A stretch of 64,000 nt of DNA from a virus (IMGVR_UViG_3300031787_009175:1-64000); one strand, 5' to 3'. Numbered from the stretch's first letter, positions 1 to 64,000 are shown. Translations and numbers: made by a program. Notes: generated from the sequence alone by a model not told the origin.

Positions 1-711
1 TCCTCGAGCGATTGCTTCTAAATACTCAACAGGTTTTTTTGAATACACGTCAGCCCAAGTAAGTTCGTCACTTAACCAAGCCTTTTGAGTATCTTCATTT
101 TCGTGTAATGGTTGGGGGTCATCATACATAACCGCCTGAATTACGGTATAAGGTTTACCGTTGTTTGCTTTTGTTTTGGTAAGTTCCAATAAAAGGTCAC
201 GACCTTTTTCTGCGTCAGTGATATCACCTTTTGCTCTCCAAATTGGAATAATTTTGTCCAAGATACCTTCTTTTTTGTAGTTGTGTTTAAATCTCCAAAA
301 CTTCGGACCATCTTGTTCTGCGTCACGGTCAACCACTTTTACGATATAGAACAAACGTGAGCGGTAATTTCCTGCCAATTTCTTGTCCGATTCTTTACCT
401 GTTGCCATTAATTCTTCAAATAATTCATTAAGTGGTGAACGCTCATTGTCATTTTTACCTGGGTCATAAAGTTTTACCCATTTTCCGTCTACTTGAACTT
501 CGTGATACCATACTTCTTTGAAGGGTGAACTTCCATCACTTGTTGGGAGGATACGAAGACGTTTTGTTCCTTGACTTTCTTTGTCGCCGAGAACGGCTGC
601 AAAGTATTTTTTCATTCTCTCGTCTTGACTCATCTTTGAGCCAGAAGACGTACTTGACTTTTGTTGTTTTTCATACTGAGCCAAAACAGCATCCATTGCA
701 TTTGTCGCCAT
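1..711 (-). CDS. Single-stranded DNA-binding protein, T4 gp32-like (3' end runs off the window; absent from the ORF track)
   Basis: Manual translation from ATG at 711: MATNAMDAVLAQYEKQ...KRLRILPTSDGSSPFKEVWYHEVQVDGKWVKLYDPG...SPLNE...YRSRLFYIVKVVDRDAEQDGPKFWRF...DITDAEKGRDLLLE. The RILP, F.EVWYH and D.E.GRD motifs are typical of gp32-like SSBs. The frame stays open to position 1. Confidence 0.8.
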   Translation of the reverse strand, partial: MATNAMDAVLAQYEKQQKSSTSSGSKMSQDERMKKYFAAVLGDKESQGTKRLRILPTSDGSSPFKEVWYHEVQVDGKWVKLYDPGKNDNERSPLNELFEELMATGKESDKKLAGNYRSRLFYIVKVVDRDAEQDGPKFWRFKHNYKKEGILDKIIPIWRAKGDITDAEKGRDLLLELTKTKANNGKPYTVIQAVMYDDPQPLHENEDTQKAWLSDELTWADVYSKKPVEYLEAIARG

Positions 712-743
712 AAATTAAAATATTAAGTTGTTAAATTGTTTAA

Positions 744-774
744 GAAATATAAGTGTTTTAAGGAGGTTGTCAAA
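744..774 (-). promoter_or_regulatory. Host-RNAP (early/middle) promoter for the SSB gene
   Basis: Minus strand reads TTGACA (773-768)-N16-TATATT (751-746). It also fits TTTG-N19-TATATTTC, one mismatch from the Bacteroidota TAnnTTTG element. Confidence 0.6.
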
Positions 775-802
775 TAAAAAAGGGTGCTTTTGGGGCACCC
801 TT
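773..802 (-). terminator. Intrinsic terminator after the 823-1536 gene
   Basis: Inverted repeat AAGGGTGC/GCACCCTT (780-802) followed on the minus strand by TTTTTATTT. Confidence 0.8.
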
Positions 803-822
803 CTAATTATGTGTTTGTTTGA

Positions 823-1536
823 TTACTTAACTTCGACAGGTTTTTCATTACCAGGAAAATCTCTAAAACTATCTCTAACCTCTGATGGTGAAAAATCTTT
901 TACCTCATCAGTTGTTAAAACATATTCATTTTTTCCTGATTTTTCCATTTCTTCTTCTTTATCTACGAAGAAATCTGAAAGTTTCTGATTGTAAGGTCCT
1001 GAATCCAAACTTCTTAGTTCAAGTTTTTCTTGAGCCGTTTTGGGTCTGTATTTTTCAACCTTGGCTTCTAATGCATCAATTTTGGAAACCAATTTGTCCA
1101 TTTCACCCAACTTACCTTGTAGGGTTTCTAACTGACTGAAGAGGTTGTTGAAATATTCTTCTTGTTTAGTTTCAATGTTTTTTTGTGAAGTTACCAAATC
1201 AGTTATGTCCAATTCTTCGGTTCCACTATCTTCGCCTTTTTCACCTTCAGATTCTCCGTCAGGTCCTAACTTTTCAACATCAGGGTCGGTTGCAGGGTCA
1301 ATAGGTGTTGGTTCAGCACCTGGTGCCGCTCCGCCTGGAGGTGGGGGTGGTGCTCCGCCGGGTGGTGGAGGAACCGCTCCTGCTGCTGGGTCTGCAGCGG
1401 CTAATGGGTCTGCTGGAGGTGCATCAGGTGGGGGTGGTACGTCCAAAGCATCCTGTTCTGTGATATATCGATTAATTTGATTATATCTTTTTAATTCTTC
1501 TAAAATTTTTTCGTCAACTCTCATTTTGTTATCCAT
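823..1536 (-). CDS. Pro/Ala-rich, acidic, coiled-coil protein; possible head internal or scaffold-like protein
   Basis: 237 aa ORF with a poly-Pro low-complexity stretch, a C-terminal coiled coil and N-terminal ILEE/ITEQ motifs. Confidence 0.55.
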   Translation of the reverse strand: MDNKMRVDEKILEELKRYNQINRYITEQDALDVPPPPDAPPADPLAAADPAAGAVPPPPGGAPPPPPGGAAPGAEPTPIDPATDPDVEKLGPDGESEGEKGEDSGTEELDITDLVTSQKNIETKQEEYFNNLFSQLETLQGKLGEMDKLVSKIDALEAKVEKYRPKTAQEKLELRSLDSGPYNQKLSDFFVDKEEEMEKSGKNEYVLTTDEVKDFSPSEVRDSFRDFPGNEKPVEVK

Positions 1537-1756
1537 TCAATAATTGTTTTATTCCTGATGCAGTCTCAACCTGAATTTTTTTTGATTGATTCATAGTGTT
1601 ATCAACTCTCTCGATTAGACCATCTTTCATTCTAACGGTATAACATTCACCGCTGTCTAAATCACAAACTTGTTTAGACCCATTTCCAAGGTCTTTTTCT
1701 GATATCCTTGTGTTTTTCCCAAGGTAACTGTCTAAAATATTTTTTACTGAGCCCAT
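1529..1756 (-). CDS. Hypothetical protein
   Basis: 75 aa ORF with a TATTTAT motif 14 nt upstream; overlaps the start of the next gene. Confidence 0.65.
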   Translation of the reverse strand: MGSVKNILDSYLGKNTRISEKDLGNGSKQVCDLDSGECYTVRMKDGLIERVDNTMNQSKKIQVETASGIKQLLNG

Positions 1757-1795
1757 AATTATTTTTCTATATAAATATATGAATAATCGATATTG

Positions 1796-4700
1796 TTATA
1801 TATTAGAGTTAACTAGTTCTATCATTTTTTTTGTTAATTCTTTATACACATTTTTATTTGTTGATTTTTCATAAGAACCTTCATTAATTACTGGCCAAAA
1901 ATCATACACAAACATAGATAGTTTTTCTGAATTATCATTCAGATTAGTATTATCTGTTGATGTTATATTATTTAGTGATTGTAGTTTTATTAATCTATCA
2001 CTCATTCTAGTTGCAATAAAATCAACACAATCTTCAAAATTGAAGAAGGTTGCTAAAGGATATTGTTCGGGCGGTGTGGTTGCGGTTGTCATGCAAATAT
2101 AATTTTGTTTCAATGAACTTTTGTTTGCAAATGTAACATCATTACCCGCAGAGTCTTTCAAGTTCAATTTCAAGCCGGCATAGTTATTTTCATAAGATTC
2201 AAAATATGTGTATTCGGGACTCACTGCGGTTTCCTGACCCATTATTGTCATTATGACATAAATTAAATCATTTGAGGTTCCGTATTTAGTTTTTATAAAG
2301 TTGATAACTTCAGAAGCGGTAACTTTAGTTTTTTGTGGTGATGAAATTAATGAAAAATCAGAAAAGGCCGTACTAGCTGAGCATGTTGGTGATTTAGCAT
2401 TTTCGGATTTACTTACCGTGTTGTTAACTTTTGAAGCATCTGCTTCGGTAGCATTATTATCTACGCTTTGATTTTCTTGAGTTGATTGTTGTTTGAAACT
2501 TGTTTTAAAATAGTCTATAAAACTTTTTCTTATTGTTTCAAGTGGGTCAGTTACTTTTGGATATGAATAAACACTTTGTCTTATACCATCAAATTTTGTT
2601 GTGAATGAGCCAGGATTTATCGAATGATTTACGGAAGTAATCATATATGGTCCGTTGAATAACGGTATGTGTTCCAAATTAAAATACATAGTAGGTTGGA
2701 TTAAGACATTACCCATCATTGTAATATCACATTTGTAAGACCTGCTACTGTAAATGTCATACATAGACAAATACTGGCTAGAACCTCCCCTTCCTTCACC
2801 CAAACTCGCTAACCTTGATAAGGCATCCAAAGTTTCTTTAGTTGGCTTCCCATTATCCTGACCTACAGAAATCTTGGTGAAAACACCTTGATTAATTGTC
2901 CCGAAATCTACCGTAAAACCTACCAATCTGTTTGATTTATCCCAATCTGTTTTGTTTGTCAAATCTTGGATACAAGGATTTTGGTTTACTCTTTTTAAAT
3001 TGAACGCATCATTTTTAAAATTACTAACGATATCACCACCATCTAAGTGTGTGCTTGGTTTACCACCGTATAAACAAACCATTTTTGGTGATGATTCAAC
3101 TAAATCAACATTCATATGAGTTCCAAATAAGTTATTAGCAAAATCATAACTACTATCTATTTTTGGGGTAGAGTTTTTTATTGGTGATTGAACCCCATAA
3201 AAATTTATATATGAAGGGTATGTAAAAACAACAAAGTTATTGGTTTTTATTAATTCATTTGAAAACGCCAATAAACTTACTTTGGGGTCCAAATCTCTTA
3301 TTCTTTGGTTCAGAGAAAAAACGTCAATATATATTTCACTACCGATATCTCTTCCAGCCCTATCTAAAAATAATATATCTTCAAATAAAGTTTTATAAGA
3401 TACATTAGTACCGGCAATCCATCTATCGTTGAGTCCTTTAAACGTTTGCCACAAAGCTATTTTAGTAACATCCCCCTTAAGTTCACTTGGTATATTACGG
3501 GTTGGTGTTTCGTTGACATTTGGTAACTCTTTTGTGAGTTTTTGCATCAATGAATTAAATATTTTGTCTTGGAAGTCAGAATTGTTATTTATTATATCGG
3601 TCAGTGTTCCAGTGAATTTTGATGCATTATACGAACTATCTTTTAATTTTTGTGTCGCATATATCTTAATCAATGGGTAAAGATTTTTAATTGTATCTTC
3701 TCCGAACTCAACATTGTTATCAATGAAAAAATCAAATATTGCAGACCCACTACTCGCATACTTAAGTCCTGTAAATTCTGAAAAACCTACATACTCTTGT
3801 AGTGCCTCCCAAGCTGTCGGGTAGGTTGTTTGTATTTGTTGTATCGGAAATTGATTATTGAGAGACGGTAATGCATTTGGACTATTAGTTGTATAAGGGT
3901 TATAAACGAATGGGTCGGTAAGATTACTTCCTAACCCCGCAAATGATTTAAATATTCTTTGGTCGAAATTATTTGGATTACCAAATTTTAAGTAATAATC
4001 ATAAGACAAAAACTTACCGATTACTTGATACATATTGTTCAAAACATTATTACCTAAATCACTTAATTCTGTTGGGGTATTGATTCCGTTAGTTGGGGTA
4101 ACTTTGAGAATATTCCTTATCAGATATTGGAAATTAGAAAACACCGCTTGGTCTACCGTAGTCGCAGTATCTTCAACCAAAGAAGTTATATTTGTATCGA
4201 AAATTGACTTCGAAAAATTCAAAAACTCTCTTTCGAATGAGTCCAATATATCTTTGTTAAAAACAGAAAACAATTCACTTATATCAGAATAGTCATCATC
4301 TCCGCTAATAGAAAAATTTTCTTGTTTTGCGGAAAAATCTGTGAATATTTTCTTCATGTATTTGGTTGGAGGTGGTATTAATAATTTGGAATTATCAAAA
4401 TATCCGTAATTTGGACTCGCCCAAGCAAGTCTTACAGAACCATCATATAATGTTGAATTATTATTGACCTCATTTACCATCCTTGGTTGAATTGGGTCGG
4501 TATATGAAAAATTTTCAATCAAGAATTGATTGGAGTTCAACCCAACAGATGGTAAAACAAAACCTAATGTGGAGTTAACTTTCAAAAAAGATGACCAAGA
4601 ACTTATATATATTGAACGATTGGGATTGTTTTCATCGACTCCGTTTTGTGCAGTCAAGTTAGCGTTTGGAAATCCATCTGTTATGAAAAACTCATTGTCT

Positions 4701-7700
4701 ATTTTTGATTGAATCGTAGCATCAGAATAATCATCAAAAAGTGGGGTCCCTTTAAAAAAGGATGAGAAATCATTTATCAACTTTGGGTAAAAACCTACAT
4801 TGATATCCGTTAGTGTTTGATTTCCTACTATTGTATCCGCCTGTAATCTTATTTTCTTCTGTATACCATTTATGGTTAATGTGTATAATTTTTGTGGTGA
4901 CGAATTTATAGGGTCGTAATTGAAGTTCCTATCGAAATTAGTCCAAATAGGACTCAATATATCACTACCATTTTTGATATATTCTTTGTATCTGTGCCAA
5001 ATGGAACCGTATCTCAGAATCCAAGCATATGGTATTTTATGGACTGCGTTGAATTTTTTTAATGTTGCGTAAATATAATCTAAATCTGTTGGGTTAGATG
5101 TTCCGTCTTGAGCAACTTCTAAAGATTTATACCTTTCTCTCAGAGTCGCTAATGGTAGGCTGTTTAGAAATAAATAAGCACCTGAAACATATGGGTAAGC
5201 CTCTGAGTTTCTAAATTTTACTAAACCATCTTGGATTGAATTAATGAAGTATGGTGTATTCAGAATCGATGTTGTTTGTGTTGCAGTGGTTGGGCCTGTA
5301 TAGTTTTTATATCTCAGATTTCCCTCTGTTGGGTGTTGTTGGGAAAACGAGGTGCTTCTTATGTTGTAAAGATTTTTTATATTTTCTGAAGTATACGGTG
5401 TAATCAAACTCAACAAAGGTTGGTTTACCGTTTTGTAATTGAAATTAGAAATTGGTCTTTTTTGAAATTCGGAGTCATCGTTTAGGAAATTACAAATTAT
5501 TTTGGAACTCTGATTGACTTGGATTACTTTTGATGTTGAATTTATAGTATTAACGTCATTGATGAATTTACCATTGGCTAAATTCATTTTACACCAATTT
5601 TTGTCCGTAAAAGGGTATATGTCATAATCTGTCAAGATATTAGTCGATGAGTCTACAACATATCCTGAGAACGATTCTATATTCGGAAAGTCAGTTAATA
5701 TTCTGTTAGTATCTCCAGAATTAAAAGGTTTCAGTGTAAACGTATTCGTAGTAATATTTCGTATATATGGTGTATTGTAATAACCTCTTATATGTGTTTG
5801 CCAACTTTCTCCTTGTCCTTCATTTGATATGTGTCTTAACACAGCCTCAAAGTTTCGTGAATTCAGTCCGTACTCTTTTAGTGCTTTAATTAAAAATGGG
5901 TTAGTATCTCCCAAACTTTTCAGAATATTATTTGATTCAATGGTGGCAATTGTGTCATATACTTGTTTGAAATTGGAACCTCCCCTGTTGAGATTTGTAT
6001 AATTAGATATCACATACAATCTTTCCCAAATTTCATAAAGATATTTTACTTGTTCCTTATTAAAATAAACTTGATTATCTATTGGAAATTCCAATGCATT
6101 TACTGAAGTATATTGACTTTGTGTTAAATTGTTTTCGAATATAGATGGTGTGGATGGAACCGAGTTTCTTAATACCGTTCCTGATATATATTCTTCAACA
6201 AATTCTACTTCCGGCCAAACTGAAAAGTCGTAAGCTTGAAATTGTTCTGCTAAATCCTTGTCACCAGGATATCTAACATCATATCTACTTTCTTTTTCAT
6301 CAGTAGTTAAAACACATATTTCGGGCCAAGGATATACAAATTTTTCTTCACCTGTTGTGGAATCTAATGTTTGGTCCCCTCCTTGTATCGCGCTATTTAT
6401 CGCATTAAACCTAATTGGATTACTTCTTTGGTCCCAAGAGTTTCTATGCACATCATCGATAAGTCTTAAATAAGCCTCCCCATTTGCATAAAAAACGGCT
6501 AAAACATTTCTTAATGTTGGAGCAAATCCAATTCCTCTATCACTAGTCTCTAAAAGTTTTATTAATTGGTCTGCTTTATACTTCTCAAATTGTAATTCAA
6601 GTTCTTTGGATTGTTCCTCCACTTTTCTGATGAATGATTTTTTCAAAATACCTATTTTACCATCAAAATAGTAGAGTATTTTTGGTGCTGGTGTAAATTG
6701 GTTTTCTCTGATATTATATATTTGATTATTAGAAACTTGTTGGAAATATAATTGTGTTTGTGCTTTATAAAATGTAAATCCACTAGTCTCTGTCCCACCA
6801 GAATCAATAGGCTGTAGACCTGTTTGTTGTATATAAGTTTTTTCGTAATTCAAATCTCCTTCACTAACTTCTATTTGGAAATCACTCAATTTCAATTTGA
6901 ATTCTGATGTTCTGTATTTATCATCCTTAGAGTTTGCCCCAAAATCAGGAACATTATTCATATTTTCTTTTCCTGTAGATTTAGAATATTTAACACAAAT
7001 AGATTCCAATTCTGAATTTACAATTGTTTCATTTATGTTACGTGGAGTCACTCCGCCAGAAATGATATTTTTTCCTAATAATTCATAGACTTTCAATCCA
7101 TTGTTCAGTATAAAATAATTTTTTTGGTCAATATATTTGACAAACCAAGAATCCGGATTTGTGGTTTCTGTGATTTCTTTAATTATACTATTTAATAAGT
7201 CTCTATATGTTTGAGCACTTGTGTAAGCGGTCAAATCTTGTTTTGGGAAATTGTTCAGAACATTTTGTATGAAGTTATCAAGTTTTCTTTGTAATTGAAC
7301 TATAGTTAGTGGTGGGAAATTTTCAGGAATCAATCCTTTGGACTTATAGTCATTATAAACCTCCAAAACCTTTTGATAACCTTTAGTTAGTTCTACTTTC
7401 GTGACTTCATTGGTTTTTATAATTGGGTTTTTGTTTGTGTCCACGTTAATGGTGGTTCTATACATATGTGGAACAGTTTGCATAGATTGCATACTGATTT
7501 CCGATAACATACTATATCTGTAAGTAAAAAATTTTAAATCTATCGTGAAATTTCCACTTTCAGAATCTACTTTAGCTTTGAAGTCTTGTAGCATCAATGG
7601 GTATTTCACCGCCTTTCCATAATACCCTTTTAACGTCAAATAAAAAATTGGATACGGATAACTAAAAAATGCTCTGTAGGGTGAGTTGTTTCCTGATTCA

Positions 7701-8233
7701 AATAATGCTCTTCCTTTTACGTCTTCTAATGTTACATTAATTACGGGTAAAAAATCCAAATTATATTGTATATTTATGGATGTCATACCCAACAAACCAG
7801 TATCTACCGAACCCAAGGCACCTTCTGTTGATTGTTGTTTTAAATTATAAAACTCATTTGGTTTGTCGGCTCTCCTTATAGATGTCTCAACATTTTGGTT
7901 AATACCCAAAAAATTACCATTTTCGTCTCGTTCTAATGAACCCTTACCTGTTATTTCATCTGTATAAGCATTTGTTAATTTGTCACCCTTTTGAGGTTTC
8001 AAAAAATTAATACTTGCAATACTGAGAGTTTGAACCGCATCTTGGGCTGAATTACCGACAGACAATTTTGTCCTTGGGGGAACTGTGCATTCTAAATTTG
8101 CATACATCACCAAGTTTTCTTGTTTGATGTATCTTTCTTTTACATTACCATTTTCATCAACTACTTTGTTTGGGTCAACAACTATAATATTTTGGTAATC
8201 AAAATCAACAAAAATATTTTCATTATTTACCAT
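1796..8233 (-). CDS. Giant baseplate hub-like protein (gp27/GpD-like end region) with a possible C-terminal lysozyme-fold domain
   Basis: 2145 aa ORF in the tail module. CDITMMGNVLIQPTMYFNLEHIPLFNGPYMITSVNHSINPGSFTTKFDGIRQ matches the hub/GpD C-terminal signature. The final ~170 aa (MGQET...ENNYAGLK...ATFFNFEDCVDF) resembles glucosaminidase/lysozyme-like folds. Confidence 0.6.
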   Translation of the reverse strand: MVNNENIFVDFDYQNIIVVDPNKVVDENGNVKERYIKQENLVMYANLECTVPPRTKLSVGNSAQDAVQTLSIASINFLKPQKGDKLTNAYTDEITGKGSLERDENGNFLGINQNVETSIRRADKPNEFYNLKQQSTEGALGSVDTGLLGMTSINIQYNLDFLPVINVTLEDVKGRALFESGNNSPYRAFFSYPYPIFYLTLKGYYGKAVKYPLMLQDFKAKVDSESGNFTIDLKFFTYRYSMLSEISMQSMQTVPHMYRTTINVDTNKNPIIKTNEVTKVELTKGYQKVLEVYNDYKSKGLIPENFPPLTIVQLQRKLDNFIQNVLNNFPKQDLTAYTSAQTYRDLLNSIIKEITETTNPDSWFVKYIDQKNYFILNNGLKVYELLGKNIISGGVTPRNINETIVNSELESICVKYSKSTGKENMNNVPDFGANSKDDKYRTSEFKLKLSDFQIEVSEGDLNYEKTYIQQTGLQPIDSGGTETSGFTFYKAQTQLYFQQVSNNQIYNIRENQFTPAPKILYYFDGKIGILKKSFIRKVEEQSKELELQFEKYKADQLIKLLETSDRGIGFAPTLRNVLAVFYANGEAYLRLIDDVHRNSWDQRSNPIRFNAINSAIQGGDQTLDSTTGEEKFVYPWPEICVLTTDEKESRYDVRYPGDKDLAEQFQAYDFSVWPEVEFVEEYISGTVLRNSVPSTPSIFENNLTQSQYTSVNALEFPIDNQVYFNKEQVKYLYEIWERLYVISNYTNLNRGGSNFKQVYDTIATIESNNILKSLGDTNPFLIKALKEYGLNSRNFEAVLRHISNEGQGESWQTHIRGYYNTPYIRNITTNTFTLKPFNSGDTNRILTDFPNIESFSGYVVDSSTNILTDYDIYPFTDKNWCKMNLANGKFINDVNTINSTSKVIQVNQSSKIICNFLNDDSEFQKRPISNFNYKTVNQPLLSLITPYTSENIKNLYNIRSTSFSQQHPTEGNLRYKNYTGPTTATQTTSILNTPYFINSIQDGLVKFRNSEAYPYVSGAYLFLNSLPLATLRERYKSLEVAQDGTSNPTDLDYIYATLKKFNAVHKIPYAWILRYGSIWHRYKEYIKNGSDILSPIWTNFDRNFNYDPINSSPQKLYTLTINGIQKKIRLQADTIVGNQTLTDINVGFYPKLINDFSSFFKGTPLFDDYSDATIQSKIDNEFFITDGFPNANLTAQNGVDENNPNRSIYISSWSSFLKVNSTLGFVLPSVGLNSNQFLIENFSYTDPIQPRMVNEVNNNSTLYDGSVRLAWASPNYGYFDNSKLLIPPPTKYMKKIFTDFSAKQENFSISGDDDYSDISELFSVFNKDILDSFEREFLNFSKSIFDTNITSLVEDTATTVDQAVFSNFQYLIRNILKVTPTNGINTPTELSDLGNNVLNNMYQVIGKFLSYDYYLKFGNPNNFDQRIFKSFAGLGSNLTDPFVYNPYTTNSPNALPSLNNQFPIQQIQTTYPTAWEALQEYVGFSEFTGLKYASSGSAIFDFFIDNNVEFGEDTIKNLYPLIKIYATQKLKDSSYNASKFTGTLTDIINNNSDFQDKIFNSLMQKLTKELPNVNETPTRNIPSELKGDVTKIALWQTFKGLNDRWIAGTNVSYKTLFEDILFLDRAGRDIGSEIYIDVFSLNQRIRDLDPKVSLLAFSNELIKTNNFVVFTYPSYINFYGVQSPIKNSTPKIDSSYDFANNLFGTHMNVDLVESSPKMVCLYGGKPSTHLDGGDIVSNFKNDAFNLKRVNQNPCIQDLTNKTDWDKSNRLVGFTVDFGTINQGVFTKISVGQDNGKPTKETLDALSRLASLGEGRGGSSQYLSMYDIYSSRSYKCDITMMGNVLIQPTMYFNLEHIPLFNGPYMITSVNHSINPGSFTTKFDGIRQSVYSYPKVTDPLETIRKSFIDYFKTSFKQQSTQENQSVDNNATEADASKVNNTVSKSENAKSPTCSASTAFSDFSLISSPQKTKVTASEVINFIKTKYGTSNDLIYVIMTIMGQETAVSPEYTYFESYENNYAGLKLNLKDSAGNDVTFANKSSLKQNYICMTTATTPPEQYPLATFFNFEDCVDFIATRMSDRLIKLQSLNNITSTDNTNLNDNSEKLSMFVYDFWPVINEGSYEKSTNKNVYKELTKKMIELVNSNI

Positions 8234-8549
8234 AATAGAAGAAATGATTATTTAAGGCTGCCTTATAGTCCTGTAATGAACTTAATAAGGGAAAGGGAAT
8301 TGTCAATATAGAACTATCTGGTATATTATTTTCCAATCCTCCAAACTCGGGATTAGCCGCCAAAATAAGCCAACCAAAAAAAGGACTGTCGTAATATTGT
8401 TGGGATATTTTATCCATTCTACTTCTTCCAACTTTATAAATATAATTTTTATCGGTTGGTTTACTTGGAATATCCACATAAGGGACTACTGTCTGACTTC
8501 CGTTTATTACAAAACCATTATATCTGTTGTAGTAATTTAACCCCGCCAT
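8223..8549 (-). CDS. Baseplate wedge protein with LysM-like fold (gp53/tail X-like)
   Basis: RMDKISQQYYDSPFFGWLILAANP...ILTIP is the gpX/gp53-like signature; the gene sits between baseplate genes. Confidence 0.75.
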   Translation of the reverse strand: MAGLNYYNRYNGFVINGSQTVVPYVDIPSKPTDKNYIYKVGRSRMDKISQQYYDSPFFGWLILAANPEFGGLENNIPDSSILTIPFPLLSSLQDYKAALNNHFFYYGK

Positions 8550-8551
8550 AA

Positions 8552-11500
8552 TTAATTGAATGTTGCTTTTCCGTCAAAGGTTTGTTTATCTTCATTAACA
8601 TTGACTGATTTATATATATCGGCCAATCTAGATTTTTGTTCATCAGTTCCTGCCGGTAAAGAAGAGTAATCGAAATTTCTATCCTTGTTACTTGTGAATG
8701 GTTTGTATTTTTTATATTTTTTGTTATAAATGTCTCGAGTAAACTGCTCAAAAGCATCTTTGTCGTTCTTATATTGTTTTCTGAAGTTGGTTTTCAATAT
8801 GTCTGTCGCCCTATCAAATACTTTTTTTGTTTCACCTTTGTTTATATCTTCGGTTAATACCGTATTTTCAAATTCATTATAATCACCTCTATCTGTGAAT
8901 ACTTGAGCCATCAATTGATAAAATCTACACTCGGTTGGTGTTAAACTCATGTCAGAAAAAACATATACAAAATTTGATGTATTGTATTTGTCGAGTCCCA
9001 AATATATATTGATTTCGTTATTGAAATTGTTGAGGTCTATGACTATTTGTCCGCTATCATTTTTCAATTCATCGTATGTATTTGTTGTGCTATTTTTACT
9101 TGTAGCACTCAAATTATAGACAATTTGTTCGTTTCTTGCATTTATCTTACCATCTGAATTTGTCAGAACGTAATTTAATTTTCTAACATATTGGACCCAA
9201 TTTTGTTGTTGTTGCGAAATATTTTGAATTATGTTGAATAGTTCAGTAGAGAAGTTAGTTATATATTTTTCTATATATGATTTGAGATTAGAAATCAAAA
9301 TTCTAGTTTGGGGGCTATCTAAAGCAAATTGATTAGCGATGAATGCCGCCACAATATCATTCTGTCCTGTGTCTATGTCTTCGATTACTTTCTTATATAA
9401 TTCCTCTAATCTTTCTTGAACTTGACTTGGTTTACCATAAATTTTTGCGGACTCACCAGTATTAAATTCATTGAATAGTCCTTGTGTGTATTCTCTTTCC
9501 AAAGAAGTTAGTTGAACAATTCCTAAATTATAATTTTCATAAATACTTTTAAGTTGATTAAGAATGTTTGAGAAATAATTATCTGTCTCGTCAACAAATG
9601 AATTAATAAATTTTCCATAGGAAAGTGTGCCAGTCTCACCGCTACTAGTCACTTCGATATCTGATTGAACCCCTATTGTCGTGCCGCCAGGGTTAGGTTG
9701 TTGTGTAAGTGGTTTTTCTATTTTAGGTTGGGAATCACTCAATAATTTTTTAACAAACTTTTTATCTAACTCAGAAGTATCCTCAGTAGGGGTTGCCCTT
9801 TCGTCATATATTTCAGTATTAGCGTAATAATTAAATGATAAAGCGTTTTGTAGTTCGTCTACCGGTGCAGCAAGTCCACTTCCACCTATATAATTGAAAT
9901 TCAAACTAACTTTTAAAATCATAGGCTGAACACCAATGCCTTCAGGATTCATATCATATGAAGTATTTTGGTCAGGTTGTATAGATAACGAAGTTGGGAT
10001 TATTTTTGTGTTATAAAAATCTCCGATTCTTAGTATTAAAACGGGCGGTGCCCCAAAAGCGGTGTTAGTCGCAACATTTTGTGTTGGAACACCATTAACT
10101 ATTGTTGGTATTGTTTGACCAGGTCTTATACACTGATTTAAGAAGGTGACTCTACTATTTAAACCTTCAGGTGTCATACTATGAAAACTAGGATTAAAAT
10201 ATTTCAGTTTTTCCTTCAAGTTATCATATATCATAGGATTATCTTTCTTAACCGCCTCGAAATAATCCCCTTCGTTCAGTAGTGCTCTTACAATTTTTTT
10301 TGCAATTCCTGGTCTGATGTTTTCTAATGAAGTGGTTGAAGTAGGTTTAGTTAAAGTGTTACCATTTGGATTGTCTGCAGTTGGGGCCGCTTGGTTAGTT
10401 GGAAGATTATTATTTTGGGTGTTATTTGGTTTCGGTTTTACTGTGATTTTTTTAATTATAACACTACGACAGGCCGTAGGAGTTAAGTTACTAAATTTTT
10501 CAGCGTCTGAAGCTGCAGGACTTATCTGTTGGTTACAATTAACACCTTCAACATTAACTATTGATGAAGAACTACCTAAATTTTTGAAACTCAATTTTTT
10601 ATCATTTATGTAGTTACTTAGAGTTATGGGTTGGTCTCCACCATTATTCATTTGGAATGTTTTGAAAAATTCAACAACCCTGTCAAATCTTAATTGTGTT
10701 AATGATGTGTCAGCACCTTCATTCGGTGATGAGTTAGATTCCATTTCGATTAGTATGTCTGTTTGTCCATCTTTCAATGCATCGTTAAGTTTCACTACTA
10801 AATCTTGGAAACTATTATAGTCTGGTGAAATCCTACTGAAAAAAAAGTTTTGAACTTGTGCAGGGTCTGTAGAATTACCAGCATAATTTAGTATATTGTC
10901 CTCAACCAAATATATACTCATCATCTCTTCGATTGACCCTATAGTTGCTATTTTGAAAAAAATACCTTTGGTTTCATAACTTGATAAATCAACGACTGAG
11001 TTGTCGCCAGTTTGTTTTTGTGTTGCGGTAGCATTTGAGGTATTAGCCCCTTGTTGCGCATTTTTAATTTTTTCTAATTCTTCTTTGGTGAGTCTAGGGT
11101 CATTCAGTTTTTGTTGATAAAAGGCCAACTGATTGACAGGAATTGTTGGATATTTTAGGGCTAGTTCATATAGGTCGAATTTAGTGCATCCAGCGAAAAA
11201 TGAATTTATGATACTATCAATCCGATTCGAATCTTTTTCATTTTCCAAAACTTTTTGGGCTATTACATCCAAAACAGATGGGTAATCAACAATTATTTTG
11301 AATGTTATTTGTCCTGTTCTTGATGTGTTTTTGTATGTGTAAATTGGTTCGGGTCTACCTAAGAAGGTTGTTCCGGGAAAATCAACACTACTGGTTTCAC
11401 TGTAAGTTAAATCATATGGTGGAAACCACATAATTCGACCCCCATTCGGACCTTTTTCACATGCGGGTAATTCAAATTGTAAACTTGTAGTTCTCCAAGC

Positions 11501-13342
11501 CAAATTTTCGATTGAGAACATATATTTTTTTACCTTACCATCAATTATGTTAGTTGAGGCAGTTTTTTCTGAGGCTTTAGTAGGTGTTATATTTAGATTA
11601 AATGGACTATCCAATACAGAGTATGTAAATGCTCTATTAGCGTTTGTAATACCTTCTGATTTTTGTAGCCTCGCATGAGTATAGTATGGACTATCCTTTG
11701 TGAATACTCTTGCATATTCTTCACCAACTAAATTTCCGTTCGTGTTAGTATATGCGATAACCTTTGAACCTTTTGTTATTTCTTTATATCCGTCGTGAAA
11801 AACCTTACTTACTTGATTTATTGCATTTCCAACGTGTTTTAATCTTCTCTCACCTCTTACTCTGTCTGCAGAATCAATCAATCTTTGTGTATCATCTAAG
11901 ATTGAACCTACTTTGAAAGTAACACTTTTTGATTCATTTTTTTTGTATTGGGTTCCTACACCATTTGTATTGAAGGATGGGTCTGATTTTCCTGCAGCTC
12001 CACCAGGTTTGGCAAACTTACCGGCATTTGGTGAATACTTTGGTGATGTCCACACAAAATTCCCATCTATATTATCATTGGTCCCAGGTTTTGAAGCTAA
12101 ACCAAAATTCAATCTGCTTTGATTACCTTCATATAATTCTGACAAATCGGTAGGTCCATATACAGGAGCTTCAACCGATTCTCCAAAAGCATTAATTGGA
12201 ACATCAGTTAATGGACTTGCAATATATGATGGTTCTATTACTGATGAACCTACGTAATAGGTTCCAGGAGCTTGTGTTCCAACAACACCTGCCAGTGAGT
12301 TTAATGCTGTTGCACCAACATTATTGAACAATCCTCCTGCTATACTATTACCATAAGCGGGTCTATAAATATTGTAGTTGATGTTCGAGAACAGAATACT
12401 TTTTTGCCCACTACCTGTTTGTTCCAAAAACAATTGTGAAGGGGTTATAAATCTGTTGGAGACCCCTGACAACAATCCTCCCAATAAAGTACTGGCTCCC
12501 GCAATAACATTTATTAACTGACCTGTTGTTCCAATATTTCTTACAGGTGAAGAAAAGTAATCACCTAATATTGGTGATGAGGGGAAATATGTTCCTGCTA
12601 ATGCGTTTAGATAGGTATCTTCAGCGGCGGGAATTGTTATCCTAAAATCATTTGCAGTAGATATGTTACCACTATTGAAATCGGTTGATTGAGAAAATGG
12701 GTCAGTTAAATAAGATAATCCAGTTTTATTTTTGATACCTGTTGAGGTGGCAATACCAGCGTTAATTGAAATGTGGAATTTCAAGGAGCTTGCTCCTAAT
12801 TGTGCTAAGTATGAGTCAGAACTTAAAGGACCGTTACTACCCTGTGGATTTTGTTGGGTAACGATGTCATAAGCATTATAATTTGATGTTGTGTAATATA
12901 AAGGTAAATAGGGTTGATAAACTTTGTTATTTAATTGGCTCTCCTGTATATTATAAATGAAACTATATCCACCAATTGGGGTCCATTTGTTTGACTTATT
13001 ATAAATTGTTTTCAGATAAAACTTACCTAACTCAGGTAACTCGGTGTCCGTAAAATCATATTCTCCTTGATTTGGTGTTGTAGGTAATGGGGGGCCATTG
13101 AATGTTATAACATCATTAAATCCTCCTTCAGGTCCATATTGATTGAGGGGGTAAAAGTTATTAGATAGTGAAGATATTTGTGGTGTATCAATTACTGAAT
13201 CCACAGTTTGAACTATCTCGTATGGGGTATTTTGGTAAGGGGAGGTAAATACACCAGGAACCGAGTAGGGTTGTAAATTCCTGCTAAGTAAATTATTTCT
13301 GAACTGTGAAGAATTAGATAAAGATAATGTGCTTTCAGCCAT
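8552..13342 (-). CDS. Large baseplate/tail-tube-initiator-like structural protein
   Basis: 1596 aa ORF directly after the tape measure gene. Motifs FPPYDLTYSETSS..FLGRPEPIYTYKNTSRTG and APPVLILRIGDFYNTKII resemble tube-initiator (gp48/gp54-like) domains. Confidence 0.55.
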   Translation of the reverse strand: MAESTLSLSNSSQFRNNLLSRNLQPYSVPGVFTSPYQNTPYEIVQTVDSVIDTPQISSLSNNFYPLNQYGPEGGFNDVITFNGPPLPTTPNQGEYDFTDTELPELGKFYLKTIYNKSNKWTPIGGYSFIYNIQESQLNNKVYQPYLPLYYTTSNYNAYDIVTQQNPQGSNGPLSSDSYLAQLGASSLKFHISINAGIATSTGIKNKTGLSYLTDPFSQSTDFNSGNISTANDFRITIPAAEDTYLNALAGTYFPSSPILGDYFSSPVRNIGTTGQLINVIAGASTLLGGLLSGVSNRFITPSQLFLEQTGSGQKSILFSNINYNIYRPAYGNSIAGGLFNNVGATALNSLAGVVGTQAPGTYYVGSSVIEPSYIASPLTDVPINAFGESVEAPVYGPTDLSELYEGNQSRLNFGLASKPGTNDNIDGNFVWTSPKYSPNAGKFAKPGGAAGKSDPSFNTNGVGTQYKKNESKSVTFKVGSILDDTQRLIDSADRVRGERRLKHVGNAINQVSKVFHDGYKEITKGSKVIAYTNTNGNLVGEEYARVFTKDSPYYTHARLQKSEGITNANRAFTYSVLDSPFNLNITPTKASEKTASTNIIDGKVKKYMFSIENLAWRTTSLQFELPACEKGPNGGRIMWFPPYDLTYSETSSVDFPGTTFLGRPEPIYTYKNTSRTGQITFKIIVDYPSVLDVIAQKVLENEKDSNRIDSIINSFFAGCTKFDLYELALKYPTIPVNQLAFYQQKLNDPRLTKEELEKIKNAQQGANTSNATATQKQTGDNSVVDLSSYETKGIFFKIATIGSIEEMMSIYLVEDNILNYAGNSTDPAQVQNFFFSRISPDYNSFQDLVVKLNDALKDGQTDILIEMESNSSPNEGADTSLTQLRFDRVVEFFKTFQMNNGGDQPITLSNYINDKKLSFKNLGSSSSIVNVEGVNCNQQISPAASDAEKFSNLTPTACRSVIIKKITVKPKPNNTQNNNLPTNQAAPTADNPNGNTLTKPTSTTSLENIRPGIAKKIVRALLNEGDYFEAVKKDNPMIYDNLKEKLKYFNPSFHSMTPEGLNSRVTFLNQCIRPGQTIPTIVNGVPTQNVATNTAFGAPPVLILRIGDFYNTKIIPTSLSIQPDQNTSYDMNPEGIGVQPMILKVSLNFNYIGGSGLAAPVDELQNALSFNYYANTEIYDERATPTEDTSELDKKFVKKLLSDSQPKIEKPLTQQPNPGGTTIGVQSDIEVTSSGETGTLSYGKFINSFVDETDNYFSNILNQLKSIYENYNLGIVQLTSLEREYTQGLFNEFNTGESAKIYGKPSQVQERLEELYKKVIEDIDTGQNDIVAAFIANQFALDSPQTRILISNLKSYIEKYITNFSTELFNIIQNISQQQQNWVQYVRKLNYVLTNSDGKINARNEQIVYNLSATSKNSTTNTYDELKNDSGQIVIDLNNFNNEINIYLGLDKYNTSNFVYVFSDMSLTPTECRFYQLMAQVFTDRGDYNEFENTVLTEDINKGETKKVFDRATDILKTNFRKQYKNDKDAFEQFTRDIYNKKYKKYKPFTSNKDRNFDYSSLPAGTDEQKSRLADIYKSVNVNEDKQTFDGKATFN

Positions 13343-13381
13343 CCAAATTTTTTCTTAATAAATAGTTTTATTAAGATTTTT

Positions 13382-15295
13382 TTATGCGGTAAGATTAAAA
13401 TTAGAAACCGCTTCATTTATTTTCGATTTCAAATTTTGGACTGTGGTTGTTTCAAATAAAATTTCTTTTAATTTTTCTTTGTCCATTTCTTTGTCTGATG
13501 TAACATTAAGATTCAGGGTTATTTCTCCTGATATTGGAACTCTTACTTCTGGTTTTACTTGGTCTTTGAGTGCGGCGAACCTATCTTCCATTTCATTTAA
13601 TGGTGACATATCTGAAGATGGTGTTCCTCCCTTCAAATAACTTTCTTTTATACCCATTACTAAATCACCTTCATCAAAACTCACGACTGAACCATCCGAA
13701 CGAAATACGAAGTCACTCTGTTTCTTTAATCCCTCTATAAACCCATCAACACCGCCAACCGTAGATTTTCCAATTTTACCTATCTGGTCGACAATACCAT
13801 CGAAGTCTTTTTCTTGTCTCAATTTTATTAAGTCTTCATTTTTTCTTGCTGTTTCTCTGAATTTGTCAATGTTACCACTGACACCAGAAGCCCTATAGTC
13901 CTTGGATAGCTTGTTTCCAGCCTCAGTTAAAACGACTAATTGTAATAAGGAAGCATCGACTGAATATAATAAGCTATTTGTTAGTTCGTTAGAAGACATT
14001 TGTTTTTTTATTGCCTCATCTTGGTCCTTGATTGTCATCGTTTCTCCTAACCTTTTCAAATCCTCATCAGATAACTCCATTATGTTTTTTGTCATTTTTT
14101 TTCCATCTTTGTCGGTGAATTCAACTACAAAACCCTCACCCTCCTTGAATTGGGCTAACCCCTCTATAAGTTTTTTGTCTTCTTCACTGTATGGTTTAAA
14201 TTTTAATTCCTCACTAATCATTGCAGTTTCTTTCATCCTTTTACCAACTTTCATCAATTCCGCTTCTGATTGCCCCGTTAAATCCGATAGTTCTTTTAAC
14301 ATCCTTCTATTTCCTTTTAAGAAATCAACTTCACCTGTTTCCTTATTAAATTGAAACATGGATTCGGTCAACTTACCTATCTCCTGAGCAAATGCTTCAG
14401 GGTCGTTCTCTGCTAAAAACATAACTCTTATCGGGTCGGATAGTTCTGATGCCGCAAAACCAAGTTGTGAAAGTGAGTTAGAGAATTCAATAGCCTTGTC
14501 AGGGTCCATAAGTTCGTCCATTTTTTTGAATACACTTTCCATATTAATACCCAACTTTGCGGACTCGGCCGTCATTCTAGCTAATCCTTCGATACCCCCC
14601 TTGAAATTGTATAAATCTAACTTTCCAATATTATCAACTACGCTATCGGACACTCCGGCTACATTTACCCCCATACCTACTACGGTTTTTGCAACTTTAG
14701 CCATTTGTTCTCCAATATTGTTTACTGACCTACCAGCCCCCAAGAAATTTTTAACGAGTTTGTCTGTCGACACATTAGTTAGTTCAGAAGCTTTAGCCAC
14801 CTCAACTATGTTTTGCTTTGAAATGAATACGTTTCTTGCCAAGCTTTTACTGTAAGATTCCTGTATTTTAGCCGCATTTTCAAAGGCTTCTTTCGGGTCT
14901 AATGACCCTTTTGAAAAAGTAATCATCTCTTGGCCGGCTTCGTAAAGCCTTTCTTTTAACATTTCCACATTTTCTGAACCAACACCAAATTGGTCAAATG
15001 TTCTGAATGCCGATTCCTCAAATTCCATAAATTCTTCTATGGCGTTTGGAACAATCGCAGTCAATTTCTTGAACCCATCAAATGCTGCTGTGACTCCATC
15101 TGGGAGGTTACCCATATTAGGTATCTTATTTAAAAGCTTATTTAAGTCGGTAACTTGCCCAATTATCCCTTTTATGCTAAAACCCGTTAACCCCAAAACC
15201 TGAGTGGCAAATCTAAGTTCTTGGGCCATTGCGCTTTGAAAAGTACCGGTTGTGCCTTTACCACTAGCATCCGGTGTGGGTTCTGAATGAAACAT
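13382..15295 (-). CDS. Tape measure protein
   Basis: 637 aa, predicted helical and rich in Ala/Gly/Met, at the canonical position after tail tube and chaperone. Confidence 0.7.
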   Translation of the reverse strand: MFHSEPTPDASGKGTTGTFQSAMAQELRFATQVLGLTGFSIKGIIGQVTDLNKLLNKIPNMGNLPDGVTAAFDGFKKLTAIVPNAIEEFMEFEESAFRTFDQFGVGSENVEMLKERLYEAGQEMITFSKGSLDPKEAFENAAKIQESYSKSLARNVFISKQNIVEVAKASELTNVSTDKLVKNFLGAGRSVNNIGEQMAKVAKTVVGMGVNVAGVSDSVVDNIGKLDLYNFKGGIEGLARMTAESAKLGINMESVFKKMDELMDPDKAIEFSNSLSQLGFAASELSDPIRVMFLAENDPEAFAQEIGKLTESMFQFNKETGEVDFLKGNRRMLKELSDLTGQSEAELMKVGKRMKETAMISEELKFKPYSEEDKKLIEGLAQFKEGEGFVVEFTDKDGKKMTKNIMELSDEDLKRLGETMTIKDQDEAIKKQMSSNELTNSLLYSVDASLLQLVVLTEAGNKLSKDYRASGVSGNIDKFRETARKNEDLIKLRQEKDFDGIVDQIGKIGKSTVGGVDGFIEGLKKQSDFVFRSDGSVVSFDEGDLVMGIKESYLKGGTPSSDMSPLNEMEDRFAALKDQVKPEVRVPISGEITLNLNVTSDKEMDKEKLKEILFETTTVQNLKSKINEAVSNFNLTA

Positions 15296-15328
15296 ATTAA
15301 TATATTATAGTTATAAATATACAGGATA

Positions 15329-15484
15329 TCACTTTCTGACTTTGTCTTCAAGTAGTTGTGTTATCAAGTATTTTCTAACATATGTTGGCATAGTCAAAAA
15401 ATCACTATATGATAAGTGATTGTATTTTGACAAATAATAAAACTCGTCTAAAATGTTTTTAGAATGCTCATATGAAAGGCCGAA
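15329..15484 (-). CDS. Frameshift extension of the tail assembly chaperone (gp51-like / GT-like segment)
   Basis: Open frame FGLSYEHSKNILDEFYYLSKYNHLSYSDFLTMPTYVRKYLITQLLEDKVRK* begins at the TTT TTT C run at the end of the upstream gene and has no early ATG. Confidence 0.65.
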   Translation of the reverse strand, partial: FGLSYEHSKNILDEFYYLSKYNHLSYSDFLTMPTYVRKYLITQLLEDKVRK

Positions 15485-16229
15485 AAAACTCCACCCCGAA
15501 AGCAACATTAATCGTTACCTTTTCTCCTGACGGGGCTATTACATCTTTTCTTAAGTCCAATGAAGGTTCGTTTTCATCCATAAATTTACGAATGTGTTTA
15601 GAATCCATAATTGGCATCTGTTCTATAAATTGGACAATTTTACCTTTATCTGTATCCCCATCAATAGACGTAATCATTTTTTGTAAAGTCCAAGTGACCT
15701 TTGGTGCAACCCTACCTGTTGGGTAGTTATCAGCCTTATCACTAATATCTTGGTATTCGTAAAGTGTCAATGGTTTCAATTTTACTTCAACACCTGTCCT
15801 CGGAAGGGTTGTAACGAATTCACCATTTTCGTTTGGTTGGAATTCAGTTCTTTTCAGATTTATTTCATCTAAGAGAATTGTCCCTTCAAATTTTCTTCCG
15901 TCTGAAGGGTCTGTTACATTAAAAGTATATTCAGGACCAAAAGATGTATTCCTTAAAAAAAGTAAGATAGCTTGAACGTCCCCTGTTAGTAATTCTTCAG
16001 GTCTTAAATCAGGTTCATATAATTTACTTCTTATTAATGATAATGCTAATCCATCTTTATTTTTAGCCCCTGATAAATAATTAGCAATGATGTTTTCGTC
16101 AGTTGCGGTAAGATAGCCCACCTTCACTGTCTTCTTCTTTGACTTATAAAATAATCCTTTTGTTGGTAACTCTACCACGTCGTGTGGCAGATTAAAGTTC
16201 ATCTGTCCGTATGCCGATGCTTGGTCCAT
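15468..16229 (-). CDS. Tail assembly chaperone / baseplate hub assembly protein (T4 gp26-like)
   Basis: Motifs VELPTKGLFY, YLTATDENII, GDVQAILLFLRNTSFG and a GVEFFRP end; lies between tube and tape measure. The start is set to MDQ at 16229 because 16241 falls inside a terminator stem. Confidence 0.7.
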   Translation of the reverse strand: MDQASAYGQMNFNLPHDVVELPTKGLFYKSKKKTVKVGYLTATDENIIANYLSGAKNKDGLALSLIRSKLYEPDLRPEELLTGDVQAILLFLRNTSFGPEYTFNVTDPSDGRKFEGTILLDEINLKRTEFQPNENGEFVTTLPRTGVEVKLKPLTLYEYQDISDKADNYPTGRVAPKVTWTLQKMITSIDGDTDKGKIVQFIEQMPIMDSKHIRKFMDENEPSLDLRKDVIAPSGEKVTINVAFGVEFFRPFI

Positions 16230-16264
16230 AAAAAAAACCATAGGGATTTTGTGCCCCTATGGTT
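16230..16264 (-). terminator. Intrinsic terminator after the tail tube gene
   Basis: 10-bp stem AACCATAGGG/CCCTATGGTT followed by a T-run on the minus strand that ends just before the chaperone ATG. Confidence 0.8.
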
Positions 16265-16297
16265 ATAAAAATACTTTTTTTGAAAAAATTGTAAAGA

Positions 16298-16786
16298 TTA
16301 GTATAGTAAAATAGCTCTATCGTATTGTAACGTCAACGAAATTTCAGCCAGTTTGTCATCTGTGTAACCTAGAGTTCCGAAGTCAGCATTGGTGATGAAA
16401 GTTCCTTGAAGGTTCCATTTTTCCACAACCACCCCGGTTGGGTCCAACATTTCTAACCAACAATCTTTCTTATATCCTGCGGCATAACCCATACGACCTG
16501 TTACTGATTCAGCACACAATCTCACCCATTCCATAACAGCTTGAGCGGCAGAAGGTCCAATTGGGTCTCTCAGTTTAACATTTATTGTTTCCCAATTGAA
16601 TCTACCCGCAACATAAGTTTCTGTATTAAGGAATGGAATTGGAACGGAATTTATTTTAATTTTCGGACGAGCAGCAGTTTCTACAAACCACTCATTGATA
16701 CCCAAATCATCGGCGAATCTAAAAATGAATCTATTGTTCCTTTTAGGTTCGTAAGGTAAGGGCATTTTCATTAACAAATCAGCCAT
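16298..16786 (-). CDS. Tail tube protein (gp19-like)
   Basis: YEPKRNNRF...YVAGRFNWETINVKLRDPI...MEWVRL...GYKKD...LDPTGVVVEKWNLQG; typical myovirus tube protein. Confidence 0.9.
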   Translation of the reverse strand: MADLLMKMPLPYEPKRNNRFIFRFADDLGINEWFVETAARPKIKINSVPIPFLNTETYVAGRFNWETINVKLRDPIGPSAAQAVMEWVRLCAESVTGRMGYAAGYKKDCWLEMLDPTGVVVEKWNLQGTFITNADFGTLGYTDDKLAEISLTLQYDRAILLY

Positions 16787-16853
16787 TTTATTTTGTGTTT
16801 TTAATTTCGTTTATTTTTATTTATATCTTATAAATATATCTTTGAAGATTTTT

Positions 16854-17780
16854 TTATTTACTTTTATTTTTTTTTCGAGTAGGTTTCTCTAGTTCCGGTT
16901 TAGTTTTACTTATTACTATTTTGTTCTTTCCACCTTCTGATGTATCATAAACAACAAAATGTATTTCTGGATATTGTTTAGATAATTCTTCTTTTAAGAA
17001 TTCTACTGCGGCTTTTACATTCTTCTTGTCATCATCTGAAAAACCAAATGATATAGAACTATATCCACTATTAATCCAGTAATCCATTTCACTCCATATT
17101 TTTCTTACGAAGTCTGCAATCGCAACCTTTTTTGCATGTTCAGGATTTGCCGATGCACCTGAAACGTCTAATCCCATTCGTCTTCCGAATTCTTCTGAAG
17201 AAACCGAATAATACTCCCCCTTTTCGTCTAAATAAAGGTCAATTAATTGACTTTGCGAAAGTGAATCTAATTTGTCCGCAAATGATTGAGAAAACCTTTT
17301 TTCTTTTTTAAAGTTATCTTTTATGTTTTGAACCATTTTATTTTTTTCGTTTTCTGAAAATGAGTCAATAACTATTCTTACCCCTTTCTTTAAGATATCT
17401 GGTTTGTGTCCTCTAGCCGTGTTTATAGCAAATGGGTCTCCATAGATAAGCGTTTCTTTGAAATCGTCATAACTTGGTGCGTAGGATTTTCTTTTAATTG
17501 CGATTTTAACGTCACGTAAAAATGGTTCCGATTCTTTGAAATCTCTGAATGCGTCTGCAGCGCTATTGTTTCTTGGTCTATAATCAGGGTCATTTCTTAA
17601 TTCTGCAAAATCTCTAGTTGAGACCTCGACAGGTATCCAAACACCATCTTCTTTTTTGTCCATTTTTATTTTGGTCGGCATGTGTAAGATATTGTCGTCC
17701 CAATCCTTCATATAGGTTCTCAACTTTGTTTCTTTAAGAACACTCCTTATTATACCACGTAATTGTTTTCTATTCGTCAT
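16854..17780 (-). CDS. HAD-superfamily hydrolase-like protein
   Basis: Motif I DWDDNI, motif II INTARGH, a conserved Lys (HAKK) and motif IV GFSDDDKKN. Confidence 0.65.
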   Translation of the reverse strand: MTNRKQLRGIIRSVLKETKLRTYMKDWDDNILHMPTKIKMDKKEDGVWIPVEVSTRDFAELRNDPDYRPRNNSAADAFRDFKESEPFLRDVKIAIKRKSYAPSYDDFKETLIYGDPFAINTARGHKPDILKKGVRIVIDSFSENEKNKMVQNIKDNFKKEKRFSQSFADKLDSLSQSQLIDLYLDEKGEYYSVSSEEFGRRMGLDVSGASANPEHAKKVAIADFVRKIWSEMDYWINSGYSSISFGFSDDDKKNVKAAVEFLKEELSKQYPEIHFVVYDTSEGGKNKIVISKTKPELEKPTRKKNKSK

Positions 17781-17800
17781 AAAAATAAATATCCATAAAT

Positions 17801-17845
17801 AAGAAAAGGTAGAAGGTGAATTAACACCTCCTACCTAACTTTTTA
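17801..17845. terminator. Hairpin terminator after the sheath and micro-ORF
   Basis: AGGTAGAAGGTG-AATTAA-CACCTCCTACCT stem (17807-17836) flanked by A-rich and T-rich tracts. Confidence 0.7.
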
Positions 17846-17944
17846 TTTTGAAAGTTTAACCATTAATCTTTCTAATTGTTTTTCACTAATCATAATTGAT
17901 TTAGGTTTTTTTTTCGTTTCTTTCTTTTTTTCGTTCTCTTTCAT
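17843..17944 (-). CDS. 33-aa basic micro-protein
   Basis: MKENEKKKETKKKPKSIMISEKQLERLMVKLSK*. It starts 3 nt after the sheath stop, ends just before the terminator, and shares the I-S-E-x-Q-x-x-x-L motif with the 28096 gene. Confidence 0.6.
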   Translation of the reverse strand: MKENEKKKETKKKPKSIMISEKQLERLMVKLSK

Positions 17945-17947
17945 AGT

Positions 17948-20900
17948 TTATATGTTTTCGAATGATGCTCCTGTTGGAGTTATGTAGAAAGTTATGTCTA
18001 TGAACTCAAGTGACCTTGTTGGTTTGATATAGATAGAACCAACCAATTGGTTTTTATCTAAATCTTCAGGTGAAGAAGAAACTGTGACTCTGAAGTCATA
18101 CAAACCTCTATCTCTTCTGATTGAGTCCAAAATTGGGTTCACAGAATCCAAGAACTGCTGTCTTACAACATCATCATTTTGTTCGAACAACAATCTAACA
18201 GAAACTGCAGAAATAAGTTTACGAGCTTGGAGTAACAACCTTCTAACGTTCAGTCTATCAAGAGCGGATTCAGCGATTTGTAAAGTTTTATTACCCCAAA
18301 TTACTGTTCCTACATCAGAGAATGTTGCGATAGGATTGACTCTTCCTTTATATAAGATATCTCTATCTTCTTGAGTAAGTTTCTTTCTTGCTTTAATAGC
18401 GTTTACAATACCTCTTGTATAACCCGCAGCTGCGAACCAAGGGAATGCGATGTTGTCCGTAAGGGCCAAGTTTCTTGTTACCTCCGCAGTTGGTGGAATA
18501 TAGATTTGTGTATTGTTTACCGTATCTCTTGTAAGAACCCAAGGATAGTAAGTTGCTGTATAATTTGAATCAATTCCCGAATTATACAAGTTATCTACCG
18601 CTTCTTCAGGTAAAATTTGGTCAGCCTCAAAACCTGATGTTGGAACAAACATATTGTAGTCAGGTGTCGTTGTTATATAAACAGAGTCCGCTCTGTTGAA
18701 CTCGACCATCTCGATTGCATTTTCTACCAAGTTAGAATTATTTACATAATCAATACCTGGTGTAACAAATACGTTTATATTTACCGCTTCAGGGTTAGAG
18801 AATGTTTGAATACCTAATAGGTATGCGTAGTAGTCAGTGTTAGCCCAATCAACAGAATTTTGACCTATAGTAATCTGACGGAAAGCTCCCCATCCTGTTG
18901 CGGTAGGGTATCTGTCACTTGCACAAGCTCCTTTTCTATAACCTGCCGCTCCTAATACAAATCTATCACTATTTGTTCTATATTCTCTGTATATATCCCA
19001 TCCATCGAAACCTCCAGCAGGAATCACAGTAAATTTACGTGAGAACAATTTGTAATAAGGACTTGTTGAATCTTCGGGTTCAGATTGGAAAGTTGCATCA
19101 CCCACATAAAATGCCGGTGTTCCCGATGTTGAGAAATTATCAGCGATTGTTATACCGCTAGCATTTTTGTCCATATGGAAACCTCTTGTTTTAGTTACCC
19201 AATTAGATGGTTCACCAGGACTACACAAGTCAATAACAGGTTGTTTTCCTTTATAATCGAAGAAATCTTCATCGAAACCTATTGATGTTGAGAATCCTAA
19301 ATAAGTTCTTCTAACATTATCACCTGAACTTCTTATCGTATCTTCAGCACCTGATGATGTACCGAATGGTGGATTATAAACAATTTCGCCAGGGAAATCA
19401 TATTTGGTTTTGAAAACAGGGAAAGGTGAAGTGTTTGAACTATATTGTCTTGTTTGGTATCCTTCGAATCCACAAGGTAGAGTATCGACAGATGCATCAA
19501 CATTAACCTCTAACATTATGTATTTGGATAGTAGTGCGTATTCACCATCTTTGGTCCCTACCTTTTTAGCCACATAACTATTAAGAGAAGGGTCCATACT
19601 ACAATTTGTGAATTTTTCCAAAACAACAGGATTACTATCTGTATCGTAAAAATCTCTTACAATCAAGTCGAAAGTCATATTTACGAATGACAGGTTAGCC
19701 ACTGATATCTTCAATTGTCTGTTCGCTGAATTACCGTCGGAAATCGTGATTATTTTGAATAATCTTGATACAGTGTCGCCCTCAAGTTCAGAAACTAACC
19801 AAGGAGTTTCAGGAGTTTGGTATTGTTCTAAATAATAACCAATCGAATCCAATTGACCACTTCTCGCACTATCCAAAGCCAAGACATTACAATTCAACCC
19901 TCTGATATAACCTTTATTATATCCATAGTTAAGTAATGTTTGATATCTTTCCTCAACAAATAAAGGAACTGTTGTTCTTGGTTTGTCAAAGTTAGAAAGA
20001 CCGAATACCTTTGTTATATAATTTGTATTTGATGTAGATAAAGAAGTTTCGAATGAGAAATTTTTACTATCGTTTGTAACACCCGAGATAACAAAAGTTG
20101 CTCTCGGATTCTTTGTTACACCTGAATATGCTCCTGTGCAGACCATTTTAACATCTGATGTTCCCGATACTTCATAAACAGCACCATCATCATCACCATA
20201 TGTTGCAAGACCTCTTGACCTAAGAGTTGCGACTACCATATTATCATATTCTGTGTATGATGTACCAGTATAGTAATACAAAACACCTGCTATAGTTCCC
20301 GAGTAACAAGTTGTTATTGTTCCTACGTTTCCTGAACCTGTATTACCGGTTGTGACTGGATTACAAGGATTTAGAATAGAAACATTTACTGTGTATGTTT
20401 TTGTTACGGTTCCATCCTCAGAAACCAAGGTATAAACAATACTTCCACCACTGAAGTTGTTTGAGGTCACTCCACTTTGTTGAGTCACACCTGAAACTGT
20501 AACACCCGTTGTGCAAGCACTAAAGTTAGATACGAGACCTGACAAAGAACTCACTGTTGTTGCAGAAGGTAAAACTACCGATATTGTATTATTATTGTAA
20601 TTTATACTACCTGAGGTTCCACTTATACTATAAGAGAAGAAATCCGCACAATTTGAAGCTGTAGATGTTTGAGTTAATGCTGTCACGGTTGTGTAGAAAG
20701 ACGTTCCCGAATATTCATTATTGCCGTTGTTGTTGAATAATGCGTAATACCAAGCGTCGTTCAGTCTTGAAGTCAAATCAGTATCGGTCAAATTAACATC
20801 AGGAACACTAAACACATTAGTTTCAGACGTATAAGCAGTAAGACCCGAGTAACCAGTTTCGGGTATAGAACCGAAATAATTTATTGATGTCGCACTTGTT

Positions 20901-21508
20901 GAATTAGAAGAAAGGATTGCAAAAACTTGATTCTTTATGTCTGATGATAATGTAGAAAAAGTCCCATTGAACTTTTCATATGTATCACCTAAAATACTTT
21001 GAATTGGTGTTGGGAAACTTGTTTGGAACCCAACCGATGAAGATGAATTATTACATCCTGTGAAAGTAACCGTGTAGGGAACTTCCAAATAATCAACACA
21101 AGTAGATTCACAATTTACCGTAACTGAACTAGTACAGTATAGATTCACAGTAAATGGGTCGACGTTGGCCACTGTCATAATTGACCAAGAAGGACCAGCG
21201 TCATATCCCGATAAACCAAGAACCCTTGTAACAAAAAGTTGATTAGATTGTTGTAAATAAGCCTTTGCAATATATGAGGCTTCATACTTTGGGATTTGAG
21301 TGTTCACAAATTTTTCAGGTGAAGTATCACCAAAATAAACTGTGAATTCATCAAAATCCCTGATAAATATTGGTTCGAATGCAGGACCTCTAAGAGTTTC
21401 ACCCACAATACCCAATGTCGTTACCCCAACACTTTGGGATACAAAACTCAAATCCACCTCTGATGTATACACCCCAGGCGAAACGAATACTTTTGAATTA
21501 GATGCCAT
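17948..21508 (-). CDS. Tail sheath protein (gp18-like) with inserted Ig-like domain
   Basis: N-terminal FVSPGVYTSEVDLS; C-terminal PWFAAAGYTRG, RVNPIATFSDVGTVIWGNKT, LDRLNVRRLL and LLFEQND motifs. Confidence 0.95.
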   Translation of the reverse strand: MASNSKVFVSPGVYTSEVDLSFVSQSVGVTTLGIVGETLRGPAFEPIFIRDFDEFTVYFGDTSPEKFVNTQIPKYEASYIAKAYLQQSNQLFVTRVLGLSGYDAGPSWSIMTVANVDPFTVNLYCTSSVTVNCESTCVDYLEVPYTVTFTGCNNSSSSVGFQTSFPTPIQSILGDTYEKFNGTFSTLSSDIKNQVFAILSSNSTSATSINYFGSIPETGYSGLTAYTSETNVFSVPDVNLTDTDLTSRLNDAWYYALFNNNGNNEYSGTSFYTTVTALTQTSTASNCADFFSYSISGTSGSINYNNNTISVVLPSATTVSSLSGLVSNFSACTTGVTVSGVTQQSGVTSNNFSGGSIVYTLVSEDGTVTKTYTVNVSILNPCNPVTTGNTGSGNVGTITTCYSGTIAGVLYYYTGTSYTEYDNMVVATLRSRGLATYGDDDGAVYEVSGTSDVKMVCTGAYSGVTKNPRATFVISGVTNDSKNFSFETSLSTSNTNYITKVFGLSNFDKPRTTVPLFVEERYQTLLNYGYNKGYIRGLNCNVLALDSARSGQLDSIGYYLEQYQTPETPWLVSELEGDTVSRLFKIITISDGNSANRQLKISVANLSFVNMTFDLIVRDFYDTDSNPVVLEKFTNCSMDPSLNSYVAKKVGTKDGEYALLSKYIMLEVNVDASVDTLPCGFEGYQTRQYSSNTSPFPVFKTKYDFPGEIVYNPPFGTSSGAEDTIRSSGDNVRRTYLGFSTSIGFDEDFFDYKGKQPVIDLCSPGEPSNWVTKTRGFHMDKNASGITIADNFSTSGTPAFYVGDATFQSEPEDSTSPYYKLFSRKFTVIPAGGFDGWDIYREYRTNSDRFVLGAAGYRKGACASDRYPTATGWGAFRQITIGQNSVDWANTDYYAYLLGIQTFSNPEAVNINVFVTPGIDYVNNSNLVENAIEMVEFNRADSVYITTTPDYNMFVPTSGFEADQILPEEAVDNLYNSGIDSNYTATYYPWVLTRDTVNNTQIYIPPTAEVTRNLALTDNIAFPWFAAAGYTRGIVNAIKARKKLTQEDRDILYKGRVNPIATFSDVGTVIWGNKTLQIAESALDRLNVRRLLLQARKLISAVSVRLLFEQNDDVVRQQFLDSVNPILDSIRRDRGLYDFRVTVSSSPEDLDKNQLVGSIYIKPTRSLEFIDITFYITPTGASFENI

Positions 21509-21597
21509 TTAGTAGAAATTTTTTATTTTTATTTATTTTCCTATAAATATTCTAAACAAAACCAAAAACTTTACTTGTCACAAAATATTTATAAATT

Positions 21598-21617
21598 AGG
21601 TAGAATATTTTCTGCCT
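21598..21617. promoter_or_regulatory. Imperfect palindrome, candidate operator in the sheath/RHH divergent region
   Basis: AGGTAGAA-TATT-TTCTGCCT, between the TATTTAT element (21586-21592) and the ATG at 21628. Confidence 0.3.
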
Positions 21618-21627
21618 TTATTATCTT

Positions 21628-21792
21628 ATGGATTCTAAGGACTCAGAAATTAAAAATTTAAAGATTTCCAAAGAGGTTCACGATATATTAAAGAGATATT
21701 GTGACAAACGAGGTATAAAAATTTATCGTTTCTTGGAAAGTATTATTCGTGAAAAGTGTGAAGAAAAAAAAGATATTTATGGTGAAAAATGA
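21628..21792 (+). CDS. Small ribbon-helix-helix-like DNA-binding protein (absent from the ORF track)
   Basis: MDSKDSEIKNLKISKEVHDILKRYCDKRGIKIYRFLESIIREKCEEKKDIYGEK*. It shows a beta-strand KNLKIS, a helix, a G-I turn and a second helix. The stop overlaps the next ATG (ATGA). Confidence 0.7.
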   Translation: MDSKDSEIKNLKISKEVHDILKRYCDKRGIKIYRFLESIIREKCEEKKDIYGEK

Positions 21793-23153
21793 AATTATTT
21801 AAATCCATCATATTAATATTGATATTATCCAATCACACGAACTTGTTCGGACAAGGTTCGAACACTTGTACTGGTGCTTTATCTAATCAAGTCACACTCC
21901 CTTTTTTTACAAATAACCAAACTACCTGTGGTGACCTGAATGATTATACGGGATTGAACGCTTGTGCAACAACAACAAGTGGAAATTACTACGGAGGTCA
22001 AGATTGGTTATATAGTTTTACACCACCACAAGATGGATTAATTAACATAACTTTAAACGATATAGTATCAACAGGATTTGCATATCCAAGTATATCATTG
22101 TTAACATCTTGTCCAGGAACTGCAGGAGCATGTTTGGGCTTTGTATTATGCGACCCAACACAAGGAGGTGGTTCATTAGTCAGACAAGTCCAAGGAGGTC
22201 AAACATACTATGTATTAATAGATGCGTTCACTTGGTCTAATTTTTTTTCAAATTGCTACCAATTTGACCTAAGTATAAACTTAACAACTGTTATTCCACA
22301 ACAAGGTTGTAATAACATTAATTTTAACTCAGGAACTTTCAATGGATGGTATGGAACTACCGGTTTATCAACAATGTCACCTAATGGGTCTCCAACACCT
22401 AACTACAACTCCAACTCAATTGGTATCGTAAATGGTAGACATACAATAATGACAGGTGGAAATGACCCATGTGGTGGATTTCCAAGGGTTGACCCACTTG
22501 GTAGTCCTCGTTCTGTAAGGTTAGGGAACAATAATGTTAATTCAGAGGCAGAACAACTTATTCAAACATTTATGGTTACCTCAACTAATAATAGTTTTAC
22601 ATATAGATATGCTGTTGTTTTTGAAGACCCTGGCCATAACTCAAATGAACAACCTTTTTTTAGGGCATTATTAAGAGACCAAAACGGAAATGTAATTCCT
22701 TGTTCAGAATTCGTTGTTTCAGCGGCAGGAAATCTACCTGGATTCTTCAATTCAGTTACTTGTTCAGGTGTTGTATATAAGCCTTGGAGTTCGGTAAATG
22801 TTGATTTAACAAACTATATCGGACAATCGGTAACTGCCGAATTCACAACAGGAGATTGTAGTCAAGGGGCTCATTATGGGTATGCCTATATTGATGCAGA
22901 ATGTTCACCATCCGTATTACAATTATTACCTGATACTATTTGTCTTGGTGAAAGTATTACGTTAAACGCCCCGCCTGGTTATCAATCATATCAGTGGTTA
23001 CCAGGTAATGAAACCACACAAAGTATAACAGTAACACCGAACAACACAACTAACTATCAATTAAATTTGACCGCATTTAATGGTTGTGTCACCTCCACCC
23101 AAGTCCCAATTACAGTTATCCCATATCCCACGGTAAGTGTTTTTACTAATTAA
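21789..23153 (+). CDS. Secreted Bacteroidota-type surface protein (signal peptide, beta-rich domains)
   Basis: N-terminal signal peptide MKLFKSIILILILS...GQ. The SVRLGNN...AEQL...FTYRYAVVFEDPGH...QPFF and FTTGDCSQGAHYGYAYID domain is typical of Bacteroidota T9SS cargo proteins. Confidence 0.65.
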   Translation: MKLFKSIILILILSNHTNLFGQGSNTCTGALSNQVTLPFFTNNQTTCGDLNDYTGLNACATTTSGNYYGGQDWLYSFTPPQDGLINITLNDIVSTGFAYPSISLLTSCPGTAGACLGFVLCDPTQGGGSLVRQVQGGQTYYVLIDAFTWSNFFSNCYQFDLSINLTTVIPQQGCNNINFNSGTFNGWYGTTGLSTMSPNGSPTPNYNSNSIGIVNGRHTIMTGGNDPCGGFPRVDPLGSPRSVRLGNNNVNSEAEQLIQTFMVTSTNNSFTYRYAVVFEDPGHNSNEQPFFRALLRDQNGNVIPCSEFVVSAAGNLPGFFNSVTCSGVVYKPWSSVNVDLTNYIGQSVTAEFTTGDCSQGAHYGYAYIDAECSPSVLQLLPDTICLGESITLNAPPGYQSYQWLPGNETTQSITVTPNNTTNYQLNLTAFNGCVTSTQVPITVIPYPTVSVFTN

Positions 23154-24189
23154 TTTGAGTGGTAAATGTCAACGAAGAATCTAAATTTGAATCTGTCTTA
23201 GTTACAACCATTCGGACTGAATCTCCGGTATTCAAAAGTATGGTGGATAAAGACTGACCATAATAGTTATTGTTTATATACACGTCGTATGAGGAAACAT
23301 TTACATCCCCCACAAAAGATAGTGAAACATTCAATTCGAAAATTTTTGTAACCTCTGTGGTACCTGATGGAAAATTATAGGTCGAATCGTAAATATTAGG
23401 ATTCGAATTAAGTTTATTCTTTGTTGACCTTTTTGATTTACTTGTGTCAATTTCCAAAACCTGTATCAATCTATTCACAGCGGGAGACACTGTGAACTCA
23501 TTCTCATCTATCAGAAATCCCTGTAATAAAAATTCGTAGCTTTGCACATAATACTTTCTCTTATCCAAATCCATCACAGATTCATCGGTAATGTTATTCC
23601 AAATAATTGGAATATAATGCCCCTTAATCGTTGCGTAAGCCTGTCTAGAAGCGAATTTATCTAAAACCAATTTGTTGAATTGATTTAATTCTCTCATCCT
23701 ATTACAGATTATTTTAACTTGGTATGTTATGTCAACAGGTATTGGTTGGGGTATTTTATATACATCAGCACCCAATCTATTACCATCCCAAGAAGGGACC
23801 GTGGCATAAAAATATTGTCGTTTGTTTGGTATGTTATATTTGGTTGATGGATTAGTTCCGAACTTGACCTCAGGAACTCTAACGGTAGTAACAAAGGGTG
23901 GTTTCACGTTGAAGTCTAAATCCACAAAGTTCCAAGTTTCGGTGAATTGGGCCCAATTTTGTGTGGTTATAATTATGTCGACCACAGGCACCGTAACACC
24001 ATCAACTGATAAATTCAATTCGTCTTTAACAAAATCCAAGAAACCCCTATCCAGGTCTGCGTGTAAAATAGATTTAGGTAAGAATGTCCCATCTTGATTA
24101 ATTTTTTGTAATAACTCTTCACGTCTTGGATATAACGTTTTTGAAGTCGTTAATGGTAAATTTTTTTTAATTTTTTTTGGAAATCCCAT
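23146..24189 (-). CDS. Tail completion/terminator protein (gp15-like)
   Basis: PQPIPVDITYQVKIICNRMRELNQ motif; adjacent to neck genes. Confidence 0.55.
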   Translation of the reverse strand: MGFPKKIKKNLPLTTSKTLYPRREELLQKINQDGTFLPKSILHADLDRGFLDFVKDELNLSVDGVTVPVVDIIITTQNWAQFTETWNFVDLDFNVKPPFVTTVRVPEVKFGTNPSTKYNIPNKRQYFYATVPSWDGNRLGADVYKIPQPIPVDITYQVKIICNRMRELNQFNKLVLDKFASRQAYATIKGHYIPIIWNNITDESVMDLDKRKYYVQSYEFLLQGFLIDENEFTVSPAVNRLIQVLEIDTSKSKRSTKNKLNSNPNIYDSTYNFPSGTTEVTKIFELNVSLSFVGDVNVSSYDVYINNNYYGQSLSTILLNTGDSVRMVVTKTDSNLDSSLTFTTQIN

Positions 24190-24190
24190 T

Positions 24191-24703
24191 TTATAATCCT
24201 CTAAATTCGTTATCCGTTACAGGAGCGGCCGTTATTGTTCGGTAAAAGGGTTTGTATCCTGCATAAGTATGTTTATTATCTGAAACAACACGACCATCAT
24301 CAGTCACCGTATAGTATCTAACACGGGACTCGGATTCGTAATAACCTATATAATCACCAAAGGCGATGTCAATACCAAGTTCCTGTAAGTGTTTAGTATA
24401 TACTGAAACTTTTAAATTACCTGGCTCAGTTTGTTCTATCTTTGAATTACCATAAGCCTTTGCTGTTGGAGCCGCAACCTGAACATAACCTTTGAATTCA
24501 ATTGGAGGGTCAAACTGAATTCCGTCTTTAAGGGTTTCTCCGTATACATCATCTTTTTTTGTTTTGATTCTGTTGACACGATATAATACCAAAGTGAAGT
24601 TCATATCACCCTCCAACCACTCTGAACCCATACCGATGTCCAAATCGTAGTCTTCGGCTCCAAAAAATTTACCTAATCTTGTAATTGGGACTTTCTTAGC
24701 CAT
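24191..24703 (-). CDS. Neck / head-closure protein (gp14-like)
   Basis: LYRVNRIKTKKDDVYGET...FDPPIE...LGIDIAFGDYIGY; typical head-closure pattern. Confidence 0.55.
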   Translation of the reverse strand: MAKKVPITRLGKFFGAEDYDLDIGMGSEWLEGDMNFTLVLYRVNRIKTKKDDVYGETLKDGIQFDPPIEFKGYVQVAAPTAKAYGNSKIEQTEPGNLKVSVYTKHLQELGIDIAFGDYIGYYESESRVRYYTVTDDGRVVSDNKHTYAGYKPFYRTITAAPVTDNEFRGL

Positions 24704-24707
24704 AATA

Positions 24708-26510
24708 TTGATAAATATTTACTCATTTCTTATTTTTAGTTATAAAACTATTTTTTTGGAAAACCTAATCTCAATAGAACAAAAGGCGATTGATATTTTA
24801 TCCTCCTATGAAGGAGGCAATAATTTTATATTGAGATTAAAACAACAACATTTGGTTAATAAAAAGTTCTTTCCAACAAGAACACAATCTGATTATATAA
24901 TTACATACCATAACGAAAAACCAAAGGTTGCCAAAAAGTGGGTTGATTTGGACCCCTATTTTGCAAGAAAGTTTGCGGATGAAAAATTGTTTCGTGAGAT
25001 TCCTGATAAAATCTATGTTGAGAAACTATTGGTAGAAAAGGAGAAATCCTACCATATTTGGGGTAAGTTTTTTGAATCAGAACATTTAAGTGACTTTTGG
25101 GTTCCAAAAGGTGCCTTAATTAAAACACACACCATAGAAAAAGTTGATATTGATTACTCAAAATACAGTAATAGACCACCACTTTCACATCAAAAAGAAG
25201 CGATTGAGAAATTGGCAGGAAGTAAAAGATTTATATTGGCAGATGATATGGGTTTGGGTAAAACAACATCAACAATTATCGCCGCTTTAGAGTCAGGAGC
25301 GAAAAAAGTATTAATCATTTGTCCCGCATCACTTAAAATAAATTGGTCAAGAGAAATTGAGAACTACACCGACAAATCAATTTATATATGTGAGGGTAAG
25401 AATTTTTCATCTGACCACGATTTTGTTATCGTTAATTACGATATCATCAAAAACTTTCACGACATTAAAGATAAAGAAACCTCACAAATTATTAATTCAA
25501 AATTTGATTTGGTTATCATAGACGAAGCCCATTACATTAAAAATTCACAGGCACAAAGAACAAAACTTATAAATCATTTTGTTAAGAATATTAATAGAGT
25601 GTGGTTATTAACAGGAACTCCGATTACATCTCGTCCAATTGATTATTATAATTTATTATCTTTGGTTGAGTCCCCTGTCGCTCAAAATTGGATGGCTTAT
25701 GTGATTCGTTTTTGTGAGGGTTATCAGTTTAGAGCAGGTCAAAGAAAAGTGTGGAACGTAAACGGAGCGTCTAATTTGGATGAACTTCGTGAGAGAACCT
25801 CAAAACAAATACTTCGTAGATTAAAAACTGATGTGTTAGATTTACCTGAAAAGATTATAAATCCTGTTTATTTGAGATTAAAATCACGGGAGTATGAAAA
25901 TCTTATGGGTGAGTATTTTGATTGGTTTAGAAATAATAAAGAGGAATCATCATCTCTTACAGTTCAGTTCTCAAAACTGATGAAAGTAAGACAGGTAATC
26001 GCAGAAGAAAAGGTTTCTCAAACAATCGAACTTGCAGAAAACATTTTAGAACAAGGTAAGAAAGTTATTATTTTTTCAAACTTTACTGAACCACTCAAAC
26101 GGATTCACGAACACTTCGGTAAGATGTCTGTTTACTTGGATGGTTCTACTACCAAACCAGCAAGACAAAAGGCCGTTGATGATTTTCAAGATAACGACAA
26201 GGTTAAAGTTTTTTGTGGGAACATAAAAGCCGCAGGTGTTGGTATCACACTCACATCCGCTGAAGTTGTAATATTTAATGACTTATCTTTTGTTCCGTCG
26301 GACCATTCACAAGCGGAAGATAGGGCTTACAGATACGGTCAAAAAAATAGTGTTTTAGTTTATTATCCCTTGTTTGAAAATACCATAGAAGGTGCTATAT
26401 ATGACATCTTAATTAGGAAAAAAGGGATATTTGAAACTGTAATGGGGGACAACTTAGACAAGGGTAGTGTAGCCGAACTAATACTCAATTCAATCAATGG
26501 TCACGAATAA
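24708..26510 (+). CDS. SNF2-family helicase (SMARCAL1/HARP-like)
   Basis: ILADDMGLGKT (motif I), DEAH (II), LTGTP (III), GVGITLT and QAEDRAYRYGQ (VI). The true start may be the downstream TTG near 24757. Confidence 0.92.
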   Translation: MINIYSFLIFSYKTIFLENLISIEQKAIDILSSYEGGNNFILRLKQQHLVNKKFFPTRTQSDYIITYHNEKPKVAKKWVDLDPYFARKFADEKLFREIPDKIYVEKLLVEKEKSYHIWGKFFESEHLSDFWVPKGALIKTHTIEKVDIDYSKYSNRPPLSHQKEAIEKLAGSKRFILADDMGLGKTTSTIIAALESGAKKVLIICPASLKINWSREIENYTDKSIYICEGKNFSSDHDFVIVNYDIIKNFHDIKDKETSQIINSKFDLVIIDEAHYIKNSQAQRTKLINHFVKNINRVWLLTGTPITSRPIDYYNLLSLVESPVAQNWMAYVIRFCEGYQFRAGQRKVWNVNGASNLDELRERTSKQILRRLKTDVLDLPEKIINPVYLRLKSREYENLMGEYFDWFRNNKEESSSLTVQFSKLMKVRQVIAEEKVSQTIELAENILEQGKKVIIFSNFTEPLKRIHEHFGKMSVYLDGSTTKPARQKAVDDFQDNDKVKVFCGNIKAAGVGITLTSAEVVIFNDLSFVPSDHSQAEDRAYRYGQKNSVLVYYPLFENTIEGAIYDILIRKKGIFETVMGDNLDKGSVAELILNSINGHE

Positions 26511-26555
26511 TTCAAATTAAAAGGATATTTATGATAACGAACATATAATTTTATA

Positions 26556-28094
26556 ATGAAAAAACTTCAAGAGAAAGTAGAACAAATAGCCAATCAAATA
26601 AAAGAAATAGACACAAAGGAAAATGAAAAATTGTTTATAAACGAAATGAAAAAAATAGGGATTGAGAAACTACCATATTCCTATTCTGCTTTAAAACAAT
26701 TTATTGACCCTGAGACGATGTCTTACCACTACAACGGACATTACAAAACTTATGTAGACAAGTTAAATGATGCATTAAGTAAAAAAGATTACGGTGATGT
26801 TGAGTTAGAGGAAATAATTAAATCAATTGGTAAGTATAACAAAACAATTAGAAATAACGCTGGTGGTGCTTTTAACCACGCCTTATTTTGGAAAATGTTA
26901 TCTCCAACGGAACAAAAATGTGGTGGTCAGATTTATGAAAGAATAAAAAAAGACTTCCATAACTTTTTGGGATTCAAACAAGAATTTACCGAAAAAGCAA
27001 AAAAGAATTTCGGGTCAGGCTGGATTTGGTTAGTTTTGAATAAGACGGGTAGTTTAAAAATTATGACTACACAAAACCAAGATAATCCACTTATGAATAT
27101 TGTTAGAAATGGTGGTTATCCACTTTTAGGTCTTGATTTGTGGGAACACGCATATTATTTACGATACAAAAATAAAAGAGATGATTATATCAAAAACTTT
27201 TTCAAGGCAATTAATTGGAAGTTTGTAAATAAAATGTATACTATGAGAGTTAAAACCAAACTTGATGAATCATTGCAAACCAAACAAATATTATCTGAGG
27301 GTATTAGTGAATCATGCTCAAAGACCGATAAAGAGGGATACAGACTCATATTCAATGTAAACCCACAAGTCAAAAATATTTACAAAGAAGGTATTGGGTC
27401 GATTCTAAAAGTTGTTTTTTCTGACAGATATTATGAAGAAGGAGAATATCACGAAGGAGAAGGTTATGGTGTATATGATTTAGAGGGAGCCGGAAGGTCA
27501 GTAATTAATTATCTTAATACGAATTATACTTGTTTTTGTATTTTGGTGAATGACATAAATAAACTATTAAGGTCGCAAAGTCAACCTTTATTACAATTCA
27601 TAGGTCAACCACCATTGATTCAAATCCAAGAAGTTCAAAGGATGGTTTCTATTATGGAACAGTTCAAATTTAGAATTTTTTCCACAAAGTCGAATACATT
27701 CAAAAATTTGATGGCGACATTAGGTAAAACCAGTGATTTGGGGGATATCAGAGAGAATGTAGCAATAAATATTCTGAAAAGAGTATACGGAAAAGAAAAT
27801 GTTCGCCGTATAGGTGGATTAGGTGTTGTGGACGATATGAAAGCAGGAATAGATGCTATTATAAAAGTCGATGGAATCAATCATACCGCACAAATAAAAG
27901 GTTTCGGTGGCGTAGAATTATTAGATGATAAATATATAATAACAAATACAGGTCAGGTTAAAAAGTATAAAACAAAATGGATGATTTTCATAAATGCTAA
28001 ACACACGATATTTATTTTTGATAATTCAGATACTGAAATAGTTGATGGAAATTACTCATTCCCTAAATCGAAACTCTTGAGGAAAATAAATTAA
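26556..28094 (+). CDS. sod: Fe/Mn superoxide dismutase (Mn-type signature) fused to a C-terminal PD-(D/E)XK-like domain
   Basis: LPYSYSALKQFIDPETMSYHYNGHYKTY, NNAGGAFNHALFW, FGSGWIWL, NQDNP and DLWEHAYY; all four metal ligands are present. The C-terminal half has E...GIDAII...AQIK. Confidence 0.88.
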   Translation: MKKLQEKVEQIANQIKEIDTKENEKLFINEMKKIGIEKLPYSYSALKQFIDPETMSYHYNGHYKTYVDKLNDALSKKDYGDVELEEIIKSIGKYNKTIRNNAGGAFNHALFWKMLSPTEQKCGGQIYERIKKDFHNFLGFKQEFTEKAKKNFGSGWIWLVLNKTGSLKIMTTQNQDNPLMNIVRNGGYPLLGLDLWEHAYYLRYKNKRDDYIKNFFKAINWKFVNKMYTMRVKTKLDESLQTKQILSEGISESCSKTDKEGYRLIFNVNPQVKNIYKEGIGSILKVVFSDRYYEEGEYHEGEGYGVYDLEGAGRSVINYLNTNYTCFCILVNDINKLLRSQSQPLLQFIGQPPLIQIQEVQRMVSIMEQFKFRIFSTKSNTFKNLMATLGKTSDLGDIRENVAINILKRVYGKENVRRIGGLGVVDDMKAGIDAIIKVDGINHTAQIKGFGGVELLDDKYIITNTGQVKKYKTKWMIFINAKHTIFIFDNSDTEIVDGNYSFPKSKLLRKIN

Positions 28095-28095
28095 T

Positions 28096-29256
28096 ATGAA
28101 ACTTATTATTTCAGAGTCGCAATACAGAAAATTGATTGAGAGTCAAGAAGAATTGATGTCTCTGTTTCAAACCAGCCATTTGCATTTGTTATGTAAAAAA
28201 TTCAAAAATGATGAAAGTTCTGCTGCTTGCAGATTACTTAATTTGAAAAATTCGTTAAAAAACAAAAAACTTGAGGACCAACTCGAGGATAGTATTGAAA
28301 TATTGTTCAAATTCTTCCCTAAGAGAACTGTTGGGGTTTTACCCAAAATTTTAGAACTTTCTTTGGAATATCCCGAAAGAACAATCAATACTCTCAAATT
28401 AATAAGTGATTTTATCGTTGACCCCAAATTCAAAGATGATGAAACAAAAAGAAGATTACTCAAATTGAGAGACGTGACAACGATGCCTGACGATTTGGAG
28501 GATTTACTTAAAAAAGCAAGAGAAAAGCAATATTTGAAATATGAAAAAGATGTTGTTGGTAAGGAAACTCAGTTTCAAATGAAACGAACATCATTGTCTT
28601 TACAATTTAGTTGTGGCGACGACATAGACAAAAAGTTTTTGGACAAAATTGAAAAATTCAAATCATCAAAACCAAAAGAATTCATTAACTTGCTTGAGAA
28701 AATGAAATCTTGTATAACTGATTCTCTTGTAAACTCAAAGCCCATAAAGGCTGACGTTGTTTCTGTCACTCCACTGTATTATATGGAAGGTGATGAAAAA
28801 ATAAAAGTTTTCGACGCCAATTCTAATTTCGAAATTAAAAAAATGGACACTGAAATTGATAGTTACTTGTCTGAGTTTTTTTCGATATTCAAAAATACTA
28901 ACTACAAAAATCTAAAACAAACTCATTTGGAAATTTACAATAAAGTAATTGATGGTGTATATAATTGGATTAATGGAACGAGTGAGGCGAAACAATATCT
29001 AAATAAAATAAAAGATGAAATGGCTGGTGTTTTCTATGACAACTTTACTATTGTTCCATCAGAGTATATAGATTTGTATTGGTCTAATGTTGGACAACGT
29101 GGTTGCAAGGAAAAAAGACTTTCCATAAGGTTCAGAATAAATCCCGATTTAGTTGGTAGGGTCATTCCAATATACATATACGATAGAAATTCTGATATTT
29201 TAGAGAAAAAAGATTATGTGGTTAGTTCAGTAAACACTCAAAAAGTTATTTGTTAG
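28096..29256 (+). CDS. Hypothetical protein with IISESQ leader; possible PD-(D/E)XK nuclease
   Basis: 386 aa ORF starting MKLIISESQYRKLIES, with a KADV...FEIKK motif. Confidence 0.5.
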   Translation: MKLIISESQYRKLIESQEELMSLFQTSHLHLLCKKFKNDESSAACRLLNLKNSLKNKKLEDQLEDSIEILFKFFPKRTVGVLPKILELSLEYPERTINTLKLISDFIVDPKFKDDETKRRLLKLRDVTTMPDDLEDLLKKAREKQYLKYEKDVVGKETQFQMKRTSLSLQFSCGDDIDKKFLDKIEKFKSSKPKEFINLLEKMKSCITDSLVNSKPIKADVVSVTPLYYMEGDEKIKVFDANSNFEIKKMDTEIDSYLSEFFSIFKNTNYKNLKQTHLEIYNKVIDGVYNWINGTSEAKQYLNKIKDEMAGVFYDNFTIVPSEYIDLYWSNVGQRGCKEKRLSIRFRINPDLVGRVIPIYIYDRNSDILEKKDYVVSSVNTQKVIC

Positions 29257-29278
29257 ATATTTATATAAAAATATCAAA

Positions 29279-30403
29279 ATGGCTGTAATCCCTGAACCCG
29301 ACAGAAGTAAACTTTACACACAAGTAAAACATTTACTTGGAGCACCACTACGTTCTATCGAAATAACTGATGAACAAATGGATACTCTATTGGAATTTTC
29401 TATTGGAGATTATTCACAATATGTTCAAGATTGGTTGATTGAATCTCAGTGGACCTCATTGTATAATTTAAATTTGGACACACAAAGTTTATCAAGAGCC
29501 TTTCTAACCAAAAGTTTGGATTGGGAAACGAGATATACTTACGCATACTCTAAAATTGTAGGACTACAAAATAGCGGTGATTGGGTATTAAAAAAAGATT
29601 TTATACAACTTGTAAGGGGTCAACAGATTTATGAAATTCCTGCGGGAAGAGAAATCAATGAACTTTTGTGGTTTACTCCAGCAACACTAAATAACATATT
29701 TTTTGACCCTTGGTCTTTCGGAGGTATTGGTTCAGGAGGATTAGGTGGTCCAGGTGGATTTGCACAAATGGGCACCACTGTTGGTTCATATTTTATGATG
29801 CCGGCTTTTGATATGTTGTTACGAATGCAAGAAGTTAACATACAAAGAAGGATTATAGCAGGAGATTTAACTTATCGTGTTACGGCCTTACCTGATGGTA
29901 AAAAAGCAATACATTTGATGCAAACACCCGGTGGTAAATTTGACTTTGGTAATGCACAAGTGATGCAAGGACAAGTATGGTATTGGTATTATGACACAGA
30001 AGGTGCTGACAGAGATTCTTGTTTGAAGGATAATCCTGATATAATTAAACTACCTTCTGATGTTCCATTCGACGAATTGTCTTGGGTCGACTTGAATAAC
30101 CCATCAAGACAGTGGATTCGTAGATGGTTTATTGCTTATGTAAAAGAAACCTTATCAAGAGTAAGAGGAAAATACAGTGGTAACTTGAAAACTCCTGATT
30201 CTGAATTAACTTTGGATTATACTTCTTTGGCAACTGAAGCTAAAGACGAAAAAACGAAATTAATTGAAGAATTAATTGGAACTGAGGGAAGGTTAACCAG
30301 ATTAAAACCTGAAAAAGTAATGGAAAGAGAAGCGTTAATCGCTGAAAATCTTAACAAACAATTGAAGTTCAGAGCATTCCCAAGACAAATATATGTAATT
30401 TAA
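29279..30403 (+). CDS. Neck / head-tail adaptor protein (gp13-like)
   Basis: LLGAPLRSIEITDEQM N-terminus and WIRRWFIAYVKETLSRVRGKYSG..LTLDYTSLATEAKDE C-terminus, characteristic of gp13-like proteins. Confidence 0.75.
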   Translation: MAVIPEPDRSKLYTQVKHLLGAPLRSIEITDEQMDTLLEFSIGDYSQYVQDWLIESQWTSLYNLNLDTQSLSRAFLTKSLDWETRYTYAYSKIVGLQNSGDWVLKKDFIQLVRGQQIYEIPAGREINELLWFTPATLNNIFFDPWSFGGIGSGGLGGPGGFAQMGTTVGSYFMMPAFDMLLRMQEVNIQRRIIAGDLTYRVTALPDGKKAIHLMQTPGGKFDFGNAQVMQGQVWYWYYDTEGADRDSCLKDNPDIIKLPSDVPFDELSWVDLNNPSRQWIRRWFIAYVKETLSRVRGKYSGNLKTPDSELTLDYTSLATEAKDEKTKLIEELIGTEGRLTRLKPEKVMEREALIAENLNKQLKFRAFPRQIYVI

Positions 30404-30404
30404 T

Positions 30405-30740
30405 ATGGCAATAATTCGTTCGATACCATCAGAAAAAGTAATTGGCGGTAGAATTATAAAATCATCAGAAATTGTAATTGTATCAGAACCTGAATACACG
30501 TCAAATGGTGAGGGTTTAATAATTGTCAAAGGGGTCAACTTTTGTAAGTTAAAATTAAATCATTTAGCAACAGACCACGTTAGAGTAAAATCTTTGACTA
30601 ATACACTCATAATTCCTGACATTGGTTTATTTGATGAAAAATATGACGAATTATCAATAAATTCAGAGTCCTGCGTTGAGTTTTATTTCGCCCAAGGTAA
30701 TTGGTATATTACCTCGAGTGATGGAATAAAATTATCTTAA
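30405..30740 (+). CDS. Hypothetical beta-rich structural protein
   Basis: 111 aa ORF directly after the neck gene; ends in GNWYITSSDG. Confidence 0.6.
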   Translation: MAIIRSIPSEKVIGGRIIKSSEIVIVSEPEYTSNGEGLIIVKGVNFCKLKLNHLATDHVRVKSLTNTLIIPDIGLFDEKYDELSINSESCVEFYFAQGNWYITSSDGIKLS

Positions 30741-33526
30741 ATATATTTTTCCCACCCCTGTTCGGCTAACTCATACATGTAGTTCGGTTCGAGTCCTCTT
30801 TTTTCCCAATACTTAACTTCGGGTTCAGAAATTGTCAAAACTTCCTCTAACGAATCTTGGTCTTCGGGTTCAAAAGGAATACCATTAACCAAATCACACT
30901 GCTCTTTTGTGAATAACCCACGATTTTCAGGGTCAGTAATCAAAAGACCTTCTCTAACTTCTTGTTTAAACACAACAAGTAATGGTTCGATTCGTTTGTT
31001 AAATACACTAATTGCTCTTGGGACATTATATTCTCCTTTTAAATCGGGGTTGTTTTCTAACTCCTGTTGGTCCAACATATAACAATTAAGTTTAACATAT
31101 GAATCCAACACTTCCAATTGAGTTTTACTGTAACTCTCCATCAGATTATCCAAGTCCTCTTGTGTCCAACCCTTTTTTGGTTTGTTTACCTTTTGAACAT
31201 CTCCGTGAGAAGCCTTCACACCGTTGTTAACGTAATAGATAACATCACCAAGATTTACCTTGATTTTATTTTTGATTGCGAGTTCCATATGTGCCATTCT
31301 TGACATAGCATTTCCCGCCTTTGTTTTTTCATTACATCTTTTTTCGTAGTCACTCAAAGATAGTTTTACCTTAGCCCTTTGAGCGATTTTCATAAGTGGA
31401 ATCTGTTGGTCAAATATCTGTTGTATGTATTCATAATACCACTCGACAAACTCTTGTCCTTTACCCTCCAATAACATTTTAATTCCCTTATCCAAAAAGT
31501 CCTCAATATATAGTGGAAGTTTCTTTGACTTAATGGTGTTTCCCGTAAGTTTGATTTTACCTTTATCGGTCATCAAGGCGTAGTTTTTTCTTGCCAAATT
31601 AATACACGAAGGCCAAGTTCCGTCTGTATCTAACGCCATTTCACCTTTCATAAACATATCGTTAAATTCTGCAACATCGGCGTCAGCACCTTTATATTCC
31701 TTACCTTTTTTAACTTTCCAATTGTTTCCTTTACCGATATAAATTCTATCGTCACACCCCTCAGGTTTTGAGAAGTTAACACCGTCCGTATCCATTACAA
31801 GTGGCATATAACCTCGTTTCATAAAAAACTTAATCATCATACGAAGATATTGTCTTCCTGTACAAGTGATTTGTTCACCCATATACATATCTCCCCAATG
31901 AAACACCTGTGGCGCTGAAAGGGCACCGAACATCGAGTTGATAAAAATTTTAATCGGTAATTGTTTTCGGTCGTAAGATAATGACTTTTTCTTATCAGTT
32001 TTTTCAAACTCCCCTGCCAAGTTCTTATACAAAATACGAGTATCTCTGAAATACTTTAACATCGCTTTCATTCCTTGTAATACATCACATTCAGGAAATA
32101 CATCGTGAACAAGTTGTATTGATGGGTATAGTGATGAAAAGTCGAGTTTGAGAACATCTTTTGAATAACCAACTCTTAATAGTCGAGATAATCCACCAAC
32201 GAAGTCCTGTTTTGATTGTTTTTCAGGAACCGCTAATTTGTATTTATAAGACCAAGCGAGCATCAACATCTTCCAAAGAGTTGCTGTCCCCATCGTTGAT
32301 ATCCTCTCGTATGTTGTTGGTACCATAGAAGCAAGTAAGAATGTTCCCTGATTGAACTCTTCGTCCACCAAAAGGGTTTCTTCCAAGTCGTCGTCAAGAT
32401 ATCTCTCAACAATTTCATCACCTTTTACTTTAATGTATGTACCAGGAAATCGGGTGTCCAAGTTTTCAAATGCGGGGTTATCGGCTCTTTTATATTTACC
32501 ATTTTTAATGTTTAGCCAAAACTCTTCTTTTTTGGCATACATAGGACCAATCTTATCGTGGTCAATATATACTCGGTCCTCGGCTTCGGCATCGATATAT
32601 TGAGTTATGTATTTAAGTCCTGCCGACTTGATGTTCGAGTTGATTGCTTGAGCCCTTCTTACGGAGTGTAATATATCAATAATATTATAACCCCACATTC
32701 CAATTTGGTTATACTTCTCAACTTCGTTTGCCAATTTTAGTAAGTTCTCTTTTTGGGAGATATTGTAATTGGGGTTTAGGGTTTTACAAGTTTTCTTTAC
32801 ATCGATGTTCAGTACTTTACATCTTTCAAATATCCAAAACCAGTCGAAGTTAAATGAGTTATATCCACCGATAATTGAAGGTTTTAGAGCGTCTATTAAT
32901 TTGAAAAAGGTAATCAGACCTTCTCTTTCTTGCTCAGGAGTTGCACATTCGATTACTTGTTGGAATCCTTTATTTGTTTTGATTCCAATCATAAAGATAC
33001 GACCGTCTTTAGGTTCCAAAGAGGTCGTCTCCAAGTCGAATACAAACCTTGTGATATCGTTATATTCTTCAAACCCTTTGAACAATCTTTTTTCTTTTGA
33101 TATGAGAAATTGTTCTACTGGTGGTAAAATTAATATGAGGTCTTTTGTTTTTTCTCCCCAAGGGTCTAATCCACCATCTCTAAAAAAACTGATTAATGAG
33201 CGGTAACCCTTTAAGGATTTTACCATATATTTTAATCCTCGTTCTAACCTTTCATTACCTTTTGTTTCCAATTTTTCTATAACGATGCCATATTTTGACA
33301 TCGCTTCTTTTTGTAAGGCTTTTGAGGATTTGTAGAAGTTTTGGTCTTTTAGGTCACCAACCCATGCAAAAGGAGTAAAACTTTCTTTTTGAATTGTTTT
33401 ACCTTTAATTGGGTCTTCTTTGATTTTGAATATTGAGTCAGATGCGTAGTCAAATTCTACTGCTACGATATATTGCTCGGGGTCATTTCCTTCTAAAAAG
33501 GATTTAATTTCTTCTTGTGATAACAT
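30737..33526 (-). CDS. Family B DNA polymerase
   Basis: Exo I FDLETT, Exo II GYNSFNFDW, polymerase motifs LDFSSLYPS, KIFINSMFG and MDTDG. No intein is visible. Confidence 0.95.
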   Translation of the reverse strand: MLSQEEIKSFLEGNDPEQYIVAVEFDYASDSIFKIKEDPIKGKTIQKESFTPFAWVGDLKDQNFYKSSKALQKEAMSKYGIVIEKLETKGNERLERGLKYMVKSLKGYRSLISFFRDGGLDPWGEKTKDLILILPPVEQFLISKEKRLFKGFEEYNDITRFVFDLETTSLEPKDGRIFMIGIKTNKGFQQVIECATPEQEREGLITFFKLIDALKPSIIGGYNSFNFDWFWIFERCKVLNIDVKKTCKTLNPNYNISQKENLLKLANEVEKYNQIGMWGYNIIDILHSVRRAQAINSNIKSAGLKYITQYIDAEAEDRVYIDHDKIGPMYAKKEEFWLNIKNGKYKRADNPAFENLDTRFPGTYIKVKGDEIVERYLDDDLEETLLVDEEFNQGTFLLASMVPTTYERISTMGTATLWKMLMLAWSYKYKLAVPEKQSKQDFVGGLSRLLRVGYSKDVLKLDFSSLYPSIQLVHDVFPECDVLQGMKAMLKYFRDTRILYKNLAGEFEKTDKKKSLSYDRKQLPIKIFINSMFGALSAPQVFHWGDMYMGEQITCTGRQYLRMMIKFFMKRGYMPLVMDTDGVNFSKPEGCDDRIYIGKGNNWKVKKGKEYKGADADVAEFNDMFMKGEMALDTDGTWPSCINLARKNYALMTDKGKIKLTGNTIKSKKLPLYIEDFLDKGIKMLLEGKGQEFVEWYYEYIQQIFDQQIPLMKIAQRAKVKLSLSDYEKRCNEKTKAGNAMSRMAHMELAIKNKIKVNLGDVIYYVNNGVKASHGDVQKVNKPKKGWTQEDLDNLMESYSKTQLEVLDSYVKLNCYMLDQQELENNPDLKGEYNVPRAISVFNKRIEPLLVVFKQEVREGLLITDPENRGLFTKEQCDLVNGIPFEPEDQDSLEEVLTISEPEVKYWEKRGLEPNYMYELAEQGWEKYI

Positions 33527-33582
33527 ATTATAAAATTTGGTTCATTAGCTGCCGAACAGGTCGACATTCACCTTACAGTGTA

Positions 33583-33611
33583 AAAATAAACCAAATATTA
33601 TCTTTTGTCAA
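33583..33611 (-). promoter_or_regulatory. Host-RNAP promoter for the DNA polymerase gene
   Basis: TTGACA (33611-33606)-N17-TATTTT (33588-33583) on the minus strand. Confidence 0.55.
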
Positions 33612-34676
33612 TTAGGTTAGCCTAATTCTTAAAATTCCGTTATCGTGATAAATTCCACCTATTGGGACACCATAGTTTCCAGCATCAGTGTCACCCGAGA
33701 AATTCAAATAAACTACTTGCTCCATTTGTGTTGTAGCCGTGGTCCCACTTATTTGAACTACTTTCAACGCATCTGCTCTTGCACTTGTTGAGGTCCCACA
33801 TCCAATTATAAACAATGAAGTTGTGTCACCTGTTGTATTAAACTTACCTGAAACGTGTTGGTATGAACCATCTGCCACAGTTCCGTAACCCTCTGCATGT
33901 GAATATGTTGCGTTTGTTTTGGTATCCCTACCTTCTGCGTGGGAATAAGATGCGTTTGCCTGAGTTTGTCTACCCTCTGAGTGTGAAGCAAATCCACTTG
34001 CCACAGTAGAATATCCTTCTGCGTGTGAATAACCACCCTGAGATGATGTGTTGAAACCTTCAGCATGTGAGTAATCTCCACTACGAGTTGTTAATCTATA
34101 TACTGATGTTCCTGAATATCCCGGTTCAAAAGTTATTGTTGTATTAGTTCCATCGAATGTTGAGTTACCTGAAACAGTCAATCTCACAGTTGGCTGACTT
34201 ATAACCGATACTGTCCAAGTGATAAAACCATCGATATATGTACTAGTGTAATCACCAGCAATTACCACCTGATTTGATGATGATACCGAAGAATTGATTA
34301 CGTCTGTAACTCCAACTGACCTTGTGTTCTGGCCTTCTGTGTGAGAATAGTCGGCAAATGCCAAAGTTCCACTTCCTTGAGCATGTGAGTATTGTCCTTC
34401 TGTAATATTTTGATAACCTTGTGAAACAGAATTAGTTCCATTTGACTGTCCACTCAAACCTTGAATTATCTTATCTTGTATAGTAATTCCACTTGATGTA
34501 TATCCTGAAATTTGATTTGTAAACACGGGAGCACCTACTGATAGTAGAGCTGGCGCCATTTCACCAATTGTTGATTGAACGGTTGTGTCGGCGGTAATGT
34601 TCACCATAGGTATTGCGTGACTTGAAATCGGGGAACTGTCCGATGGTAGGTCTGTTATTCTTATAATATCACTCAT
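33612..34676 (-). CDS. Tail fibre/adhesin with YadA-head-like SHAEG beta-roll repeats
   Basis: 14-residue repeats YSHAEGxxTxAxG; C-terminal GVPIGGIYHDNGILRIRL. Confidence 0.7.
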   Translation of the reverse strand: MSDIIRITDLPSDSSPISSHAIPMVNITADTTVQSTIGEMAPALLSVGAPVFTNQISGYTSSGITIQDKIIQGLSGQSNGTNSVSQGYQNITEGQYSHAQGSGTLAFADYSHTEGQNTRSVGVTDVINSSVSSSNQVVIAGDYTSTYIDGFITWTVSVISQPTVRLTVSGNSTFDGTNTTITFEPGYSGTSVYRLTTRSGDYSHAEGFNTSSQGGYSHAEGYSTVASGFASHSEGRQTQANASYSHAEGRDTKTNATYSHAEGYGTVADGSYQHVSGKFNTTGDTTSLFIIGCGTSTSARADALKVVQISGTTATTQMEQVVYLNFSGDTDAGNYGVPIGGIYHDNGILRIRLT

Positions 34677-34680
34677 TTTA

Positions 34681-35205
34681 TTATGTATTTAACGTTATTA
34701 TATATTTTGTGGTTGCCGAAAATCCCTGATTAGTGACTAACTTCATTTCATTTTGAGTTGATAAAAACTTTGCCAATTTATCAGGTCTCACATTATCACC
34801 GCAACAAGAATAATCTATATTATAATTATCAACAAAATTACTTTCATCTAAACCAAAACTTTCAATTACATTGATGTATAATTTATCGGTAAGTGGTAAA
34901 AAAATCACACCATCTGAATTCTTAATCATAAATTCACCAATGTATCTTCCTTCTTTTTTTGTGTTTTGTTTTGTAAATTGGAACTCTAAATAATATTGTG
35001 TCAGACCATTTTCATCTATCTCACTTGTTACTTGAGCGTCCTTAGTTGATATTCTTGGAATGGAAGTTTCGGCATCAATCATAGAAAAAAATATTGTAGA
35101 ACCAGACAATTCTGAGTATTGTTTGTGAAAGTCACTCCTCCCATCTTTCATCACTTTGACTTTTAGTTTTGGTAGAGTTGAATTTTTTTTAATGAACCAT
35201 TCCAT
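34681..35205 (-). CDS. Virion structural protein (BppU-like Ig fold), paralog of 35226-35600
   Basis: MEWFIKKNSTLPKLK...IFFSMIDAET...GRYIGEF...LYINV. Confidence 0.5.
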   Translation of the reverse strand: MEWFIKKNSTLPKLKVKVMKDGRSDFHKQYSELSGSTIFFSMIDAETSIPRISTKDAQVTSEIDENGLTQYYLEFQFTKQNTKKEGRYIGEFMIKNSDGVIFLPLTDKLYINVIESFGLDESNFVDNYNIDYSCCGDNVRPDKLAKFLSTQNEMKLVTNQGFSATTKYIITLNT

Positions 35206-35225
35206 AATAAATCTTATTTTTGTTT

Positions 35226-35600
35226 TTATGTTTCATCACTTGTATAGCTATCCAAAACATTAATAAATAACTTTTCTCTTATAGGTATAACCAAAGTACC
35301 ATCTTCAGTTTTCAAAACGAACTCACCTTGGTATCTACCAACTCTATTTAAGTGTTTTTTTAAGAACTTAAAATAAATATAATACTCTATTTTCGCATTT
35401 GGTTCTTCGAAGGTTTTTTCTACAAAACCAGCCGGACTCATATAAATTTTATATGAACCTGTATCCACATCAATCATTGAAAAATACAAAGAAGATGTTT
35501 CGATTAAGTTCGAAAATGAATCTAATCCACCCCTGCCGTCGTCAACAACCTGCATTTTTAACACAGGCAGAGTTGCATTTTTTCTTATGTTAAATTCCAT
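35226..35600 (-). CDS. Virion structural protein (BppU-like Ig fold), paralog of 34681-35205
   Basis: MEFNIRKNATLPVLK...LYFSMIDVDT...GRYQGEF...LFINV. The start is set at the ATG at 35600 by alignment to the paralog. Confidence 0.5.
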   Translation of the reverse strand: MEFNIRKNATLPVLKMQVVDDGRGGLDSFSNLIETSSLYFSMIDVDTGSYKIYMSPAGFVEKTFEEPNAKIEYYIYFKFLKKHLNRVGRYQGEFVLKTEDGTLVIPIREKLFINVLDSYTSDET

Positions 35601-35650
35601 ACATAATAAATACAATCAACTATTGTAATTGGATATATTTATATTAAGAA

Positions 35651-36277
35651 ATGAGAAAACTAATAAAACAAATCTTGGAGGAATATTCGAACGAATTTTT
35701 TGAAATAAAACCATATTGTTCTTTGGATGATTTACTTTTGGAGGAAATAAGGGCTAATCAAAAAGAGATTAGTGAATTAGGGTATATACCAACACCTATA
35801 TCTGATGATGAAGAGAATATGATTAAATCATATTTATTCACTGTAAACCAAGGTCAAGGCCCTTCGGTACAAAATTTTAACCCGAATCAAAGTGGTATAA
35901 TAGGTATATCTAAAAATAAAAAAGGGGTAGAGACTAAAGTACTATTCAAAATACGGTTAACAAGACATTGGTATTTCAGATTACATAGAACAGAGGACCC
36001 AAAGTTCAAATCAAATCCTAGAGTTATAGACCCAAAACCATTCGAATGTATCGATGCCATAGATAGAAATGCTGACCGATTAGCTAGATTTGTGTTACAA
36101 AGAGACCCAAGCCCAAGAATTGTTTGGGAGGCAAATACTACAGGTATGTTGAGTTTTCTTATGGTTTTCGAACCAAAAAATGCCCAAGGAACAGAATATG
36201 ACATAGTCCTAACAAATCAAATAAAAGGGGTCAGTTTTTTTGACCGAATATCACAAAACAAAATACCCCTCCGTTAG
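35651..36277 (+). CDS. Hypothetical protein with LIKQILEE leader
   Basis: 208 aa ORF with a TATTTAT element 8 nt upstream. Confidence 0.65.
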   Translation: MRKLIKQILEEYSNEFFEIKPYCSLDDLLLEEIRANQKEISELGYIPTPISDDEENMIKSYLFTVNQGQGPSVQNFNPNQSGIIGISKNKKGVETKVLFKIRLTRHWYFRLHRTEDPKFKSNPRVIDPKPFECIDAIDRNADRLARFVLQRDPSPRIVWEANTTGMLSFLMVFEPKNAQGTEYDIVLTNQIKGVSFFDRISQNKIPLR

Positions 36278-36290
36278 ACGGTTAGGGGTA
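36255..36290 (-). terminator. Intrinsic terminator of the candidate ncRNA (overlaps the stop of the convergent gene)
   Basis: Minus strand TACCCCT-AACCGTCTAACGG-AGGGGTA-TTTTGTTTT. Confidence 0.75.
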
Positions 36291-36461
36291 GAATGTTTCA
36301 TACGGATTCTCATCTTCGCCGTACCTTCGCCCGATAAGGTATATCCGGGAGACCTACTTAACCACCCCCTCATCGGGGTACCTCGTGCCCTTTCTTTCGG
36401 TTAAGGTTTTTCTTGTTCGCTATTTCAGAACAAGGCAAATGTCTTTGTCTATTATTAGAAC
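36255..36461 (-). ncRNA. Candidate structured non-coding RNA (~205 nt), family not recognised
   Basis: GC-rich interval bounded by a promoter and a terminator, with several stems (CTTGTTC/GAACAAG, CTTAACC/GGTTAAG, CCCC/GGGG, CCCG/CGGG, TACGG/CCGTA). Confidence 0.65.
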
Positions 36462-36465
36462 ACCA

Positions 36466-36496
36466 CAAAGATATAAATAGTTTTTGATTCTACAAA
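36466..36496 (-). promoter_or_regulatory. Bacteroidota housekeeping-sigma promoter (-33/-7), overlapped by the TATTTAT element
   Basis: TTTG (36496-36493)-N19-TATCTTTG (36473-36466), an exact match to TTTG/TAnnTTTG. Confidence 0.75.
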
Positions 36497-36512
36497 CTTT
36501 CACAGAAAAAAA

Positions 36513-38213
36513 TTAACACTCTTTTCTTAAAGACGCCTCATAGTGTTCAAAACGATTGTGTTCCGTCGGTGTTAAAAGTAACAAAGCTGGTTTTATTTCG
36601 TTTTTTACTGTTTCTTGGAATATGAACGACATCAATGTTTGTTCATAAGGTGATGCAAACTTGGTGTTAATAAAACACTTTCTATTTCCTTCTTTGGACA
36701 TAATCTGTGGCCAATTACAATAAAACACTTCACCTGTCGTATATGGTAATCCTTCGAAAGATTTTATACTTTCGTATCTTGTCTTAGGAGAATTTGGGTC
36801 TAATCCTTGTTGTGGTAGCCTTGGATTGTTTGGCCATTGTAGTTCTCTAAAATGTTGTGGTACATTATACCAAGCCCACTGAGTTCCATTATCTCCGAAA
36901 AATTCAGAATAATTCATTTTGATAAAATCAAAATTTTCTTTTTTGATTAATCCGATTAACTTGTCGTATAAATTCGGAACATATCTTGCAAAACCATTTC
37001 TGCAGTGACCGTATTTGTCTTCGCTGAAAAACATATCGTCTTCGAAAAAGAAATAATATTTGTGATTACTTCCTTCGAAATGTTCCGCAATCCACTGTCT
37101 TCCACCCGTTATTCCTATATTGTCCTTTTTAACATGTTGGAATCCATATGCTTGGCATAATGCCACATATTGTTCTGTTGTTGATAAATCAGTTGAGTTA
37201 TTTAATAAATACTTTTTTGGTTTATCGATAAAGTTTTTATCATAACTTAACATTGAATGTATAAGTGTTTTGAATTGGTTTGGTGAATTGAAACCGATGA
37301 CATATAACGCGACCTCTTCGTCTGTAAACTTAATAGGTTCAGGTTGTAAGTTCAAAATATTTTCCAAAAATAAATTTGGGTCTGATTGTTTCATATATAC
37401 GTCGTTTTTAACATCTTCGAAAAATTTACCTAATAGTCCGTTGGATTCTATAAAGAAGGTATCAATCAATTCAGGATTCAGATAAGTCATAATAGTGAAA
37501 ATAGACTCCTCTGTTCCCATATAACCATTATCTAAAGTATCTTTCATAAGATGATAATAAATGGAATTTAACTCTGCTATCGAATCTTTTTTTCCTCCGA
37601 AAAAACCCGCTCTCGCAACTCTATCAACTCTATTTTTTGAGTATTCGTTCATAGCATTTATTTCAAAACCGTGAATTTCAGAATTGGTTTCATAAGGAAA
37701 ACAAATGAACATAAATTTATTTGTTAGTTTTTGAATTTTTTCCAAAATATTGTCGTGTGTAAAATAACCTGGATGAACCGTATTTGATAAACCGGCATCA
37801 ATCCAAAACATATATTCAGAATCAAACTTGTCCAAAATTTTTGCATCGTGTAATAAGAACATCTTGGACATAACAAGTGGATTGTACATCTCCAATTTTG
37901 CCTGTGTTGACTCAGATAACCAACCGATTTGGTTGTACCACTTTGGATTTGTTCTTATTTTTTGAATTTTATGATAAAAATCATTATTGACGAACCAAGT
38001 TAAGTCTCTTGTGACAAATTGTGTGTTAGTATCGCTTCTTCTTTCGGATACAAATTTTTTCAATTCCTCATCGCCAAAAATTATTAAGTTACAATCTATT
38101 TTTAATAAATCTTCTAATTTATTTAAATAGTGTTGGAAATTTCGTGACCATCCGTCTTGTAGTTGCTCACGACCTATTTCCCATAAACCTGTTACTAATG
38201 TTGTTTTATTCAT
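36513..38213 (-). CDS. Two-domain glycosyltransferase: HtrL/YibB/WlaTC-like domain plus a GT-A-like domain
   Basis: TTLVTGLWEIGR...YMFWIDAG...AGFFGG...GTEESI in the N-terminal domain; NIGITGGRQ...YFFFEDD in the C-terminal domain. Confidence 0.7.
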   Translation of the reverse strand: MNKTTLVTGLWEIGREQLQDGWSRNFQHYLNKLEDLLKIDCNLIIFGDEELKKFVSERRSDTNTQFVTRDLTWFVNNDFYHKIQKIRTNPKWYNQIGWLSESTQAKLEMYNPLVMSKMFLLHDAKILDKFDSEYMFWIDAGLSNTVHPGYFTHDNILEKIQKLTNKFMFICFPYETNSEIHGFEINAMNEYSKNRVDRVARAGFFGGKKDSIAELNSIYYHLMKDTLDNGYMGTEESIFTIMTYLNPELIDTFFIESNGLLGKFFEDVKNDVYMKQSDPNLFLENILNLQPEPIKFTDEEVALYVIGFNSPNQFKTLIHSMLSYDKNFIDKPKKYLLNNSTDLSTTEQYVALCQAYGFQHVKKDNIGITGGRQWIAEHFEGSNHKYYFFFEDDMFFSEDKYGHCRNGFARYVPNLYDKLIGLIKKENFDFIKMNYSEFFGDNGTQWAWYNVPQHFRELQWPNNPRLPQQGLDPNSPKTRYESIKSFEGLPYTTGEVFYCNWPQIMSKEGNRKCFINTKFASPYEQTLMSFIFQETVKNEIKPALLLLTPTEHNRFEHYEASLRKEC

Positions 38214-38214
38214 A

Positions 38215-38895
38215 TTATTCTTTTATTTTGCAAACCCATCCAACGTTTATGAATTCATCAAACATATATTCAGAAAGATTATTTGTTTCTGAACATTCAC
38301 TAATATCAGAATTTTGGATTTCCATCCAATTCCAAAATCTATTTTTCATTTTTTCTTCAAAAAAAATATTATTGGGAGCGTAATCGTGAGCCATAATAAC
38401 GTCCCCTTTCTTAAGCAATTTAGAAATTAATCTGAATTCATTTTTTTTACTCCCTCCATCACATAACACTAAAGTTACGCCTTCACCTTCTATAAAATCG
38501 GACAGTTCTTTTTCGCATGAGTTGTCTTTGAAAGATTGATAATCTTGCGAAAATAAATTTTTACCGACATATCTAATGTCTTCATTTTTTAACCTGTCGA
38601 TTACATAGTCCGGACTACTGACATCATAAGTTCTAATTTCCGTGATTGGGAGTGAATTAAAATTCATTAAGTCCTTAATTATTAATGTAAGCCCACCGTG
38701 AAAAGTTCCTATTTCTAACACTCTTTTGGGTTTTATTTCTTTAATTAATTTGTCAAATCTATAAAGAATGTTAGGATTTTGTTCAATAGCCAACCCTTTG
38801 TAACTAGCATGAGTTATTATTCCATTTCTGAAATTAGTATTAAAATAATCGTTTTCGAAACAATTATAACCTGAGCAGATAAAATGTTCTTTCAT
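38215..38895 (-). CDS. Class I SAM-dependent methyltransferase (CmcI/Methyltransf_24-like)
   Basis: KPKRVLEIGTFHGGLT, LCDGG and GDVIMAHDY motifs. Confidence 0.75.
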   Translation of the reverse strand: MKEHFICSGYNCFENDYFNTNFRNGIITHASYKGLAIEQNPNILYRFDKLIKEIKPKRVLEIGTFHGGLTLIIKDLMNFNSLPITEIRTYDVSSPDYVIDRLKNEDIRYVGKNLFSQDYQSFKDNSCEKELSDFIEGEGVTLVLCDGGSKKNEFRLISKLLKKGDVIMAHDYAPNNIFFEEKMKNRFWNWMEIQNSDISECSETNNLSEYMFDEFINVGWVCKIKE

Positions 38896-38911
38896 TGTTT
38901 ATGTTTTTATG

Positions 38912-39868
38912 TTAGTATAATATATCTAAATTATTTAATAATGAAAATATTATTTTGTATTGGTTTTCAGGTAAACAATTTTCTACAAACCATTTCTTTG
39001 ATTCCGAGATAATATTCTTACACTCTTGTGTATTATAAAAATCTATGAGTTCACAAACTTTACTGTTTATAATTTTTTCCAAATTCTCACCGTTATTATA
39101 AATAATTTTATTTGTCAAATCATCATCCAAAAATTCTATATAATGAATGTTTTTTTCTAATCTATTATGGGTCAATGAATTTAGAGGTTGTCTTAAATTC
39201 AAAACCCCTAACCCAAATAATTCTAAATCCCTATAACAAATATTAGCGGCACCATTTAAACTTAAACCAAATTTGTAATTTGATAATTCTTCATAGTATT
39301 GTTTTTTTTGTCTAAAATCCGAAGGGTTCGTTTTAGATTTTATATCAAAAAATTCATTTTTGGCCAAAAAATTCATAATATTCTGCCTTAACCCGTGATT
39401 TAATCCATTAAAATAAGATTTGGTCAATTTTCTCTCTTGAGGTTTTATATTTTGTATATATTCAACATCACTCCAATTTTCTAAATAATATACTGAAGGT
39501 TCTACTGAAATAATATCTTTGTATTTTTCTATAATACCTTGTGTTAAATTAGAAACACAAGACAACATCACGATGTTGAAATTATTTTGTATTGAGTAAT
39601 TTATTATTTCAGGGGCATAATCATACCAACTATGAACAAACATTTTTTCATTTGATGGGTTGTATATTACCAAATTAAACCAATTGAAAATACTGGTGTA
39701 GTGATTGGATATCTCTTTACCGAATTTTGTTGCTAAATCCCTCAAAGAGATATACTCTAATTCGAATTCAGTATCGAACTCTATTTTTTTATGAAAAAAT
39801 TTATAGAACTCGCTTACATACCAATTATGGTATCCTTGCTCATAGGAAATTATAAGTTTTTTTTTCAT
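38912..39868 (-). CDS. Putative GT-B glycosyltransferase
   Basis: C-terminal YFNG...R...YYEELSNYKFGLSLNGAANICYRDLELFGLG resembles exostosin/CgeB-like GT-B donor-binding motifs; sugar-cluster context. Confidence 0.55.
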   Translation of the reverse strand: MKKKLIISYEQGYHNWYVSEFYKFFHKKIEFDTEFELEYISLRDLATKFGKEISNHYTSIFNWFNLVIYNPSNEKMFVHSWYDYAPEIINYSIQNNFNIVMLSCVSNLTQGIIEKYKDIISVEPSVYYLENWSDVEYIQNIKPQERKLTKSYFNGLNHGLRQNIMNFLAKNEFFDIKSKTNPSDFRQKKQYYEELSNYKFGLSLNGAANICYRDLELFGLGVLNLRQPLNSLTHNRLEKNIHYIEFLDDDLTNKIIYNNGENLEKIINSKVCELIDFYNTQECKNIISESKKWFVENCLPENQYKIIFSLLNNLDILY

Positions 39869-40725
39869 TTCTCTGTTGCATGTATTATACCCCCTCTAGG
39901 ACCTGTTTTATATCCATTAGGTGTGAACACTTTGGACCATATTGGATGGGAATATGATATATCAAAATCTTTGAATCCTGCCAAATAAGCGGAAACCCCA
40001 ATCTCGAAACCCTCGGCCCAAGTCCCATATGTAAAATCTTTATTAACTAAATAATCGTGGAACCATTTCCAATTATCTACCATTTTTTTTAGTTTACCAT
40101 CTTTATTGATAAAGATAAGTAAATATTCAGAAGGTAAACCGGCGCCTGCCCAACCGTGATTCTCAAAATCCTTGATAGTTTTTTTATCAAAATCAATCAT
40201 ATCGTAGTTGTATAATTTGTGCCAAAAAACCGTACAATTCGCATAATCGTATTCCGACTGATTTATTTTTGAAAGACAGTTCGTGTTAAAAGTATTCAAC
40301 AAGTTTCTAACTTTATAATCCGTTCTTGGTCCGAAAAAATCAAAACCATCTGATACCATTTTTTCATAGAAATTTTTAATTTCAGATTCATCCCACCAAT
40401 CAAAGGAGTTGTCGCAATCTGTAAAGATAATCAAACTATTTTCTAGTTCTTTTACGTGGTCTAAGCAGAGATATCTCATATTAAAATTGAAATCATCCGC
40501 GCCTTTATTTGGACCAATTGGTAACCTTACTTTTAAATCATCACGATTCAATTCTTTTATTTTAATACGACTATTTTCACCGAATTTATCTCTTATCAGT
40601 TGTGAACAATCTGTCGTGACATATATATCGATTTTTGAAAGAGATAACACATCCTCTATCATCCTCAATGTGTAATCCTTTGTATAATTTTGACCTAAAC
40701 TTAAGGTAGTTATTGCTATTTCCAT
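39865..40725 (-). CDS. Putative GT-A glycosyltransferase
   Basis: IAITTLSLGQNY, IYVTTD and IIFTDCD (DxD); sugar-cluster context. Confidence 0.5.
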   Translation of the reverse strand: MEIAITTLSLGQNYTKDYTLRMIEDVLSLSKIDIYVTTDCSQLIRDKFGENSRIKIKELNRDDLKVRLPIGPNKGADDFNFNMRYLCLDHVKELENSLIIFTDCDNSFDWWDESEIKNFYEKMVSDGFDFFGPRTDYKVRNLLNTFNTNCLSKINQSEYDYANCTVFWHKLYNYDMIDFDKKTIKDFENHGWAGAGLPSEYLLIFINKDGKLKKMVDNWKWFHDYLVNKDFTYGTWAEGFEIGVSAYLAGFKDFDISYSHPIWSKVFTPNGYKTGPRGGIIHATEK

Positions 40726-40731
40726 AATGTT

Positions 40732-41280
40732 TTATTTTGTTTTTTTGAAGGCACAATAATAGTAATAATGGGTCCCCATATCTATCGGAATTTTTAGTTC
40801 TCTCCCATCTAAATTTATCAATTCTAACATAGGATAATATTCTTTCATAAGATTATCATCCAAATCAGGCTGTAAATGAATTTCATATTTGTTACCAAAA
40901 ACTTCTCCCTGTGGTAAATAATACGGAACTACGACTAACAACTCCTTACATTTATCCTTTAACCTATTCAAAAGTAACACGGCATCCTCTCTAGATAAAT
41001 GTTCTAATATGTCACCCATAATGATAATATCGTAGTATTTGAATTCAAAATCCATAATATTTACGTTGTAAACATTATCATACATCGATTCTAATTCATA
41101 TTCTTGAATATACGGTTTCCATATTTCTACAGCATCAAATTTTTGGAAATGGTTATTAAGTAATTTGAAGTAAAAACCATGTCCGCAACCAACATCTAAT
41201 ATTGATGAATCTTTATCAAAGTTTCTAGTTAAATATTCTTTTACGTCGGGTCCTAAATATCCCCAATTTCCTGGCATCAT
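40732..41280 (-). CDS. Class I SAM-dependent methyltransferase
   Basis: ILDVGCGHG, DAVEI and YDIIIMGDILEHL motifs. Confidence 0.85.
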   Translation of the reverse strand: MMPGNWGYLGPDVKEYLTRNFDKDSSILDVGCGHGFYFKLLNNHFQKFDAVEIWKPYIQEYELESMYDNVYNVNIMDFEFKYYDIIIMGDILEHLSREDAVLLLNRLKDKCKELLVVVPYYLPQGEVFGNKYEIHLQPDLDDNLMKEYYPMLELINLDGRELKIPIDMGTHYYYYCAFKKTK

Positions 41281-41283
41281 TTT

Positions 41284-42156
41284 TTAAAAAAATTTACTAA
41301 GTTTATTAATTATTGGTTTTATGTTTTCAGATTCTAAAATTTCCTTTAATAAAAGTTTAGAATTTACTTCAGCATTCAAAAATTTACCGTGTCTCACAAT
41401 CTCAATATAATCAATTAATAAAAAATCTGAACCAATTTCTCTCTCGTCGGCATGGTAAGTTAGAGTAGGATAATGATAGCAATAGTTTTTGAATCCAAAA
41501 TCGAAAAAATTAATTTTTTTTTCGTAGAATGAGTAGTTATAAAACTCTTGTAACTTCCTTTTTTCTCCTTTAGTATTTTTAATATCAGTATTATCTAACT
41601 GATGTAGTGAAATCATAGGGTTCGAATTTAATAATTTAATCAGAGAATCTTTTTTCCAAATACATGGCTGAACTGAATACATATGTCTAGCGGATTCATC
41701 GAATTCATAGAAACAATCCTTAGGGTAGTTGTATTTTTCATAATCTATTTCGGATTTCTTCCAATTACGTATAAACGCTTCCAAATGTTTTTGGGTGCTG
41801 AATGAAATAAAATCCGCTTTCAAATCCTCACAAATATTTACCAAGTTTTCGAACCTTTCTTTTTTAATTGGCGATTTGACCAAGTAATCATCGCATAACC
41901 AAAAAATATATTCTTCAGGTATTTCACTTAAACATTTAGTCATTGTTGGCCCAAAATGACTACCATCTATAGAAAACGGCGTTCCTGATTCTAAAAAAAT
42001 GACATTTGGATTAACAATCTGATATGGTATCTTGTTTGACACAACATAGATTTTTTTACCTAAAAAAAAACAATTGTCAACAACAAATTTTAATGTTAAT
42101 TCTAGTAATTCAAAATAATTCTCATTAGTAAAAATAATAAAACAAATATCTCTCAT
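41284..42156 (-). CDS. Putative GT-A glycosyltransferase
   Basis: YIFWLCDDY acidic motif and SVQPCIWKK; sugar-cluster context. Confidence 0.55.
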   Translation of the reverse strand: MRDICFIIFTNENYFELLELTLKFVVDNCFFLGKKIYVVSNKIPYQIVNPNVIFLESGTPFSIDGSHFGPTMTKCLSEIPEEYIFWLCDDYLVKSPIKKERFENLVNICEDLKADFISFSTQKHLEAFIRNWKKSEIDYEKYNYPKDCFYEFDESARHMYSVQPCIWKKDSLIKLLNSNPMISLHQLDNTDIKNTKGEKRKLQEFYNYSFYEKKINFFDFGFKNYCYHYPTLTYHADEREIGSDFLLIDYIEIVRHGKFLNAEVNSKLLLKEILESENIKPIINKLSKFF

Positions 42157-42162
42157 AAAATC

Positions 42163-43530
42163 TCAATCCAAACTTAGAAAAGTGTTTAAATCCTCAGGAG
42201 TTCCTAATCCGAACATTTTATTAACATTGAATGTTTTAATTTTTTTTGAGTCTTCAATTGCTTGATTAAATACAGGACAGACATAAAATTCATTATTTAC
42301 TCTTATATTTTTTTCTATCATTTGTTCTGCATATTTAACATAATCTGAACCTTTTTTCCAAAAATAAATACCTACAGTAGCAACATCTGATATCGGTTTT
42401 TTTTCCGCAACCTCAGTCACTAACCCAAATTCATTCAATTTAACAAATGACCATTTTGGGTGAGTCGATTTAAATGTAACTATACCCGCATCACACTCCG
42501 TTTCATTCATTTTATACATAAATTCATTGGAGTCCCACTCGATGAATTGGTCTGAATTAGCAATTATTAATGGATTATCGTTATCAATGAACTTAGTAGC
42601 TAATAATGTAGTACACGCAGCACCTTCAGTTATTCCGTCAACCTCAACAATCTGACACGTTGGGGTTACTAAATTTAACAATGTATCTAAGTTATATTTT
42701 TCTCTGTGTCTTTTTTGAACGATAAAAATATAATTACCGTCAATATTTAAATTATCGACAACTAATTTAATCATTGGCTCACCATTAACGTCAATCAATG
42801 GTTTTGGAAATGTATAACCCGCTCTCTCAAATCTACTTCCGGCTCCGGCCATAGGTATCAATATGTTTAATTTTTTATCTGACCATTTTGGTGATTTAAT
42901 AGTTTTTGAATTATTTAATTCATTTAACTTTTTTATGATTTTATCATAAGTTACATCATCAGCGTTTTTAACTCTTAAAACATTTGAGTAACTTCTATTT
43001 GCGGCCAATAAACCGTAAGGTGAATCCTCAATAATTAATGTTTCTTCGGGTAAACATTCCATCATAGAAATCGCTTTCCAAAAAATTTCAGGATGAGGTT
43101 TACTGTTTTTAACATCTTCATTAGATAATACCAAATCAAAAAATTCAATAATTTCTAGTTTAGATAACACGGTTAATACAGTTTTTCTGACACTGTTACT
43201 GCAACAAACTATTTTATATTTTAATTTTGATAATTCAGATAAACAAAATATTAATTTTTGCGATTTTTCTAAATTAAGAATTTTTTTTAAAGTGTATTTT
43301 TGTTTTGTTTCCCAAACCACATTAAATGATGATGTAGGTAAACCTTTATTAGTGTGTAATAATTTTAATTTTTGATTTGTTTTTAAACCATCATATAAAC
43401 TTAAATGTTCATTCCATTCAATTACATATTGTTCTCCAACATCTTTTAAAGCCTTATTTAAACTTTCATAGTGTATTTCTTTAGCATCTAATAAAACGCC
43501 GTCTAAATCAAAAATTATTGTTTTAATCAT
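42163..43530 (-). CDS. HAD phosphatase fused to a sugar-phosphate nucleotidyltransferase
   Basis: IIFDLDGVL, KPHPE and IIEDS (HAD), then LIPMAGAGSRF..PKPLI, IANSDQ, VAEKK and GLGTPEDL (NTP transferase). Confidence 0.85.
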   Translation of the reverse strand: MIKTIIFDLDGVLLDAKEIHYESLNKALKDVGEQYVIEWNEHLSLYDGLKTNQKLKLLHTNKGLPTSSFNVVWETKQKYTLKKILNLEKSQKLIFCLSELSKLKYKIVCCSNSVRKTVLTVLSKLEIIEFFDLVLSNEDVKNSKPHPEIFWKAISMMECLPEETLIIEDSPYGLLAANRSYSNVLRVKNADDVTYDKIIKKLNELNNSKTIKSPKWSDKKLNILIPMAGAGSRFERAGYTFPKPLIDVNGEPMIKLVVDNLNIDGNYIFIVQKRHREKYNLDTLLNLVTPTCQIVEVDGITEGAACTTLLATKFIDNDNPLIIANSDQFIEWDSNEFMYKMNETECDAGIVTFKSTHPKWSFVKLNEFGLVTEVAEKKPISDVATVGIYFWKKGSDYVKYAEQMIEKNIRVNNEFYVCPVFNQAIEDSKKIKTFNVNKMFGLGTPEDLNTFLSLD

Positions 43531-43531
43531 A

Positions 43532-44227
43532 TTACTTTTGTATATAAGCGGTAGGACATAAAAAATTTATAGATTTTAACTCTAAGTTTTTTTCTTGGAT
43601 AAAACGGTCAACCCCTTTAGATTCACTCCACTTGTGGTAACCATATTCATCAAACACGATAATACCTCCCTTAGTCATATTGCCCCAAAAATTCGATAGT
43701 GTGTCATAAGTTGGTTTTTCTAAATCTAAATCCATATACAATAATGAAATTTTAAAACCAGGATTCTCATTTGAGAACATGTGAGTCGTAACAGATACGT
43801 CACCCTTAATTAAGTCAAATTCGTTAGGTAAAAAACCATCATTTAAAATCTTATTATATAAAATATCTCTATAATTTTCATCATGATTAAAGTTTCGTTC
43901 TTTAAATAAACTATTCATATAAGTTTTATCTAAATCGTTTGTTAAGGTTGATACTAAACCATCATTATCAAAATAATCAAACCCAATTACTTTTTTATGA
44001 GTATTCGGATTAAAGACCCTCTTCAATTTTAAAAAAGAATATAAACCAGTACCTTTAAAAACACCACATTCAACTATATCTCCAGGAATATTTTTAACTT
44101 TATTATATATAAGTGTTCTTGCGATTAATTTATTAAAGATTTTAGTGTCCTCACTTAAAATAAAATTATTAAACGAATCGAACAATTCTTGAGGTGTTTC
44201 AGTTAATTCTAAGTTTTTTATGTTCAT
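43532..44227 (-). CDS. TylF/MycF-family sugar O-methyltransferase
   Basis: PGDIVECGVFKG, IGFDYF, SLLYMDLD and GGIIVFDEY motifs. Confidence 0.85.
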   Translation of the reverse strand: MNIKNLELTETPQELFDSFNNFILSEDTKIFNKLIARTLIYNKVKNIPGDIVECGVFKGTGLYSFLKLKRVFNPNTHKKVIGFDYFDNDGLVSTLTNDLDKTYMNSLFKERNFNHDENYRDILYNKILNDGFLPNEFDLIKGDVSVTTHMFSNENPGFKISLLYMDLDLEKPTYDTLSNFWGNMTKGGIIVFDEYGYHKWSESKGVDRFIQEKNLELKSINFLCPTAYIQK

Positions 44228-44670
44228 ATTTTTTTGTTATATTTTTCTATAACATCACTACATATACCAATACATAACGATGTATTATCATCGTGCAATT
44301 CAGGTAAAACTGATATACTATTTTTAATGGGTTGTTTACCTGGATAAACCCATATGTGGTTATGCGATGTTAGTGTTATAGTATCTGTTTCATGCCAAAA
44401 ATAATTGAACTCATATTGATTTGTTTTAAAAAAAATTAATGAGTTAATATTCTTACAGTGAATCCATAATTTAGATTTTCTATCTTCTAACCAATCAAGA
44501 TTTATATCGTAAAGTGGTTTATCGTGTCCTAAAAATATATTGTCATTAACAACCCACACATCTATCTCAACATCATAACCGGAATAGATTGCTTCATCTA
44601 TGTATTCAGGATGGTTTTCTCTTAATTTATTTTCACCATTTATATTTCCTCTATGAGAAATCAATATCAT
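44224..44670 (-). CDS. Glycerophosphodiester phosphodiesterase-like (PLC-like) protein
   Basis: ISHRGN...EN...GYDVEIDVW...LGHD...LWIHCKN...GICSD. Confidence 0.75.
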   Translation of the reverse strand: MILISHRGNINGENKLRENHPEYIDEAIYSGYDVEIDVWVVNDNIFLGHDKPLYDINLDWLEDRKSKLWIHCKNINSLIFFKTNQYEFNYFWHETDTITLTSHNHIWVYPGKQPIKNSISVLPELHDDNTSLCIGICSDVIEKYNKKI

Positions 44671-45917
44671 AAATTCCCCGTTATTCTTTCACACCATCCC
44701 TTAGATGTGGAATATGGCCATACAACCCAATACTTTGGTTTGTGAGATGTTTGGAATTCTCTCCAAACCTTACAATATCCATCAGGGTCATTTTTCATTC
44801 TGTTAATTTCATTTACATCAGCATCCTTTCTGAAAATTGTTTCGTCTTGTTCGTTGTGAAATGCAACTACCCAAAATTCATAATCTTCTTCCGGAACTTG
44901 AGAATAACCAATATCAATACAATGTTTGAAAATTGATGCAAAACTATTTTTCCAATCCTCTTCGTTCTCAAAATTATATGTGTTTGGGGGATATGTTTTA
45001 TCGATTGTTTCCTGTTGGATTGCCCTTCTTTCGAATAACAATCCTGAATATTTTTCATAATCCCTTAATGTTCTTTCAGTACCAAATCCATAAATTCCAA
45101 ATTCATCGGGATTATAAGTTTCACCGTCCATAGAAAATAATTTTCTATTCTTAAGATGTGCTCTGTTGTTTTTTGAAACCCAATCTCTATCATCGTCCCA
45201 TTGTTTAGTTCTACCTTTTCTTGTATATTCGTGCCAAATTAATGCTTTATGTGGGTGAAACAAATCATATCCGTGTGTGTAAGCTCTTGCTGCGATTGAA
45301 ATTTCTTCTCCGTGAAAATAGAATTCGGGGTCGTGTTGAACTTCTTTAGAAAATTCACCTAATGTGAAGCAGTAGTGTGCTGAGTAAAATCTCGCAGTAA
45401 CAGGTTCCTTCAATTCCTGCCAATTTGGTATTGTTTCAGGTAAAAAGAAAACCGCCCCCTCAGGTATAAATCTATCGAACACCATCCTCCAAGGTTCTTG
45501 AATTCTTTCTTGTGGGTCGTTATCAGGATTAAACGATGAAACATATCCCGTTAGAAGAGGTTTTTTATGACCTTTCTTTTGTAATTGTTTAATCATTTTA
45601 ATCATTTCATCATCCCAATTTGGTGCAAACCTCATATGTGAGTCAATTTGTAAGGTGTATTCTTCACCTTGATATAGTTGTTGAATTTGATTTCTTGCCC
45701 AACAAGCGCCATTTGACTCTAAATAAAAAATATCAAGTATTCTAAATCTTTTATCTTTTCTATATTCATCTAAAGTGTCAAATTTATCATCAGGATGATA
45801 TTGACGGGCAATTCCAAAAACTAAATTTTTTGGTTTTTTTGCATTTTCGATTGCTGATTTAATTGTTTTTTCTAATTCGGGGTCCCTATAAGACGCAATT
45901 TGAATAAAAATTTTCAT
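44667..45917 (-). CDS. GT60 (Gnt1/TcOGNT-like) polypeptide N-acetylglucosaminyltransferase
   Basis: IFIQIASYRDPEL, GACWAR, YTLQIDSHMRF (DSH metal motif), FHGEEISIAARAYTHGYDLFHP and WHEY are hallmarks of the GlcNAc/GT60 family. Confidence 0.8.
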   Translation of the reverse strand: MKIFIQIASYRDPELEKTIKSAIENAKKPKNLVFGIARQYHPDDKFDTLDEYRKDKRFRILDIFYLESNGACWARNQIQQLYQGEEYTLQIDSHMRFAPNWDDEMIKMIKQLQKKGHKKPLLTGYVSSFNPDNDPQERIQEPWRMVFDRFIPEGAVFFLPETIPNWQELKEPVTARFYSAHYCFTLGEFSKEVQHDPEFYFHGEEISIAARAYTHGYDLFHPHKALIWHEYTRKGRTKQWDDDRDWVSKNNRAHLKNRKLFSMDGETYNPDEFGIYGFGTERTLRDYEKYSGLLFERRAIQQETIDKTYPPNTYNFENEEDWKNSFASIFKHCIDIGYSQVPEEDYEFWVVAFHNEQDETIFRKDADVNEINRMKNDPDGYCKVWREFQTSHKPKYWVVWPYSTSKGWCERITGNL

Positions 45918-45989
45918 ATATTATTGTTCTATTTTGATATAAAAATAATACTTGAAAAAAACAAATAAATAGATTATTTAAGTGATTTA

Positions 45990-48900
45990 CTATGGTAATC
46001 CCCACGGAGCGCATTTAGGGTCGTGAGTTAAATCTGTAATTGTTGTGTATGTTGTACCAGGAGGACCTGGTATCATATCTCCTGATACAAGTGTGAATAC
46101 GTAGTTACCGGATGAAAAAGTTATGTTGAACACTGCACCATTGACTGTTGCAACATAAAACTGAGGTAAAGTAATGCCTGGGAATGGGAAAAACGGTCCT
46201 GACGCTCCATTAGATACAGGTAAGTTTAACTTTTGGGTTGTAGATTGTACCGAGTAAGTAAATGTGAATTGGTTGTAAATTATATCCACTAAATAAGTGT
46301 CAACGCCAACTTTGATTGGTAAAACAAAACTAGAAGGTTCTTCGTACAAATGTATAGAACCGTTCAATGTACCACCACTAGGTAAGTCAAATAGGAAAGT
46401 TTCTACAGGTGTTGAGGTTGCTATATTTACTCTATACATTTTCTGAACCCCTAAAACAGATTTTACATAATGTAGGATGTTGTTTGTACCAGGTTGGTTG
46501 TTTGCGATTTTTATTATATTACCACCAGTTACGTTTATAGTTCTATTATATATCGGATTGAAATTTGTGGCTGTAGTTGTAAATTCATATATATTATTCA
46601 TATCCGCAAAATACATTTTGTTGGTAGGACTATAAATGTTGGCAAAAGTGGTCAAAGAACCTGATGATAATTGAACCTCAATATCTTCATACCAAATATT
46701 AGTTGCTAAAGAAGTGGGAGGTTGAGCGTATCTCGAAATGTTTGTCAGAGTTGTATATCCCAATGGTTCTCTTGTCATACTATAGATATTACAACCCTGA
46801 ATTCTTGTGATTGTATATGTATTAGAAAACCCTGATACTTGTTGACAAATAACTGAACTTCTATCACCCGCTGGAGGACAAGCACCTTCTGAAAGTGGGT
46901 CACAACAAATTTTCACAACTCTGAAAAATAAGTTTGTGAATGAATTCGGAATTGGTCCATTGTTTACTGTTTGGGGAGATGTACAAGAAAAATTAACACT
47001 TCCGATAAAACCTAACCAAGGACCATTCGGACTCACTGTAGAATATTGGACATTTACATCACAACAAGAATTACAATCAATTAAATCAAAAAACACACTA
47101 TAAGTCCAACCACCATTTTGCTGGAATGAATAAGTTATATTAGTTATGTTCGGTCCGCAACAACAATCACTCGGTGTGTTAATAAAAATACATTCATCAC
47201 AATCACGACTAACTTTATATGATGCTGATAAAGATGTTGTTATGTCAGGAGAGTTACTACTTAATCCAAGCACCTGTAGACACATGTTATTTGGTGGTGC
47301 TAAGTAAATTTGGAACACTTGTGCGGTTATAAATTCATTATATTGTAAAGAAGTTAAACCGGTCAACCTTACATAATATGTCTGTGACGTACAACAACTT
47401 TCTGTTTCTAGAGTGACCTCAAAGTTCGTTTGAGTTGGAGTCGGTGTGACAGTAGGTGTTTTTGTAACTGTAGGTGTTTGAGTTGGTGTTTGAGTATTTG
47501 TAGGGCTCTGCGTTAAAGTCGGAGTTTGTGTCGGCGTTTGTGACTTTGTTGGGGTTGGTGTTTTTGTCGGTGTTTTAGTTTGTGTAACAGTAGGGGTTAC
47601 TGTTTTTGTTGGGGTAGGTGTCGGAGTAGGTGTCGGAGTAGGTGTTGGTGTTGGGGTAGAACTAACAGGTGATAAGCAGTTCGCGCAATCAACATAAGGA
47701 CCTCCGTTTACCGTTGCTGTAAATTGTGAATTAACGCAACCTGTGAGTGTATCGATAACGGTGAAACAATTTTCTTCGATTCTTTCTATCCCTATTATAT
47801 TGTTTGCATTATATGTTACGTTATTAATTGTAATACTACTAAAATTACCACCAACTAAATATCTTCCACTTTGATTGTCTATTTTGATGATATCGTAAAA
47901 CTCACTATTTGTACTACCTGTCATAGTTTGAAGAAGAGAACCATCTGAGTTAACATAGTACAATTTGCCAATATTCTTGTTAGTACCAACTAAAAATTTT
48001 CCATCACTCAAAAGAAGGATTTTCAAAAAAATTTGGGTCGAGGTAAATCCACTAGACCAAGATTGGGCGTTGAATGTATTGTCGATTGTCCCGCCAGAAT
48101 CGAATCGTACGATATTTACAATATTTTGGGTATTTGCCGATGAAAATCCACCAACCACAACAATCTTACCGTCGTTTTGAATCACTAAGTCTATTGCACC
48201 TCCTAAACCTCCAACGTTGTTTACAGTACCAGAGAATGTAGTGTCCAAAGTACCATCCGTATTTAACCTCATAATACCTTTAAGAGGGTTGGAATTATAA
48301 CCAGTTATATTTCCACCGACAACAACTTTATCGTCAGATTGTAATTTGATTGTAAAAATATCTCTCATTTCAGCACCATTACCATAATTGACAAAAGAGG
48401 TATCTATTTCCCCATTGGATTTCAACTTTATTAATCCTGGACTTGAAAATCCTGAATATGTGGTAAATGTACCTCCAACAAAAAATCTATCTTGTACTAA
48501 TGTATCTAAAGTTAATACATAAACCTCTTGGTTAAATCCTGTACTTGAAGAGAATGTATTATCGTAAACCCCTGCATCGGTTGTTCTGACGATATAGTTA
48601 ACGTTATTTACTCCATAACCTGTAAATCTACCACCCAAAATTATATTCCCTGTTGACTGTTCAATTGTATCGAAAACATAAGAATTGGCACCACCCGCAT
48701 CTGTATAATTTTGGAACTCATTAGAATCAAATAAAGAATCGAAAGTTCCAACACCATTTGTGGATGTGTACAAATAAGCGATATTTCCGTTGTATGCTGA
48801 AAAAGAACCACCATAAATTATTGTATCGGCTTTCTGAGTGAGTTGTAATAAACTTGAAACCTGTGCATTCAGACCGCTAAAACCTATCCCATATACAAAT

Positions 48901-51900
48901 TCTTGGTCTTTGTAAAATACATCAGGGAATCCTGTAATGTTATATGTGTTATTTTCCAACAAAGTTGTGGTACTGTCGGCGGTAAAGGTCAACCCACTCA
49001 CTGTACATGAACTCAAAACGTACGATTCTAAATTCACACTTGTACAACCATTACAATCACTATAACCTGTCCAAGCAATTGTTGCACCTGTTGTTTCAAC
49101 ACTACCCCCACCTCTACTATAACACAAATCATTATAAACAATCACAGGTTGGAAATATATAGAATATCCCGCATCATAAATAGGGATTATATCTCCACCA
49201 TCACAACAATTTGTGTAATCCCTAACTCCAAACCCACACGGGTTACCTAGATTGTTTAACGCTACCGTACAATTGATATAGTCGTAATTTATAAAACAGT
49301 TAGTACCGAAGTTACCTGTTGAAGCACTTACCATAGAATATGGTAGACTGTCATCAGGATTAATAACAACATTACCCGCCACGAAGTTTTCAGGAACAAT
49401 TCCAAATGTGACTAAAGTTGGAGTACCGTATGGGTCATCGCAACAAGATATAAAATCATAAGCGGTAAATCCACACTCACACTTGTTTTGTTGTTGACAC
49501 TGAAGACATTCTCCAGTTTGGAAATCCGGAATTTCATAACTGAAAACACCTGATTGACTATTATCAAATGCAACCAATTTAAAACATTTTGTGCCTGTTA
49601 TGGTCGGGTCTTCATATTGTACAATATCACCAATATCCCAACCTGTATTATTTACATTGAAATAATATGTTAGTGTTTCGGTGCAACAATCTGTAAATCT
49701 TGCTCTTGTACAATATTGATTTAGATAATTAGACTCGCATGTTGAGCAATCACTTAAGAATGAACTAACAGGGAACGGTACTTGTGGGTTTACAGACCCA
49801 ATGGTTGAACTTCCATTGAAATATAAACAAACTCCGACGGCCGTACCTCCACCTAATCCTCCCGTACCTTGAGTTGTTGTAGTATTTCCTATTTGTAAAT
49901 CATAAGAGAATTGAGTACCATATTGTGTTGTTTGTCCCGTCGGCACGACATTAACAACAAATTGTGTATCACCTGAACAACAATCTAAAAATATCATAGG
50001 ACAACCAACAGTTTGTACACATTCCCAACAAGTTGTATAAGCGGTAGTTGTATAGCTTTCACTATAAGTGCCCTCCTCAGGCAGATACTGATAAGCACTA
50101 TAACATTGATTATTTGTTGTATCGGTGACTACATCTCCGACAGACCAAGAGTGTGTGAAAGTATCTAATAAATAATATTTTACATCGGTTTGAGTACAAC
50201 AATCTCTGAATTCCCAAACTTGGAATTGAGGTGCGGGGGTTGGGGTCAAAGTCGGTGTCTGAGTAACCGTTACAGTTGGTGTTACGGTTGGGGTTTGAGT
50301 ATTTGTCGGTGTTTGAGTATTTGTAGGAGTTTGTGTGTTAGTAGGTGTGACGGTTGTGGTTGGCGTTTGTGTCTTGGTTGGTGTAGGAGTTGGAGCTGGT
50401 GTTTTAGTTGGAGTTTGGCTTACACAATTTATTGTACCATAAATGTCCAATTGGCATGCATCACAATCGTTATAGACTGATGATAATGCAGGTGGATTAG
50501 TTAATGTGTAGATTGTAGTTGGATTGGATTCTATTATCGTTGCACAACCAACAAACAAATCCGAAACAATATATAACGTTTCTCCTATTTCATAGTTATA
50601 TGGTATGGATGCAAATTCATCAGCAAAAATGAACTTTATTGAATTACAACAAGAGCTGAAACATCTAGTAACTTGGGCGGAACATAATTCACAATTATCA
50701 AATGTAGCACCTGTAATATAACTGCTTATGACAGATGGTGATGAATCAATAATATCTACCAAAGTCCAACAACCAGATAAATTAGACAATCCTACAACAT
50801 CACCTAAGTTTATCGGAAGTGGTTCATCTACAAATACACAATTATCCGTAGGTTCGTTATATGAAATAATTCTATTGAATGAATTTGTGATATTTGTTGT
50901 CGAGAACCCTGTTACAGTTGGGTCAATCTGCCAATTAAAGTTTTTCAATCCTACACCATCTTGTAATGATGGAGTCAGGTTTTGATAAACCGTACTAGCC
51001 GTAAACGCTGTAATAGGATTTATTGTTTCCAAAGTAACAAATGTCCAATTAGGTGACATAACAGGATTTATAAACGGCCATACACCACCATTGAAATTGT
51101 ATTTGTTACCAAAATATGTCGATGTATTTGTCTCGCCTTCAATTATAGCCAAAGAAGTTAAAATGAATTGATATCCAATAGGTAGGTTATATGGTTGAGG
51201 TAATATTCCTGCAAAAGAAGGTTCAGGATATAAAAAGTTTTCTATTTCCCCTAAAGATACATATTTCAAATCATACCAAACATTCAAATATGCCTCATAA
51301 TCATCTAACACATTAGTTAAATTGAAATTAAAATTATCCGGTTGATTAGTTGTATTACCTGATGTATTATATCCACTAGTGTTGGTAGTATAAGCGTTTT
51401 GAGCCTCATTTATGATATTAATAGTGATATAGTTAGTATCTCTGAATGAATCTACGTTTCCACCATAGGTATATATCGGTGATGAATTTACCGTGTCAGA
51501 TGAGAAAGAATTTCTTATACCACTCGAATATTGGTTTTTTGTCCCATCGAAATTTAAACCTCTGTTGATATTATAGTTCACTGTACCAACACCCCCATCA
51601 ACAACATAACAGTTCAAAGGATTACTTATAAATCCTGATGACAATGTTCCTCCCAATAAAGACCCCAAATACGGATAGCAAGACCACCACATCCAATTCA
51701 TACCGTATACCACCATTTCGTATAAATTTCCAGTGTAACCGCTATTGTTTACTAAATCCGAATACCAAGACCTAATATTTTGAGATGCCCCACTTAATGT
51801 TGACGGTGAGTACGAAGGACTTGCATCATAAAAAACATAAATGTTTTTTGTTAAATCGGTTGTCGCCGAACACTGACACATTTGATAAATTGGATTGAAA

Positions 51901-54900
51901 GAACATTCACCTTGTGAGTTTGTACAACCACTACAACTTGCAAATGTAGAACCTGTATTTGAATTTAGGTAATATAAATTTTCAGCCGGTTGATTTACAA
52001 TTCTGAAACACCCTTGTAATCCATTTCCATCAAAATAATACGTAAGATTTTGGTCAAGACCATAAATTGTATTATATGTCATACCAAAACCACTGAAATT
52101 GTATGTGGTACCTGATAGTAAATCACAACAAGCGCTGAATGATTTTTGATTCGATGTTGGTGTTACGGTAGGTGTTGGGGTTGATGTTGGTGTTGCAGGT
52201 GGAGTTGGTGGAGGTGTTTCAGTTGGTGTCGGTGTTACGGTATTTGTCGGTGTTTGTGTGTTTGTTGGTGTCGGAGTAGGTGTAGGACAAACACCCCCTA
52301 CGCAAGCACCAATTAATTCAGCAGTCCCAGAACCGAAACTAGTTATACTCCTTACACAAAAATTACCTGAAACTCCTGGTGCGACCGATTGAGATACACC
52401 ATTACAATCAACATATACTAATGCTGTCGAAGTCCTACCAATACTAACTGTTATAAAATAACAATCACAAACAGGGGTTGTTGGTGTCACAGTCGGAGTC
52501 ACAGTACTCGTAGGTGTGGGTGTTGGTGTTGGGCATGGATTTGTTGATGTACAATCCTCACAAGAAGATTGTAACAAAATACTTTGATATTGAAAGTTTT
52601 CAGGTATGCCGATTTTATTCACACATCTAACGCATCCACTGAATCCTATCGTTTCTACGTAATAATAGTTACCAACTAATGGGGCAAATGCAAAAGGTAT
52701 ATCAAAAATTCTTATTTGTCTGTTATCACAACAACCAGTAAATAATCCAACTACGGGTGGAAATTGTGTAATAGTCGGAGTTGGCGTCAATGTTGGTGTT
52801 TGCGTGACAGTATTTGTTGGTGTGGTAGTATTGGTAGGTGTAACAGTATTGGTAGGTGTAACAGTATTAGTTGGAGTTACAGTATTGGTCGGCGTTTGAG
52901 TTGGTGTTTGTGTTGATGTGGGACTTGGACTTTGACCAGGTGTAGGGGTAGGTGTTGGGGTCGTAGTTGAAGTAGGTGTTGTTGTAGGTGTTATAGTTGG
53001 AGTCGATGTTGGACTCGGACTAATGTCAACACAAGGAGCTAGTATTCCTGAATTATTAGACTGGCAAGTAAAACAGTCGTCCTCTAAAATGTAACCCACA
53101 ATTGAGTAATTCAGATTAGGGGAAACGTTGGACGTGATTGTCACACAAGCATAGTAAGGATTGCCACCCACGGTAAACTCCATCAAGTAAAAATCTCCAA
53201 CATCACCAGCAGTAAACAAAGCTCCTGTTTGATAAATTTTACCATTTCCACAACAATCAACAGCCGCAATTTGTAGAGGAGTTGTTGGTGTAGGAGTTAT
53301 AGTTGGAGTTTGTGTTTTAGTAGGTGTTACAGTTTGAGTTTGAGTATTCGTTGGTGTATTAGTTGGTGTTTGGGTTGTAGTATTTGTAGGTGTTTGTGTG
53401 TTGGTTGGTGTATTTGTAGGCGTCTGCGTTGAAGTATTTGTAGGAGTGTTTGTTGGTGTTTGTGTCGAAGTGTTTGTAGGGGTAGTAGTAGGGGTATTAG
53501 TAGGCGTTTGCGTGTTTGTAGGTGTTTGAGTTGTTGTGTTCGTAGGAGTATTTGTAGGAGTATTTGTAGGGGTATTAGTAGGTGTTTGAGTATTTGTTGG
53601 TGTATTTGTTGATGTTTGGGTTTGAGTGTTAGTTGGTGTATTAGTTGGTGTTTGTGTATTGGTTGGCGTGACAGTGTTAGTCGGAGTTTGTGTGTTAGTC
53701 GGAGTTTGTGTGTTAGTCGGAGTTTGTGTTGTCGTAGAAGTTGGAGTGTTAGTTGGAGTTTGAGTAGATGTTGGCGACGGGGTTGCACCTGGTGTTGGTG
53801 TGTTAGTGGGAGTTTGAGTATTAGTTGGAGTTTGTGTGTTAGTCGGAGTAATAGTATTTGTGGGTGTAACAGTATTAGTTGGCGTTTGTGTGTTAGTCGG
53901 AGTAACAGTATTCGTAGGTGTTTGAGTATTCGTAGGTGTTTGAGTATTGGTAGGCGTTTGAGTATTCGTAGGAGTCAGCGTATTCGTTGGCGTTTTAGTA
54001 TTGGTAGGTGTTTGGGTATTAGTTGGTGTAACCGTATTTGTTGGCGTTTGAGTATTTGTAGGTGTTTGAGTATTCGTAGATGTTACAGTATTAGTTGGGG
54101 TATTAGTAGGTGTTTGAGTTGTGGTATTAGTTGGGGTATTAGTAGGTGTTTGAGTTGTGGTATTAGTAGGGGTGTTAGTTGGGGAAGGGGAAACTGCTGG
54201 GGTAGGAGTTTGTGTATTAGTAGGGGTTATTGTCGGAGTATTGGTTGGGGTGACAGTGGATGTATTTGTCGGTGTCTGTGTATTTGTCGGGGTGATTGTA
54301 TTAGTTGGCGTTTGTGTATTTGTCGGGGTGATTGTATTAGTTGGGGTTTGTGTATTGGTTGGTGTTGTAGTGGGAGTTTGTGTCTTAGTGCTAGTAGGTG
54401 TAACAGTATTAGTCGGGGTATTAGTTGGTGTTGTTGTGTTCGTTGGTGTGTTAGTCGGTGTCTCAGTATTCGTTGGTGTGTTAGTCGGTGTCTCAGTATT
54501 AGTTGGTGTGTTGGTTGTTGTCTGAGTTGGTGTAGGTGTTGGAGTTTCACCTGGTGTTGGAGTTACAGTAGGTGTAACTGTTGGAGTCACGGTTGATGTT
54601 GGTGTTTTTGACGGGAATGGTGTTTTTGTTGGAGTTCTAGTTGGGGTACTTGTTGTGGTTTCAGTTGGAGTATTTGTTGGAGTGAGAGTTATGGTCGAAG
54701 TATTAGTTGATGTTATTGTATTGGTAGGTGTTATAGTGTTAGTTGGTGTCGATGTATTAGTTGGTGTATTAGTTGGTGTTTCTGTATTTGTAGAAGTATT
54801 TGTCGGAGTGTTAGTTGGTGTCTCTGTATTTGTCGGGGTATTAGTCGGCGTATTGGTTGGTGTGACAGTATTTGTCGGTGTTGGAGAAGGGGTTGGACAA

Positions 54901-55859
54901 GTAGCACTACCTGTCGTTGCACTTAAACATTCTGTACATCCTGTATATATAACTACTTTCTGTAAGTTGTAATAGAAATTTGTAAACTCCCTTGCAACCA
55001 CAGAACATCCACTAAATGCGTCAGTTTCGAAATAATAAACTTTTGTGGGGTCCACCTTATCTATATAACCAACATTATCTATCAGGTTGAATATATATCC
55101 CCCACAACAAGAGCTAAATGTTAGAGGTAATAAAGTTGAGGTTGGAGTTACCGTTGGTGTTGGTGTTGTAGTAGGTGTAGGACATACACTAGAACCTGTC
55201 TCGGCCGACAAACATAAATCACAAGTATTATATTCAGTTAGAGCGGTGTAAGTATATGTTGCACTCGGTCTACCAAACCCAACTGTTGCACAAGTACTAA
55301 AACCTGAGTCAGTTTCAACATAGTATGTTTTAGTTTGGTCTAACACATCCTCTATTTTACCGTTAGATACAGCAAAAACAAAATTACCACAACAAGATAT
55401 AAAAGATAATGTTAAATTTGTTGGTGTTATTGTAGGAGTTGGTGTTTGGGTTGGTGTTGTTGTTGGCGCTGGCGTTCTTGTCAGTGTTGGTGTTGCAGTA
55501 ATTGAAGGTGTAACTGTTGGAGTAACTGTATTTGTGGGGGTTACTGTTGGAGTATTGGATGTTGGTGTAACTGTAGGGGTTACAGATGGAGTTACGGTTG
55601 GTGTTGGTGTAAATGTGGGGGTTGGTGTTTGTGATATTGTACAATCTATCACTTGGAATGTTTCGCAACCAACCCCATCGACAATTTTCAAAATCAAAGG
55701 ATTCAACCCCTCGAACTCTGCCGGTATAGGGTCTTCTATTGTCGGTGGAATTGTTGTTAGAATTTCAGACAATAGGTAACAGGTTGTGAGAGTTAAATCA
55801 CAAATACTTATACTATATGGTGGGGTTCCCGTTACATTATTAACCTGAATTATATTCAT
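45990..55859 (-). CDS. Giant mucin-like virion/fibre protein (Thr-Pro blocks, Cys-rich modules, vWA-like domain, Delta-60 repeats)
   Basis: 3289 aa ORF with about 8 TP blocks, repeated CC...C...CxxC modules, [11 protein letters not shown] (DxSxS) and [12 protein letters not shown]...[13 protein letters not shown] repeats. No signal peptide; TATTTAT lies 4 nt upstream. Confidence 0.75.
53280..54900 (-). repeat. Coding tandem repeats ([16 protein letters not shown]; 12-, 18- and 36-bp periodicity)
   Basis: Examples: GTGTTAGTCGGAGTTTGT three times near 53674-53727, and a 36-bp unit duplicated near 54088-54160. Most other units differ at synonymous positions. Confidence 0.9.
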
Positions 55860-55931
55860 ACCGATAAATACACCTTTTACTGAATTTAATAATAACCAAA
55901 CATATTATGAATTAAATATTTACTTTGTCAT

Positions 55932-56342
55932 TTAACACGTTGGTGTTGATGAAGGTGTTCTTGTTACTGAAGGAGTCATTGTTGGGGTTTTAGTTTGTGT
56001 AGGCGTTTGTGTAGGCGTTTTAGTTGGGCAAGGATTTATTGTTGGTGTAACGGTCACAGTCGGTGTTGGGGTCGGAGTTTGGGTTCTTGTAACCGATGGG
56101 GTAGGTGTTGGTGTTGGAGTTGGCATCGGCACCGAAATTGTATAAGAACAATCCTTGTTAACTATATAAATCGAATAGTCACCATAAATATATTGAGGTG
56201 GTGATAAAGTATTGGAACTAAAAACGTAAGGTAAAACTTGTTCACCAAGATAAAATGAAATTGTTTTTCCATACGGAGTGAACATAATCTGAGCAGTTTC
56301 CCCTGAAAAATTTACACTTTCAATCGTTATAACTTGTTGCAT
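55932..56342 (-). CDS. Small protein with a C-terminal Thr-Pro mucin-like tail
   Basis: Beta-rich N-terminal domain, then [19 protein letters not shown]...TPTC. Confidence 0.7.
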
Positions 56343-56344
56343 TA

Positions 56345-58267
56345 TTATGGTAGATTATAGGTTATATCGTTTGTATCACAAACAGGGTAACACTTTGGAC
56401 AATCAGGATTAAACATATCAAACTTATCTTTTAACAAAAGGAAATTATGTTTGACCTCTGGTGCGGTTAATGGACTAACATACATTCTGAATTGACTTAT
56501 ACCACCCTCGAATGTTCCTGCAAAATTTTGTTCAATCAGTATGTTAGTTGTTAATGACGATAAAGATGTTGCACTCAAAACGTTATTAGGAAATAACTCA
56601 GGGTCCTGTATATAAGAATTTGTCAATCCTGTTGGACATGCTGAAAAAACTAAATTCTCTCTTAGTCCTTGCGTCCCACCTCCCCAAGATATATTAAAAG
56701 GAACTCCAATTTGTTTTTCTTTGTCAGCATTTAGAGCTCTTGGTATTATCTCTTCTACATCTTCAATGGTGTAAAATATTCTTCCATTTACGTAGATTTT
56801 CAATCTACCGTTTCTGTAGTGTTTGTCTATCAACCATTTTTCATTTAACTGAACTATTTCAATTTGCTCAGGTGTTAGATTTTGATGTGTCACAGGTGGA
56901 CTTATCAAATAAACTGAATTGTTTGCCAACGAATCCAAGTAAACCAATTTTGTGATATCACCTAATCCTCCTCTAAAATATAAATCACAAGTATCAAGCC
57001 ATGTGTAACGTTCCCAAACCACATCAACCAAAAACCAATGTTCAGAGGTTGTATAAGCAGAATTTACACCCAAACAATAATCATATATTCCATTTGGAGA
57101 ACAGTAATTATCTATTGTATATCCCGTCGAATAAGTAATACCACTTGTTTCACAAGAACCCGTTGTTTCACAGTCGCCAGTAAATCTCAAAATTCTCACA
57201 CCAATTTTAGGATTCCCATCTTCACCACACAATCTCAGAGAAATTGCGTTTGACATCGAATCATAGATTGGGTCTTTATCAGGAATATTTGATATCGTTC
57301 CTGAATTACATCCGCACCCACAACCTACTGCGTGAGAAACCGTAATTCCTGTTGGTTCATATACGTCAACACATCTTGAATTTGTGACACCAGTATTTGA
57401 ACAAGCACAAGTTTTTAAACAATCTGCTAATGATTCCGTAACTCTTGTATATCCTGTGTCAGATGATGGAACACCGTTTGCGTGATGACCGTACTTGTTT
57501 TCGGCTCTTGTTCCCATATAAAAGAACATATTTCTATTATCAGGATAAATTTCATTTAATGTTGTTTGGCCTGTCGTTGCACTAAATTCGTTTGTCAAAC
57601 GAGGTTTAATAATCATTTCCACGGACCATCCTTTATTCATTCTTGATGGAAATAGGTCATAATCATAACCAAATAACTTGTAAAACCCTTGGTAAAATCC
57701 ACCATATAACTCTTGGTAATAACCAATGTAGGGGTCTATCTTTGATACTATTTCATATATTGTTTGGGCCGATATTCCTGAAAACCTAACATTTGGAGAT
57801 GATGTATATCCTGTGACTTGAGTTAGTTTTAATCTTCTATCGAAATTATATCTACCAAACTTATCTGAATCCGAAAATAATCCTTGAGTTATTGTGATGG
57901 TTTGTCCGGTCATTCCCGTTACCAAACCATTATCAATACCTGTTAAACCTATGTCACACAAAGTTTCCGAACTAAAACAAGTTAAATCCAATCCATTAGG
58001 ATTATAATAATTTTCAGAAATCAGAACATTGTTGAAATTATATTCACCATAAGATAAACTCAACCTTTGATTTGACGACAAACTATTCAAATCAAAATAA
58101 AATGGCAGTCGATTACCGTATGTTTGGGCAATCAAATAAGGTGAAAAAACTACTTCTTGATTGAAATCCAACTCGTCGGAAGCTAATGATATATCATTCA
58201 AATCGTAGAAATGACTATCTAAATAAAACTTCTTGAAAACATACTGATTAATGTTTTGTTGTGCCAT
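56345..58267 (-). CDS. Cys-rich structural protein with a LamG/concanavalin-like fold
   Basis: [28 protein letters not shown] and [20 protein letters not shown] are LamG-like. The start is set to MAQQ at 58267. Confidence 0.6.
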
Positions 58268-58319
58268 TTTATTTTTTATAGATAAATACACAACATCAGA
58301 GTATTTATTGTAAAAAACT

Positions 58320-59156
58320 ATGATAAATTACAATCAAGAATATTATAGTTCGCCTTATTATTTCTTTTTGAGAGATATGGGGGATAAAGTTTCTTTGTAT
58401 TATTCAGTGGGGGAAACCTTGAATGAATCAAGACGAAGCGATAGGAAGAGAGATTTTGATAAAAAAGATTCACCAAAAATAAAATCTTTGATTTCTAAAA
58501 TTCTTTCTAAGAAAAAGAAACCACAATCAACTGATGAAGTTGAAAAGGAACTCGATGAATTAATTGAACCTGATGGGTCTTTTGCAACTTCTTCTACTCC
58601 AATATTAGACTTATCTTTTCATCCTCGTAGAACGATGGACCAAACTGTTATTACAACAAGACAAACCAACAATCCTGTTACAAGAGGTTATAGTCGTATC
58701 TATTATGGCGAATCAAAAGAAGAAGAACCTGTTGTCAATGAGGTAGATTATTCTGAAGCGTTTGGTTATGAAGAAACAAAAAATTTGGATGGTAAAAAAA
58801 CCTACAAAACTTTAGTTAAAAAAATGGGTATGGAACCCGAGGAGGCGAAAGCTAGAACAAAACAATTTGGTAAAGACCCAACAGGTAAACGAGACAAAAA
58901 ATCTAAATACAGAAATAAAAAAGGATTCATCGCCAAACTCACTCTATCTGAAATGGAGAAACTTGAGATGAAAAAAATGATTGAAAATCTTTTATCTAAA
59001 AAAAATTCTGATGATGCTGATGTTATAAGAAAAGATATGGCCGAGGATACTCCCGTGTCTAGAATGGTAAAGAAAAACTTAGATTCAATAAAAAAAATGG
59101 CAGAAAAAGGGGGTATCTCGATTAACCAACTAATCAAAATGTTGAGAAGTGAATAA
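58320..59156 (+). CDS. Hypothetical protein (possible head-associated)
   Basis: 278 aa charged ORF with TATTTAT upstream and LNE/VNE/LSE motifs. Confidence 0.6.
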   Translation: MINYNQEYYSSPYYFFLRDMGDKVSLYYSVGETLNESRRSDRKRDFDKKDSPKIKSLISKILSKKKKPQSTDEVEKELDELIEPDGSFATSSTPILDLSFHPRRTMDQTVITTRQTNNPVTRGYSRIYYGESKEEEPVVNEVDYSEAFGYEETKNLDGKKTYKTLVKKMGMEPEEAKARTKQFGKDPTGKRDKKSKYRNKKGFIAKLTLSEMEKLEMKKMIENLLSKKNSDDADVIRKDMAEDTPVSRMVKKNLDSIKKMAEKGGISINQLIKMLRSE

Positions 59157-59613
59157 GGATTTGTATAATAAAAAAGTCAAAGTTCCTGATGAAATACGTG
59201 AACATATGCGTAATTCATTCAACTCAGTAAGTTCCGAGTCAACTGATGAAGGTCACAAACGAAATACTGAACTTCAGAATGCAAACGAAATCACATACCA
59301 ACAACTAAAAAGAATCAAAAATTACTTCGATAACTTCAAAGGAGATGTCCAAGAAAAATCTTATGTATTGAATGGTGGTGATTATATGAAAAAATGGGTA
59401 GATGAAACCTTAAGATATTTGAGAGATGATAATTATAATTCAAAAAAAATTGCATCGGATACTGGAATGCCAAACGAATTCAATCAAGAAAAACAACAAG
59501 ATGATATTTCATCTATGAATAGACCAAGTAAATCACACAGAAAAAATAACGATGACGTAAAAATCACCGAAGCCCTGAAAAGGATAAACGAATTGATGAA
59601 AAAAATTATTTAA
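59149..59613 (+). CDS. Hypothetical protein
   Basis: 154 aa ORF ending in ITEALKRINELMKKII. Confidence 0.6.
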   Translation: MNKDLYNKKVKVPDEIREHMRNSFNSVSSESTDEGHKRNTELQNANEITYQQLKRIKNYFDNFKGDVQEKSYVLNGGDYMKKWVDETLRYLRDDNYNSKKIASDTGMPNEFNQEKQQDDISSMNRPSKSHRKNNDDVKITEALKRINELMKKII

Positions 59614-59614
59614 T

Positions 59615-59908
59615 ATGTCAGTCAGAATTCCAATCGATACTGCACAACCAGCAAATAAAATGACTGCGGTTGCAGACGAACAAAGAAGAAAAATTAAGGC
59701 AATCAATGATTATTTGGACCAAAATCAATACACGAGCACAAATCCTGATGCTTTGGCTGATGGTGATAATATGGGTCGTGGAACTGGTCAATTTTTGGAT
59801 ACAAATAATTATAACGCAGGAACATCAGATGATATTCTTAAAAGAAAAGAAGCGTTTGCCGGCGCGAAATACAAACCTCAAAGTCCATATACAACACCAA
59901 GCGCTTAA
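59615..59908 (+). CDS. Hypothetical protein
   Basis: 97 aa ORF tightly packed in the operon. Confidence 0.6.
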   Translation: MSVRIPIDTAQPANKMTAVADEQRRKIKAINDYLDQNQYTSTNPDALADGDNMGRGTGQFLDTNNYNAGTSDDILKRKEAFAGAKYKPQSPYTTPSA

Positions 59909-60297
59909 TGAAACTTTACAACTCCCTCAAAACTCTTATTTTAGAAGTGGCGTCTTTAGGTGCTGTCAGGGATGCTATTTCCAAAAAAAATAAATGTGTA
60001 ATTTACTATATCGGAGATGAACCAGGAGGAAAAGGATTAAGAGAAATTGAACCTGTTTGTTTAGGATATAGTAAAGCCGGTAACTTGGTTTTAAGAGCTT
60101 GGGATTATGAAGGAGCGTCACATACGGCATATAAAGGAAAACAACCTTTACCTGGTTGGAGGCTTTTCAGATTAGATAAAATTACTATGTTTAGACCTTT
60201 GGATATTAAGTTTTTTGACCCTAGACCTAATTATAATAAAAATGGAGATAGGAGTATGACAAGAGTTTTAATAAATGCACAATTTGACCAAGAATAA
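59908..60297 (+). CDS. Stand-alone WYL-domain protein
   Basis: IYY...REIEPVCLG...LVLRAW...WRLFRLDKI matches the WYL-domain pattern; there is no HTH. Confidence 0.75.
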   Translation: MKLYNSLKTLILEVASLGAVRDAISKKNKCVIYYIGDEPGGKGLREIEPVCLGYSKAGNLVLRAWDYEGASHTAYKGKQPLPGWRLFRLDKITMFRPLDIKFFDPRPNYNKNGDRSMTRVLINAQFDQE

Positions 60298-60299
60298 TT

Positions 60300-60902
60300 A
60301 TGAGAACAGAAAATGATTTGATACAAAAATTGATGATATCAAAAAAAATAATGGATAAACATAAAGAAATGCCAAGAGGTAGTGTCAGCGAAAGTGATGT
60401 TATGATGATGTCAAATCCTGATGTAGAAACTTTTACACCAGTACCAGCAAAATATAATATCCCATCAGAGTTCATGCAAGAACAAGAAATCAGTAGACCC
60501 GTTAATACAAATCCTGGCCCTATCACGGAAGATAAAATCAGAAATTCAAAATTACCTGATGAAATTAAAAGGTTAATGATGGAACACCCAATTAATCAAC
60601 CTCAACAAACTGGCCCAACTTTATCAGATGATTTAGTGGCTAAAGCATCACGACTGATGGGAACTAATAAACAAAATGTGGTCGAATCTAAAAAAACAAC
60701 AGGACCACTTCCTAAGCATATTGAATCTCCATCAATTGACAAAAATGAAATTGCTGCAATTGTAAGAGAAACAGTAGAGGAAGTCCTAAGAGAGAACGGA
60801 TTATTAATAGAATCAACTCAACGAACCAAAGATAACTTTACTTTCAAAGTAGGTAATCATATTTTTGAAGGGAAGTTAACTAAGATAAAAAAGGTTAGTT
60901 AA
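60300..60902 (+). CDS. Hypothetical protein
   Basis: 200 aa ORF with an IVRETVEEVLRENGLLIES motif. Confidence 0.6.
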   Translation: MRTENDLIQKLMISKKIMDKHKEMPRGSVSESDVMMMSNPDVETFTPVPAKYNIPSEFMQEQEISRPVNTNPGPITEDKIRNSKLPDEIKRLMMEHPINQPQQTGPTLSDDLVAKASRLMGTNKQNVVESKKTTGPLPKHIESPSIDKNEIAAIVRETVEEVLRENGLLIESTQRTKDNFTFKVGNHIFEGKLTKIKKVS

Positions 60903-60925
60903 GTTTTAGTATTATTTTTAGGAAG

Positions 60926-60959
60926 AAACCCCGACACATTAGTTGGGGTTTTTTGTTTT
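60926..60959 (+). terminator. Intrinsic terminator
   Basis: AAACCCCGAC-ACATTA-GTTGGGGTTT followed by TTTGTTTT. Confidence 0.85.
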
Positions 60960-60966
60960 AGGTGTG

Positions 60967-60995
60967 TTGATATTCTGATAGATAATCTTTATATT
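60967..60995 (+). promoter_or_regulatory. Host-RNAP promoter for the glycosyltransferase/exonuclease/dUTPase operon
   Basis: TTGATA-N17-TATATT directly after the terminator. Confidence 0.55.
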
Positions 60996-61015
60996 TTTCA
61001 CAAATCAATTCATAT

Positions 61016-62278
61016 ATGAGCGAAAAAATCAAAGTGTTAGTGCTCCCATCAGACAAAACTGGCGTGGGCAAATTTAGGTCTGTTGACCCCCACGTTATGT
61101 TACAAAATATGTATCCTAACGATTTTCACGTAGACATTGACTACGAACCACGTATCAATGACATCAACTATTGGAGACAATACCAAATTGTTCATATTCA
61201 CAGAAATATCGGCAATATGTATGAACATACTCCGAATATCATTAGGATGTTAAAATCATTAAATATTGTAACAATAATTGACATCGATGACTATTGGATG
61301 CCAGGCAAAGAACATCCAATTCACGATATTATACGTCAAAACAAAATCAATGAAAAGATTGTCGAAAACCTGAAACATCCTGATTATGTAACAACAACGA
61401 CATCTATCTTCGCAAAAGAGTTAAAGAAGATTAATAAAAATGTTGAGATTTTCCCAAATGCGATTGACCCATCTGAACCACAATTTAACGAACCAACAGA
61501 AAAGTCTGATAAGATAAGAATTGGTTGGTTAGGAGGCTCTTCACACTTGCATGACCTTCAATTGTTAGAAGGTATGGTTTCTAAATTATCACCTATTCAA
61601 GATAAAATCCAATATGTAGTGTGCGGATTTGACACAAGGGGAACTATCACTGAAATTAACAAACAAACAGGTGAACAAAAACAAAGACCAATTCAACCTC
61701 ACGAAACGGTTTGGGCAAAATACGAAGAGATATTCACAAACAGATATCAAATTATCACACCTGAATATAAACTTTTCTTAGATAAATTTATTGAGCAACC
61801 TTTCGAGAATGAAAAAAATGAAAATTACAGAAGAGTTTGGACAAAAGATATTACACAATATGCTAGAAATTACTCTAAATTTGATATCTCAATTGCACCA
61901 ATCAAAAGTCATATGTTCAATATCGTCAAATCTCAATTAAAAGTTATTGAAGCAGGTTTTTATAAAAAGGCACTTATCGCATCAGAAGTTGGTCCATACA
62001 CGATTGATTTGAAACATGCTATTAAGAACGGACAATTTACAGATGGGAACGCACTATTGGTTCCTGAATCAAGAAATCATAGTGATTGGGCTAAAAACAT
62101 CAAAAAGTTGGTAGATAATCCAAATATGATTGTAGATTTGGGTGAACGTCTTTATGAAACCGTAAAAGACACTTATGATTTAAGAAATGTAACGAAGGCT
62201 AGAGCCGAATGGTATAAATTAATAGTTGATAAAAAAAACAATGTTGAACATACCCTTAACCAAAATTTTGTTTCTTGA
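61016..62278 (+). CDS. GT-B (GT4-like) glycosyltransferase
   Basis: GVGKFRSVDPH, IDIDDYW, FPNAID, RIGWLGGSSH and DISIAPI..FNIVKSQLKVIEAG..LIASEVGPY motifs. Confidence 0.8.
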   Translation: MSEKIKVLVLPSDKTGVGKFRSVDPHVMLQNMYPNDFHVDIDYEPRINDINYWRQYQIVHIHRNIGNMYEHTPNIIRMLKSLNIVTIIDIDDYWMPGKEHPIHDIIRQNKINEKIVENLKHPDYVTTTTSIFAKELKKINKNVEIFPNAIDPSEPQFNEPTEKSDKIRIGWLGGSSHLHDLQLLEGMVSKLSPIQDKIQYVVCGFDTRGTITEINKQTGEQKQRPIQPHETVWAKYEEIFTNRYQIITPEYKLFLDKFIEQPFENEKNENYRRVWTKDITQYARNYSKFDISIAPIKSHMFNIVKSQLKVIEAGFYKKALIASEVGPYTIDLKHAIKNGQFTDGNALLVPESRNHSDWAKNIKKLVDNPNMIVDLGERLYETVKDTYDLRNVTKARAEWYKLIVDKKNNVEHTLNQNFVS

Positions 62279-62942
62279 TATTGAAACCGTAGGTATTACC
62301 TATGATTACAATCAATGTAAGGAAAAATATCCGAGACTTGCGGAACAGTTTTCAAACTACTTCGATTGGTTTCAGAAACGTTTTCCTGAGGATGACGGAA
62401 AATCTTTTGACTACGTTTTCAGTTTAAGGTCCTCTCTTGTTCCCGAATTCGCAAAAGTTGTTTGTGTAAGTGCATCATTTGTTACTGATAAAGGTGAAAT
62501 AAAAACTCAAACATTTTCATCCGATGATGAATCAGAAGTTTTGAGAGATACACAAAAACTATTGGACAGATGTGGAAAACTTGGATTTTATCTTTGTGGT
62601 CATAACTTAAAAAACTTTGATATTCCGATGTTATCAAAACGCATGGTTATCAATGGAATTTTACCTCCACAAATATTACCAAGTTATGATACCAAACCTT
62701 GGGAAATAAAGGCGATTGACACAAAAGAACTTTGGCAGTTTGGGGCTTATTCATCCATTGGTTCACTTGATTTAATGTGTGCAAGTATGAATGTTGAGTC
62801 ATCAAAAGATGGCGAAATAACAGGTAAGGATGTTCACGAAGCTTATTGGAAAAAATCAAAATTGAAACAAATTGCTGAATACTGCGAAAAAGATGTTAAG
62901 GTATTAATAGACGTAATAAAAAAATTTAAAGAATTAAAATAA
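62241..62942 (+). CDS. PolB-like 3'-5' exonuclease (DnaQ superfamily)
   Basis: LFLDIETV, GHNLKNFDIP and YCEKDV motifs. The start is set to the ATG of MLNIPL. Confidence 0.85.
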   Translation: MLNIPLTKILFLDIETVGITYDYNQCKEKYPRLAEQFSNYFDWFQKRFPEDDGKSFDYVFSLRSSLVPEFAKVVCVSASFVTDKGEIKTQTFSSDDESEVLRDTQKLLDRCGKLGFYLCGHNLKNFDIPMLSKRMVINGILPPQILPSYDTKPWEIKAIDTKELWQFGAYSSIGSLDLMCASMNVESSKDGEITGKDVHEAYWKKSKLKQIAEYCEKDVKVLIDVIKKFKELK

Positions 62943-63559
62943 TGGATATTTCACAACAACTTAAAGATTTAGAAAAATCTCTCAAAAGTTTACAAGAAGA
63001 TTTGGGAGTATCGGACGATGAATCATTGAATATGACGGATGTCGAGTATGATTTCATAAAAAGTAATTATGGGATTGACATCAAACAACTTGATGAAGAA
63101 CTAATGAATCCGAAAACATTGATGGATTTAAAATATCAAACAATAAGTAAAGATGCTACTATACCGAAGTATAACTATGGCTCCGATTCAGGATTTGACT
63201 TACATTCAACCGAAGAAATAACAATAGATGGATTTGGCAGAGCTCTTATTCCAACAGGATTGAGATTTGATATTAAAGATGGTTATGAAATCCAAGTAAG
63301 AACCAAAAGTGGTTTAGCTATCAATCAAGGTTTAATGGTTTTGAATTCACCCGGTACTGTAGATAGTGGATATAACGGAGAAGTTAAGGTTATAATTTTT
63401 AATACAAATAAAGAACCTTTTACAATCACAAAAGGAATGAAAGTAGCACAAGCAGTTTTATGTCCCGTTGTTAATGGAAATTGGGTTGATTTAATTAAAG
63501 TTGAAGAAATAAAAGAAAAAGATAGAAATGCAAACGGTTTTGGTTCAACTGGACTCTAA
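62942..63559 (+). CDS. dut: Trimeric dUTPase with an N-terminal extension
   Basis: SGFDL, RTKSGLA, NSPGTVDSGYNGEV, AQAV and RNANGFGSTG motifs. Confidence 0.93.
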   Translation: MDISQQLKDLEKSLKSLQEDLGVSDDESLNMTDVEYDFIKSNYGIDIKQLDEELMNPKTLMDLKYQTISKDATIPKYNYGSDSGFDLHSTEEITIDGFGRALIPTGLRFDIKDGYEIQVRTKSGLAINQGLMVLNSPGTVDSGYNGEVKVIIFNTNKEPFTITKGMKVAQAVLCPVVNGNWVDLIKVEEIKEKDRNANGFGSTGL

Positions 63560-63935
63560 TGTGAGTCCCGAATTAGCTTTCGGATTAAAAAATTATTTAA
63601 TTGACATTGATGGGACAATAACAGAAGATGTTCCAAATGAACAACCTGAACGTATGTCAATTGTTGAACCATTTGAGGGTTCAGTAGAAACAATAAATGA
63701 ATGGTATAATGAAGGTCACGTAATAACATTTTTTACATCAAGAACTGATGAACACGAATTGGTAACAAAACAGTGGTTAGATAAGTGGAATTTTAAATAC
63801 CATAATATTATATTTAACAAACCAAGAGGAGGAAACTACCATTGGATTGATAACCATATTGTAAGGGCAACTCGTTATAACGGCAGGTGGTCCAAATTGG
63901 TAAACAAAACCCATAATATTGAAGTATTCGAATAA
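63528..63935 (+). CDS. Small HAD-family phosphatase
   Basis: IDIDGTI, FFTSR, KP and WIDN motifs. The true start may be the GTG at 63561. Confidence 0.75.
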   Translation: MQTVLVQLDSNVSPELAFGLKNYLIDIDGTITEDVPNEQPERMSIVEPFEGSVETINEWYNEGHVITFFTSRTDEHELVTKQWLDKWNFKYHNIIFNKPRGGNYHWIDNHIVRATRYNGRWSKLVNKTHNIEVFE

Positions 63936-64000
63936 TGATAACAATTGGATATAGCACAAGAACCTCAAATCCAACTCTACGAGAATACTTTAAAAAAACT
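63935..64000 (+). CDS. 5' fragment of a gene, possibly a GT2-like glycosyltransferase
   Basis: ATG overlaps the previous stop (TAATG); MITIGYSTRTSNPTLREYFKKT is open to the window end. Confidence 0.4.
   Translation, partial: MITIGYSTRTSNPTLREYFKKT

Follow-up and report, generated by a model that had tools for sequence, protein, structure and literature searches.

With moderate confidence we propose that the locus described here, part of the genome of an uncultured jumbo phage from fresh water, serves a cytoplasmic O-glycosylation of Thr-Pro (TP) tracts on lectin-tipped phage proteins, and that the glycans would be extended by a hypervariable enzyme cassette; acceptor, sugar and virion location are putative components of this proposal. 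Its core is a glycosyltransferase of family GT60 encoded directly downstream of TP-rich proteins, and the linkage between GT60 and TP-rich proteins is beyond chance.

Organization of the locus

The window, i.e. the whole analysed stretch of 64,000 nucleotides (IMGVR_UViG_3300031787_009175:1-64000), contains a tightly packed 13-gene operon on the minus strand that runs from position 58291 to 36513. It comprises a 640/648-aa protein, two Thr-Pro proteins of 136 and 3289 aa, the GT60 enzyme and then nine further genes, and all 13 products are predicted to be soluble-like. An ORF check located the two Thr-Pro-rich ORFs, the GT60 gene and the nine genes following it on the minus strand, at the coordinates of an earlier note. 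The giant ORF and the GT60 gene are separated by 72 nt, in which (as that note had held) no convincing terminator is seen, and the intergenic gaps of the nine genes 3' of GT60 range from -4 to 16 nt.

The first gene (56345..58291, minus strand as all features below) yields 648 aa if read from GTG and 640 aa from the ATG at 58267. Its product has a variable N-terminal half and a conserved C-terminal domain (about residues 304–645), and in some relatives a TP-rich extension is fused into the same ORF. Searches against Pfam and PHROG profiles gave no match and its fold model is unusable (pLDDT 37); a LamG/ConA-like nature is a lead only. Neither this protein nor the giant protein nor the C-terminal domain of the latter matches known structural families or cultured phages. 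The lectin-type heads found on the TP ORFs of relatives fit appendages.

The second gene (55932..56342) encodes a 136-aa protein with a short N-terminal domain (phrog_15511, E 3.4e-8) and a TP-rich tail; it contains 23.5% Thr and 16.2% Pro, with 73 residues in TP tracts. The third (45990..55859) encodes the modular 3289-aa protein, the candidate glycosylation substrate, with 21.5% Thr, 9.3% Pro and 188 TP dipeptides. Defining a TP tract in this protein as a stretch with at least 60% T+P+S, about 12 linkers of the TP(N/Q) type are found, which comprise 1,052 residues including 463 Thr (44% of the tract residues) and 209 prolines. Long Pro/Thr/Ser-rich, repeat-like tracts as in mucin-like (PTS-domain) proteins thus make up 1,052 of its 3,289 residues. 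It also contains a DUF5122 beta-propeller, at least six copies of a six-Cys module of approximately 80 aa and large unassigned globular parts. The Thr-Pro richness reported earlier for both proteins was borne out by their composition, which lies far above background, and they are the only TP-rich ORFs in the 94.8-kb contig, located directly 5' of GT60. Adjacency to GT60 and co-occurrence with it suggest that the TP tracts may be densely O-glycosylated.

The GT60 enzyme

The 416-aa product of 44667..45917 matches PF11397 with E 7.7e-69 and 233.3 bits (cut-off 21), covering model positions 2–44 and 94–350 in two stretches, and phrog_24687 with E 5.9e-171. All three motifs on which the original assignment had been based are present, i.e. 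IASYRD (residue 7), IDSH (91) and FHGEE (201), and residues D92, H94, E204, E205 and H229 do not vary among 37 diverse homologs (35–51% identity). When the structure model (pLDDT 96.2) is compared with the PDB, ranks 1–11 are all occupied by polypeptide GalNAc-transferases (Foldseek E about 1e-9, TM about 0.5), so that the GT60 identity stands on both profile and fold. As modelled, the enzyme is a GT-A catalytic domain with the DxH...H metal-site residues (D92-x-H94, H229), followed by a C-terminal beta domain of about 90 aa which extends beyond the Pfam model and is common to bacterial and phage homologs. A ricin-type lectin domain, the trait that separates GT60 from GT27 (PMC8724618), is absent by Pfam search. 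Characterised GT60s are alpha-GlcNAc-transferases on protein Thr/Ser or hydroxyproline (Hyp), one of them being cytosolic (PMC8724618). The phage enzyme is therefore a candidate initiating polypeptide O-glycosyltransferase, its donor sugar specificity being unreadable from sequence. GT60-like folds are found also in Megaviridae and Pandoravirus.

Since the GT60 family includes a branch that transfers to Hyp (PMC8724618), the same system might place its sugar on hydroxyproline instead of threonine, comparable to Gnt1 on Skp1 or to plant Hyp-glycoproteins. The 209 prolines within the TP tracts would offer sites, and the genome of one relative, G001, has two domains of the 2OG-Fe(II) oxygenase type. 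However, a P4H-type oxygenase (PF13640) was not found in the phage's own contig, in relative G002 or in the complete GT60-positive genomes G006 and G020, and we regard this variant as very improbable.

The downstream cassette

Behind GT60 follows a 148-aa protein (44224..44670) that had been described as GDPD-like; this description could not be upheld, as it shares with GDPD enzymes an N-terminal S-H-R-G motif alone and HMMs yield only phrog_34507 of unknown function, and the phosphodiester decoration proposed along with it would be speculative. The three proposed methyltransferases were all recovered by profile searches, namely a TylF/macrocin-O-methyltransferase-like sugar O-methyltransferase of 231 aa (43532..44227; PF05711, E 2.2e-10), a class-I SAM methyltransferase of 182 aa (40732..41280) and a CmcI/rhamnosyl-O-methyltransferase-like enzyme of 226 aa (38215..38895). 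The same applies to the 455-aa fusion (42163..43530) of a beta-phosphoglucomutase-family HAD domain (TIGR02009, 8.9e-28) with an RmlA-like sugar-1-phosphate nucleotidylyltransferase (TIGR01208, 4e-13), which probably supplies an NDP-sugar. Three additional glycosyltransferases had been claimed: for the 318-aa protein (38912..39868), which gave no match in HMM searches, a weak GT-B lead exists, with Glyco_trans_1_2 / RXYLT1_C / GT47 as structural neighbours in the atlas (TM 0.66–0.72), but the 290-aa (41284..42156) and 286-aa (39865..40725) proteins match nothing in Pfam, NCBIfam, PHROGs or PDB sequences, the latter showing three DxD motifs only. At the distal end a 566-aa protein (36513..38213) carries the expected HtrL_YibB N-terminal domain, and its supposed second transferase domain has just a weak match to phrog_842 (E 5e-4).

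An HtrL/YibB-like gene is conserved at this distal position in 74 of 80 related loci. The cassette families of these loci all concern sugar chemistry, GT25, GT10 and GT11 among them, and the cassette is exchanged wholesale among related phages. Sugar chemistry and modification in the cytoplasm, as originally suggested, fit the families assigned and the soluble appearance of all 13 products.

Two other targets of such enzymes have to be considered here. The GT60/HtrL cassette could remodel host LPS, O-antigen or capsule, e.g. for a superinfection block, with the TP genes being mere neighbours in a variable region. Glycosyltransferase clusters of jumbo phages were so interpreted by Iyer et al. 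(PMC7824862), the HtrL/YibB family description names the LPS-core locus of E. coli, GT25, GT10 and GT11 are common in LPS/LOS loci, and strain-variable cassettes would also suit surface-antigen diversification. Yet no characterised GT60 uses a lipid or polysaccharide acceptor (PMC8724618), the cluster proteins are all soluble-like, and five genomes, of which three are complete, encode neither priming enzymes (PF02397, PF00953) nor a Wzx flippase (PF01943), although host enzymes could substitute. Moreover, the tracking of TP proteins with GT60 across diverged phages and bacteria would be left unexplained, and we give remodelling of the host surface only a small chance. Glycosylation of phage DNA (hypermodified bases) against restriction, a common role of phage glycosyltransferases (PMC13326640), would accord with the phrog_842 match, which is a T-even HMC-glucosyltransferase family, and with a nearby dUTPase/dCTP-deaminase-like gene. 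But the thymidylate-synthase-family hydroxymethylase (PF00303) is absent from the contig (G000) and from relatives G001 (98% complete) and G002 (82%) while control genomes are positive, the cassette contains no base-modifying enzymes, and fold and family of GT60 point to peptide acceptors; the probability of DNA as target appears close to negligible.

Association of GT60 with Thr-Pro proteins

The synteny set comprised 43 dereplicated related loci, 39 of which enter the upstream counts. At least 100 TP-tract residues are located upstream of GT60 on the same strand in 33 of these 39, and in 26 of 39 no more than 200 nt lie between the end of a TP ORF and GT60. TP-tract density around GT60 amounts to 61 residues/kb on the upstream side and 7/kb on the downstream side, and the opposite strand has none; the background elsewhere in a 98%-complete relative is about 4/kb. 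Exceptions are one locus with no TP-rich ORF in the sequence around GT60 (L081), two with weak tracts of about 50 TP residues (L016, L045) and two with none upstream and 224–234 residues downstream (L070, L082). In a complete relative, four further places besides the GT60 locus have TP-rich ORFs. The Cys module of the giant protein occurs in only 4 of 80 related loci and the other TP ORFs carry Laminin_G_3 (10/53), legume-lectin, LRR, propeller or P-domain modules, i.e. the TP property persists while the globular domains turn over.

The pairing is also found from the opposite direction. Of 18 large viral contigs chosen only by TP repeats 12 encode GT60, whereas none of the 7 polymerase-motif controls does (Fisher p 0.0036), a comparison with a small control set, non-random samples of first-listed rows and many phylogenetically related positives. 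In four of the 12 positive contigs GT60 is only 29–40% identical to the enzyme studied here. The blind draw of TP-repeat loci from IMG/VR to which these 18 contigs trace back gave GT60 within about 10 kb in 6 of 80. TP-tailed proteins adjoin GT60 in several bacterial phyla as well: 5 of 24 bacterial TP ORFs near GT60 directly abut it (about 4% expected, p 0.002), among them a LamG + TP protein of Chthoniobacter and, in three members of the Gemmatimonadaceae, proteins with PqqD and a TP tail. For the phage itself a Bacteroidota host is hinted at by the closest cellular matches only. Independent distribution of GT60 and TP-rich proteins, which by the earlier note would have counted against its proposal, is contradicted by synteny in relatives, by co-occurrence within diverged phage genomes and by adjacency in bacteria.

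These data bear on a further explanation, according to which GT60 modifies other phage proteins, or host proteins as part of takeover, the TP tracts are unglycosylated spacers and the adjacency is the inherited synteny of one clade. TP linkers are indeed widespread without GT60 nearby (74 of the 80 drawn loci), TP genes are missing near GT60 at some loci, phages of the XacN1 type separate the two, and the synteny was seen mostly within a single broad clade (62–90% GT60 identity). On the other hand, the association outlasts complete turnover of the domains of the TP proteins and recurs with GT60s of 29–40% identity and in several bacterial phyla with the TP-tailed gene directly abutting, and we consider this explanation unlikely. 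TP tracts also serve as ordinary flexible linkers.

Relation to known glycosylation systems

With the protist GT60s, i.e. the mucin-type initiators of Dictyostelium and Trypanosoma cruzi and Gnt1, the phage enzyme has the PF11397 family and the DxH plus downstream His in common. It is predicted to be soluble like Gnt1, which is cytosolic and acts on Skp1 hydroxyproline, and resembles the T. cruzi and Dictyostelium enzymes in adjoining Thr-rich mucin-like (in the phage putative) acceptors. In contrast with them it is encoded by a tailed phage, lacks a Golgi anchor, has the additional C-terminal beta domain and is putative in its activity, donor and acceptor. Animal GT27 enzymes (GalNAc-T2, T4 and others) are the nearest solved folds with the same GT-A DxH architecture and acceptors of a like PTS-rich (in the phage putative) kind, but identity is only 10–13%, the phage protein does not belong to their family by sequence (phmmer yields no PDB match) and the phage enzyme has no ricin-type lectin domain.

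The islands of serine-rich repeat proteins (SRRPs) in Gram-positive bacteria likewise combine a giant repeat protein, a cytoplasmic initiating O-HexNAc transferase (GtfA/GtfB) and strain-variable extenders (PMC6973325, PMC5207161, PMC6291802). The phage-borne locus differs in having Thr-Pro instead of Ser-rich repeats and GT60 (GT-A) instead of the GT4 pair GtfA/B, and its cluster contains neither GT4 nor Sec components such as accessory SecA2/Y2; the analogy is one of logic only.

What is proposed here is a virus-encoded glycosylation of the virus's own proteins, on presumed TP acceptors. Precedents include mycobacteriophages Che8 and Rita, whose glycosyltransferases are reported to decorate their own structural proteins (Freeman et al. 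2023, via PMC11256854); there the targets are capsid and tail-tube proteins of small siphoviruses, the GT families are different ones and mucin-like tracts are absent. In Megavirinae fibrils and the chlorovirus capsid, viral sugar-nucleotide synthesis and glycosyltransferases from clade-specific variable clusters coat the surface fibrils (PMC10117803, PMC9614988), but these are giant viruses of eukaryotes and the acceptors are GMC-oxidoreductase fibrils or capsid protein and not TP-repeat proteins. Full-length GT60 homologs of 44–47% identity occur in cultured jumbo myoviruses, namely Xanthomonas phage XacN1 (ORF334, 47%), Xoo-sp13, CM1 and RAS14. XacN1 virions hold at least two glycoproteins (PMC5852040). 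In phages of this type an operon that includes a carbamoyltransferase begins with GT60, and TP stretches occur only here and there; the giant ORF next to GT60 in XacN1 and RAS14, which is baseplate-adjacent, is not TP-rich (T 8–9%).

Proposed pathway and its meaning

In the preferred reading, O-glycosylation of the TP tracts, a late-type phage operon would make binding-type globular domains strung along long Thr-Pro tracts. Soluble GT60 would add the first sugar, while still inside the host cell, onto tract threonine hydroxyls in the cytoplasm, by family precedent perhaps alpha-GlcNAc from UDP-GlcNAc. With an NDP-sugar supplied by the PGM/nucleotidyltransferase fusion, the glycan may be extended and O-methylated by the HtrL-like protein together with at least one further transferase and the three methyltransferases. 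We infer the order of these steps, as well as acceptor, sugar and virion location. Because related phages exchange the cassette as a whole, the glycan should differ among strains. Most likely the TP products are displayed on the particle as exposed appendages, or else they are set free at lysis; the virion fibre and bottle-brush coat of the earlier note, with the uses suggested there, would be speculative.

More broadly, the chances appear evenly balanced that a mucin-type O-glycosylation pathway exists in abundant freshwater jumbo phages and, independently, in bacteria of several phyla and in large phages of other kinds, in which Thr glycans started by GT60 on lectin-headed Thr-Pro stalks and finished by the cassette would form a strain-variable glycocalyx of the particle. 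If true, the eukaryotic mucin-initiating GT60/GT27 enzymes would have a large reservoir of functional equivalents among prokaryotes and viruses.

Phage setting and operon layout

The viral contig (IMG/VR), of which the window forms the initial 64 kb, comprises 94,783 bp at a CheckV completeness of 32%, which implies a jumbo phage of approximately 300 kb. Tail sheath, baseplate hub, family-B DNA polymerase and helicase are all encoded in the window, its GC content is about 33%, and no cultured relative was detected when the replication module was used as a nucleotide query. On the minus strand 13 ORFs run from 58291 to 36513 with intergenic gaps of -4 to 72 nt. No convincing terminator was seen between the giant ORF of the Thr-Pro-rich (TP-rich) protein and the gene of the GT60 glycosyltransferase, and a scan for sigma-70 promoters gave fewer sites than shuffled sequences and is hence uninformative at this locus. 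For the first gene product, here called g648 (56345..58291, minus strand), the start at ATG 58267 (640 aa) is likelier than GTG 58291 (648 aa) because the latter leaves only 28 nt to the divergent gene at 58320 and the atlas record starts at residue 9. A second glycosyltransferase (61016-62278, plus strand; phrog_7162 at E 3e-43 and a weak GT1 match) lies outside the operon on the opposite strand and adjoins an exonuclease and a dUTPase-like gene.

The GT60 enzyme

By every sequence and fold test applied, the 416-aa product of 44667..45917 (minus strand) is classified as a GT60 member, as the earlier note had proposed from three motifs (IASYRD, IDSH and FHGEE) that are all present. PF11397 (E 7.7e-69) and phrog_24687 (E 5.9e-171) are its family matches, and the 11 best PDB matches of its AlphaFold model (pLDDT 96.2) are without exception polypeptide GalNAc-transferases, i.e. 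the initiators of animal mucin-type O-glycosylation. A search of the sequence itself against PDB chains returned chance matches only, hence no solved structure. Residues D92, H94, E204, E205 and H229 are invariant in an alignment with 37 homologs (35-51% identity), which corresponds to the DxH...H arrangement expected for this GT-A lineage. The protein looks soluble. Beyond the Pfam model it carries an extra C-terminal beta domain of about 90 residues (residues ~320-416, window 44667-44960) that is conserved in phage and bacterial homologs of ~416 aa, with P394 and W408 nearly invariant; this domain could bind substrate or glycan, as a counterpart of the ricin domain of GT27.

Mucin-type initiation by GT60 and GT27 is regarded as a eukaryotic trait. 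Beyond eukaryotes the GT60 family comprises 4,626 clusters at 50% identity, and the close relatives of the phage clade alone form more than 7,000 clusters at 90% identity. At least 554 loci were found in bacterial genomes from many phyla, and GT60-type folds occur also in other uncultured Caudovirales, in Megaviridae and in Pandoravirus. Some family representatives (P0123, P0124, P0125, P0132) reach 1,600-2,500 aa with up to four GT60-like stretches. The closest cellular matches (58-69%, loci L115-L122) come from Saprospiraceae, Lewinellaceae and Bacteroidia MAGs; one of them, the 230-kb contig L117 with a GC content of 0.34, may be a binned jumbo phage. Judged by such sequences there is a hint of a host among Saprospirales/Bacteroidota. 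The literature describes GT60 as the protist pp-alpha-GlcNAc-transferases with which Dictyostelium and T. cruzi initiate their mucin-type glycans, and the family includes a cytosolic enzyme acting on a hydroxyproline of Skp1 (PMC8724618).

Thr-Pro-rich proteins of the operon

In the giant protein of 3289 aa (45990..55859, minus strand) Thr makes up 21.5% and Pro 9.3% of the residues, and the TP dipeptide occurs 188 times. Between its TP(N/Q) linkers, about 12 in number and totalling ~1,052 residues, lie six-cysteine modules, a DUF5122 propeller and large globular parts that have no assignment. The modules of ~80 aa (pattern CC...C...CxxC...C, covered by phrog_15511) are present in at least six copies at residues 150-229, 245-324, 861-946, 1035-1112, 1239-1315 and 1732-1813, in a protein that is made in the reducing cytoplasm. 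They are rare, being found in 4 of 80 related loci and also within TP proteins of the loci L223 and L232, and were rejected as a feature common to all substrates on account of the former count. The second, 136-aa protein (55932..56342, minus strand) has a TP-rich tail.

For g648 a LamG-like character is a lead; a fold predicted on an alignment of 19 sequences could not be used (pLDDT 36.8). With g648 and the C-terminal 569 aa of the giant protein, tblastn found no match among 50,697 GenBank phages. One homolog of g648 (L056:658-2595) contains a single in-frame stop, for which sequencing error, pseudogene or recoding are possible.

Association of GT60 with Thr-Pro tracts in phages

On its own contig, 94.8 kb in length, the phage encodes only two TP-rich ORFs, and both precede GT60. 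As relatives, 80 IMG/VR loci with a GT60 of 77-90% identity were sampled and dereplicated to 43 clusters, 39 of them with enough upstream sequence. In 33 of these 39 at least 100 TP-tract residues, an arbitrary threshold, are encoded upstream of GT60 on the same strand, and in 26 the end of the TP ORF and GT60 lie less than 200 nt apart. Counted per kb, TP-tract residues around GT60 number 61 upstream, 7 downstream and 0 on the opposite strand, compared with ~4 in the rest of a 98%-complete relative. The conserved frame reads g648, variable TP-rich ORFs, GT60, variable cassette and HtrL, and a single ORF of some phages joins a TP tract to the conserved C-terminal domain of g648. Conservation attaches to the TP tract and not to the protein that carries it. 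Laminin_G_3 is found in 10 of 53 TP ORFs of the relatives, others being legume-lectin-like or containing LRR, propeller, P-domain or Fib_succ_major; all these domains are of binding type.

When IMG/VR was scanned blindly for TP repeats by a DNA pattern, 80 loci emerged, in 6 of which a GT60 was fetched within ~10 kb. These loci lead to 18 contigs with a length of 100 kb or more, and PF11397 was encoded somewhere in 12 of the 18, compared with 0 of 7 large control contigs chosen by a DNA-polymerase motif, which also lacked the TP pattern (0/7); Fisher's exact test yields p = 0.0036 for samples that are the first rows of the scan and not random, with a small control (n=7) and many interrelated positives. 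In eight of the 12 positive contigs the GT60 (62-78% identity) places them in the one broad clade of this phage, and in four the GT60 is only 29-40% identical. GT60 and TP proteins are not distributed independently: relatives show synteny, diverged phages co-occurrence within the genome and bacteria adjoining genes; an independent distribution would have told against the reading of the earlier note. A search of the literature found no paper in which Thr-Pro proteins of phages are described together with GT60.

Exceptions exist. No TP-rich ORF was present within the sequence fetched around GT60 of L081, the loci L016 and L045 show weak tracts only, and L070 and L082 have no TP upstream of GT60 and 224-234 TP residues downstream. 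The majority of viral loci with TP repeats lack a GT60 in their vicinity. The remaining serious rival explanation takes the tracts as plain, unglycosylated spacers and assigns other protein targets to GT60. Attachment of the sugar to hydroxyproline within the tracts is disfavoured, since a P4H-type oxygenase occurs in one of five genomes only, namely in a 295-kb relative with two 2OG-Fe(II) oxygenase (PF13640) domains near its end (G001, C1:288908-291681), and is absent from the four others checked. As main reading we favour, with moderate probability, that the phage directs O-glycosylation of these TP tracts.

Cultured jumbo phages and bacteria

The cultured jumbo phages XacN1 and RAS14 possess GT60 homologs. 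ORF334 of XacN1 is 47% identical to the GT60 of the contig, and in both phages (L003/L005; XacN1 216551-223508) GT60 heads an operon of four to five genes including a 765-aa carbamoyltransferase, convergent with a block of baseplate wedge genes, a 3,313-aa ORF and a GT9. Their giant ORFs were rejected as TP-rich counterparts (8-9% Thr); TP stretches of XacN1 occur elsewhere, including the C-terminus of the giant ORF near GT60. XacN1 virions contain at least two glycoproteins that were ascribed by the authors to the two glycosyltransferases of the phage (PMC5852040), which gives a hint from experiments independent of the sequence analysis.

Among the TP-rich ORFs within 10 kb of bacterial GT60 genes, where high-GC DNA may yield off-frame artefacts, 5 of 24 abut GT60 against ~4% expected (p = 0.002). 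In three Gemmatimonadaceae (L124:8510-9235, L129:9230-9955, L127:9068-9889; plus strand) the gene abutting GT60 upstream combines a PqqD domain of the RiPP-recognition type with a TAT-like/TM segment and a TP-repeat tail, with a frame GC3 of 0.81-0.87; these proteins may represent a separate bacterial class of GT60 substrates. One member of the Acidimicrobiaceae and one alphaproteobacterium encode, just downstream of GT60, a (TP)n stretch behind a twin-arginine-like leader, and in Chthoniobacter a LamG and TP protein lies 1.3 kb upstream. Small proteins with such a leader and a long (TP)n are encoded near GT60 at L153:11563-12243, L172:11548-12129, L184:6880-7476 and L190:6819-7457; those of Halieaceae have an additional C-terminal hydrophobic anchor and a basic tail.

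The downstream cassette

The genes downstream of GT60 had been called in the earlier note as well, and its three methyltransferases, the fusion of a beta-phosphoglucomutase-type HAD with an RmlA-like nucleotidyltransferase and the HtrL/YibB domain (566-aa protein, 36513..38213, minus strand) were recovered. Of three further glycosyltransferases claimed there, the 318-aa protein retains a GT-B-type lead (atlas), and those of 286 and 290 aa have no assignment. The GDPD-like call for a 148-aa protein was not upheld, an SHRG motif being its sole support. The 286-, 290- and 148-aa proteins and the C-terminal half of HtrL gave nothing in Pfam (E up to 10) or NCBIfam, the 286-aa, 290-aa and HtrL C-terminal sequences nothing significant against PDB sequences, and the weak relatives of these unassigned proteins in other loci are likewise without assignment.

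In 38 related loci the interval between GT60 and HtrL measures 1.6 to 10 kb and holds 165 ORFs of 94 families, and every recognisable family belongs to sugar chemistry. There are transferases (GT25, GT10, GT11, GT2, PLOD-type GT and RXYLT1-like domains), modifiers (FkbM and other methyltransferases, DegT aminotransferases, GNATs and carbamoyltransferase) and, for sugar supply, UDP-galactopyranose mutase. The cassette is a swappable, putatively glycan-finishing module between two conserved enzymes.

Two rival readings concern other acceptors. Glycosylation of phage DNA would lack its prerequisite, as a thymidylate-synthase-type hydroxymethylase is encoded neither by the contig nor by two near-complete relatives. 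Remodelling of host polysaccharide, the way in which glycosyltransferase clusters of jumbo phages have been read in print (PMC7824862), fits the HtrL, GT25 and fucosyltransferase-type families, but priming transferases and flippase are absent from five genomes (three of them complete), all cluster products look soluble, and the association with TP tracts is left unexplained.

Relation to known systems and significance

In function, the O-glycosylation locus proposed here comes closest to the islands for serine-rich-repeat adhesins in Gram-positive bacteria, with their giant repeat protein, cytoplasmic initiating O-HexNAc transferase and strain-variable extenders. The phage locus is not a member of this kind because repeats, initiator family and export system all differ. 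Phage enzymes that glycosylate phage particles are known from few cases, namely mycobacteriophages and, as a hint, XacN1. Viral precedents are the clade-specific fibril glycosylation clusters of Megavirinae and the capsid glycosylation of mycobacteriophages (cited in PMC11256854).

The observation of the earlier note is confirmed and its interpretation supported in part. The gene content, the identity of GT60 and its non-random, recurrent association with TP tracts stand; what serves as acceptor, which sugar is added, that the glycan is extended and methylated, and that the proteins sit in the virion are inferences. The locus would be a fresh form of virus-encoded glycosylation of the virus's own proteins. 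GT60 and Thr-Pro proteins are paired repeatedly: in a phage clade of very high abundance, in phages diverged from it, and among bacteria. If the tracts are glycosylated, phage appendages would bear a widespread, strain-variable sugar coat that could influence how the phages of lakes adsorb, withstand proteases and grazing, and aggregate; on the same condition the system would offer simple soluble enzymes for producing mucin-like glycopeptides in bacteria.
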